Shown in pieces: positions 1 through 64,000 of a stretch of DNA of 64,000 nucleotides. The stretch is from Paragordius varius (Eukaryota > Animalia > Nematomorpha). The translations under genes and the position numbers were made by a program. The first letter of the stretch is position 1. Every line of letters starts with the position of its first letter. Below the pieces are notes generated by a model. That model was not told the DNA's origin. It made no database searches and saw only the letters and a program-made list of their open reading frames with translations. The stretch lies in NCBI GenBank assembly GCA_964247055.1, contig OZ176054.1, positions 13,082,001 through 13,146,000 on the forward strand, given 5' to 3'.

Positions 1-3000
1 AATCATCTTTTTGTGAACGTTCCAACAGGGGAATATTGAGGGCATACTTGGATTTTAGGTTTTTTTCCTCATTTTCTTTGGCTTTTTCAATCTTTTTTTC
101 AGTCTAAACAGGCAAACAAATTAAAATAAAATCCCACAAATATAATAAGATTTAAAAACAGTTTTGATATTATATAATTTTTTTGAATTATTAAATAAAT
201 TCACGGAGGACAAAATTATTTTTATTACCTATTTAGGAACTGTTAATTTACATTTCTATTCCTATATTTTGGCAACTCAAAACGATAAGTTATATGGAAA
301 AAATTCAATGTTTTTCTCAATAAAAAAACACAACACAAATCTGTGTTACTATTTATGTTTTATACTCAATATCATAATATTTGCTTGATTTTACAAGTCC
401 AAAAAATTATTTAAAATTTTTTTTTTGAATTCAACTAATACAAAAAATATTAATCTATTCTAAAATTTATATTAATTATTTTTTTTACCAAAAAACAACC
501 ATTTTTATGAAGGTAAATAAATACTAGAAAATTTAAATAGGACAGTAAAAATTATTATTATACGGACAAATCTTAAAATTTAAAGAAAAAATTTTCTAAA
601 AGACAACCCCATACTTTTAAAATCTTGATTTTTCTAACATAATCATTGTTAAAAATTGAAAAGTTGGAATAGAGATGCATATTAGTACAATTATTCATAT
701 ATTTTACAATTTTAATAATTAAGTTTATTTAGTAAAAATTAAAGGTTTAAAAAGTATGGTTGATTGCCTTTTTGTAAAAAAATATTTATCTTGAAATTTT
801 GACTACATTTTGTCCGTATATAAATTTATACTGTATATACCACTTACACTTCAAATTACCCTTGAACAATTCAAATTCACCCTAAATCAAATTGAGTATT
901 GTTTAAGATTAATTATTATCTATATTTTTATATGTTTAAAATTAAAATCATACAACTGAAAAAATAATAAACTAACCCTATTAAGATTTATTTCATATTA
1001 ATATTGAGTTATATTAGCTACCCGAAAACACAAAATACATTTTTAGGGTAAATTTTTGTAAAAAAAACTAAAAAAACTCTAAGAATATTAACCCAGAAAC
1101 ACATAAAATACATTTGTAGGGTAAATTTTTGTAAAAAAACCTTAAAAAACTTTAAAAAAAACCCTAAGAATATTTCTTAAGCGTTGATTTTGGGTAAAAT
1201 CATCAGACCAAAATTCATCTTGAATATCTTTCAGATGGTCCATGGTGGGGATTAAGGCTAATTTCTTGCTTTGATCAACTATGCCCCTTTCAAGGGCATA
1301 CATGCTATCCAGTTCAAGTTTGTAATGATCTTTTTTATCTGAGGAAAATTTTAAAAATTAGAAATTTAGTTAAATAAAAAAATTATTTTTTTAGTTTAAT
1401 TACTGTAAATTGTCAGAATTTTAGCTTGTTTTAATTTAGAAAATTAATTATAAAAATAAAGTTAAAAATTCTTTCTTTGGTTTAAATTGTTAAAATTTAA
1501 GTTTTTTTAAGTTAAAGGAGATTTTTTTTATAACAAAAATTTAACTTTAAAAATCCTTGGTTTAATTATTGTGAATGTCAGAATTTTAGTTTATTTAAAG
1601 TTAAAAAATAATATTTTTAAATAAAGTTAAAAATTCTTTCTTGGTGAAATTATAGTAAATTGTCAGAGTTTTTAGTTTATTTAAGTAAATTCTAATCGCA
1701 ATATGTCCCTACTTTTCAATTTTAAATGGTCAAAAAAAGATTCAAAAATAAGTAAAAATCTTTAAAAACTAGTAAAAAATTGGAAATTTCGAGGGCATAC
1801 ATGCTATCCAGTTTAAGTTTGTAATGATCTTTTTATCTGAGGGGAGAGAGATTTTAAAAAATTTGATTTTATCATTTAAAAATAAAGTTAAAAATTCTTT
1901 ATTGACTAAATTACTGTGAATTGTCAGGGTTTTTAGTTTATTTTAAAGTTAAATGAGGTTTTTCCATAAAAAATTAACTTTAAAAATCCTTAATTATTGT
2001 AAATTTTCAAAACTTTAGTTTATATAAAGTTAAAAAATTAGATTTTATCATTAGGAAAATAACGTCAAAAATTCTTTCTTAGTTTAATTATTGTGAATTG
2101 TCAGAGTTTTTGGTTTATTTTAAATTAAAAAATTAAATTATTTTAAATCAAAAAAGATTTTGTCAAAAATAACAATTCTTTCTTGGTTTAATTAATTACT
2201 ATGAATTGTCAGAATTTTAGCCTATTTTAAGTTAAAAGAAATTTTTTCTATAAAAAAATTTAACTTTAAAAATCCTTAAATACTGTGAATTGTCAGAATT
2301 AAATTATTTTTAATTTTAAAGATATTTTTTTCAAAAATTCTTTTTTGGTTTAATTAATTACTGTGAATTGTCAGAATTTTAGCGTATTTTAAGTTAAAAG
2401 AAATTTTTTTCCATGAAAAAATTTAAACTTTTAATCCTAATCTGCCCCCTAGTTTTAAATTTAAATGGTCAAAAATTAACTTTAAAAATCCTTAAATACT
2501 GTGAATTGTCAGAATTAAATTATTTTTAATTTTAAAGAGATTTTTTTCAAAAATTCTTTTTTGGTTTAATTAATTACTGTGAATTGTCAGAATTTTAGCG
2601 TATTTTAAGTTAAAAGAGATTTTTTTCCATGAAAAAATTTAAACTTTTAATCCTAATCTGCCCCCTAGTTTTAAATTTAAATGGTCAAAAAAGATTCAAA
2701 TTCAAAAACTAATAAAAAATTGGGAAATTTAAAATCTACAATCCAAATATTAGAAATTATCACTTTTAAATTTTTTAGGTTATTATATGTTTATTCTCGT
2801 TATTCACCAAACTTAATAAAAAAATGTAATTATAAATACTGCTTGAGCACATATATTAAAAATCATACATTTGGAAAAATAATTTAAAAGTTAAATGACC
2901 CATAATATCAAAAAACAACGTTTCCTTTAAAATTTTTAATGATAATTATCCTAGAGATAACTCATAGATTAAAAATACATAATCAATTATTTAACAATTT

Positions 3001-4641
3001 TAAGTAAATTAAACGTTCAAATAATATAAAACCAAAAAATAGCCACAAAAATAAAAATTATAAAAAATATTTTTCCTAAAATTCCAATAAAAACTAACCT
3101 TCGGCGACAATCTGTTCATTTTCTTTAGCGTCCCACCGACGTTCCTGTCTTCGGGCCCCCGAAATTATAATGTAATCTAAATTCTGACATAATAATCATT
3201 GCATAGTATAAAATGATTATAGATGGCATATAATGGTTGCTTATTTCTAGTAGGGGGCAATAAAACAGTAGTGTATGGAAAAAATGAAAAGAAATAATTG
3301 TTTATTCAACATTTTCTTGTTTTTTCCATACACTACTGTGGTGTAAGGAAATTGCCCCCTACTAGAAATAAGCAACCATTAAAATGCATAATCTAGTTTT
3401 TAATTAAATGGCTGACTTAAAAATAATATTTTGGTTGACAAAAATTTTAAAACAAATCAAATCATATATGAGTGATGCAAATTAAAGCATGCAAAACAAA
3501 ATAGCCATTAGATTATTTATAACTAAACGTTGTAAAAACAAATCAAAAATTTTTTATTGTTTCCAATTAACATATCACATCCATCAAGGTACTTTAAAAG
3601 ATTTTTTAACTAAAATTAATTATACAAAGTATATTTTAACATTTATAAATTTAAGCAACCAATCCAATCATTTAACGGAATTGAAACCATAATTTATTTT
3701 GGGTAAGAATTCCCTTGAATAAAACCGTTTTTTCCTAAATTTATAGTAAAACTAAACCCCGACATATTTGATAAAAAATTTTATATCCTAAAGATTTTTT
3801 GAAATTATTTACGAAAAATGAAATGATTATAAAAAAAACTTGTGGATCATTCTTCATTTCAATGCGATTGGGACAAAGATGGCATTTAAAACGGAATCGA
3901 AAGATGGTTGTTGTGTAATACATCCCAATTTTCTTTTTTTCAGAATTGTACCTATTTGAAAAATTAATTTTTTTAATAAAAACCTAATTTAAAGCAATTT
4001 TATAATATCTATAATATTTAACTTAGACCTATCATATTTTAAATTATATAATATGCAGTTGAATTAAAACTTATTTTGAATATAAAAATATAAACAACTT
4101 ATCGATTTTAATTCCTAAATAATGAATATAGAGAATTAAATTGGTAGCACATTCATTTACAATTTCCTAATCGTAATCACAACTAAAACAGATAATAAAG
4201 AAATATGAGTTCAAAAAAAAAATTTATTTGGGAAAAATTAACATTTTTATGTATTGTCTATAAATTAATCTTTCTTATAACTCAAAATGTCTAATAACAA
4301 TTTTAAACTATTTTAATGTCAAATATATAACTTTAAACAAATTTTTAAAACATAACAGATAAGTATAATACCTGACACCCATTCCAATATGATTCCCACA
4401 TCCATTGCACCAAATGTTATAAGGCATCTCAAACCTTATAATTGTAGTTCCTTCCCCAATTTTTCGCATCCTTTCTCGTAAAGGATGACTTTTATGATAA
4501 CCATTTATGCTTCCATGTTTCTCAGGATCAAAGTCTGGAGGAATCCATTTATTTTGAGCTTTACGTTCAGCCTAAACCATACAAATGATATTAGAATAAG
4601 TTTTGTTAAATAAAAGTGAAAAGAGTTTTAAAACTTACCAT
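1..4641 (-). CDS. YJU2B: Splicing factor YJU2B/CCDC130 (CWC16 family), 3'-partial
   Basis: Minus-strand exons 4639-4641 (ATG only), 4372-4571, 3840-3951, 3099-3183, 1163-1338, <1-103 join in frame with GT-AG ends: MAERKAQNKWIPPDFDPEKHGSINGYHKSHPLRERMRKIGEGTTIIRFEMPYNIWCNGCGNHIGMGVRYNSEKKKIGMYYTTTIFRFRFKCHLCPNRIEMKNDPQNLDYIIISGARRQERRWD... The two CxxC zinc pairs and the RFEMPYNIWC motif are diagnostic. Confidence 0.93.
543..833. mobile_element. Tc1/mariner-type MITE (CAGT family), degenerate copy
   Basis: CAGTAAAAATT..TATACGGACAAA left arm; TTTGTCCGTATA..ACTG|TA right arm. Confidence 0.7.
1020..1175. repeat. ~70-85 bp tandem duplication overlapping the YJU2B exon 5 donor
   Basis: ACCC(A)GAAA(A)CAC..AAATACATTT.TAGGGTAAATTTTTGTAAAAAAAC occurs twice; AAAAAACTCTAAGAATATT (1071) copies AAAAAACCCTAAGAATATT (1156). 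Confidence 0.75.
1340..2700. repeat. Degenerate tandem array in YJU2B intron 4
   Basis: About a dozen TTACTGTGAATTGTCAGAATTTTAG-type units; a near-identical ~218-bp higher-order duplication at ~2258-2475 / 2476-2692. Confidence 0.85.
3231..3381. repeat. Compound hairpin / small MITE in a YJU2B intron
   Basis: Perfect 31-bp outer inverted repeat TAATGGTTGCTTATTTCTAGTAGGGGGCAAT (3231-3261 / 3351-3381) enclosing a second ~20-bp inverted repeat ACAGTAGTGTATGGAAAAAA. Confidence 0.85.
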
Positions 4642-4876
4642 AGAATGGTGTCGAAATGGAAATAATTCTTATATATTGGTTAATGAATGCGTGGTAAAAT
4701 TTTCTTACGATGCGTATGATCCCATTTACTGATATTGAATCGGTCAAAAGTTATAATGAATTTCAAATCTACTAACATTAATCCCCCAAACTTTTCCAAC
4801 TTTATTGGTGCATCTTTGCCTAGTCTTATGAATAATTTAGGAGGTTTTTTTGCATTTTTGATTAGTAGGTTTTAAT
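4642..4876. promoter_or_regulatory. Putative bidirectional promoter between YJU2B and intersectin
   Basis: Only 235 bp separate the divergent start codons (CAT 4639-4641; ATG 4877). No specific motif identified. Confidence 0.6.
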
Positions 4877-6672
4877 ATGGCTCCAAACGAAAGCGATAAA
4901 AAAAAATGGGAAAATTATTTTAATCAACTTGCCCCTGTGAATGGCTATGTTACTGGTGCATCGGCTAGAAACTTTTTTCTTAAATCAGGACTTTCCACCC
5001 CAGTTTTAGCTAATATATGGTTTAATTTTATATATTATGTGTTTTTAGGGACATGGCCGATTTAGATAAAGATGGCAAGTTAAATCAAAATGAGTTTTTT
5101 ATTGCCATGCACCTGATAAATCAAAACCTTAAATCATCCATATCCAATCCTCAACTCTTATCTATATCCACATCAAACATTACAAAGTTTAATTACTTTT
5201 TTTTATAACAATCTTAGTTTTAACAAAATTTCAGAACATACCCCTGGAGGGACAAACATTAGTTTACAGACGACTAATAATGACTCAAAATGGGCCATTC
5301 CATCCGCTTTAAGACAAAAATTTGAGTTAGAATTCAAAGGACATGATTTGCATAATTCGGGTTTCTTAACTGGCCCGCAAGCTAGAAATATTTTACTTCA
5401 AAGTCAATTACCTCAAAATATTTTGGCACAAATTTGGTATAGTTTACAAATTTCTTGTTAATTTTATCATTAATTGAAAATATGTAATTATTGAAAGTTT
5501 AAATAGTTTTGGTTTATTTGACAACACGACTCCATCTAAAGAGTTAAGAATTTTTATAAACGAACCCATATATATATATATATATATATATCCTTTTTAT
5601 ATTTTTAACAATTATAATTTTATTTTAATGGATTTTGTTGAGATTTCATTGTTTGCAATGTTTAAAATCTTGAATACTTAGAAAATCTTAAAATGAAAAA
5701 AAGTTTAAGTTTTATATATACCATTTGCACTTCAAGAGTGTTCTTGAACACTTCAAGTTGGTCCTTGAACATTTCAAGTTGGTCCTTGAACAGTTCAAGT
5801 TGGTCCTAGAACACTTCAAGTTGGTCCTTGAACAATTCAAGTTGGTCCTTGAACATTTCAAGTTGGTTCTTGAACATTTCAAGTTGGTCCTTGAACAGTT
5901 CAAGTTGGTCCTAGAACACTTCAAGTTGGTCCTTGAACAGTTCAAGTTGGTCCTAGAACACTTTAAGTTGGTCCTTAAAATTTATAAAGTTTGAAATAAC
6001 CATAATTTTTTATATTATTTATTAACCCAATTTTCTTTATTTATTAAATATTTAATCATTTAAAAATAATTTTTTTTATTGAAAAACCACTTTTTTGTTT
6101 CAAACTACTTTTTTTCAATTGAACAAAATTATTAACCTTTTAAATGCTTTTAATGAAAAATTTTAATTAATAACCCAGAAAATTTATATATTTTTTATTT
6201 CGTATTAAAATCTTATAAATATCCAAAATTATTTTAAGAAATTAATAAAGTTATACGGTTTTTCAAAGATTAAAAGTTGATATTGATATAAAATTTATGT
6301 TAAATAATAGAAAATAGGTTAAAAACAATAAAATAGATTAATTATTTACGATTTTATTGATAAAAGTTAAAAACAAAACAAAAAAGTCAAAGGACCAACT
6401 TGAACTGTTCAAAGACCAACTTGAATTGTTCAAGGACCAACTTGAAGTGTTCAAGGACCAACTAGAAATGTTCAAGGACACAGTGCAAATGGTATATTAA
6501 CAATCATTTATTTTGATGCCCCTAATTTTCGATATAATCTTGGAGATTACCGTTATAAATTTTTAATCAAGGGATTTAATTTAAAATACTTTATGTTCCC
6601 TAACCGTTTATCAGTTATAAAACTAGAAATTAACAATTTAAAAATATGTATCCTACTTATTTATTAAGCCAA

Positions 6673-6721
<49 letters not shown>

Positions 6722-9700
6722 AGATGTATTGATTATTTTATTTTTAACATATTTTTTTAGAGATATTTTTTTTATATTTATTAGTATGGTAAAGCCTCTA
6801 TTTACGGGTCAATTTAAATATCATTTTTTCATTACGTTTAATATAATAGGTTTTAAGGGGTATATTTATTTTTTATAGCCTCTTTAAATCATTTGTGAGT
6901 TGGCTTTTTCAATTTTTTATTAAATCCGCCTTCCACCATTAACAGTTTAAATTAACCCTTTGCCCTTGAACAAATCAAATCATCCTCAAACAATTCAAAT
7001 TCACCCTAAAATAAATTATGCGTGTTTTAAGATAAATAAATGCATATATATATGTTATATTTTAAAAAATATTCGTTTAAAATTCGTATATACTGAAATA
7101 ATAAATTATGCCATAAGAATATATTTCTTATTAATTGTTGAGTTATATTAACCCGAAAACACATAATTTATTTTTAGGGTGAATTTTGAACGGTTATATA
7201 TATATATATATGCCTCATTTAAAAACTAATATTTATCTTAATAATTTTTACTTGCTTGCTTGTTCATTGCCCGCTTTCTTCATATTTATTTTCCTAGAAA
7301 ATATTTGTTTAAGAAATGTAATTTAACTAAGATTCCGTTAAATTTTGACATTCTTTTGAAATCTCTCACGGGCGCGGGTGAAATATTTCATTGGGAGTTA
7401 TTTTTATAAAACGACATCTATTTTATACATTTTTTCTTTTGAAGGGCCCTTTCTGACATTGACGCGGATGGGAAATTAACGTGTGAAGAATTCATCCTAG
7501 CAAGCTATTTAACACATCAACTAAAGTCTGGTCTACTCAGCGTTTTACCTCAAAGCCTTCCGAATGAGCTAATACCCCCCTCTTTTAAAAATAAAATGCC
7601 ACCACCATCTTTTTCTATGTCAGAAAACAAAAACTCTTTAGTAACAGTTTTATCCCCTACAAAAATGTCAAATTCTGAGCTTGGTCCCGATGAATTATCT
7701 AATAATACAGCTTTTAAACCAGGTTAATATATCATTTATGTTTTTTAGATTTATAAAAAATTTCAATTATAAATATCAATTTTTTAACATTTTTTGTATT
7801 CTCTATAAGTGGAAGGGGGAGGGACATGGAATATTAACTTAATTTACAGTAAAAATTGGAATTATACGGACAAAGTATAAAAATATAAAGACAAATACTT
7901 ATTTTTTAAAAAAACCATACTTTTTTAATTTCTATAACATACAACTCATTGTTTCAAATTGCCATTTATAAAATTGATATTTATATTGATGATACGATCA
8001 ATTCTATATATATAACGATTGTAAAATAGCTTATGTTGATAAAATTAAGGTTTGAAAAGGTATGATTGTCTTTTGAAAAAAATATTTGTCTTTATATTTT
8101 TACGTTTTGTCCGTATAATTTCAGTTTTTACTGTATTTTGCATTCACATATATGTAATTACAGGGTTTTTACTATTACATTAGTGACTGACCACCTAATC
8201 TCAAATAACAGATATTAGTTTCTCAAATTATAACTTTTTAAATACATCTATTATAATCAAAAAATATTGGAAAATTAAAGGTTTTTACCGTCTTTGAAAA
8301 ATTTTGTATTGCAATTTTGTATATTATAATATTTTTTTTGTAAAAAACCAATTTTTCTTACTTTTTACTTTTTTTGGTGTGCGTATAGTTTCCTTTGAAG
8401 ATAAAAGGCGCGAAAATTTTGACCGCGGTGCCGCCATTTTGGAACAAAAGCGCGCCGCTCTTCTAAAAGCAGAAGCTGACGAGCGGGCTAATCGAGAACG
8501 GAAGGAATTTGCCCAACAAGAACAAAAACGCTTACAGAGGTGGTATAATTTTTTAGAAAATCAGAAAATTTTTTGGTGGAAAGGCGCCATCTCCTTATAA
8601 GTTATAAATCAGGAAGGATTATTATCCAAATTTTTTTTTATTGTTAAATATTTTTAATCAAATTTTTGAATATGAAAATTTTCTCTAATTGTTAAAAATT
8701 AGATTTTTAAAATTACTATAACAATGAAAAAACTATGTCAGATTCATATTAATAAGTTGAGTTAGTTATAAAAACTCATAAGAATTTCAAATGTTTGAGG
8801 GTGGTTCTTTATGAATTTTTGGTTTAAAAGGTATATTTGCCCTATATAATATACCATATTTTTGTGTGGGTTATTTAATACAGAAATTTTTTTATTCGCT
8901 TTCAAAAAATTTAAAAATATAAATCCTTTTTAAATATATCACTTGGTAATATAAAATATTATTAGATTAACATTTCTGAATATACCATTTACATTTCAAA
9001 TCGACATTAAAATAAATTATGCGTTTTCGGGCAGCTAATATAACTCATCATTAATATGAAATATATATCTTTATAGCGCATAGTTTATTATTTTTTCAGT
9101 ATTATTTTAATTAAAAAACAAAATTTTATTCTTAAAAATATTAAAAATATATGTAATTTTTAATCTTAAAAATACATTAATTTATTTAAGGGGGAATTTG
9201 AATTGTTGGAGGGTGAATTTGAATTGTTTAAGGGTGATGTATTTTAATTGTAAATGGTATATTAATCGAAAACTAACATATTTAGGGCAAATTCTCTATT
9301 ATTTCATAAAAATTAGAATTTAACTTGAGATATGCCTTGTTTTAAAAATATATTTTTAATATGCAATTTTATATATTTATTCCATATTATTTTATTACGA
9401 TTAATTATTTTTATTAATTTTTTTAATTGCTATAAAATTAGATTAGAACAAGAAAAGATGAAAGAAATTGAACGTCAAGAAGCGACTGAACGACAAAAGG
9501 AATCACAAATTAAACTTGATATGGAAAAAATTAAGGCAATGCAAATTAAGGAGGTTTTATTATAAAAATTAAGTTTTTAATTTAATTTTATAAAAATTTA
9601 TAAAAAAAAAATTTATAACAATATTTATTTATTTATTTATCAAGTCGGTTTTTACAATCTATAAATGTTTGATCCAAATTTTATGCATTTTAGGGTTAGG

Positions 9701-12700
9701 ATCTAAGAAAGAGGGTTTTTTCAAATAAATTTATTATTATGCATTATCATTTTAGTTAAAATAGTGTTTTTACCGTTTTTTGCATAGTTGTAGCGCAATT
9801 TTATATCTTAAACAAAAATATTTAAATATTTTATAGCATTTTTTATAATAATTTTAAGATCCCTTGATTTTAGTAAAAAATGACTTTTTAATGGCAAATT
9901 TTTACTTTTTAGCTAATATATATGTATATATATATATATATGTACAGTAAAAATTCAAATTAAACGGACAAAATGTAAAAATATAGGGACAAAACTTTTT
10001 TTTCAAAAGACAACCATACTTTTGTAAACCTTAATTTTTCCCATATATAAGCTATTTAATTACAATTGTAGAATATGTAATTGATTTTTTGCCATTTAAA
10101 ACAATGTGTTATATTGAAATTAATTAAGATTTAAAAAGTATGGGGTTGTCTTTTAGAAAAAAATATTTGTCTTTATATTTTTACGTTTTATCCGTATAAT
10201 TTTAATTATTACTGAATTGAAAAAATGTAAAAGGATATTCCGTAAATAGTAAAAGAATTTTTATGTTACAATTCAATTTAAAAATAAAAGATACCATTTT
10301 AAAGACTTTAAAAGCCCATAAAGATAAGGTGTTGTAAGATTTAGAAATTTCAATTTACTTTTTCAAAAATTTTAGAAAAAAATTATAATCAATCCTAAAT
10401 TATAATAGCTAAATAAGTTTTTTTTGCAAAAACTATGTTTAAGATCTCTAAATTTCAATAAAAATTAATTTATAATTTGAAATTTTAATTTTACTCTATA
10501 ATTAGATAATATATATTTAGGCATCCCGTATAGAACTAGAAAAAAAAGCCAAGGAGGATATGATTGAAAAACGTATCTCAGAATTAAAGTATTTGGAAAA
10601 ACAGCAAACTATGAATTATTCCCTACTTGTGACGCGCGAAAAGGATTTAGATTGCGATTTGCAAAATATGGTAAATTTTTTTATCGTTTTTTAGATTTTT
10701 TTAAATGAAATTTACCCTTTTTTTGTTTAAAAACCAACTATTTTAACCTTTTTTTTAAAAAAAAAGAATTATTAATTCAATTTTCTTTTCTGCATATGTA
10801 ATCTCTAGATATGTCAAAAAGTTATTAAGCCAATTTTTATCAAATTATACAGTAATAGTGAAATTATACGGACAAAACGTAAAAATATATGGATAAATTT
10901 TTTTTCTAAAAGACAACCCCATACTTTTTAAATCTTAATTTTTTATGATTATGAATTATTATTCTAAATTTGTAAGCATGAAATTGTGTGTCTATTGGTG
11001 ACACAATTAATTTTATATTTTCCAGGCGTAATTAATTATTTTATATAAGAAAAACTATGGGTTAAAAAAATATGTTTATTTTTAATTAAAAAATATTTTT
11101 GTCCTTATATTTTTACGTTTTTTCCTTATAAATGATAATTAGTGATTTGTTATTTTTTTAAGGTTTCTTTGTGTTTTCTCATGTTTTTACAAAAAAGTTA
11201 GATACTGGGTATTTCAGAAAAAATTTTACTACACAAAAAAGAGTTTTGTTTAAAAAACGCGGGAATTTTTAGAAAATCATATAATCTATAATGATTTTAT
11301 ACAAAAAGTCAGATGTTTTATTGGGTATATTTAAAAAAATTTACGCAAAAAAAGTTAATTATTTTTTAAAAACGCTGGAGTTCTCAGTAAATTATATAAT
11401 CTATAATGATCGATTTTGATTTCGATTTTAAAATATAAATATAAAAACTAAAAAACTTTTTTTTGCTATTTTGTCTGATAGAACGAAAAAATTTTGAATA
11501 TGCAATTAACATTGCAAGAAACGCAAACACTAGCTGGCAAATATCGTGACACGAATCGAGAACAAGTCAACGCTATGGGAGCTATTGAACTACGGATAGC
11601 TAAGCAGACTCATGAAATTCAAGTTTTTACTCGATATTTTGATATTTACAATTCAAAACCCTTGAACAATTCAAATTCACCCTTGAACAATTCAAATTCA
11701 CCCTTGAACAATTCAATTTCACCCTTAAACAATTCAAATTCACCCTTGAACAATTCAAATTCACCCACCCTTGAACAATTCAAATTCACCCACCCTTGAA
11801 CAATTCAAATTCACCCTTGAACAATTCAAATTCACCCACCCTTGAACAATTCAAATTCACCCTCAAATAAAATATATGTTTTTTAAGATTAAAAATTACC
11901 AATATTGTTATATATATATATGTAAAAAATAAAAATTTTGTTTTAAATTAAACTAATACTGAAAAAATAATAAACTTTAATAATGAGTTATATTAGTTCG
12001 AAAATACATAATTATTTTTGGGGTGAATTTGAATTGCTCAAGGGTGAATTTGAACTGTAAATGGTATATATCGTGGGATATTTAAAGGAATTTAAGGGTT
12101 ATTTTCTAAAATTTTAAGTTTAGAAATGAATGTGTTTGTGATATAATTAGAGGTATTTTTAGAAATCCGGTTATTTTACAAAAAAAGTATCATTTTAAAC
12201 CGTTTTTTAAACTTTTTACTGGTTTTAGAGTTTATTTTTTATTTTTTTTTCCAATGATAGTGTTTGTTTAGTTTCTTTTTTTAGAAAAAGAGATATTAGA
12301 TTTAATTATTTGATGATTTGCTAATTTTTATTTTATGATTCAACTAGGATTTAGATTCGAAATATGCCGCTTTACTCAACGAAAAAATGCGCCTTAAAGA
12401 TGTATTGGCATCATATGGTTTTGGTAATTATATTTTTATACACTTACTTTTAAAATTGATATTATACGGACAAAACGTAAAAATATAAAGACAAATATTT
12501 TTTTCTAAAAGATAATTGTAAAATATAAAATTGATTGTGTTAGTATTATATATCTCTATTTCACACTTTGCCAATCAAAACAATAAGATATATTTACAAA
12601 AATAAAGATTAAAAAGTATGGCTGTCTTTAGAAAAAAATATTTGTCTTTATATTTTTACGTTTTATCCGTATAATTACATTTTTATTTTTACTTTTTTTA

Positions 12701-15700
12701 CAATTAATTTATAATTTATTATAATTAGGTTCCAAAGAAAATTTATTAGATGATACAGATGTTTTGACTCCCCCCTTAAATTTTGGGCAAAATAATCTTG
12801 AAACTGCCCAAAAACATCTGATCTTACAAAAATCAATCGAGGATTTAAAGGAAAAAGTTGCTACACTCTCAAACAAAAAATTAAAAGTTTATATTTTACA
12901 GTTAACTCTAGATTTTTTATAGAAAACAGTAAAAACTCTTAAAAAATATAAAGACAACCATATTTTTTGTTCGAAAAGACAACCAACTACCATACTTTTA
13001 AATTTTGATTTTTTATAAATATAACTCATTATTTAATATTGCATAGTTTGAAAATAGAGATGTATATTACTCAGACAATCAATTCTATATTTTACAAACG
13101 TAATTAATTAGCTTTATATAGGAAAAATTAAGTGTTAAAAAAAGTATGGTGGGTTGTCTTTTAATAATATTTGCCTTATAAATTTACTTTTTGTCCGTGT
13201 AATTTTAATTTTTACTGTACTTTTTTTAACCTTCCTTGATATTTTTTGAACAATTAAATATATTAAATTTGTGAAATATATAATTGAGAATATTATCGAT
13301 TCCATTTTTATTATGTGTTTTTTATTTCATATGATGAGTTTTATCAAACAAATAGGGGTAAAAATTATATTTTTTTTGTATTTATTTTTCTTTATAAGAT
13401 TATTTTTTTATAATTATTTTTTACATTTTATATATAGTTGACAAAAATCTTAAATGGTGTGGAAAAAACTGGGTATAAATTTATATATATATTTAATCTT
13501 TTTTTAAGGATAAAATTTAATTTTTTATATTTTAATTATACAGTGCAAATAACTCTAACAATACCCAAAAACTGGATGATGAAACCACAATTAATAGTAT
13601 ATAAATTTAATTTCTTTTTAAATTTTTTTTTAATTTGGACCCTAGAATTTTAAAAAAATAAGTCAAATATTTAAATTTTTCAATCTTTAAAATATTGTAA
13701 GATTGCTAATTTTTTAATATTTTTAACAATTAATAATATATATATTAGCAAAAAAATGTGGTTATTAATTTATTTTAAAAAATTTGAAATTTTAATTTTT
13801 GGTAATTTAATTGAATAAAATTAATAAAACTTTTTATCATCATAATAGAATTACAAAACGAATTTAATCGGAGACTTGAATTGAATGATTCCCCCAAACA
13901 TTCCTACACCATGAAAAATCAATCATCAACAATAAAAACTATGGAAAATGATAAAAATTTTATTGCTTCAAAAGATGGTATAATTCATTTACCCTTGAAC
14001 AATTTAAATTCACCCTATTATGAAATATGTGTGTTTTGATATTAAAAATTACCTATTTTTAACATTTTAAAACAATGAAATTTGTTTAAATCTAACATAA
14101 TACTGAAAAAAATTATAAACTTAGTCATAATATTTTCATATTAATAATGATGGGTTTTATTAGTGCCCGAAAACAAATAATTTATTTTTAAGGTGAAAAA
14201 TTTGAATTGTTCAAGGGTGAATTTGAACTGTGAATGCTATAAAATTTTATTTAAAATGTTTTTTTATTTATTTTCCATTAAAAAAATATTTTTATCATAA
14301 TTATAATGATAGTATAATAAAAAATATCATAATTTTAAAAATATAACAACATTTTTAAATGCAACATTGTAATACATGACAAAACCTTATATATGTCACT
14401 ATTAGGAGTGAAATGTTTCTAATTTATTTACGTTTTCTTTCAATAACAATTGTAAGTAAGCCTTATAATTAATTAATTTTTTGGCTATTAAGATATATAT
14501 AATATAGATTTTAAATATTAAATTTTATTTAAGAATCAAGTTTTTTTAAAAATATTATATCCTGATTTTTTTATGGAATATAGGTGACAAAAATCAAGGA
14601 AATAATGCGACAAATCTGATAGCTTATAAAGCCACATATGATTTCAAGGGTCGAACACCTGATGAGCTTAGTTTTAAGGCTGGTGATATTATTATGGTAT
14701 ATTCTTGATTAATAATTAAATAAATAAATTTTATAAATTCTTGATTAATTATAAATTTTTTTGAATATTTTTTTAAATTATACGGACAGAATTTAACAAC
14801 TAAGCAAAAAATATAGATATATTTATAAAAAGCTACTATATGCCCTTTTAAACTTAATTTTTTTTAAAAATTATAATTGAAAACGATATATAGTAAAAAT
14901 TGTAATTTTACGGACAAAATGTAAAAAACGTAAAGACAAATATTTTTTTCAAAAGACAACCCCATACTTTTTAAATCTTGATTTTTAAAATTTGAATGAT
15001 TGTTAAAAATTGCATAGTGTGAAATAGAGTGTATATTGGTAATACAATCAATTTAAATATTTTACTATTGTAATAAATCATTTATATCGAAAAAATTTAT
15101 GTTTAAAAAATATTGAGTTGTCTTTTAGAAAAAATAATTTGTCTTTATATTTTTACATTTTGTCCGTTGTATAATTCCACTTTTTACTGTAAATTGGTAC
15201 ACACTCATTATAATTTATAATTAAAATCCAATCAATAGTTTATATCGGAAAAATTCAGGTTTAAAAATGTATGGTTGTCTTTTATAAGAAATTATTTGTC
15301 TTTATATTTTTACATTTTGTCCGTATAATTTCATTTTTACTCTAAATTGGTAATACACTTAATATAATTTATAAATCCATTCAATAGTTTATATCAGAAA
15401 AGGTAGATTTAAATAATATGGTTCTTTTATAAAAAATATTTGTCTTTATATTTTTACGTTTTGTCCGTATAATTTCAATTTTACTGCAAATTTATAACTA
15501 AGACGCTTAATATAATTTACAAATCCATTCAATAGTTTATATGGGAAAAATTAAGGTTTAAAAAATATGGTTGTATTTTAAGAAAAAAATTGTCTTTATG
15601 TTTTTTGTCCGTATAATATCAATTTTTACTGTAAATTGGTAACACATCTTAATATAATTTACTATTGAAATCCATTCAATAGTTTATATCGGAAAAATTT

Positions 15701-18700
15701 AGATTTTAAAAATATGGATGTCTTTTAAGAAAATATTTGTCTTTATATTTTTACGTTTTGTTCGTTGTATAATTTCAATTTATACTAATATTTCGTAACA
15801 CACTAAATATAATTTACAATTAAAATCCATTCAATTGTTTATATGGGTAAAATTTAGATTTTAAAAATATGGTTGGTTGTCTTTTAGAAAAAAATATTTG
15901 TCTTTATATTTTTACGTTTTGTCCGTTGTATAATTTCGGTTTTTACTGTAAATTGGTAACACATTTAATATAATTTACTATTGAAAACCATTCAATAGTT
16001 TATATGGGTAAAATTTAGATTTTAAAAAGTATATGGTTGTCTTTTAGAAAAAAATATTTGTCTATTGATTTGTCTCTAATTTACGTTTTGTCCTTTGTAT
16101 AATTTCGGTTTTTACTGTAAATTGTAACCAACAGACTTAATATAATTTACAAATCCATTCAATAGTTTATATCGGAAAAATTAAAGTTTAAAAAATATGG
16201 AGTTGTCTTTTAGAAAAAAATATTTTTATTTATATTTGACGTTTTGTCCGTTGTATAATTTCAGTTATACTGTAAATCAAAGAAAATTATTCAATAGTTT
16301 ATATCGGAAAAATTCAGATTTTAAAAAATATGGAGTTGTCTTTTAGATAAAAATATTTGTCTTTATATTTTTACATTTTGTCCATTGTATAATTTCAATT
16401 TTTACTGTAAATTAAAGAAAATTATTCAATAGTTTATATCAGAAAAATTTAGATTTAAAAAATATGGTTGTCTTTTTTGTCGCTATATTTTGACGTTTTG
16501 TCCGTTGTATAATTTCGGTTTTTACTGCATTATAAATTATTTTTTTAATTTTTTCTGAAAATATTATTAAAATATTTAAATTAATATTTTTTTTTGAAAT
16601 ATTTAGGTTCGTGAAAATGAAAACTCAGAAGACGGTTGGCTTGGGGGAAAGATTGGGAATGTTATTGGGTGGTTCCCTGCAACTTATGCCCTAAAAATGG
16701 ATGAAAAGTTTAAAATTTTGAAAAAAACTTTATTTCCTTACAAAAAAAACAGTTTTTTTATATATTCAAAAATGTCAAATTAAGGAAATTTAAAATGGAG
16801 TTATTCCACACTTTTTGGGAATAATTATAAAAATGGAATATTTTTTATAATAAGCTTTATTTTCTATTTTTTAAATAGTTTTTGCGATTCGGCAAAACTA
16901 TACCATATTAGAATGTCGTATATATTGTAAATTAACTTATCATTTTTATTTTATATATCGATTTAAATGACAAAAATCTTATTTACTTATCTTTGATTGG
17001 GCCAACCAACGCAACGATATATATAAATATTCCTTAAAAGTATAATTGATCATATAATGAATTTGTTAGGATTTTTTGATGCGAATTTACTAATTAATTA
17101 CATATTTCACGCCTTATTTTTCCATAATCTTTCTGTACAAAAAAGTACATTTTGGTTTTATAAATTTGAATTTTTACCATATTAATTAGCAATCCAAAAT
17201 CTACTGCCGCCTTTAATACCACAATTGAATTAAACAAAGATAAATCCTTAGCCTTAAAAAAAGCTTTAGCCCTTTTCCCGCTAAATTCCACTAATCCGGG
17301 CGATTTGAGTTTTGGTAAAAATGATATCATAACCATTCAATCTGAATTGGATGATAATTGGTGGATAGCCACGTTACAAAATGATCCTACAAAAGTTTAA
17401 TTTAATTATAAAATTTAAAATAAAATAATTTAAAAAATTTATTTGCATACGGTAAAATTAAACAAGTTTTTAGCTTTTTACTTATTTCTTATTAGATAGT
17501 TATAATATAATTTTTGGGTAATCTAAGTTCATTTTTACATTCTAATCATATATATTAGGTAAAAAATTAAAGGTTTTTTTTTAAAAAAAGGATACAATCT
17601 TTTTTAATTTTTAAATATTGAAATTTAGTTTTTTAAGGGTTATTTTATCAATTTTACCCATATTTATTTCCAATTTTCACGCATTTTCAATAAAAATTAT
17701 TTCTATTTCCCTTAGAAAGGATACGTGCCAAAAGCCTATTTCAAACTCTTATCAGGGGATGAAGGAATCCCAGTAGCCACTGAAAGTCAGCCTAAAAAAT
17801 CTGTTTTTGCAAGCTTTGGAAAAGGGTTTTAAATTTTCTTTTTAAAAAAATTCTTGTATTCTGAAATGGTTGGGTTTTTTATACTAAAGTTTATAGATAT
17901 AAAAATTTTGGACATTTATAGAGATAAACTTTTTTATTTTGTGAATGGGTTTTCTTTGAAAGAATTTCAATAACAGTTATTTTAAATAAGAAAAAATTTC
18001 TGTGCGAAATAATCAGTACTTTAAAGGTTTTTTATAATTAATTTGCAAAATAGCCTTTGTTAAAATATTATATTATCTATAAATATATAAAAAAACTAGT
18101 TTTTGTTTAAAATATCATTGCAAAACTATTCAAAATAGAAATATAAAAAAGAGGGTTTTAATATATTTTTATAAAAAATATTAACTAAATGAAAATTTTA
18201 ATCATAAATATTTTATTTCCCCCTTTAGAGATTCTATCGAAACAGACGCTTTTTCTACTACCAGCCAAAATAAAAACTCAAAACAAGCTGACCACCTATT
18301 TGGTTTTGAATCGAGTTTTTCCGATGAAATTCCTAGTAATATCAATTTTAATCTTATTGATAATAATAATTCACTCATCAAAAGCCAATCTATTAGTTCC
18401 ACAACTGATAAGGTGCCGACAGAAAAATCCATGTTTAAAAACTTAAATACGGATTCAAAAAATGAAGTTTTAAGTTCAGAACAACGCTTAATAGAATCAA
18501 GTGAGTATTACATATTGATTTATATATATTTTAGTTTTTTACTGCTAAAACTTTTTTGGGATACTTTTTAAATGATAGGATTTATTTTTATCATTTGAAT
18601 ATATACCATTTACAGTTAAAATTTACCCTTTAACAGAATTCTTGAACAATTCAAATTCACTCTAAAAATAAATTATGTGTTTTTCGAATATAACTCTCAT

Positions 18701-21700
18701 TATTAATATGAAATATATATTTATCATAGTTTATTATTTTTTCTGTATTATTTTAATTTTATTTTTAAAAATATATAAAAATATAGGTAATTTTTAATCT
18801 TAAAAAATATATTGATTTATTTGAAGGTGAATTTAAATTATTCAAGGTTAAATTTAATTTATAAATGGTATAGTAGTATAGGAATATATATTAATTAAAA
18901 AACAGAGTTTTATTAATAAAAAGCCGCAAAAAAATAAAAAAGTCAACAAAATCATTAGATCAACATATATAAATTAGGTTTTTAAATACGGGTATTTAAT
19001 AGGGAACTCCTATTGATTCTTAATGTAAAAATAATTAAATTTTAAAAAATATGATTAATTTCTTTTTTAACATAATTACACACTATATAGCGAAATAATA
19101 TAATTCTGTCCATAACATTTGACATATTTCTAATTTTTTTTTAAACTATTAAACCTTTTTAATTAAAAAGGAATTTTAAAAAAACAATTATTTTTTTCAA
19201 AAAAAAAGCAGCCATACTTTTCAAAACTTTAATAATTTACTCAAATCTATCCCTTTGAGCGAAATAGGCGTTTAGGTTATATAAAAATCCCTTAAACAAA
19301 TAATAATAAAGAAAGTATTAGTTTTTGTCCGTTTTTACATTTATTGTCTTTATAATGTAAAAAAAATTAAATTTTAATATACCTCTACATATTTTAAACT
19401 CTAAACTTTTTTTGCTGTCTGTCCTATAATTTAGCGGAACCATATGTTTCCTTGTACGCATTCGAAGCTCAAGAAGCGGGAGATTTATCATTCCCGCCAG
19501 GTGCCATAATTTTAGTGGATCGAAAATGTTTAAATCCCAATGCCAATAGCGATTGGTGGACTGGTCACGTGAAACAAGAACGGACCAATAATTGGTTAAC
19601 TGGCATTTTCCCGCGAAATTATGTTAAACCAACCACGGCTGGTTCTACTCATCAGCACATTGGAGATCTTATTAGTAAAAAGATGGCGCAAAATCAGATG
19701 GGGGTGGATTTAAAACTTATATACTTTTTGATTTTCCTAATTATTTTAAACTTTTAAAGCGCTTTTTGTTAGAGCGCGCGTTTTTTAAACTCGAGAATAA
19801 ATGTTAATCTGTGTTTAAATTTTTTGATTTTTTGTCAAATTTCCCAATTATTTTATGAGGGTTTGAAAGTTGTTTTGTTCTAAAAATGTTTTTAAAAAAA
19901 TCAACTTATTATATGTTTAAATGTTAAAAACATAGCGCAAAACCAAACAGGGGTGTTCTTTTTAATGATTTCCTAGATTTTTTTGGCTTAAATTTGCTAA
20001 ATATTTAAAGTTTTAAAGCTTTATTTTATTGATCAACTTATTTTAGAAAATGTGGGGTGCAAAACACGCGAAAACTATATTCTAAATGTTTCTTATTATC
20101 TTAATATAATTGTGTTTTTTATTTAATTAATATGAATTAAATTTCAAAAATAATGTGAATTTAGCTTTATTTAATCTATCATGGCTTTTGTTTAGAACGT
20201 GGTGCAAAACACGTGAAAACTATATTCTAAATGTTTCTTATTATTTTAAGTTCAATTGTGTTTTATAAATTCTATTAATATGAATTAAATTTCAAAAATA
20301 TTGTTAAATAAGCATTATTTTTTTATTAAATCATGGCTTTTGTTTAGACTCCAAGAAAATCTATAAGTGGAAACAGCACTCTTAAGCATCAAACCAGTAT
20401 TGGGAGTGATACCAAAAAGTAAATACATTTATTGCTAAATATTATCTATAATTAATTTAATCAATTTCATTTTTACAGTAAATACGTAAAAATATAAAGA
20501 CAAATATTTTTTTCTAAAAGACAATTAACCATACTTTTTGAATCTTGATTTTTTTCATTATAACTCATTGTTTAAGATGGCAAAGTGTGAAATAGAGATA
20601 TATATTAATAACACAATCAATTCTATATTTTACAATTAAAGTTTTAAAAAGTATGGTTGTCTTTTAGAAAAAAATATTTGTCTTTATATTTTTACGTTTT
20701 GTCTGTAGAATTCCAATTTTTACTGTATTAAAAGCGGATATCGAAAAATATACATGAATAAATATCTGTATATCATGGCATATCTTTAAGATGGCAATAT
20801 TACTTTAATTATTTTTATTACGATTTCGTAAATTGAAAAAAAAGTTTGGAGCTTTTTAAATATTGTGCGCATTAATGTTACAATTTCTACCTGTAATTTT
20901 CTATTTGGGAAATCAAATTTTTTTATTCCAAAATATATAGTATACCATTTACAATTCAAATTCACCCATAAAAAAATTATATGTTTAATAAGATTTAAAA
21001 TTACCAATATTTAAAAAAAATAATATTTTGTTTTAAATTAATATAATACTGAAAAAATAATAAACTATGCCATAAAAATGTATTTAATTTTAATGATGTA
21101 TATTAGCTGTCCGAAAACACAATTTATTTTTAAGGCGAATTTGAATTGTTCAAGGGTGAATTTGTATTGTTCAAGGGTAAACTTCAATTGTTCGAGGGTG
21201 AATTTGAATTGTTTGAGGGTGAATTTAAATTGAACGAGGGTGAATTCAAATTGTTTGAGGGTGAATTTGAATTGTTCAAGAGTGAATTTGAATTATTCAA
21301 GGGTGAAACTGAATTGTTCTTGGGTGAATTTGAATTGTTCAAGGTTGGATTTGATTTGTACGCGGGTGAAATCGTTCTTGGGTGAATTTGAATTGTTCAA
21401 GGGTGAATATTTAAATTGTTTGAGGGTGAATTTGAATTGTTCAAGGATGAATTTGAATTGTTCAAGGGTGAATTTGAATTGTTCAAGGGTGAATTTGAAT
21501 TGTTTGAGGGTGAATTTGAATTGTTCGAAGGTGAATTTGAATTGTTCAAGGGTGAACTTGAATTGTTCAAGAGTGAATATTTGAATTGTTCAAGAATGAA
21601 TTTCAATTGTACGAGGGTGAATTTGAATTGTTTATTGGTGAATTTGAATTGCTCGAGCGTAAATTAAAATTGTTCAAGGATGATTTGAATTGTTCGAGGG

Positions 21701-23351
21701 CGAATTCGAATTGTTTGAGGGTGAATTTGAAGTTTGTTCGAGGGTGAATTTGAATTGTTCGAGGGTGAATTTGAATTGTTCAAGGATAAAATTTAATTGT
21801 TCAAGGGTGAATTTGAATTGTTCTTGGGTGAATTTGAATTTTTCAAGGGTTAATTTGAATTTATTCCATATTTTCTTTTAATAAAATTTATAGAATCGGA
21901 GGTTATCTAATGAAAGTCATAGCAATAGCACCATTCACCGCAGGTGGTCCTGAACAACTTTCCATATGGCCTGGACTTATCATAGGTGTTCGACGTCAAA
22001 CACCAGCGGGTTGGTGGGAGGGTGAAATCATACCCCAAGAAAATGATGTAAACTTTTTTCAAAATTTTTTTTTCAAAAAAAAAATTCTTTATTTTGTTGA
22101 GCTATTAAATCCAATATTTATTTTAAAGATTTTAATATATGATAATAGTTGATTAACAATCAAATATCTTTTTATCTATATAGATATGTGATGAGTTTAT
22201 TTTATTTTCATCAAGCAATATTTAGCTCTATTTTATTATTATTGGGTTATGTGGAAAAAAAAATTTTTGATGATACCAATTAATTGTATTAAATACGTAG
22301 CAATACACTGCTTTAAAAATTCAAAAATTGATATCGGAAAAAATATACAATACTAATCACAATCTATTTTATTGTTAAGATTGAAAAGGAATCTATAAAC
22401 AAAGGAGCCAAACAAACTATTGGATGGTTCCCAGGCTCTCATGTGAAATTTTTAAGTAGCCAAGATATTGTTGGAGATGTATTTTATTTTTTCATTTGCG
22501 GCAAAAAAATTAAAATTAACTTAACAATATAAAAAGATCCTAAAGTTTTTTTTATAAATAAATTTAAACTTTTAAATCCTTATTTTATCTATGTAACCAA
22601 ATATTGTTTTGAGTTGCGAAATACGCGCTCAATTTTATATTTGGCAATTGTATCACCTATTATAGAGAATTAAAAATTAATTTGTTTTCTCAATCTAAAA
22701 TTTATTAGTCTTTTTTTGTTTTTTTTGTAATTTTATATTTTCAAATAAATTTTTTATCAAACATAAAAACATGTCTAAATCATAGAATGGAACAACAACA
22801 ATGTTTCAAAATGCGACATCTTTATCTTCAAATTCGTTGGCATTGGCTTCTCCAACCTCGTCTACTAAAGAAAGACATATGGCTGATATAGCAAGTATAT
22901 TATACTATTTTAACATTAATGTAAATAAAAATTGTATCACTTTTATGATTTCGTATTTTTTACCGCATAATTGAAGCCATTTTAACATTTAGGACGACAG
23001 ATTTTTATTTTTGGAATTTTTTTTCGATAAAAAACTGTGTAAAAACTAATTTATATTCGAAATATTTAACAAAAAACTATGGAACCGGAACCAAAAAAAA
23101 TGTTTAAATAAGGCGGCTTTTAACTTATTTTATTTTTATTTCTAGGAAAACCGGTTGTATATACGGTTAAAGCCCTGTACGATTATGTGTCGGATCACGC
23201 AGACGACTTGGCCTTCAAAACAGGTGATCTGATTCACGTGACCGATAAAACGAGTCTTGATTGGTGGACGGGCCGGAATACAAGAACCAATCAAAGTGGC
23301 TTATTTCCTTCCAACTATGTGGCCCCATATGAAATCAATAGCACGCCTTAA
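4877..23351 (+). CDS. ITSN: Intersectin/Dap160, short form (EH-EH-coiled coil-5xSH3), ~1163 aa, 24 exons
   Basis: Exons: 4877-5019, 5049-5186, 5218-5436, 7445-7722, 8389-8539, 9442-9553, 10521-10670, 11482-11622, 12348-12423, 12729-12886, 13438-13472, 13544-13596, 13849-13977, 14584-14696, 16607-16707, 17190-17394, 17716-17825, 18229-18500, 19435-19703, 20348-20418, 21894-22047, 22380-22478, 22786-22894, 23146-23351; phases are consistent throughout. Motifs: EH1 ([28 protein letters not shown]), EH2 ([33 protein letters not shown]), [13 protein letters not shown], five SH3 domains ending GLFPSNYV then TAA. Exons 11-12 are the least certain. Confidence 0.93.
5721..6492. mobile_element. Foldback-like element with 21-bp subterminal arrays, subfamily CCATTTGCAC
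   Basis: TA|CCATTTGCAC ... GTGCAAATGG|TA; ~11 units of CTTGAACAGTTCAAGTTGGTC in the left arm (5743-5973) and ~4 inverted units in the right arm (6385-6480). Confidence 0.85.
7847..8133. mobile_element. Tc1/mariner-type MITE (CAGT family), representative copy
   Basis: TA|CAGTAAAAATTGGAATTATACGGACAAA ... TTTTGTCCGTATAATTTCAGTTTTTACTG|TA; ~90-100 bp imperfect TIRs, TA flanks, no ORF. Roughly 20 full or partial copies in the window (e.g. near 10850, 12460, 12900, 26755, 32785, 33243, 34363, 40222, 60300). Confidence 0.85.
8985..9257. mobile_element. Foldback-like MITE, subfamily CCATTTAC
   Basis: TA|CCATTTACA ... GGGTGAATTTGAATTG ... TGTAAATGG|TA. About 15 copies in the window (also near 836, 6955, 13985, 25995, 35700, 38868, 44455). 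Confidence 0.8.
9945..10214. mobile_element. CAGT-family MITE beside a (TA)n tract
   Basis: TA|CAGTAAAAATTCAAATTAAACGGACAAAA ... TTATCCGTATAATTTTAATTATTACTG. Confidence 0.8.
11644..12064. mobile_element. CCATTTAC-subfamily element with expanded left 21-bp array
   Basis: ~9 units of CTTGAACAATTCAAATTCACC (11661-11860); right end TGTAAATGG|TA. Confidence 0.8.
14890..16540. repeat. CAGT-family MITE followed by 9 tandem copies (~130-165 bp) of its right arm
   Basis: Units end in TTTTTACTGTA-like termini near 15191, 15343, 15487, 15632, 15787, 15950, 16119, 16274, 16409, 16538; each carries ATGGTTGTCTTTTAGAAAAAAATATTTGTCTTTATATTTTTACGTTTTGTCCG. Confidence 0.85.
18606..18868. mobile_element. CCATTTAC-subfamily element
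   Basis: TA|CCATTTACAG ... ATAAATGG|TA. Confidence 0.8.
20040..20347 (+). repeat. 152-bp tandem duplication ending at the intersectin exon 20 acceptor
   Basis: GGTGCAAAACACG.GAAAACTATATTCTAAATGTTTCTTATTAT and TCATGGCTTTTGTTTAGA each occur twice. Confidence 0.85.
20476..20725. mobile_element. CAGT-family MITE
   Basis: TA|CAGTAAATACGTAAAAATATAAAGAC ... CCAATTTTTACTG|TA. Confidence 0.8.
20945..21860. mobile_element. CCATTTAC-subfamily element with strongly expanded right 21-bp array
   Basis: TA|CCATTTACAATTC left end; ~33-34 units of GGGTGAATTTGAATTGTTCAA from ~21135 to 21860; terminal GTAAATGG lost. Confidence 0.82.
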
Positions 23352-23569
23352 AGTTTCGTGTTTCATTTGAACATGTGATCACAAAATAATTAACTTTAAA
23401 ACTAGTTTTACCAATACTCTGGAATAATTTATTAAATTTATATATATTTGTCGCTTTTTGTTAAACACATGTGTTTGTGCCACAAATTAGTTTCATTGAT
23501 TATTTATGTGTTTTGAATATGTGTTGTGTTTTTGTAAAAATTTCACATTGCACTACCTTATAATATATA

Positions 23570-24027
23570 TTAGCTAATAAATTTGAGAGACATGAATATG
23601 ATTGAAAAGCCTTGACGTTAAAAAAAATTTTGTAACCTGAAATAAATATTGGTGCTAAGACAGACGGTTTAATTTTTGCCGTTTTGTACACGGTAACTTC
23701 CAATAAAAAATGTATAAAAGCTAAGAGAAATGTTAAAATGCAAATATTATAAAGGCTAAAAATAAAAATAAGATTTTTACAGATTATTGTTGATATATAT
23801 TGCGGTTAGGATGCGAATAATTCCGGCCAGTAAGGTCCACAATCCAAATATTCTGGCTAATAAATTGTTTTCTGCGTAATAAAATTATTAATAAAACTTG
23901 TATAAATTGGTTCATAAAGATTAAGTATAACAGATGTGTTTTTGAAAGATGTAAAAGCGGTAAATATCGCTATAAGCCCGACAAGTCCAATCCATGCTTG
24001 TAATAATAAAATTAAAAAACCAGGCAT
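23570..24027 (-). CDS. ERG28: ERG28 (ergosterol biosynthesis 28 homolog, C14orf1), 126 aa, 4 exons
   Basis: Exons 23898-24027, 23781-23871, 23637-23755, 23570-23610, separated by 26, 25 and 26 nt GT-AG introns: MPGFLILLLQAWIGLVGLIAIFTAFTSFKNTSVILNLYEPIYTKNNLLARIFGLWTLLAGIIRILTAIYINNNLLYNICILTFLLAFIHFLLEVTVYKTAKIKPSVLAPIFISGFSIIFMSLKFIS*. Matches recalled ERG28 motifs (ARTFGxWTLL..IR, LY..TFLLA..HF..E..VY.TA, LAP). Confidence 0.88.
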
Positions 24028-24330
24028 TAAATTGTGACTTCTATGTCCATATTTTTTATTTATATTTGAAAGTTTAGTTTTTACAATAATAATTTTTCTC
24101 AAAATAAAAACCCTATTAATTAATATAAGGCGTAAAAAGTAAAACGCTTTATTTACAAAAACAGTAAAACAACCACCCATTTTTTTAATCTGATTATTTG
24201 CGTATATATTAGATTGAGAAGTATGGATTTGAGAGCAAGTGGGCTATCTTAATTCAATTGATTACATCATCACTTTTCAAATTTTATGGTAAGATAACAT
24301 AGAGGTTAAACATATTCTATTAATATTTAA

Positions 24331-24899
24331 TTTTTCGAATTAAGTTGGGGTATCTAAATACGCCAGACGAAATGTGAGTTAGGATTTTAAAAAACTACTG
24401 AAGGAAACGGTTTCATTTTAAATTTATGCTTTTATCCTAATAAAAATTATATAATAATTTTAAAACATCTAAATAAATTTTAGTTTTGAAAAAAAATTTC
24501 CATGTCAAACTACTTCGACGCCATTTTTATTTTACAAAATTTTTGTAAAATATCGTCTTCATTTAATTTTAAGAGTATTAAAGCTAATTTTTTTTAAATT
24601 ACATCTAGCATTGATAGAAATAGAAAAAGCGGTTTATTTTGTCTCATTTTTCAATTTTACCATTGCACACATGTCACGTTGACTAAATTTTTACCTTTCG
24701 GTTTTACCTTAAAATAAGTAATATGAAGTATTTTTGAATATTTATTTTTTATAATTCAGTTTATTTATGTTATATAAATCCAATATTTTGCCATGGATTC
24801 AATTCCTTCCATATTATTAAAAAGTTTAATTTAAAACAGGCTTGGGGTATTTAACTACTTCCATTTGAACCGAAGTACTAAAATGAATTGTATCAAGTG
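24331..24899 (-). mobile_element. piggyBac-type non-autonomous MITE, copy E (degenerate end)
   Basis: Ends ...GTATCAAGTG followed by TTAA (24900-24903); other end TTAA (24327-24330) then a degenerate TTTTTCGAATTAAGTTGGGGTATC. Interior is homologous to the other four copies. Confidence 0.75.
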
Positions 24900-25081
24900 T
24901 TAAATGATGTAAAACCAATAATGTCTTGACCATTGTATAAATGCCTATTTCGCGCCATAATGGATAAAATAAGAGAATTTGTGCTAAATTTTTTAATTTT
25001 AAAACCCTTCTATATATATAAAAAATTTATCGGTTAAATACTTTGCATCAAAATATTTTTTTTTCAGTATTTCACTTTCCA

Positions 25082-28000
25082 ATGTCCGATCATAACGAGT
25101 TGAACAATCACATTGTCGATTTAGGCATATTGCAAATCTATAATCCAACACCTTATGAAAAGTAATAAAAGTTTTTTATACAATTCATAGTATAACTGAT
25201 GAGCTTCTTTTAGATATTACAACACACAATGTTGGCATTATTCGAGAACATGTTCGCAAAGTTTAATTTTGCATGTTAACTTTTTATATTTTAGTTGGAA
25301 ACCCATAAAATGGAAGATGTAATAACTGTTAAACTTCCAGAACCAGAAACTAGGTTACCACGCGAAAAACCAGTACATGCAATCAATTTATTTTTTAGAT
25401 TCCAAAACCAAAAGTTATGACTAAATGGGAAAAATTTGCTAAAGAAAAAGGAATTAAACCTCACAAAAAAGAGAGAATGGTATTCGATGAAATTACTCAA
25501 ACTTGGAAACCTTCTTGGGGTTATGACCGCGCAAATAATGATAAATTGAAGAATTGGTTGATTGAATTGCCAGATAATTCAGGTGACAAAACAATTTTTT
25601 TTCTAAAATATTTTTTCACATTAAACGTGTTTTTCTGCATAAGATTTTACATAACGCTCTTCTTTCATCCAAATGTTATATGAGTTCATGGCTTGAAAAT
25701 TATTTCTTTTACCCATATGAAAATAATTTAAAAAATCAATCATTAGCATATACTTCCACCAATCTTATATGGCACATTTAACAAATTTTAAATGATTCAG
25801 CGGCGGTTTATCTTTAATTGAAATATAAAATAAAAGGAATATAATTATATTTGTTAGTTCTCCAATGAATTTGGTCATTTTAATTACGAAGTTTTTTTTG
25901 CATAAATTTTTTTATTGCTTAATGAAGGAATTTTGGGTAATTAATTATTTGAATTTGAAAAACGATAATAGAATGAGAGTTTTTTTGGAAAGATACCATT
26001 TACAATTTATCACCCTTTAACAACTCAAATCACCCTAAAAATAAATTGTTGTTTTCGGGTAGCTAATATAACTCATCATTAATATGAAATATATCTTTAG
26101 GCTTAATCTGATATTTTTTCATTATTACATTAATTTTAAACAAAATTCTATAAATCAATTTCAAATAATTCATAATTTATTTTGGGGTGAATTTCAACTT
26201 AACTGTTAATTACTGATTAGTTTCAATGTAAAATAATTGACTTTTTGATACATTGATGCTTTACATCTTTTTGATTAACGGATAAACCATTGATTAAGTA
26301 CATTCCTTATATAAATAAGTAAGTATATATTCTGAAATAGGGCAAGAAACGCATATATATATAAATAATCATAAAAATATTAAATTAATTAAAAATTCAA
26401 ATGTTAGGTTATAAAACGATAATTATTTAAAGAGATAAAAAAAATAAAAAGCTTTATGCCAATTTACCGTAAAATAGATTTTTAAATGCCAGGATTTTTT
26501 AAATATATATATATATATATATATATGCGATATCTCTTTTTTAGACGGGTATACCGATGCATATGCACAAAAAAATGAAGCTAAAAAACGCAAATTATCC
26601 AAAATTGAAAAGGCACAAACTGCAAACATTAAAAGATTAAAAATGCCACAAAATTCCTCTTTGATTAAAGAAAACCGGGGGAATTTTTTGTTGGAAAATC
26701 CAAAAGCTAATGTCAAATTACCTATTCACGTGGAAAAAGAGGTAGAACATATAAAGTAATAAAATTCATGTGGACAAAACCTTGAAATTATAAAGACAAA
26801 TATTTTATTTCAAAAGACAACCAACCACATCCTTTTTAGGAAACATTAATTTTTGCTATATAAATTATATAACTACAATTGGAAATTAAATAATTGATTG
26901 TTATACCTATATATACATATCAATTTTAACTTTGCAGTTTTAAACTATGAGTTATATTTGAAATAATTAACAAAAAGTATGGTTGGTTTTCTTTTAGAAA
27001 AAGATATTTGTCTTTATATTTTTACGTTTTGTCCGTAAAATTTCAGTTTTTACTGTATAAAGTAATAAAATTGATTAATAATCATAGATTTTAATTTTTA
27101 TTATTGTGGAATTTTAATTTTTGGGTTGTAAATTAACGAATAGTCAATAACATTCAATTATTTCACAATTATCAAGTTTATTGAAAAAAGTATGGTGTCT
27201 TTTAGAAAATATATTCTTTATTTTTTTACGTTTTGCTTTTAAAATTTTTTATTTTTACTGTGATTGGTATATATATAGATATATATACCATTTACTATTT
27301 AATTTCACCTTTGAACAATTATATTTCACCCTTAAACAATTCAAATTGACCCTTGAACAATTCAAATTCACCCTAAAATAAATTAGGTTTTTTAAGATTA
27401 AAATCTACCTATATTTTTAAAAAAAGTAATTTTGAATGTAATCAAATCAATAAACTTTGCCATAAAAATATATTTATTTTTAATGATGTGTTGTATTAGA
27501 CCGAAATTTCATAATTTATTTTTAGGGTGAATTTGAATTGTTCGAGGGTGAATATAAATTGTAAATTGTATATATAATATATATATGACAGAAATTGGGT
27601 CAGGCTTTGAAAGAAGCCCATACCTCGACTGCTTCGATGGGTAAATTCCCAGTCTATCGACCGCCCACTGAAAAACCCATGAAATCGCTTAAAACGCTAT
27701 CAAAAAGTGGACAAAGAAATCTTGATAACCAAGTTAAATTAGGTTAGTTAGGACTGTTTTATAAAGATTTTTATAGAGATATACGGTAAAGTTGGAAATA
27801 AAAAAAGCTTAAATCCAAAAACATGGAATACAAAAGTTAAAGTTTTTTTGCTATTATCTATAAGGTTGACACATTTAGATTATGAAGTCATATTTCAAAA
27901 GCTTATTTTTTATAACTTGATTCCATATATGTTTAACACAAATTTATTTATAACACACACCAGTACGTATAACATTAGATGAAGTTAATTAAAATAATGA

Positions 28001-29037
28001 CATAATTTTTATATATCCAACATTTTTATTTCCTTTATAACTCTAGAGCTTATATGAATATTATTTTTTAAATCAAATTAGGTAAACCGAAAACGCCTCT
28101 ATTAGACACCAAGACAGAAAGTAAAACTCAACTTAGCATTCTGACAACGATAGCTGGAAAGGAACCCAAAATCACGAATGTGGATAGATTGGCCAATGTT
28201 GCATTACATCAATTAGCTCAGGCTGATAAGGTTTTTTAAGATATATAAAATTATGAAAAAAAAATTACATAGATTGGATTGGAATTGAAATCGTTTCTAA
28301 TTCCGATTCAATCTTTTATGCCAAATATTTTTAGAGTCCCGAATATTTCATAAGAAATAGGTTGAATTTACTTTTATGATGAAATATATATAAATGTTAC
28401 ATAAACTAATCATATAAATCATATTTTTTTATTAGAAGTTTATAATCGGGTCAAAATATAGCATTCTTGTTTGAATCCTAGAATGTGGTCATTCATGGTC
28501 ATATTAGTTAACATTTATCACAAATAATGTATGTTTTTACTCTAAAACCAATGATTAACGCACATTTGAGCTAATATAGTTTTTCAATATTTTTGCACAG
28601 TAAAAATAATTTTATACTATTATTTTATAATTTAAATGATATCCATCTTGCATGCATGGGTCCTTTAATAATTAATCATACCCAACCTTAAACTTTATAA
28701 AAGGTATAATATCAAAGGTGATAATTGATTGAACTGTTTATCGTTTGAAAACAGTAAACCAATACCGCGACTATTTAATTTTCATTTGGCCATAACTTGT
28801 TTTTGCGCATATTTTTAGGTTAAACGAAGTCAAGACCAGGAAATTCGAAGTAAAAATAAGATAAAGAAACAATCGAAAGCCAAAAAGTATGGAATTGGAA
28901 CTGCAAACAATAAATTGGAATATGGCGTTAGGAAAAAGTCAAACATGAAATCCTACAATAAGAGTGAACGCAAAAATGCAATCAAGAAAACTAATCGAAA
29001 GAATGCCTCTAAAATGGGCAAAAAGAAAGCGCATTAA
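25082..29037 (+). CDS. RRS1: Ribosome biogenesis regulatory protein RRS1, ~375 aa, 8 exons
   Basis: Exons 25082-25161, 25191-25260, 25295-25372, 25399-25582, 26545-26741, 27592-27742, 28082-28230, 28819-29037. Motifs: VDLG, [56 protein letters not shown], and a basic C-terminal tail. Confidence 0.93.
27288..27568. mobile_element. CCATTTAC-subfamily element
   Basis: TA|CCATTTAC ... TGTAAATTG|TA, flanked by (TA)n. Confidence 0.78.
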
Positions 29038-29058
29038 TTAACAATTATCGTTTTTCTG

Positions 29059-29070
29059 AATAAATTTATT
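29059..29070. terminator. Candidate shared bidirectional poly(A) signal AATAAATTTATT
   Basis: Perfect 12-bp palindrome giving AATAAA on both strands, in the 50-bp gap between the convergent RRS1 (29037) and UXT (29088) stop codons. Confidence 0.5.
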
Positions 29071-29087
29071 TCTCTTATATCAATTTA

Positions 29088-29583
29088 TTAATATGATTGT
29101 AAGGGTTGTTTAATGTTAATTTCCTGGATTTTAAATAGAAAAAAATACTTGTAAACATAGGTTAATTTCGTTAATTAAAGTAAGTATATCATCATCATTT
29201 AATCTAATTTTTGTGTCCAACAAAGCCATTTTTTTATCAATAAAATTAAGGGCTTCGTCTAATTTAAAGTTAACGAGTAAATTAAATCCAACATTTATAA
29301 AAACATATTCTTTTTCCTTGATCTTCGCATTCATGTAAAAATTACAGCCAATATCCGTTTTTATTTTCAATGGATTGATTGTTGAACATTCCTAGAAAAT
29401 TAGTCGACAAATACAAACTTTAATTGTTAAAATAAAATCTTTTGTTTTCAGATATTCCTCACAACTTTTAACCAATGTTTCTTTTATATCATACAATTTG
29501 CTAACTATATAGAAAAACGAAAGATACTGCAAATTTCGCTTTATAAGAGTATCAGCGTTTTCAATTTGAAAAGCCTGATCCAT
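29088..29583 (-). CDS. UXT: UXT (alpha-class prefoldin-like), ~138 aa, 4 exons
   Basis: Exons 29528-29583, 29419-29500, 29149-29391, 29088-29123; introns 27, 27, 25 nt. Spliced product contains KRNLHKLYDIKETLVKSCEEYL, IKTDIGCNFYM, VFINVGFNLLVNFKLDEALNFIDKK, matching UXT motifs (VDLGCNFF, ALGYGFF..TLAEALKFIDRK). The last exon is less certain; unspliced it ends VFFSI*. Confidence 0.85.
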
Positions 29584-30211
29584 AAATGTTCAACGGGCCT
29601 TATTTTAGGTAAGAAAAATGTACGTAAAAACAATATATTTTATAAATAACTCAAATTATAAATACGGTGCACTATGAACAAAAAGCTTAAATATAAATTA
29701 GGTAAAAAAGTCAATTTTTTGAAAAATAAGGAAACGTCAGGTTAAGATGATAGGTATCGTAATATTATACATTCTGATGAAACATATATATATTCACAAA
29801 ATAATACATCAACATTCTCTTAGTTTAAAAAATAAGTGATTTACGAAAATTATTTGCGCTTTTTTGGTAACTGCTCCATATCAGAAAATAAAAATTTGCG
29901 CACTTTTGTTAAAGAAAACTTTTATCTAAACCTAAAAACATTAAATACATTCATTTGAGCCTTCCTAATTAGGAACAATTATTTTAGGTGTTTTTAAATC
30001 AGCCTTTATAATTTTTATTATTTGACAACCAGAGTAAAAATTATGCCTGCTTTAGTTTTTATGAGCATTAGACATAAAATTTTTAAAAAATGATGCACTA
30101 ACTTTTCATCTCAAACTTTTTCTTCGCCATTCTTCTTAAATGTTATTTACACATGACACTTTTTTGGCAATGATATACTGGGGTAGTTTTATATTCTAGA
30201 GGTATATTTAA

Positions 30212-30784
30212 CACTTCAATTCAAATTGGGGTATCTGAATACCCCAGACTAAATTTAAATTAGGAATTTAAAAAAACAACTGAAGAAAACTGTTCCAATT
30301 TAATTTTATGCTTCTATCCTATTAAAAATTATATAAATATGCTAAAATATCTAAATAAAATTTTGTATTGAAAAAAAAGTTCCATGTCAAACTACTTAGA
30401 CGCCATTTTTATACAAAATTTTTGCGAAATTTCGTCTTCATTTATTTTAAGGGTAAAATTAAAGCTAGTTTTTTATTTAAATCCCATCTAACATTGATAG
30501 AAGCAGAAAAAGCGGTTTATATAGTAGTTTTTTTTAATATCATTGCACACATGTCACGTTGACTAAATTTTTACAATTCGGTTTTACCTTAAAATAAGTA
30601 ATATCAAGTATTTTTGAATATAATTTTTTGTATATATCGGTTTATTAATGTTATATAAGTGCAAAATCTTACCATGGTTTTGATTCCTTCCATATTTTTT
30701 AAAGAATTTAATTTAAAACAGGCCTGGGGTACCCAACTACCCTGATTTGAATCAAAGGACTAAAATGAATGTGTTGTACAAGTG
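30212..30784 (-). mobile_element. piggyBac-type MITE, copy B
   Basis: TTAA|CACTTCAATTCAAATTGGGGTATC ... GTGTTGTACAAGTG|TTAA; TTAA at 30208-30211 and 30785-30788. Confidence 0.85.
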
Positions 30785-31734
30785 TTAAATAAAGTTTACA
30801 TTGTTCTCCCCTATTATGAAAGCTTCTATTTTGTAACTTGAGTCTAAAATTGGTACAAACATGATTGAAATCCCAATTCATTTTAAAATCAATCATATTT
30901 TTGTGGAAATGTAACTTGAAAGTATTAAATAATATACATATATTTGCCTACTTTATAGCGATCGTAAAAAATATAGAAAAAACTATCAGCGAAAAGTAAT
31001 TTATCATTAAATATTATTACAATAAAAATAAAATTGATACAAATAATGTGAAAACTGAGAAAATATTTATTTCTTAAAGGCAGCCATATTTTTCAAAAAT
31101 CAATCGTATGTGCGATCAAATGTAAATATATATAATTTATATAATTTACAATAATCATTGAGTTCTGTAATGATTCAATAAAATTATGGCTATTTTAAAT
31201 GTCATTTAGTATGTAGATTATGTCTTTGTAAATTAATTTTTTTACCTGTAAATATGGTTAAAGCACATTCTCCATTTTCTAAAAAAATATTTGTGTCTTT
31301 AATCTCGATAAATATGGGCTTAATGGCCAGGATGTTTATTTTATCAAGACTAAGATAGTTGCGCCTCGATTTATGCCTGTTATATTTCTTAATTTAAACC
31401 GATATTGTTGACATCTTTTTAAATTAGCCCCTATATTTAGCTCCTCCGGTGGGAAAAAATTGTAAAAGTATTCCAAAATAGTGTTTAGTTATGGGAAACT
31501 TATAAACCATTTGTCAATTTTCATTTACATAGTCCCTATAATAATACCAATCCTTTCGAGTCACATTGTAAATTTATCGAACAGCCCACACTCTGATAAA
31601 TACGTCTTGCTCAAGGTTAAATTATCTGAGAAGATTATTATTCATCGGTCTCAATAAATTAATACATAGCAAAATTAATATGGGCGAATAAGTGATGGTT
31701 AAAAATACTTAAATTTACTTAATAATAATTAATA

Positions 31735-31993
31735 CAGTAAAAAATGAAATTATACAGACAAAACGTAAAAATATAAAGACAAATAGTTTTATCTAAAAGA
31801 AAATACTTAAATTTTCATACTACTACTTAGTTACAATTGTAAAATATAGAATTAATTGTGTTAGTTATATATCTCTATTTCACAGTTTGCCATTTAAAAC
31901 AATGAGTTATATTGAAATAAATCAAAATTATGGTTGTCTTTATATTTTCCTATATATTTTTACATTTTGTCCGTATAATTTCAGTTATTACTG
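31735..31993. mobile_element. CAGT-family MITE
   Basis: TA|CAGTAAAAATGAAATTATACAGACAAAACG ... TTGTCCGTATAATTTCAGTTATTACTG|TA. Confidence 0.85.
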
Positions 31994-32615
31994 TATTATT
32001 TTTACATCTCTTTTATTCAATTCATTCTAAAATATCTATTATTTCTAATCATCGCCTTAACTTGTCACATGGACGCAGAGTTTATTGAAAAAAGATTTTT
32101 AATGTTTTTTTTTTCAATAAATACCACAGAAATTTTTTCAACACCAATAAGAAATAATAAATTTTTATGTCTAAAAAGTGGAATAATCAATACTCTCCCA
32201 TTTTTTTGACCATAATTCAATAATTAGTTAAATTACTAGTTATAATGATTATGCATTTCAATCGCTTCAAATTTACTTATCGTGCTGATAAAAATTTTTG
32301 ATCAATTATTTTTTGAGGGATTAAATATATTCCAAAAATTCGATCAATCCACCACAATCACATTTATTATATATTTTTTCCATCCCTTTCATTAAAAATA
32401 AATTTACCATATGCCCTTTGCTTATAAACGTGTATAAGTATAAAAATATAATTAGAACATTTATATATATATATATTTATGACGACACAAATGGTTTTGG
32501 ATTATCATAAGAGAGAGAGAGAGAGATGAAGATGGGATAGTATATTTCAAAGATTGCACTGACAAGTTTTTTGTTTCCAATAAAAGCATGGGGAAAAAAA
32601 CTCCGCATTTTATGT

Positions 32616-35600
32616 TTATGATTGAACCACAATCCACTGCTTATCTTCCTGGAAAGGGGCGGTATTGTAAGTTAGTGTCCCCAATCGGATCTCATAATTT
32701 CCACAGTATCCTGGTTTGATTGGTCTAACGTCTATTCCCCTTCTAAAGCGCACAAAATTTAATTAAAAAAATTAGTCCAAAATTGATATTATACAGACAA
32801 AGTGTAAATGAAAAGACAAATATTTTCTTAAAAAAGACAATCATATTTTTAAAATCTTGATTTTTTTACATATAACATATCTTTTTGGGTTGCAAATGTA
32901 AAAAATAGAGATGTAAGGTTGAAAAACTTCCAACTATATACTTTAAATCGTAATTATTATATGGTTTATGTAGAATTTATTAAACATCAAAAAGTATGAT
33001 TATGTTTTTAAAATTTGTCCTTTAATTTATACGTTTTGTCCGCACATTTTAAATTTTTACCTGTAAACAAGAATTATAATTATATATGAAACTTTAACAT
33101 ACTTTATCATGCGACACCTCTGTTCATCCAGCCTTTGTTCAGCATGATCTATTCTCCTGACATATTTGGGACTCCATAACCTTTCCGCGACAGCACAAGC
33201 CCGTGGCCTGGAATGATAAAATAAAATGCGTGTTATAACAGAACAGTAAAAATAAAAGTTTTATACAAAAGACAAAACGTAAAAATATAAAGACAAAAAA
33301 TATTATATTTTCAAATGACAGCCAAAACTATTTAACTTTCCTAATATAGTTACAATCGTAAAATACATAATTGATTGTGTGACCAAAATACATCTCTTAC
33401 TTTGCATATAAACATATGAATTATATTAAAAAATAGGGTTAAAAAAGACCAGCGTTACTTTGATAAAAAATTTTATCTTTATATTTTTAGTTTTGTCCGT
33501 CTAATTTCAATTTTTATTAATAAAAATTAAATAGTATCGATATCTATGCGAAAATGCTTAAATTTGCTCAAAAAACTTGCCAAATAGTTTCAGAAATGGA
33601 AGTTGGATCCACATATTCCGACCACATGCAAGCTTCTCCCCCCAAAATGCCATTTTTTTGATCCGGTTCTAAATCTAAACAAATATATATGTTCATTTTT
33701 GGTATTGAATACCAATATAAAAACCTTTTTTAAACATTTTTAGATCCATAAATTTCATATAATATAATTTAAACCGAGTATCAGAATTCACAAAAATTTA
33801 TATTTTAACCAATGTAATTTCTTAAATTCATGGATATATATGTTAAAGATCTTTTATAAATTTAATTTGTTATCCACTCTATACCAATAGATTTTTCTGG
33901 ATCATATGAATAAAATCGTTGCCAATCCTCTTTGCTTAGGGCATCATCCAAATACCAAGGCGCAGAGATGATTAAATTGTGTCCGTCCGCAATGTAATTT
34001 GCCAGCTTAAGTCCCAGGGATATTCGACCCCAATTTTTCCAGACTTGGAGGATTACATCGTTAGGAACCTAAATATATAAATACCATATCGCAATTTTTA
34101 TTAAATAATTATTTTATCAAATAGAAAAATACAGTGTCTAAATGGTAATTAAAATTTGCCATTTGCAATGCATTATACGTATTAACCATTTTGACGATCA
34201 AATTTTTTACATAAATTTGAAATTAAAATTTTTTGTGTCAAAATCATAATTTTTTGATTTTTTTAGCGCGCTTAATATTTAAATTAAATTTTGGTTTATT
34301 TACATTATAAATGCGGTAATCATCTCGAAATGACATAATATTTTAAGGAATCAATCCATTTACAGTAAAATTTAAAATTATACGGACAAAACTTAATAAT
34401 ATAAAGATGAATATTATTTTTAAAAGTCTTCCATACTTTTTAAATCTTGATTTTTTTAATATAAATCATTGTTAAAAATTGCCAAGTATGATATAAAGAT
34501 GTATATTGGTAAAACAATTATTTACATACTTAAAAATTGTAATTAATTTTAAAAATAAAGTTTAAAAACAACATGATTATATTAAAAAAATTTGGATGTC
34601 TCTATATTTTTACGTTTTATTAGTATAATTTCAATTTTTAATCTAATTAAAATTTGTTCATCGTAATAAAAGCAAAACAAAATTAATGCTTAAATAATTA
34701 TTAAATTCAACAAGAATATGAATTTGAATTCAACATTGAAGAAAAGAACCTTAATACTGTCTTCAACAGGATCTTCCCATATAATTGCACGCTTTCCAAG
34801 CCTGTTGATAATATCCAAAGTTTTGTTCATGTAAAGGCTGAACGCAATCTTATACGGATCCAAATGCTGGGACGAAGTTAAATTTTGAATGTAAGGATTT
34901 GATAACCTAATTCAAACAATTTTCTTAAATCATAATAATTATTCAAATAAATTTTTAAATAAAAATACTTTAATTCCATATATCTAATTATAACGGAATA
35001 TAAATGAAATTCGGTTTTCTTACATGATTTTAGTCAATAAAACAACGTTTTAACAACAATATTTTAGATGAAAAGCAATATTGTATTTAACATATAAAGA
35101 ACAAATGTGTCTTGGTTTGAAAAAGTAATAAATTTGACTAAGATGGGGAATAATTTTTAAAAAATTATTTATCTAAATAGCAAATTTAAAATGGTGCAAT
35201 CTTAGCTACCAGTGTTGTTTCGAATCCTTAAATCGGGATTCATTTTCAAGCCGATTATATGAGTGCGCGCGCTATTTTATTATTTTAAACCTATTACAAA
35301 TAAAAACTATAGCATAAATGGAATATACCAGCAAGCTGGAAAAGTTTCATCCATGCCAGCATGAAAGTAGGGATCAGGAAAGATGGTAAAAATTTCTCTA
35401 AACAGCGAAGTGACCATTTGATACGTTTTGGGATTCAAAGGGTCCAAATTTTCCCGGGCACTGTGGTGTGGAAACCGGGGGGTGTTGGGGTCACGTCCAT
35501 TCCCATAACACGAGGTTAGTACTTCTGAAAATAGAGATTATAAGAGGTTCATAACTATATAATTATATTTTATTTACAGGGATAATATTTCTTATAGGTG

Positions 35601-38600
35601 ACTAGATAATTACGAAAATATATATTTACTGTAATAAATGAAAATATACGAACAAAACAAAATATAAAGGCAAATATTTTTTTCAAAAGTCCGCTAAAAC
35701 AATCTAAAATAATCTTTGAACAATTCAACCTTCGAAGAATTCGAATTTAACCTAAAAATTATGTGTTTTTGGGCTTTTATAATTTATCATTAATAAAATA
35801 TATTTTTATAGCATAGTTTTTTATTTTTTCAGTATTATTTTAATTTTTAACAAAACTTCATTTAAAAATGTGGATTAATCTTAAAAAACGCAATTTATTT
35901 TAGGGTAATATTATTGTTTAAGGGTTAATCGAATTGTAAAAGGGTATATATTATATTAAAATTGTATAAAAATACTTTAAAAAATCAAGGTTTAAAATTA
36001 TGGTTGCTTCTGAAAATATCTTTTATCTTTTAGATTCTGTAAATTTCAATTTTTACTGTATATCAAAATACAGTACTTAGCATGGTAATACAGTAGCTAT
36101 GGTAAAAAACAAATGGTTGATATTTAATATATATATCTTCTTTATTCTTCTTTTTAAATTTGTTTATATAATTATGGTCAAACTTTGTTTTATATCATAC
36201 GCTACTGTATATTACTAATAAGCTATTTTTTTAAAAAAAGTATAAAAAGATAAAAAAATTAAAATACCTACCAGGATGTGATTTTCCCCAGGAATAGGTA
36301 TGGCCTGGTGTATCAAACTCAGGAATAACTCTAATACCACGCATTCTGGCATACTCGATAATGTCAATAACGTCTTCGACTTTATAAATGTGTTGTGGGC
36401 TAAATGCACCCTATTATATGTTCAATATGTTTTGTAAAAATTAGAGGACATATTTTTTAGCAATCGTGAAATGTTTATAATATTAATTTATAACTATAAA
36501 GGGTTAAAAATATTCATAATAACATAATTTCACTTGCGATACCGAGGGACTAGTTTTTTTAAAACTTGATCTGTAAAAATAAAATTGTTTAAAGGTTAGG
36601 GTAAAAATTGGATTTTATAGCTTTATATATATATATATATATATATATATTTAATTATGGTTACTAAATAACTTTTATTATTATTATAAAAAAAATTTAT
36701 TGGTCTTCGAATAAAATTTCAAAAAGTACAAACTTCTCGAGTAACCCAAATATTAAATTTTTAACCTTGATCATACCTGATACGTGTGTTAAATAAAAAT
36801 CAATTTATTTAGTGAAAAAAAATTTGTATTAAAAATTAAAAACAATATGAAATATACCTTTTGAGATAATTCAGGAAAGAGTTTTGATTCATAAGGGAAA
36901 GATTGGTCATCCACAATATGCCAATGGAAAACGTTTAATTTGTTATAACTCATAGCATCCTATACATATACAATAAAAATTGAATTTATAAAGACAAAAT
37001 GTATTAATTAAAAAATCTATTTTTAGCCTTAATTAAATTATATGATTACGATTTTTGATTAACACTATACATTTTAATGTTAACTTACTCACATGTAATT
37101 GGTCATTAACACATTAGTGTAGGGATAAAAACAACAAAATGCTGAAACTATTTTTTGTCTACCCTAAATTATTTTGTTTATTTTATTCAACATTTTATTG
37201 TTGTTTTTTACACTACTGTGGCCAAATATCACTATCTTATAAACAAGCCACCATCAAAATGTTTTGAAAATCAATAAATTATTTTAAATGGCCAAGTGTT
37301 TAAAAAATTATGGTTGTTTTTTTGAAAAAAAAATGTCCTTAGTTTTTACGTTTTTTTGTATAATTTTAATATTTATGCTAACCACACATGTAAGATATTT
37401 TATGATTAAATTATTTTTAAAATTTGATGAAAAAAAATATTATTATACGAGAATGTTTTTAAGAGTTGTGAGTGGCATATAATGTCTAGCCGTGTCAATT
37501 AAGAGGCCTCGGTGTTTGTATCTGGGAGCATCGGATATTGTCATTTTTTTCATAACATACTATATATAATTAAAATAAAATATATATATATATATATATA
37601 TTAAAGACAAAACACGAAAAAATTAAAATAATCAAATTTACATATCTTTTATATTTTTTACCTATATTTGATTTTAAATATCAAATAAAGTTTTTTTTTC
37701 GCACAATAGGATATGTTCAAAAAAACTCAAAGTTTTAAAACTATTATTAATTTATATAAAAATTGCCGTTTTAATTTTTTATGTTTCTTTCTAGAATTCA
37801 CTAGAGAAATTTTATTACCATCTCAAAAAATTTTAGCGACATTTTTTCAAATATAATGAAAGATACAGTTAATTTTTAAAGTTCCCGACAAAAAAATTAT
37901 TTCCATCAATCTTTGAAGCAAAAAGGCAGAAAAAGCAAATATGATTAATCATTCAAAAAAGTTGCACCATGATAAAAATTACGCGTTTGTGCGACATTAA
38001 ATGGCTAGACTATGATTGCCCAATATAAAATGAGTTAAATATATTTTATATTTAATTTCACTAACATACACCTTATGCCTAATAATAATATAACTATTAT
38101 AAATAAATGTTTGGATTATTTGCTCTTTTTATTTGATTTGTTAAAGTCTAAAATTAAAATTTATTTACATAGTATTTTAGTATAGCCATTTCCATTTATA
38201 TATTATTGCGCTTTACTAAATTGATATAAGGTTTAATAAGAATCATAAAATTTTTGATATTCTTTTAAATAAGGGAAAAAACTTAAAAATGATCGTTTTT
38301 TCTCAATTAGTGTGAAATATTTTTATGTATTATTTAATAAAATTAAATAGTAATTTTTGGTAAAAAAATGAAATTTTATATCCAATAATACCGTTTGATT
38401 CGTGGTTATTGTTAGGATTTGACTGATAGTTTCCAGACCTAGATGTATATATATATATATATAAAAATAGTTTTTTCGAATATAAAGAAAATTATTTATT
38501 TATAATTAATATGGGAATTCGCCATTAAATGGCGGTCCACCCGTTAACTTTTTTCCAATCTTTTCTTGATCTGATTAATTCTTAACTTAAGTTTAGCGAT

Positions 38601-40491
38601 TATAATTAAAATGGGGTATAAAATTAAGGAAAAGTTTAAGTAGGTGGTAGGGTTAGTTCAGAATACGTTTCAACATTAAAAAAGAATTAGATTATTAGTT
38701 TTTTTATTAAAATAACTTTATTGTGCAAATTTTTAAGGCGCATTACCGCTCTTATGAATCATAGTTTGTAAAATATTGATAATTAAACGTTTTTTGAATC
38801 AGCCGTTTAAATTAAGTTTTAATATTACCTAGTTAACCATTTTCAATAACAAAAGTTTTATACGTACTATTTACAATTCAAATTAACCCTAAAAATAAAT
38901 TATGTGTTTTCGGGTTAATGTAACTCATCATTAATATAAAATATATCTTAATGGGATAGTTTATTATTTTTTCAGCATTATTTTAAATTTAATCAAAATT
39001 TTATTTTTTAATATATGAAAAATCATATTTTTAATCTTAAAAAACACTTAATTTATTTTAGAGTGAATTTGAATTATTCGAGGGTGAATATAAACAGTAA
39101 ATGGTTTAATTATTTTAAAATTTTTTAACAATCAAAGTTTTAAATTGTTCTACTCAATAATAATTTTAATATCAATTCATATCTTGATTTAATCCTCAGA
39201 GATCTTGCAAAAAATAATATAAATGAAAATTTTGCAACAAAATATTTATAGGATGGCAGTAATTTAATTACTGATATAGAAATGATAGAGTATTTAATAA
39301 ATGTCATAAAAATATAGCGTCATTGGTAGAATTATTTCTATTTTTTAAAGAGTTTCGGAACAAAATAAAAACCAGTGAATAAAACCTCGTAAGGAACCCC
39401 ATATGGTAGCAGACAGGATTCGTATTTCATAAATGTCAGAAATGCCCAAAAAATTTGACGGGCGTTGTTGAGATCCGCCGTAAGAGATTGGTGGAGATTT
39501 TCTGACTCGAATATTCGAATAAGGTGATGTATTGAGCGGCGAACTATCGTCTATAACATTATTGTCATTGGGTTGTTCGTCATGATGATTTTGAGTGTTT
39601 GTAACATGATCGAAATATTTCACAAATCTAATTTCATCTAAAAACGATGCAAAACAAAGATTAAATAAAGAATGAATCACAAATTACAAATTTATGTTAA
39701 AAAGTTTGTTTTATTCCTAATGATGTCACTATAAATCTCATTTTTTCCATTTTCCTATATTTTATAACAAATAAGTAACAGACTTTGATAAAACATTTTT
39801 TAATGTTTAAAATTATTATATATGCAATTCATGTTGACCAATTCACTTATATTTGGCCAAAGGGTAATTTAGTACACCGTGTAGTATAAAACTGATTTTG
39901 TCCATGATTAAAATGCAAATTTAATGTTTTGACATAGGAAAAATTGTTTAATTTCACCATTTGTTGATTTTTACCCATATACTACTGCTGTATCAATTGG
40001 TATAAATACTGTAATATTTAATTTAAGGAAATTGTCTGTACATTAAAAGTTAAAATTAAGATGATAAAAAATATGTTTTACATGATTCATCAGTGTTTGG
40101 ATGTGGATATCTGTCACATTCTTTACTCCTTACCAATACGTTAATGTTAACGATTTGGGGTAGCGTTGGTTCCAACTTGATGGAATCATTGATAAACATA
40201 AGGTTTGCATATCTATAGCACATAAAATTTAATTGAAATTATACGGACAAAACGTAAACATATAACAACAAATATTGCTTTTCAAAAGACTGTTGTACTT
40301 TTGATATTTTTATTATATATAATTCATTTTTTAAATAGCAAAGCATGAAATAGAGATGTAAATTGGTAACTAATTTTATATTTTACGATTGTAATAATCA
40401 TATAGGAAATATTAAAGATTAAAAACAAATTTTAAAAATATTTGTCTTTAACTTTTTACGTTTTGTCCTTACATGTTTAATTTTTACTGTG

Positions 40492-40541
<50 letters not shown>

Positions 40542-41867
40542 TTGTAATGGTAAGCCCATTTAAATTTATTAATAATTAGATATATATCAGCTAACTTAAA
40601 TTAAAAGGCATCATAATGAATTGTAATATATGACGTCGCCAAAGTATTGATTGCCTATATATTTAATAATGTTTGCACAGCTATTGCGCAACAACATTTT
40701 AATTGCTTAAATATGTGACATTTTAAAAAAGGTAAGCCACCTATATGTTTTAGATAAATATCATGTTTGCATATCTAATACCAAACAATATTGGACTAAT
40801 GATAATTTAACTTTTTACCTGCAAATTACCCTCTTATAATTTATTTGACAAAATTTTTTTAAAAAGAATCGAGGACGCGACTTATATCTCTAAATTATGA
40901 CCAATTAGGCTTGAATCATAAAAGATGATTAATTAAATTTTAATGTAGTTTTTGTTTTCTGATTGTTTTCAATTTTTATGATCCATAAAAGTTATATATT
41001 TGTATTATGTTTCATTGAAAAAACAATATTGATACACTTAGGGGACTTATTTAACTGGAATCGTTTTAAAATCGCCATCTATCCCTGTTAAAATTTACAA
41101 AGCAATGAAATTAATGTCAATAATTTAAATATCGTTAGGTTAGGTAAGAAGTGTGATTTAAATTATTTCATTTCGAAAAAAATGTAAATTTTGGTGCAAG
41201 ATAATTGCTATCTATTATTTAATTAAGTTTAAAAAAGAAAGCCGACATAGCTTCATAAAAGATTTAGAAAATGCTAGATTACTTTAAAATCTATGATTAT
41301 TGAAAAAACTTACTTTGTGCCTAAAAATTAAATCTTGGTTCAAAAGGTTTTTTCAACACACCTGAAACTGTTTTTATTAGTTGCATCCCTTCTCCATAAT
41401 TTTATGCCGTTAAAATATCTTACATTTCATAAATAATATCATTTGAAGTAGTAATAAAATTATGCATCGATACCTCAAAAAATTGGCAAACAAATATTTC
41501 TTATTTAGAGGAAACTTAAATTTTCTTAGTGAACCCTTTGATTTAAAAAATCCGTGCGGGTTGTATAAAACATCTAATACTATATATTAATTATTCTGTA
41601 ACCGCGCCTAATTATAAGACATACATAACATTATTTATATCTATGTAATATACCTTTCGAAAGCATGTTCCAACACATCGCATTGAAGGTTGGATGATAT
41701 TTTTACGGTTTCGGGATTTATGGTTAATTTTGTTTTCTCATCTACAATAAAGTACCTGGGGAGGGGCCATGGTAAACCCGATATATTTGGGATTTTCTAG
41801 AATTCACATATGATAGTTATTAATTATTATAGTTTTAGTTATAAAAAATTTCCTACAAATATTTATG

Positions 41868-41912
<45 letters not shown>

Positions 41913-42535
41913 ACAATATCTTAGATATGATAATATTAATCATAACTGTATATAAGTGAAAATAAAAATTACTTTTTATGGTCTATTGACAAAAAGCCCG
42001 ATATTAAGGCTATCAAAGGGGATATAAAACGAACTAAAATTAAGGTGCTTAATTGTTTACCCTCTGTATTAAGGTCACTAGGATAAATATTATTTGATAA
42101 AAATATTTTTAGGTAAACCGATTTTCGAAGGCAAAAATTTATAATAATTATGTATAAATATATAGTATTGTAATAATTAAATATAAATTATCAAGAATTT
42201 GACAATGCACTGGACAACAATATGACCAAAAAATATGGGTTTGCTTAAAATAGTTGAATATTTATGAATAAATAAGTTGATTAAAAATATCAATCAATAT
42301 ATTAAAAATTTACCGGAAGTGGATCTCTTGGATTCACAAATAATAAACGTCCTTTGAGGCCATCGAATAAAATGAGGTGATGGACCAGCAAGCAGACGAT
42401 AATCAATTTTCGAAATGATAATGGAATCGTCTGCCCCAATAAAAATGGCCGTTGTGGGAAAAAACGTTTCGAGGATTTTGAACAATAAGGATGAAATAAA
42501 GAATATTTTGATCTTACATTTAGAAAATCTGTCAT
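32616..42535 (-). CDS. Beta-N-acetylhexosaminidase (GH20, HexA/HexB-like), ~669 aa, 14 exons
   Basis: Exons 42314-42535 (least certain), 41654-41796, 40082-40212, 39386-39637, 38392-38438, 37449-37559, 36858-36959, 36272-36410, 35329-35524, 34750-34906, 33885-34068, 33581-33674, 33103-33207, 32616-32742. Motifs: [68 protein letters not shown] (catalytic DE pair), [32 protein letters not shown]. Confidence 0.92.
36091..36207. mobile_element. Small TA-flanked MITE (CAGTAG family)
   Basis: TA|CAGTAGCTATGGTAAAAAAC ... TTTATATCATACGCTACTG|TA. Confidence 0.6.
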
Positions 42536-44829
42536 ATGGAGGAAAAAATTCACAAATTTTCCACGGACAATGTGATATGAATCATATTCAGGAGAATCAA
42601 TAGGTTATTTAATCAATATTGTTAATAATTTAATTAGGAATTGATATGCGCTCTGGAAATTAAAACAGTTCTTTGATAAAAAAGACAGTTTTTTTGAGGA
42701 GATAAACCTTTTATATCTGATGTGAAAATGTAACCGTCTCTATGCAAATTTGTAGCCTTGTGTAACATTTCATACAAATTGAATACATTGTTGACATACA
42801 ATTACCACACCAATGCAATTAACTATTATATATATTATAGGGTAAAATATAATTTTTTAATCAAACGAACATATATAACCCAAAAGTAAATATTATTTTA
42901 AGCAATATTAACATACGTAGTGTTTAAACTAATGATTATATTGTTTTATAATAAAGAAGAAAAGTGATTTTACTAAAATTAAGTTTATCAAGGTAAAAAT
43001 GGAAAAATTTAATCAAATTAATACGGTATTAATTAAAGACTCCATCACATAATTATTCTTTATTCATATATGTTATAATTTTCATTTTCTCGCTTCAAAG
43101 TATATTTTTTTCCTGCTTAGAGCTCTGTTGGCATATAGAGTGATTGAAAACACATTAAAAAATTAGAATGAAATTTGATATAAGGTAGTTAGTTATATGT
43201 ATTATATGTTTTGAGTTAAACAATCAAATCTATCTTTATATATGTTTATACATATGCATAGAGGTGAATATAATTAATATTTTTATAATATTGTATAGAG
43301 ATAGGAATTTAAAAGTGTGCCACAAATTATCTTTTTATTTTTTTTAATAGTTACAAATCACATTTATACTGTCAAATTTATGAAAAATTATTTTTATATA
43401 AAACTAATATGGTATATAAAATCTTGATTAGATCAAACATATACATATCTTCATGTCTATGCCGATTAATTAAATTATATTTGTCTTTCTTAACATTTAT
43501 GACTTTTTATGCTTGATAGATATGTTAATTTTTATTAACAGAATATGAAATAATGTATATTAATAATCGTAGATTTAATATAAAATGTTAATTACCGGAA
43601 TTTCAAAAATTAAAATTAAACTTTGTCGATAGTATTTGAATGTCAAATTTTTAATAAAAACACCGAGCTTTTTGTGGGTGTTACTTATATTTTTCTTATT
43701 TCCATCATCTGTAATTAGTACTTAAAAGACAATTCTTACAGAATAAGACTATTATCCTTCCAAACGTAATAAAACAAGAAAATTTAAAACTTAAAGGCGA
43801 ACAAGTTAAAACTAATATGTATTATATAATAATAATATTCCTAAAATGGGACAAATCTCTTTTTTTGGCATATGGCGGAAAATTGTTATTTAAATAATTT
43901 TATAAATAAAAATGATTAATTTATACACTAATCCCTGTTTTTTATTCAGTAATCTGCACAAATCCATTTAAAATCTTTATAGGATTCGCAATACTAAAGT
44001 TTAAGTTTATGAATATAGATGACAAAAAATTATTTGAACATTTAATATACAAAGAAAATATAAACTAGATTACACATAATTGTTTTAAACTAATTATATT
44101 CTCATAAAAGATTTTGTATCATCATTTGGCTAGAATTTTTATCTAATTGTAATAACTTTATTTTTTTTGGTAATATTTGAGAATTGTATGTAGAGAATAT
44201 AAAGATATAATTTATTTGTCACATTAGCGCGACCAAGATAAAACTTAGTCATGCAAAGTGAAACAATGTTTTTTAGCCTAATTTTGCCATCTGGTAATTT
44301 TTTGAAAAGTAAATTTTTTGAATTTAATAATTTTAAAAAGTTTTGATAATTAAATTATATTAATACCAATACAGTCTTAAATAAACCCCGCTAAAATTGG
44401 AAAGATTTAAAATAATTTCAAAAATATTAAAAAATATTTTATTCAATATATGCCATTTACAGTTCGAATTCAACCTTAAACAATTCAAATTCACCCCTGA
44501 ACGATTCAAATTCACTTAATGTTTTCGGGCAAATATAATTCATCATAAATAATAAATATATTCTTATGGCAATTTTATAATTTTTTCAGCATTATATTAA
44601 TTTTAAACAAAATTTTATATTATTTAAATATGAAAAAATAAAGGTAATTTTTAATCTTAAAAAAACACATAATTTTTTTAGGGTAGATTGTATTGTTCAA
44701 GGAGGGTGAATTCGAAAATTTAATAAATAAAATATATATACCTGTACCCTAAGTCAGGAATAAATAAATATGTTTAGTGGTTAAAATGAAAATACATACA
44801 AAACAAGAAATTTATAATGTTTATCTTTA

Positions 44830-44991
44830 CAGTAGCGTATGCAGTAAAAGATTGTTAGTGCAAAATAATCTTAATAGGGGGATATTATGGATATGTTTAT
44901 AAATAGGACTTTAATATATGAAAATTGTCCCCTTGTTTTGTGTTTATTAAGATTAGTTTGCACTAACAATCTTTTACTGCATACGCCACTG
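44830..44991. mobile_element. Small TA-flanked MITE (CAGTAG family), 162 bp
   Basis: TA|CAGTAGCGTATGCAGTAAAAGATTGTTAGTGCAAA ... TTTGCACTAACAATCTTTTACTGCATACGCCACTG|TA. Confidence 0.85.
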
Positions 44992-45129
44992 TACTATAAA
45001 TAAAATACGTAAATATGAATAATTAATGAACCATTTTTATAATTTCATTAACACTCCTTCACCACTAAAAAAGGGACGCAAAAAAGGAATTATATATAAA
45101 ATATAATATAGCCTTAAACCCAAATTTAG

Positions 45130-45130
<1 letters not shown>

Positions 45131-45189
<59 letters not shown>
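45131..45189. repeat. (TA)n microsatellite, longest of many
   Basis: Interrupted TA tract; others near 5570, 6678, 26506, 36627, 40493, 41872, 52820, 57191; (GA)n near 32510. Confidence 0.95.
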
Positions 45190-45195
<6 letters not shown>

Positions 45196-45298
45196 GAGAT
45201 GATATTTTTATGTATGATTGTGGTTTGTGAAATTAAAGAAAGAGATAAATAAGTAAGCACATCCTTCTTTTTTGATTTGGATTTAATTTTTTTCTTAT

Positions 45299-45809
45299 CA
45301 CTTGGATACAACACGTTCATTTAAGTTTTTCGATTCGAATTGGCGTAGTTAGATACCCAAAAATTATGGAATGAATTGAAACGATGGCAAAAGTTAGTAC
45401 TTATATAACATTAATGAACCGAAATATAATCAAAAAAGCATTAAAAAATAATATTACTTTTTTTAAGGTAAGCCACAAAGGTAAAAATTTGATCAACATG
45501 ACATGTGTGCTTTAGCTAAATCAAAAAATATTATATAATAAACCACTTTTTCTATTTTTTTTAACGTTAGATGTGATTTAAATAAAAAATTGGATTTAAT
45601 TTTAACTTCAAAAATAAATAAACACAATATTTTGCAAAAATGTTGTAATATAATGGCGTCGAAGTAGTTTGATGTGGAACTTTGTATAATTTTTATTGGG
45701 ATAGAAGCATAAATTTATATTGATACCGTTTCTTTTAGTAATTTTTTTAAAATATCAACTTAAATATAGTCTGGGGTATTAAGATACCCCATTTTTTTGA
45801 ATCGAAGTG
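45299..45809 (+). mobile_element. piggyBac-type MITE, copy D
   Basis: TTAT|CACTTGGATACAACAC ... GAATCGAAGTG|TTAA; left target site mutated. Confidence 0.8.
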
Positions 45810-47637
45810 TTAAATATAAAAGGTTAGTAGTTAAAAAAGTAAAAAATGTCATGCGACGGTTTTTTACTTTTTGTGATTTGTTAATATTATTATAACATTG
45901 ATATATTTTTCTTTATATTTTATACTAGTGTAAATCTCGTTTTTATATTTATTATATTTTAAGTTTATTAGAGAAGAATTAACTGATGCCAAATTTGGTT
46001 GAATAATTCGCTTTATGTTATATTTATTATACGTTAAACTCTAAGTTATTGGAATTTACCGGGTTTTTTTGCATTGAGAGCTTTTAAAATTAAAATATAT
46101 TTTTAGCTCTAATATTGGATTAAAATTATTAGACATAAAAACCATATAGAATAGATTTGAATCGAGCAAAATGCAGTTTAAATTTTGATTTATTGTGTTG
46201 AAAATATATCATTTTAATTAAAATTATAGATAAAATATACCCGCAATTAAACGAACAAAATTAATGTAAATAAAGGGAGAGAATTAATTTATTGCAACCA
46301 TTTGTTGCTTTTTACCATACGCTACTGTGTTTAATTGTTAAAAATATTTCAGGTAATAAGTCAATTAACAATTATGATTGAAAAATTGAGAAACATTAAA
46401 TTTAGAATTATTTTTAAATATCATCGATTTGATTAGCACATATAATTAATATTTGAATTTTATTGTTCAAACAAAGTTTAAATAAACTGTGTGTTTTATT
46501 ATGCAAACACCATTTTTAATTGATAGGTTTGCCATTGCAAAATGTAAAATATATTAAATTTATTAACTAAATTATTATGTTTAAGAGTTAGATATAAAAC
46601 GTACCGCACCAATTTTAACATTTAATTTTTTAAAATCAATAATGATAGATAGACACAAGGGTTTCATTTATCATTTATTAAACTTATAAATTCATAAAAA
46701 AATTTAAAGAATTTAATTGATTAAATTTTTATATGTTTTACTTAAAAAATTCTCGATACTCCAAAAAGCTTAATTCTTAAATTAGAATATCAAAGATTTA
46801 ACTGGGGTTTTTACCCTATAAGATAATAAAAGAAAATTTAAAATTTTTACATAGTTATGTTAGTTGCATTGAAATATAATATATGTATGAAAATACTTAA
46901 TAATAATTTTACCTGTTTGTGTAGTTAGAATTGATTTAAAATCCGAAAATTTAAATAATTTTTAAAGCAATAAATAACCATTCAACAATAATAAAAAAAT
47001 TGGTGTTTACATGCAATATAACTTTGAAAATTATAATTTTTATTTTTTAAAAAAAAATTATTATGAAAGATATATTTGTTTAAAAAAAGGATAGGAGCTT
47101 TGTTTCCATACTTTCAAAGTTTACCACTGATGAGCACGTTTAAAATATATTTAGTTTTTTGTGTTGATAGAAAAAAAATATTATACATACCTGTTTTCAT
47201 TCATATTGGTTGAATCTTTGATAAAAAATTTACGAATATATAAATATATGTTTTTATTTTTATTATCGCTTAGATTAATAAAAATAAATATAAAAATAAT
47301 TTTTAAATTTCAAATATCAGTAAACAGTAATAGCTAAAAGTACACATTAACTGCTAATTTATGTTATTAAATTGATTTTTTTAAAACCTACATAATTAAT
47401 TTCCGTTAATTTTGAGTCTGAGAGTAATTAACATACAATATTGAATGTCTAAAAATTCCAAGTTAACATAAAACTAAATAAAAATATATTTAAAAATAAA
47501 ATTCTAACAATATATTTTTATTCTATACATATTAGCCATTTAAAATATTTTCTAAATAACTAAATATTTCATAAGAAGTAAGTCAGAGATTGTACTGTTC
47601 ACAAAACTCGGTTTAAATAAAATCCCTTTATTATCTG

Positions 47638-47877
47638 CCATTTTAATTTTAAATCTCAAACAATTCAAATTCCCCCTTGAACACGAATTACCCTAAAAAT
47701 AAGTTATGTATGGGATAATATAACTCATCATTTATAATATATTTTTACGACATATTTTTTTATTTTTTCGGCATTAATTTTTAACATATAATATTATTAA
47801 ATAAAGGTAATTTTCTATTAAAAAACACATAATTTAGGGTAAATTTGAGTTTAAGGGTGAATTTGAAGTATAAATGG
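47638..47877. mobile_element. CCATTTAC-subfamily element
   Basis: CCATTTT ... GGGTGAATTTGAAGTATAAATGG|TA; shared interior. Confidence 0.7.
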
Positions 47878-47981
47878 TATATATATGGTATATATCTTGA
47901 CCTGATAAATGGGCTTGTCCTTAGCCTAAACGCAAAAAAGCCAAGATTGCGCGATAAATAAATATATATATACACTGTAGG

Positions 47982-48867
47982 AATTTAAAAAATAATGATA
48001 AAATCTAAAATATTATCGTTTATTATCATTTTAGGAGATATTTTGGATATAAAATTTTAGGTCAAAACATGGCGTTTTTAATACACTTAAAAGACAAAAA
48101 AAATTTAATGAAACTATATTAAAATATTTTTTTTAATTATTTACTACCTAAACTCACTATTAAAATTTTAACATTCATATTTTATTCAATAAAATAAACT
48201 TCTAAATCAAAATAAAACCAAAAACATTGTTTTTTATTTTTGATTTTTTTGTCATCTGGTTTATGAGTGTATAAAAAATTTATACTGTTTAATTTTGGAA
48301 TCTTACATGAGTGCAAATTATAAAATATATAATTTATACAAAATAGGATTTAAAATTTGCGGAATATCAACCAACAATTCGTACAAACCCCAATAAAAAT
48401 ATTAATTTGTCATAAAACAGACTTGTTACGGATTTGTAAGGATTGTTGGTTGATATTCCACTACTTTTAAATCCTATTTTGCATAAATTATATATTTAAT
48501 TCCCTAATCATGTGAGAATCCAAAATAAAACAGTATAAATTTTTTATATACTCATAAACCAGATGACAAAAAAATGCAAAAATAAAAATATTTTTGGTTT
48601 TATTTTGATATAAAAGTTTATTTTATTGAATAAAATATGAATGTTAAAATTTTAATAGTGAGTTTAGGTAGTAAATTAAAAAATACTTTAATATACTTTA
48701 ATTAAATTTTTTTGTCTTTTAAGTGTGATAAAAGAAAAACTCCATCTTTTGACCTAAAATTTATAGAAACCCTAACTATATGATTTTAGGCTATTTATAT
48801 ATACAAGATATCACCTAAAATAATTATAAACGATAATATTTCAGATTTTATCATTATTTTTTGAATT
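47982..48867. repeat. Long inverted repeat (~410-440 bp arms, ~40 bp spacer)
   Basis: The left arm's GTCATCTGGTTTATGAG and CTACCTAAACTCACTATTAAAATTTTAACATTCATATTTTATTCAATAAAATAAAC recur as reverse complements in the right arm; spacer 48391-48429. Confidence 0.88.
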
Positions 48868-49038
48868 ATCCTTAATTATCCTTAATCACTTTTTGCCCGA
48901 TTTCGATTTTCTCCCAATATTTCAAAAACTAGGTTATCAACAAATAAAAATTTTCCGGCAAATGAATACGCTGGTCATAAGCTATCTCATGAAAAAAAAT
49001 TTTTCGTTAAAATTTTTTTTGCATATCTGCCAGATTAA

Positions 49039-49576
49039 CACTTGGATACAACACTTTCATTTTAGTCCTTCGATTCAAATTGGGGTAGTTACAAACCCCA
49101 GGCCTGTTAAAAATTAAATAATTCTAAAAAAATGCAATAAATTGAAATGGCAAAAATTTGCACATATATAACATTAATGAACCAAAATATATAAAAAATT
49201 TCATTCAAAAATACTTGATACTACTTATTTTTATATAAACCTCAAGGTAAAAATTTAGTTAACATAACATGTGTGCATTAGCTAAATTGAAAATAATTTA
49301 AAATAACCACTTTCTGATTTAAATAAAAAATTAGCTTTATAGCTAAATTAAATAAACACGTTATTTTGCAAAAATGCTGTAAAATAAAAATGGCGTCGAA
49401 GTAGTTTGATATACTCTTTTTCAAAACCAAATTTTATTTAGATTATACGGCTTATTTACATAATTTTGATTAGGATAGAAGCATCAATTTAAATTGGGAT
49501 CGTTTCTTTCAGTAGTTTTTTAATAATTTCAATTTAAATATCTGGGTATTTAGATAACCCAATTTGAAACGAAGTG
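49039..49576 (+). mobile_element. piggyBac-type MITE, copy C
   Basis: TTAA|CACTTGGATACAACAC ... GAAACGAAGTG|TTAA. Confidence 0.85.
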
Positions 49577-51809
49577 TTAATACATCAAAATAAAATATTT
49601 TACAAAAACTTATATTTAAATTTGAAATTTCGGCCACATTTTGTTTAATCGTATTTTATTATATAAAAGTGACCTGGTATAAAAAGACTTAAAAAGATAC
49701 TTTTTTTATTTTCGTTAAATTTTATTGTTAGGCCAAAAAGCTTTTAATCGAAAAATTGTCAGTATTGTTGTCAAATATATTTTTTATGCTTTAATAAAAT
49801 ACGCATCCACAACAAAATTTTGTTCCAAAATTTTTCACATAATATCCCTTTTCAAAAACTATTTCCGCCTCGCAGCTTATTTTAATAGGCTTGCCCATTT
49901 TTTTTAAGTTTCACATACAAATAATTAAATATGGATATTGTTTTTCTCTAAAAAAGTTTAATATTTTTGGCTATTATTATTATTTAGCATAATATTTTTG
50001 AGAGAGAATATCAGAAAATTGAAATATGACTCAAGGCCAAGTACCAATTTTTTTAATCAAAATACTTGATATTTGTTACTTTGTATATGGTTAGAGCAAA
50101 ATCATATCGTGTAGTGAATATACGGAGCCCGAGGGCAGCACGCGGCCCTAAAATTGTATAATAGCCCTTAATTTTATTAATTTTTTTGATATACTTATTT
50201 GGAGTATAAATATCTGCAAACCTTTTCAAACACCTATGAAATTTTTTTTCTTTTTATTTGAGACACGGCCCTTTAAACAAGAGAAATATTTTTTACGGCT
50301 CATTTGATTTTTTTGGTGTAGCGACATTTCGATATAACTCCCAAATCCGAAAAATTATCAATAAATTTGAGAATAATTAAAAAAATTAACACAATCACAA
50401 AAAATATCATGATGAAATATATATTCCGATAGATTATTATATCAGGATTCTGATAGTGCTTTGGTTTCGCTCCTTACAAATGATATAAAAAGGTTATTTA
50501 AGTGTAATATTTCATCTATATTAAATGACAAACTTTGCGCACAATATGCCTAATAAAAATTGTGACTCTTAAAAGCATACTTTCAAAAGATATATATTTT
50601 TATGTTTTCGCTAAAAGCTTAAAAAAATTTTACCCGCTAAAATAGGAATTTTGTACTGAATGCAAACATGGCTAGATTGGGCGATAAAAATTTTGAATAT
50701 ATGCTTAATTTTGATATTAACTAAAATATGTTTGTAAAAATATCCCAAAATAATTTAATTAAATCGGAGAATTGAAATGAGTAATTTTTTTCCAAAATTT
50801 CTATCACCTCTAAATTTGAATAGAACATATGTATTTCTCAAAATTTATGTCAAATATATATTGTGTTTTTACTGTAAATCGCCCAAATTTAAAAGCAGAA
50901 AACGTTTAAATCAAAAATCTTAGGAGATAAATATGTACAGCATCCTCGAATTATATAGAAACGATTTTTTCTATATCTTAAAGCGTTTTATAACAGTTTT
51001 CATCATGTTTGATATACAATTAACCAACAAAATTTTGCTTTTTAACTTTTTTTGATATCAAAATTAGCATATTCCTAAATTCCCGCGCTCGCCATTTTTG
51101 TTTTTATTTTAGTAAAACTAGCCAATTTTTAAAATGCAAAAATTTGGGAATTTCGGTGTCCACATCTATAAATTAAATTTTTTTAAAATGTTTTACTCTT
51201 TACATGTAGTTTTGGTTGAGTTTTAAAATGGCGCACTTAGATTTAACCAAAAAAACTTTAGAAATTGTGCCCCCATATTGCCATTTTCCGATGTCCACAA
51301 AATGGTATAATCCCTCGTAAGGGGCAAAATCAAAAGCACCATAATATTTTCTTATTGGAATGTATATGTATATCATCATTTTGTCTGAACACTAAATAAA
51401 GGTTAATTATAGTTTATTTCAAATCCATCTCTAATTGATTAGGTATACTTAATTTGAAACATCATTACTTGTTAAAAAAGCGATATACATTAGAACTTTA
51501 CGCATATTTTAACTTAAAACCTTCACATGTCTTTATAACATGATGCATACAGTAAGTAAAATTTTATAGTTATAATAATCTATTGTAAATAAATAAATTT
51601 TATAAATCTTGTTGGATGGTGTATTTGGTCTCTTTAAATATGTTTAGAAAAACATAAATAGCAACTCCTTATTTTTTGTATTTATAAAATTGAACAGATG
51701 TATTTCCCAGGATTTGTTCGATGCATCGACCTATCTTCCCTTACCTTGCGTATGATTTAACCGAATATTTATTGGCCCTTATGTTATAAACAATGTTTAC
51801 AATCTACTT

Positions 51810-54800
51810 ATGGTTATATTAATTGATTCTGGCGTTAATAACCCAATAAATTCAGCTTTACAGCAAAAATTTAACAAGCCATGTAAATTGGAGCGTCAGC
51901 TGAAAAATTCCTTAATTCAATCTATCCTTGATTCCGACATTGATTTTGTGCTAAGCAAAGAACAATATTCTAATTCGTTACAAAAATTAAAGTTTTATCA
52001 CTTTCTTAATATCCATTTTAGGAGCAAATATGCATCCCTTCCCAATTTGAAAAATAGTGCCATATGTTCAACTTCTCAGTCGTGCATGAATATCCAAAGT
52101 TTTTAATTATTTTTAACATTATGCAAATTTTTGACTAATTGCAAATTGGATATAATTATTTGTAAATTTTATTAAGACAATGCCTAAAATTAAATATTTG
52201 TAATAAATGATAATTAACGCTATTTTGGCTAAAATATTTTTATTAAATATTAAAAGTATATTGTATTATAAAAAAGCTTCTTGTAGAATTTTAAGTTAAT
52301 GATTAAAAAGGTTTAAAAGCCGAATGACAGCTAATTTATAATTATCAAAATATAACTCTCAAAATATAGTTAAAACCACTGTCAATTTAATAAATCTTAT
52401 TTTTTAAATATTTTTTTATATGACGGTTAAAAACTGTATTCATTTTTTTAGATAAACATTTGTATATGCGCCTAAAAGCCTAGTGAATCCATAATTTAAA
52501 AACTTTAATAATATCCTGGATTATTTGTTGATTATTTATACACACACATATTATTTACGATTCAATTTTACCCTTAAACAATTCAAAATCACAAATAAAA
52601 TTTTGTTTTAAATTAAAATTATACTGAAAAAATAATAAACCATGCCATAAAGATAGATACCTTTTATATTAATAATGAGTTATATCACTTCGAAAACACA
52701 TTATTTATTTTCAGGGTGAATTTGAATTGTTCGAAGGTGAATTTGAATTGTTCGAGGGTGAATTTGAATGGTTCGAGGGAAATTTGAAATGTTTAAGGGT
52801 GAATTTGAAATGTAAATGGTATATATATATATATATATATATGACATTGCCCAAAACTCAATAATAATTTACTTAACCTAATTTATAATATCCTCTAAAG
52901 TCTCATTAAAAAATTGAAATAAATAATTCATGTTTTAGGTACATCTAACGGAACAATCACATCTACCACTAATCATCCACACTTTAATAATGTTGCCAAG
53001 AATTCTAATTCTCAAAATTCTGCAAATTCAAATGATGGAATCCCTCAACCCGCTTATATTATATTCCCTTCAGAACAAGTTGAAATGTCCTGGTCACCTG
53101 GTGTTTTTGGAGGAGGGCAAAATAATTTCTCCCCTGTTGGTTCAGGCCTGGCTAATTTGGGTAACACGTGTTACCTTAACAGTACACTCCAATGCTTGAC
53201 TTATACGCCACCTTTGGCAAATTATTTTGTCAAACAGACGACGACATCAACGGCCCAAAACCATGCACAGAAATGTATGATTTTATTTGTAATTTAAAGA
53301 TTTTAAGATTAAATAGTTTTTTTTATAAAAAAAACTTTTTATAAGTCGGGGTTTGAATAATAAATGACCAGATAACTGCATTTAATATTAATATTATATT
53401 TTGGGTAATGTACTGGAGAATTATTAAAATTGATGATTATTTACTGCATTTTTTTATTGAGAATAATTGTCAATTTTTACATTTTTACACCCCATGAATG
53501 GTCTATGTTTTTTTAGCTGCTAATCAGAATCTAATTCCAAAAACTTATTATGCAAAAAGTTTTATATTACCGAACGATTTTGAGAAAATGTCTTTTGTTT
53601 CATTTTTATGCACCGACAAGTTTAGGACTGATTTAAAAATCATAGAAACATTGATTGAATGGTTCTGGTATTTTTCTATGAATATAACCATTTTCTATGT
53701 GCGGTTTATTTTTACAAATAGTTAAATTCCAAGATTATATATTTGTTGGTAAAATATTTTTAAAAACTTTTTAAAATGATCAAACTAAAACATTTCAATA
53801 TTTTTTGTTTCTTATATTGATCAAAAAATATATCAGGTCACATCCAGGGATTTTGTGCGGAATGCGAGATTGGGAAACACATAAAATTGGCTCTTTCACG
53901 TGCCTATCAAATCTACAAACCACTCAATATTGTCCAAAATTTGAAATGTAAATATTCATTAGAAAAACAATTTTTACAGCATCAATCACCTAAATTAATT
54001 TTGAGAAGATTTTATTGATAAAATATTGAATATACAAATCCGTTTTAACCTATTGATTAGTTAGCTACCTTTTTTGGAATCCAAATTTATTTTAAACGAA
54101 ATATTAAAAAATAAATTGCGATAAAAATTAGTTTATGTTAATCAATATTCTAATTTTTTTAATTTATTTAAAGTTGCATGTGCCTTTTATATTTCAAAAC
54201 TAAAGTATTTTAATGGTAAAAAATTTATCTTTTATAGTAATACTTATTCACAAAGTTTAATTTTTTATGTAAAAATAAAATTGAATGAATAAAACCCTAA
54301 AAACTTTTTTATTAACATCATTATTCTCCCCCAGTAAAAAAATTTATATTTATATATATAAATTTCTTAGGTATTGCTAAGCATTTTACACCCTATCGCC
54401 AAGAAGATGCCCACGAATTTTTCTTACACATTCTAGAAGCTATGCAAAAGAGTGGTCTTAATAGATTCAACAATAACTCTAAATTAGATCGATTTAGTAA
54501 GCATACAACACTCGTGCATCAAATCTTTGGCGGGTATCTCAGGAGTCGAGGTTTAGAAATTTTAGTTAATTCTCTGAGAAAATAGTTTTGATCAAATAAT
54601 TTTTTTATAACTAAATTTGGGTTTTTTATCTATATTTATATATATATATTGGTTTGGTTTTTCTTTAGTGACAGTTTAAAATCTTTGGCGGGTATCTTAG
54701 CAGGTTTAACAACTTTTATATGAAATTTTATTTATTTCTCTGAGAGAATAGTTTTGGTTAAATAATTTTTTTTATATTCTAAATACGAATATTTTTACTA

Positions 54801-57187
54801 GATTTATATATTGGTTTGCTTTTTCTTTGCTAAAAATTAAAAATATTTTGTGGTTGCTTTAGGGGTCGAGGTTTATCACTAAACAGAGAAATTTTATTTA
54901 ATTCTCTGAGAGAATAGTTTTTATTAAATAATTTTTTTATAGCTAAATATGGATTTTTTTACATTTATATATTTTGATTAACTTTTTCTTTAGTAAAAAT
55001 TGAAAATCTTTTGCGGGTTATCTCAGGAGTCGAAGTTTAACAACTTTGTGAAATTTTTTGATAGCTAAAAACGTGGGGATTTTTTAGTTAAATATGGATT
55101 TTTTACATTGGGATAACGGATATTTTTACTAAATTTATATATTGGTTTCTTTAGTGAAAGTTGAAAATCTTTTGCAGCGAGGTTCAACAACTTTTTTGTG
55201 AAATTTTATTATAGCTAAAAACGTGGGGATTTTTTAGTTATATATGGGTTTTTACATTGGGAATACGGATATTTTTTACCAAATTTATATATATTGGTAT
55301 GGTCTTTCTTTGGTAAACGTTTGAAAATCTTTGTTGGTTGCTTCAGGAGTCGAGGTTTTTTTTGAAATTTTATTTTACTTAATTCTCTGAGAGAAAAGTT
55401 TTGATTAAATAATTTTTTTACTATTGAAATAGTATATTAACAAATTTTTTAACTAGTATATCAAATCTTTGGCGGTTATCTCAGGAAGCGAAGTTTAACT
55501 TTTTTAATAAATAGAGAAATTTTATTATAGCTAAAAACGTGGGGATTTTATAGTTAAATATGGGTATTTTATATTAGGAATAATACGGATATTTTTACAT
55601 TTATCATATTTTGGTTTGGTTTTTCTTTGGTAAACGTTTGATATCTTTGTTGATTGCTTCAGGAATTGATGTTTAACTGTTTGAAATTTAATTCTCTGAG
55701 AGAATAGTTTTGATCATATAATTTTTTTATAGCTAAATATGGATATTACTAAATTTATATAAGAGAATAGTTTTGATCATATAATTTTTTTATAGCTAAA
55801 TATGGATATTACTAAATTTATATAAGAGAATAGTTTTGATCATATAATTTTTTTATAGCTAAATTTGGGTTTTTTACCTATATTTATATATTGGTTTGCT
55901 TTTTCTTTAGTTAACGGTTAAAAGTCTTTGGCGGGTATCTCAGGAGTCGAGGTTTATTACTAAACAGAGAAATTTTATTATTTAAAAACTTGGGAATTTA
56001 TTATAATAAAATATGGGTTTTTACATTGTGAATACGGATATTTTTACTAAATTTATATATATTGGTTTGGTTTTTCTTTATTGAAAATTTAAAATTTTTG
56101 GCGGGTATATTCAGGAGTCGAAAATTTTTTTAATTCCAAAACAAAACTATTATAAAAATTGAAATTATATTTAACAGACAACAATAAAAATATAAAGATA
56201 CAGTCATGGATCCTTTCTAGAAAGTTATTACTTATTGCCAAATAGTATCGTATATAACAAAGAGGAGTATTATGGTTAATTAATTTCACTCATTTTTAGC
56301 CAATAATAATTCTCTTTTCTGCTATTTGGCAATAATTTATAACTTTCTAGCAATATGTTAAAAAAGTTGGGAATGGTAATTCTAATTAATTTAGTAATTT
56401 CCAATTATTTTAAACATTAATTTTAAGTGGAAGGGTTAGTTGTTAGTATATTTATATTATACTTAAACACATTTTTACCAGATAAGATTTTCGACGCCCT
56501 TGCCCCACACTTTTTTTACTTTTTTATTTAATTTGATAATATTGTTAATATCATAGAGCTCTTGGTTTTTTTTATTTTTAACTAATATCTATACTTATAG
56601 GAAAAATAATTTTTGATAAAATATAGGATACATTACTGTAATATTATTTTTTAGGGATCACCATACTTTTTTATGTGATTTAATAGAATATAACTCTTTG
56701 ATTTTAACTGCAAAATAGATTATAGAAATGTTAATTGGTACAGTGATTTATAAATTTTGCTATTGTAATTTAATGGCTTATGTAGCAAAAATTAAGGTTT
56801 AAAAGATATAGTTGCTTTTTGAGAAATAAATGATGTCAATTATACTATTTATCTATATATTCATTTTTACTGTAAATTACGAGAATTTGAATGAAATTTT
56901 ACATATTTCTGCTTTTTATAGCCAAAACTTAGTTGAATTTCAAAAAAATTCTGTTAAAATATATATCAATCTAAATGAAAACATGGTTGTAAATGCCTTT
57001 TTTGAATATTTAATCTAAATAATATTTAATATATACCATTTTTAAATGATGTATATAGTTATTTGTCAAGTGTGTAAAACTCCGAGTGACTGTTATGATC
57101 CCTACCTCGATATCAGTTTGGATGTCAAAGTAACCTCCATATTATATATTTATAATTTTTTTACGTTTCAGTTTTGAACAAAGTCAG

Positions 57188-57226
<39 letters not shown>

Positions 57227-60200
57227 TGGAATTATACTATGGACAAAACGTAAAAATATATGGACAAATATTATATTCCAAAAGACAACTCTATTTTTTT
57301 AAAACCTTAATTAATCTTGATTGTGTTACCAATTTACATTTCTATATTATACTTTTTTAGTTTAAAACAATGAGTGATATTTAACACTTGGATACAACAC
57401 ACTCATTTTAGTCCTTCGATTCAAATTGGGGTAGTTGGATACCCCAGGCCTGTTTAAAATCAAATACTTTAAAGAGTATGGAAGGAATTGAAACCATGAC
57501 AAAATTTTGCACTTATCTAACATTAATAAACCGAAATATATAAAAAATTTTATTCAAAAATAATTGATATTACTTATTTTGAGCTAAAACTAAAAGGTAA
57601 AAATTTAGTCAACGTGACATGTGTCAAATTGTAAAATTAAAAAATAATACAAAATAAACCGCTTTTTCTATTTCTATCAATGCTAAATGTAATTTATATA
57701 AAAAATAAGCTTTATTTTAACCCTTAAAATTAAATGAAGACGATATTTTGCAAAATTTTTGTAAAATAAAATGGCGTCGAAGTAGTTTGAGATGGAACTT
57801 TTTTTTCAAAACAAAATTTTATCAAGATATTTTGGCATATTTATATAATATTTATCAGGATAGAAGCATAAATTTAAATTGGGACCGTTTCCTTCAGTAG
57901 TGTTTTAAAAATTTTAATTTAATCATAGTCTGGGGTATTTAGATACCCCAATTTGAATCGAAGTGTTAAAAAAACATTAAGATTTAAAAAATATGGTTGT
58001 GTTTTAAAAAAAAATATTTGTCTTTATATATTTATATTTTGTCCGTATAATTTCAATTTTACTGTAATATATATATATATATTCAGTCATATTTTATCAT
58101 ATTATTATGCGTTTTAAATTATTGAGTATAACAAAAAATGAGAATGAAAAAAACTACAACTAATTTTTAGATTTTTACGCTGAAAAAAAAAACAATTTAT
58201 TTAAGAAAGTCATACAATACTAACTATATACATATGCTTTTTATACTTATCATTCAAATTTCACTTTAATATACAGTTTTATCTCTAATTAAATTTTGTT
58301 AACATTTTATGTCTTTTTCTTTTATTTTGCAGGGTACATTTAACATGCACAATGCCCTCAAAAAATTCACTAGTCCTGAACTTATTCAAAATGAAAATGC
58401 TTACAAGTGTGAAAGGTAATTACAGTTATGTATCCTTTTATTTTATCAAAAATTTATTTTTTCTGGGTATAAATATTTGGTAAAGAATGGACAAAACAAG
58501 TGGTAATTTTTAAACTTTTTTGATGAATATGATAGATATTGTTAATACCATAGAGCTCTTGTTTTTTCCATTCTTTACCAAACTTAAACTAAAAAAAATA
58601 TAAATTTTTGATAAAATAAAAGTTACATCACCGTATAATAAAATTGTATTTAGGTATTTATTTAAGGATAGAGAAATTTATCTAGTTTAATTAAACATTC
58701 TCATAGGTTAATAATTGGAATGCAAATATTATCAGCAAAGTTGTTATATGTCTTATGTTCTGTTTTTTAATTATATTATATAGTGTGCGTGTTTGATTTA
58801 TATAATTAAGTATGCAAATGAATATGGAAAACAATATTTTAATTATGCCATTTACAATTAAAATTCACCCTCAAATTTATGTGTTTTTTAAGCACAAAAA
58901 CTACCTATATTTTATAAAAAATAAAATTTTGTTTTAAATTAAAATAATACTCAAAAAATAATAAACTATGCCATAAAGATATATTTCTTCATATTAATAA
59001 TGAGTTATATTAGTTTAACACATAATTTATTTTTAGGGTGAATTTCGATTGTTCAAGGGTGAATTTGAACTGTAAATGATATATTTTTTGTATATCAAGG
59101 ATAATATCTATAAATTTTTAACCTAATATTTTTTTTTAAAACCGTAACAGTTAGGAATGTATTATATTGAACACAGCACCCTTTTTTTTCCGTTAAGGAA
59201 AAAAATATATATACTCTTTACTGTATAAATATATGCTGCTATTGTCAGTATTCAATAGATTACTATCCTATACTCTATAGTATAAAATGGTAAAAAACTA
59301 AAAATTATACTATATCTTATATGCTTTATTCTTTTCTCACTTCAGTTGTAAACGGATGGTAAGTGCTACAAAGCACGTTAACTTACATCGATTGGCCCGC
59401 GTTAATGTATTCCACCTTAAACGCTTCACCAGTTCTGGCATGGGAAAAATTACGCAATTCTTCCAATACCCCGAAACGATTGATCTCGCCCCCTACCTCA
59501 GTAGCTCTACAGCTGTTGTTGGAAATCATAAAGTTCCTTTAAACAATACAAACGCAAATGTTGCTACAACATACAGTTTATATGCTGTTTTAGTTCATTC
59601 AGGTTCCTCAACCAAATTTGGTCATTACTTTTGCTTCTGTAAGGCACAGAATGGATCCTGGTATCGACTTGATGATGCTAATGTAAGATATTAAGGTTTT
59701 TGGGTTTTTGCTGATTAAAGAATTTTCGATTGGGTTTCTTTTGGGTTTTTTGATTGAAAAAAATGCATTATTATACAATAAATTTTGGGTTTTGCTGATT
59801 AGAAAAATGCATTATTATGAAGTAAATTTTGGGTTTTTAGATTTCCTAGATATCGAAAATTTTACACTTTTTAAGATAAGATTAGATTACCTTTGAAGGA
59901 TACAAATTAACCCTAAAAGTGAATTGTGTTAAGCTTTAAGTATATAAATATCTAATTGGTTCTAAAATATTTGCTAAATTTTCTTATTTTCCAGTTTTTT
60001 ATCTGATTTGCATTAGGAGATTTTTAGAATGAGTATTAATAATTTAAATTACTCGCTTTGTATAAATTATTAACTCTAGATAAAGATATCAAAATTTTTT
60101 AATTAGGTATCAATAATTATACGGACTATGTATTTTTTAGGTAACACCAACTTCCTTACAAAAAGTATTGAGCCAAGAAGCCTACCTCCTATTTTATATA

Positions 60201-62870
60201 CAGGATACTAAGGTTTGATAGTTTTTCAAAAATTGTTTTAAAAAAATGCTTATTTGATAAAAAACAGCCCAATACAGAAAAATTTGAAAAAGTTGTACAC
60301 TGAAAACTAAAATTTTACGGATAAAACGTAAAAATATAAAAACATATATTTTTTTCTCATATAATTGATTTATTTACCATTATAAAATATATAATTGATT
60401 GTCTTATTAATATACATTTCTATTTTATACTTTGATGTTTAAAACAATGAGATATATTTATAAAAATTAAGATTTAAAAAGTATGGTTGTCTTTTAAAAA
60501 AACACATGTCTTTCTTTATATTTTTACGTTTTGTCCGTATAAATCCAAGTTTCTTTGTTTTTAGAGTTTAAGTTTTTCGAATAAGTTTAAGACCGTCGAT
60601 TGTTTCTTTTATGGTTTGCCTTTTTATTTTTACAAAATATTGTAAATTGTATTTTGGGTTGTGCAATATGGAAAGGATTGTTCAAATTTTTTGGGATATA
60701 TAGAAAAATCAAAGAATTTAATATCATACGCTTTGCAAAATTTTACTTTTTCAAAATATGTCACGGTTTTAATTCGAAAAATAAATTTATATGTACTTCG
60801 CATCTATTTTAAACCTCTGCTGTAATATATTTCTTATAATTGAATATTTTATATAGCGAACCACAAACCAAAACATATTTCAAACTATCCCCAATGGTAA
60901 TTTACATTCATCTCCGCCATCATTATGTAACCTCAAACAACAACAGAATTTACCCTCAAAAATGTCCCCAGGTCCAAATTTAAAGTTAGGACTTGTTCAT
61001 AAAAATAGTGGAAACGCAACAAGCGGTAATAGCAATATATATGTCATAAAACCTTCAACCGAACCCAAACAGAATGGGTCAAATAATCTATCTTCTTCTG
61101 TGCATCGATTACAAGAAAAAAGTAGGGAATTATATATGAATATTTAAGGCAGGTAATTTTTTCTGGTAGTTCTTTGCCAATCAAAAGGATTTTTTAAGAA
61201 GATTTGTTCAGGGAAATTATTTTGGGCTTATTTTTGCAAATTGTCAAATATGTATTTATTGGGCAATATTCCTGGCTTTGTGTTGGACACCGCCTGATTT
61301 TAACTTTTTTTCAAAGTTTTTATACATAATTAAGGATAAATAGGCGAGATTACCTACCATCTTTTGTATGCTTTTAATTTTTTAAACCACTTATTGTATA
61401 AAAAAGTGCTTTGTAAAATTCCAAGTTTAAGCCTTTATGCATGGTTAATATGTTTAAAGTTTAGCAATTAACATAACTTAAAGTGGGTAGTTTAGTTTTT
61501 TCCTATATAATTATTCAAGCAGTTATTGTTCCAACAATTTAAGACCACCACCAGTTTTAATACCAAATTCTTAACATGGTGGTATTATTATGTATTTTTC
61601 TATATCTTTTTTTACATTTTCTCGATAGTTATCCTCAAACGGTCAACGGATACACCAAATAGTATTATTCCTAAAAGCAACAATATTAACAATCCCCCCT
61701 TCGTAAACACCTTTAAATTTTTACCCGCCACCAATGCCCAACAAAAACAACAAAACTCCAGATTTGAAAATGGTGACAGAAAAAATTCTGATAAAACCGC
61801 CCCCATTATTTCTGGTGATAAAAAAATTTTGGTTCCCTATGAAGAGTCAGGAACGTCGTCGTCCCATTCTTCTGATTCATCGCCAGAATCAAATTTTTTA
61901 CATTCTAAGAACTGCTCTGATATCAAAAACTTAAATTGTAACTTAAATCATTCTAATAACTCTATAAAGACCAATAAGTTTAGTGAAAATTCTTTTAAAG
62001 ATTCCCAAAACTGTGTTTTAAAAAACGGAGTAGGTAATATCGTGTCTGAGCATGATTTGAATCAAATCCCCCTGCCTTGTGAAAACGCTAACGAAAATAG
62101 CAAAAACGAATTGAAAGATACTCATCAACAGTTTTCACCCATAAAAATTGTGATTAAAAAAGTAAAAGACCCTTTAATTTCTAATGCCAACAATAGCAAT
62201 ACCTTACATAAAATTGTTGCAATCACATCGAATGATCTGCCTTCACAAAACAAAAATGTTAATAAAATTCCTAACAATTATGGACCCGAAATTAACAACA
62301 TTGAAAATACTTCTAAACAATCATCCTTTAAAAACAAATTTATCAATTTGGTGAAGAGTAAAAATCATACCATACATAAAACAAAAACTAACGAATTCTC
62401 ATTTGCTGATAAAAAATTGGCCTCTAATGAAAACATTTTTACCAATTTCAATGAATCCAGTAAGGAAAATAAAATACCGCCTAAAAATAAACTTGATTGC
62501 ACGGATTCGAAATTAAATTTGTCTAGTTCGATCGCATATGTTAATAATACCCCAATGACAAATGGTTCAACGAATTTATTTCAATCTTTTAATGTTGTCT
62601 CACCACACAAAAAACGTAAAAATGGACAGGAAACAGAATTAAATACTATAGAAACAACAAAACATGACAATATTAATTTGTCTCAAAATGAGTTCAATAA
62701 TAGGAAATCCTTGGAAAAACTTAATAAAAAGAAAAAGAAACATAAAAAATTGAAAATGGTGGCAGAAAATAATGCAAGTAAGCTTGACAACACGCCTTCG
62801 CCGATCGCCATCGCAAATACTGCCTCTAAGAGTATAAATATGCCAGAAAACTCATTGGGTTTAAATACAG
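51810..62870 (+). CDS. USP36: Ubiquitin-specific protease USP36/USP42 (scrawny-like), probably 3'-partial
   Basis: Exons 51810-51991, 52022-52098, 52939-53274, 53837-53947, 54371-54550, 57059-57129, 58333-58415, 59346-59682, 60141-60212, 60857-61121, 61629-62870 (donor CAG|GTTTAG; read-through stops at 62881). Cys box [36 protein letters not shown], His box [18 protein letters not shown]; N-terminal LQKLKSKY; long low-complexity C-terminus with [10 protein letters not shown]. Confidence 0.9.
52555..52819. mobile_element. CCATTTAC-subfamily element
   Basis: Right arm has 4 units of the 21-mer and ends TGTAAATGG|TA(TA)n; left end degenerate. Confidence 0.75.
54524..56125 (+). repeat. Tandem array carrying ~9 copies of the USP36 exon 5 3' end and donor
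   Basis: AAATCTTTGGCGGGTATCTCAGGAGTCGAG|GTTT variants near 54680, 54845, 55005, 55165, 55326, 55463, 55640, 55925, 56090; also three ~60-bp GAGAATAGTTTTGATCATATAATTTTTTTATAGCTAAA units at ~55700-55865. Confidence 0.85.
57219..58064. mobile_element. CAGT-family MITE interrupted by piggyBac-type MITE copy A
   Basis: Left arm (GGACAAAACGTAAAAATATA) follows a (TA)n tract; right arm ends TTTTACTG|TA at 58064; the two halves rejoin across the TTAA site. Confidence 0.8.
57385..57965 (+). mobile_element. piggyBac-type MITE, copy A, nested in a CAGT-family MITE
   Basis: TTAA|CACTTGGATACAACACACTCATTTTAGTCCTTCGATTCAAATTGGGGTA ... TACCCCAATTTGAATCGAAGTG|TTAA; 581 bp, no ORF. Confidence 0.88.
58848..59079. 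mobile_element. CCATTTAC-subfamily element
   Basis: CCATTTACAATTAAAATTCACCC ... GGGTGAATTTGAACTGTAAATGA. Confidence 0.75.
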
Positions 62871-63053
62871 GTTTAGTTTAATATATTTTATCCTGAAATT
62901 TCAATTTTTGAAACTGTTATTAGTGTTTTTAAAAACGGCTCTCTTTATTATCTCGGGACTCTGATATACTTAAGAAATCCTGTGAAAGTTGTTTCTTAAC
63001 GTTTATTTTTACTTAAAAGTTAATAAATCAATATTGTAATTTTATTTAATTGA

Positions 63054-64000
63054 CTAGCGTGAATCTCGTGCTGCTACGCAGCCCGAGGAAGTCCTTCGGA
63101 CTTCTGGGGAGGGGGGGAGGGGTTCGAAGTTTGGATTTGATTGGGTCTACCGGTTTTCCTGTACCAGATCACAAAGCCAGCATTTTCCATTTTTATAAAT
63201 ATATAGATGAGGATAAATAATGTATTAATATCCATATATCTTTTAACATGCTATGCATATGATAGATACTCCTTACTCAGCATCTATCATCAAAGAAACG
63301 CTTGACTAAAATTTTTGCCTTTTAACAGGCAATACGAAAAATCTTTCTCGAATTTTTACAGTCTCATACCGTGGACAAAAAAATACAATAAAAAAATATT
63401 TTTGTGGACTTTGTTTTTTTTGAAAAAAATGGCATTTTACGGGGGGAGCGGGTAAAAAGAGGGCCTAAATCAAAAAAGTGACTCGACCATGTTCAGCGCG
63501 ATCAAAAATAAGTAAACAAAATTCATATTTGAAATTGAATGGTCCAACACGTTCTCCAAAAAATTGACTTAACCCATTTTTCACACGGGGTGGGCCCGAA
63601 CTGGGGACCTAATTCCAAAAAAGGGCGAAGCTATTGTCGGGGCATTCATTAATGATTATATTTTTTCGATATTTGGATTTGATTGGGATCACCGGTTTTC
63701 CGGAAACAGTTCACAAAGTTATATGAAAAATCAGTTTTTAGCGGGTAGCTCCTTACCCAGTAGCTATCATCAAATAAACGGTGGACTAAAATTTTTGCCT
63801 TTTAACAGGGAATACGTGGAATCTTTATTGAATTTTTACGGTCTCATACCTAGGGCGAAAAATCGATTTAGAAAATTATTTTTGTGGACTTTGTTTTTTG
63901 AAAAAAATGGCATTTTACGGGGGGAGCGGGTAAAAAGAGGGCCTAAATCAAAAAAGTGACTCGACTATGTTCGGCGCAATCGAAAATAAGTAAACAAAAA
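63054..64000 (-). mobile_element. Helitron-like element, 3' end, with internal ~480-540 bp tandem duplication
   Basis: Minus strand reads CTCGGGCTGC-GTA-GCAGCACGAG (10-bp stem, one mismatch; 63065-63087), 7 nt, CTAG (63054-63057), then T. Two related units lie at ~63121-63664 and 63665->64000. No Rep/Hel ORF in the window. Confidence 0.7.

Follow-up and report, generated by a model that had tools for sequence, protein, structure and literature searches.

Low +5 G at the 5′ splice sites of otherwise ordinary introns in a window of the Paragordius varius genome

Introduction

The G at position +5 is among the most conserved positions of animal introns; this base touches U1 as well as U6, and mutating it leads to human disease. 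In the literature on TIA-1 and Nam8, U-rich elements and TIA-1 assist weak donors in animals. Recognition of AU-rich introns in plants is said to have been described by Goodall and Filipowicz in 1989, and plant donors keep a clear preference for +5 G. Ciliates and dicyemids have genomes with tiny introns.

Two classes of U2-type 5′ splice site have been distinguished by Parker, Simpson, and colleagues, AG//GU (U5 loop 1) and //GURAG (U6 ACAGA) (reviewed in PMC11732430). In Saccharomycotina, a switch at position +4 of the 5′ splice site is tied to loss of METTL16 and SNRNP27K (PMC10581693). For nematomorphs, the Gordionus genome paper (10.1101/2023.06.26.546503) leaves introns and splice sites unmentioned, and no description of nematomorph introns or splice sites was found in literature searches or in the nematomorph genome papers searched.

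A first-pass annotation of the P. varius window (the whole analyzed stretch of 64,000 nucleotides) proposed that donors had mostly lost +5 G and that donor recognition had been rewired. Here we show that the sampled donors do not follow the typical animal consensus, in which most sites carry +5 G, and we weigh the possible reasons.

Results

Genes, introns, and donor calls

Donors in the window were called from reading frame, stop codons, and homology, with no donor signal used beyond GT (or GC). Exons were searched singly and joins were read locally around junctions; maximal open reading frame extension, which runs too far into introns, served solely for listing candidates. A self-trained codon-usage exon finder was dropped because it was contaminated by an intronic satellite with long open frames. 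The yield was 40 donors, comprising 39 GT donors and 1 GC-AG intron. The genes and introns of interest are as follows.

3744-4571, minus strand: YJU2B/CCDC130-like splicing factor gene; first intron 3952-4371, donor GTATTA
4877-23348, plus strand: intersectin gene (tblastn with intersectin homologues), with 2 EH domains, a coiled coil, and 5 SH3 domains; 18 introns resolved by junction reading, exactly one with a +5 G donor
5020-5048, plus strand: 29-nt intersectin intron, donor GTTTAA, phase 2, in a Trp codon of EH domain 1; counterparts of equal position and phase are GTAAAC (40 nt) in Gordionus and GTGAGT in starfish
5187-5217, plus strand: 31-nt intersectin intron, donor GTTTAA
14697-16606, plus strand: intron within the first SH3 domain of intersectin, donor GTATAT; orthologues are GTAAAA in Gordionus and GTGAGA in starfish
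18501-19434, plus strand: sole +5 G intron of intersectin, donor GTGAGT, phase 1
25082-29034, plus strand: RRS1-like gene with three ultra-short introns, 25162-25190 (GTAATA, 29 nt), 25261-25294 (GTTTAA, 34 nt), and 25373-25398 (GTACAT, 26 nt); further donors at 25583 (GTGACA), 26742 (GTAGAA), 27743 (GTTAGT, +5 G), and 28231 (GTTTTT)
29134-29589, minus strand: UXT/prefoldin-like gene; 27-nt intron 29392-29418, donor GTTTGT (+5 G)
33060-41796, minus strand: beta-hexosaminidase gene; donors at 41653 (GTATAT), 40081 (GTAAAA), 36857 (GTATAT), 36271 (GTAGGT, +5 G), 35328 (GTATAT), 34749 (GTTCTT), and 33884 (GTATAG)
33208-33580, minus strand: GC-AG intron, donor GCAAGT, the sole frame-compatible join from an exon end in a Trp codon to the next exon
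51756-62878, plus strand: USP36/42-like deubiquitinase gene; donors at 53275 (GTATGA, +5 G), 53948 (GTAAAT), 54551 (GTTTAG), 58416 (GTAATT), and 59683 (GTAAGA, +5 G)

The exon order of the beta-hexosaminidase gene was compared, as a lead, with what we take to be that of human HEXB.

A genome-wide sample of 55 introns was drawn from CCT, myosin, and proteasome genes, all conserved housekeeping families, with junctions set by adjoining Pfam HMM coordinates, and was pooled with the 40 introns of the single window. The resulting 95 calls comprise 92 GT and 3 GC donors (one GC solid, two doubtful); AG ends the intron in 95/95, and the U12-type donor [AG]TATCCT occurs at 0/95. Strong signal is nevertheless seen at positions outside the calling criteria, both at acceptor position -3 (T 70%, C 18%, and G 1%) and on the exon side of the donor (A at -2 in 68% and G at -1 in 61%), and the calls therefore look sound. 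Readers of the U2 type are present in the genome, namely, a U1 5′ end of ACUUACCUG, the U6 ACAGAGA box, and U5 loop 1. Judged by sequence, these are ordinary U2-type GT-AG introns.

Donor composition

The first-pass count of +5 G, about 12 of about 64 donors, was borne out by independent calling, with 6/39 GT donors in the window and 16/92 in the pooled sample (17.4%; 95% confidence interval, 10 to 27%). For intersectin it had listed a single GTGAGT among 23 donors; 18 donors are resolved here, and the only one with +5 G is GTGAGT at 18501. A +5 G candidate compatible in frame and length exists in 15/62 Pfam-anchored introns, so that 24% is an upper bound for the sampled introns. By comparison, +5 G follows 13.5% of all GTs in the window, taken as random GTs, and the share of G in intron interiors is 10.6%. 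The pooled value is in slight excess over the latter (17% versus 10.6%; P = 0.03), and some residual preference for +5 G may thus remain.

Relative entropy in the pooled sample is close to zero both at +4 (0.02 bits) and at +5 (0.06 bits), and at +4 the shares of A and T (0.42 each) equal the intron background. What information persists at donors lies in the GT itself, in A (less often T) at +3, in T at +6, and in the exonic AG, while +4 and +5 follow intron composition. T occupies +3 in 32% of donors, in keeping with the first-pass description of typical donors as GTTTAA, GTTTTA, GTATAT, and GTAAAT, often with T at +3; the commonest hexamers here are GTAATT, GTTTTT, GTAAAT, GTATAT, and GTTTAA. 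The sequence GTTTAATT was found at four window donors. GURAG donors number 7/92 and exon-side AG donors 35/92, more than half of donors have neither the full AG nor GURAG, and -1 is A at about 25%. G at -1 and G at +5 showed no sign of compensating for each other (Fisher P = 0.40). Most introns span 70 to 3,300 nt, with an additional class of 23 to 34 nt, and the weak donor is present across all length classes.

A pattern of this kind could arise if donors had been misplaced and the true junctions lay at nearby canonical GTRAG sites, so that +5 merely mirrors random GTs. The closeness of called donors (17%) to the random-GT level (13.5%) is what miscalling predicts. However, GTRAG lies within ±30 nt of 0/40 window donors, and other GTNNG motifs lie within that distance of 6/40, against 27% at random positions; real junctions are therefore not hidden at neighboring canonical sites. 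Misplacement is also at odds with the compatible +5 G candidates in just 24% of homology-anchored introns, with the signal at positions unused in calling (pyrimidine at acceptor -3 in 88% and G at donor -1 in 61%), and with the results from Gordionus and starfish given below. We regard this artefact as already largely refuted and give it hardly any credence.

In this very AT-rich genome, composition separates introns from exons, with a GC content of 20.4% in introns and 35.7% at exon edges. The share of T at +6 to +18 is 0.52 to 0.62, against 0.42 in intron interiors, and the tract before the acceptor pyrimidine is weakly T-enriched. These introns, far more AU-rich than exons and U-rich near splice sites, thus have the composition by which plant-like AU-rich introns are defined. 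Intronic decoy GTs that score at least as high as the true donor occur at 4.8 per kb, whereas the starfish gene has 1.1 per kb, and the donor motif alone is therefore insufficient. Motifs resembling a branch point (CTAAY, TTAAC, and similar) showed no enrichment near 3′ ends; with no compensating branch-point consensus found, part of the needed information is not accounted for.

Splicing RNAs and proteins

Changed readers would be a direct explanation, and the first-pass annotation had proposed altered U1 or U6 as one route. Intact U1 genes begin ..ACUUACCUGG and those of a second class ..ACUUACUUGG, and C4, the partner of +5 G, is kept in both. There are four intact U1 copies, all with A3-C4-U5-U6, and the remaining U1 matches are 5′-truncated copies. 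Both U6 copies match the consensus up to and including the ACAGAGA box; U5 loop 1, GCCUUUUAC, is canonical. The U1/U6 route thus finds no footing. A working U1 or U6 whose changed 5′ splice-site-binding sequence pairs with A or U at +4 and +5 could still be sought in the second U1 class (loci L002 and L004), which is structurally intact, carries C9U, and has a TATA-like upstream box as in the canonical class; A at -1 in about a quarter of donors would suit it. C9U, however, contacts the last exon base and neither +4 nor +5, and together with the conserved A3-C4-U5-U6, the canonical U6 and U5 loop 1, and the truncation of all other U1 matches, this makes rewired RNA readers very improbable.

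U1-C, two LUC7 genes, SNRNP27K, and METTL16 are all present in the genome, and loss or change of these proteins, another suggested route, is thus unsupported at the level tested. The LUC7 genes lie at C5:4138111 and C9:2287981. METTL16 and SNRNP27K both score above the Pfam cutoff, 18 of 19 residues at the SNRNP27K C terminus agree with the human chain, M141 among them, and the zinc finger of U1-C differs very little from what is presumably the human sequence. At the protein level, factors involved in proofreading or stabilizing the pairing at +3 to +6 could have changed at some residues or lost a subfamily, relaxing the requirement, and AT drift would then have erased the consensus. Candidates would include LUC7L/L2-type versus L3-type paralogues, PRP8, SNU66, PRP28, and the METTL16 m6A mark on U6. 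In support, the preferred class of 5′ splice site shifts with LUC7 paralogues, SNRNP27K, and METTL16 (PMC11732430, PMC10581693), and just two LUC7 genes were found here, versus three in humans. Against it stand the presence of U1-C, SNRNP27K (with M141), and METTL16, conserved where inspected, and the equal shares of A and T at +4 (0.42 each), which give no clear sign of the +4U switch tied to METTL16 or SNRNP27K loss. We consider a protein-level cause unlikely, albeit one to be taken seriously.

Orthologous introns in Gordionus and starfish

For Gordionus montsenyensis (GCA_954871325.2), the authors' BRAKER annotation, which was guided by RNA-seq, and RefSeq give one and the same intersectin protein. 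Exact mapping of this one gene gave +5 G in 2/27 introns (7%), short introns of 37 to 47 nt, and a GC content of 27%. The starfish orthologue, passed through the same pipeline, gave 30/40 (75%), which differs from both the window intersectin (Fisher P = 1e-6) and Gordionus (P = 4e-8). A Trichuris control offered 4 introns only, 2 of them with +5 G. These results speak against misplacement, because junctions agree with the RNA-seq-guided Gordionus annotation at 12/18 introns and the pipeline recovers the usual consensus where it exists.

The 12/18 window intersectin introns that agree with Gordionus do so in both position and phase, and 4/18 match starfish introns likewise, 3 of those having +5 G in starfish. 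Sharing with Gordionus indicates that these introns are old and that their consensus decayed where they stood; that the trait is common to Gordionus, and that ancient introns are GTRAG in starfish, shows that it arose inside the lineage at existing introns. Introns of recent transposon origin (introners, or MITE ends with GTTTAA-like donors) could in principle dominate and import odd donors, and the recurrence of one sequence at four window donors is what they might leave. Introns at positions and phases shared with Gordionus (12/18) or starfish (4/18) are, however, ancient, and they include the 29-nt GTTTAA intron at 5020. A transposon origin is thus unlikely as the main cause, and indeed we give it very little weight. 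Taken together, the sequence comparisons indicate that the trait stems from neither new introns nor changed splicing RNAs.

Discussion

The best explanation as a whole is probably that these are ordinary introns with a decayed donor consensus, chosen by minimal contacts and composition. Strong AT mutation pressure, with relaxed selection on pairing to U1 C4 and U6 ACAGA, may have left +4 and +5 free to drift. Donor choice would now depend on a minimal U1 contact from -2 to +3 and at +6, on contact of U5 loop 1 with the A-rich end of the exon, and on the T-rich stretch immediately downstream together with the sharp exon-to-intron drop in GC. Putative U-rich-binding proteins could read that stretch and drop and so aid U1 binding, by analogy with plant AU-rich introns and TIA-1-dependent weak sites. 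In introns of 23 to 47 nt, the two ends may pair across the very short intron. Correlation suggests these roles for the T-rich stretch and the composition contrast. The single GC donor, with its perfect AAGT, would be expected if U1 pairing still counts where GT is weakened.

Seen against this explanation, "rewired" is an overstatement, since orthologous, ancient introns appear to have lost their intronic consensus in place. Two of the originally proposed routes nevertheless fit, if unproven: pairing of exon positions -3 to -1 with U5, given A at -2 (68%) and G at -1 (61%), and definition by AT-rich content, given 20% versus 36% GC and T-richness at +6 to +18. More tentatively, and with the balance of our judgment against it, the horsehair worm clade may have abandoned sequence reading at +4 and +5 (the U1 C4 and U6 ACAGA contacts) despite intact canonical machinery, choosing donors almost wholly by exon side, composition, and U-rich context, down to 23-nt introns. 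If true, the clade would offer a natural animal system for donor choice nearly independent of U1 and U6 pairing. On this view, the C9U paralogue of U1 might serve those donors, about a quarter, with A at -1.

Background-level +5 G in ancient introns with intact-looking readers separates what the spliceosome is capable of from what it usually requires and provides a natural test of donor finding with about 3 to 4 base pairs to U1. In practical terms, a gene finder whose training set comes from other animals will put donors in the wrong place in such genomes.

In sum, the introns described here resemble several known systems in part. Like the AG//GU class, many donors have an exon-side AG (35/92) and weak intron-side pairing, and U1, U5, and U6 are unchanged, as across all species studied (PMC11732430); //GURAG donors, however, are almost gone here (7/92), whereas both classes are common in studied plants and animals. 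As in Saccharomycotina, the donor consensus evolves while U1 ACUUACC is invariant, but METTL16 and SNRNP27K are present here, +4 shows no clear preference, the main change is at +5, and the host is an intron-rich animal. Similarity to plant AU-rich introns extends to the contrast in GC (20% versus 36%), the T-rich stretch after the donor, and a motif that is insufficient alone, although plants retain a preference for +5 G, in contrast to the background level found here. The 23- to 34-nt class recalls tiny-intron genomes, yet most introns here span 70 to 3,300 nt and the weak donor occurs at every length. Gordionus, whose genome we take to be 288 Mb, versus 110 Mb here, is a separate species with protein identity of about 40 to 70% in domains, and it shares with P. 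varius both the low +5 G in an orthologous gene and the short introns.

Genes and donors of the window

The window (GC 24%) lies on contig C5 of the 110.5-Mb, 44-contig assembly, and six animal genes were found in it:

3744-4571 (-), YJU2B/CCDC130-like splicing factor
4877-23348 (+), intersectin, identified by homology
about 25082-29034 (+), RRS1
29134-29589 (-), UXT/prefoldin-like gene
33060-41796 (-), beta-hexosaminidase
51756-62878 (+), USP36/42-like deubiquitinase

Among colinear homologues, the intersectin is best matched by an intersectin-1-like protein of the horsehair worm Gordionus sp. m RMFG-2023, with 54-74% identity across whole SH3 exons, which points to a nematomorph, or something close to one, as the most probable source. 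A single satellite-like tandem-repeat family recurs within introns of several genes (5692-5991, 6341-6497, 9111-9320, 11630-11950, 21042-21880, 27151-27400, 44363-44535, 47555-47693, 52617-52870, and 59013-59117); its long spurious open frames, present in all six frames, misled a codon-usage exon finder. The last kilobase (63050-63960) has a GC content of 33%, far above the rest, and short open frames on both strands.

Window junctions rest on frame and homology: they were placed by GT/GC...AG dinucleotides, reading frame, stop codons, and homology. Since donors were not scored in this placement, it introduces no bias into the base composition from +3 to +8. Forty donors were resolved, and the full-intron set leaves out the two introns adjoining the exon that holds 27558-27594. 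Several introns are ultra-short, with no alternative junction:

5020-5048, 29 nt
5187-5217, 31 nt
25162-25190, 29 nt
25261-25294, 34 nt
25373-25398, 26 nt
29392-29418 (-), 27 nt

G at intron position 5 (+5G) was present in 6 of the 39 GT donors:

18501, GTGAGT
27743, GTTAGT
53275, GTATGA
59683, GTAAGA
29418 (-), GTTTGT
36271 (-), GTAGGT

The scarcity of +5G in intersectin reported by the first-pass annotation (1 of 23 donors) was borne out at 1 of 18 resolved donors. Nor do real junctions appear to have been missed at nearby canonical sites, as another GTRAG lay within 30 nt of none of the 40 donors. The sole possible join for the hexosaminidase intron at 33208-33580 (-) is GC-AG; its donor, GCAAGT, is otherwise a perfect consensus, which hints that U1 pairing still counts where GT is weakened.

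Donors elsewhere in the genome

A Pfam family search of the genome located each exon's match on the HMM, and an intron between two neighboring matches that abut on the HMM can be placed with an uncertainty of only a few residues. Every GT/GC...AG pair that kept frame, lacked stops, and restored the expected residue count was taken as a candidate. Nine CCT/HSP60 genes, eight myosins, and three proteasome genes, all conserved housekeeping genes, made up this small sample, which yielded 62 introns with candidates, 55 of them with a single best solution. Any admissible +5G candidate existed in only 15 of the 62 (24%), an upper bound independent of junction choice.

Pooled with the window, +5G stood at 16/92 (17.4%; 95% confidence interval, 10-27%), against reference levels of 13.5% at all window GTs and 10.6% G in intron interiors. 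Relative entropy came to 0.02 bits at +4, where A and T each stood at 0.42, and to 0.06 bits at +5; information was kept at -2 (A 0.68), -1 (G 0.61, A 0.25), +3 (A 0.59, T 0.32, C almost absent), and +6 (T 0.55). GTRAG accounted for 7 and GTAAGT for 2 of the 92 donors, and the pooled set held no U12-like donors. The junction calls are credible because positions unused in calling are strongly non-random, as at acceptor -3 (T 70%, C 18%, G 1%).

Gordionus and starfish intersectin

The authors' Gordionus annotation was made by BRAKER with STAR-aligned RNA-seq, according to the preprint (10.1101/2023.06.26.546503). Its intersectin (CAK9290270.1) is identical to RefSeq XP_065324264.1 and was mapped at 100% identity onto OX940783.2:5447412-5470540 (GC 28%), giving 27 introns with exactly one canonical GT-AG solution each and, in this single gene, +5G in 2 of 27. 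Introns 1-7 measure 37-47 nt and later ones mostly 0.2-2.2 kb; intersectin of the window likewise has short introns toward its 5' end. The same script applied to the Acanthaster planci orthologue returned +5G in 30/40 donors (75%) and a textbook AG|GTAAGT logo, so the mapping method does not lose +5G. Differences from starfish were significant by Fisher tests for the window gene (p=1e-6), Gordionus (4e-8), and the pooled set (3e-10).

The 18 window intersectin junctions were projected exon by exon onto the Gordionus and starfish proteins. Residue and phase matched a Gordionus intron for 12 of the 18, and four of these matched starfish too. Donors at the four shared sites are as follows:

Starfish: GTGAGT, GTAAGA, GTACTT, GTGAGA
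Window: GTTTAA, GTATAG, GTTAAT, GTATAT
Gordionus: GTAAAC, GTAATT, GTATGT, GTAAAA

Because they are shared in position and phase, these introns are ancient, with the intronic consensus decayed in place. Introns shared with Gordionus and starfish also speak against transposons as the main source of the odd donors. An identical 8-mer, GTTTAATT, opens four different introns (5020, 5187, 17395, and 25261, +); since at least the intron at 5020 occupies an ancient position common to both other species, GTTTAATT is not simply a transposon end. We regard the trait as a lineage-wide degenerate donor consensus, sampled in one gene in Gordionus.

Spliceosomal RNAs and proteins

The first-pass annotation had proposed altered U1 or U6, or changes in U1-C, LUC7, SNRNP27K, or METTL16, among possible causes. 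Four intact U1 genes fall into two classes, one with the 5' end ..ACUUACCUGG (L001 and L003) and one with ..ACUUACUUGG, which carries C9U (L002:1501-1666 = G000:C6:606254-606419; L004:1501-1665 = C6:3718553-3718717). Both classes keep C4, the partner of +5G. They differ throughout, with many paired changes in stems, and have a common TATA-like box about 25-30 nt upstream, so the C9U class looks like a maintained paralogue. It could pair with A at -1 (25% of donors); C9U has no bearing on +4 or +5. The remaining U1 matches are 5' truncated: in L005-L008 (C6, around 580-634 kb and 3.73 Mb), similarity ends upstream of about nucleotide 20-22 and AT-rich sequence replaces the 5' part. Both U6 copies, identical to each other, agree with the Rfam consensus up to and including ACAGAGA; loop 1 of U5 reads GCCUUUUAC.

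The U1-C gene is present, cut by a 23-nt intron (donor GTATAA; L065:1501-1637 = G000:C7:3651544-3651680) between codons for ..THDS and PSVRK.., which we take to be contiguous in human U1-C; the zinc-finger N terminus is presumably almost identical to the human one. Together with the 26-34 nt window introns, this intron belongs to an unusually short class for an animal. Two LUC7 genes, SNRNP27K, and METTL16 scored above Pfam cut-offs, and the SNRNP27K C terminus matches human chain residues 137-155 at 18/19 positions, M141 included. With canonical RNA readers and all the named proteins present, neither a change in the readers nor loss of these proteins explains the trait. Likewise, in yeasts that shifted their donor preference, Parker et al. 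(PMC10581693) found no variation in U1 ACUUACC.

Possible substitutes for the lost information

Downstream of the donor, T from +6 to about +18 reaches 0.52-0.62, versus 0.42 in intron interiors, and GC is 20.4% in introns versus 35.7% at exon edges. The polypyrimidine tract is weak, and a search of introns for a branch-point consensus found none. When a donor matrix over -3..+8 was applied to long introns, decoy GTs scoring at least as high as the true donor numbered 4.8 per kb, versus 1.1 per kb in the starfish gene, and 59% of long introns held at least one, versus 33%. With so many decoys scoring as high or higher, the motif cannot suffice alone.

The reading we favor is that donor recognition is protein assisted. 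Exon-side AG would contact U1 nucleotides 9-10 and U5 loop 1, +3A and +6U would add to recognition, and the downstream U-rich stretch and exon/intron composition step would be read with protein help, while 23-47 nt introns may be served by short-range intron definition. Protein-assisted recognition occurs for plant AU-rich introns and, with TIA-1-type help, at weak donors, and recognition here may be likened to both. The searchable text of two nematomorph genome papers makes no mention of introns or splice sites. Set against the two-class framework of 5' splice sites (reviewed in PMC11732430), this genome appears to stand at an extreme, with the U6-ACAGA class nearly gone.
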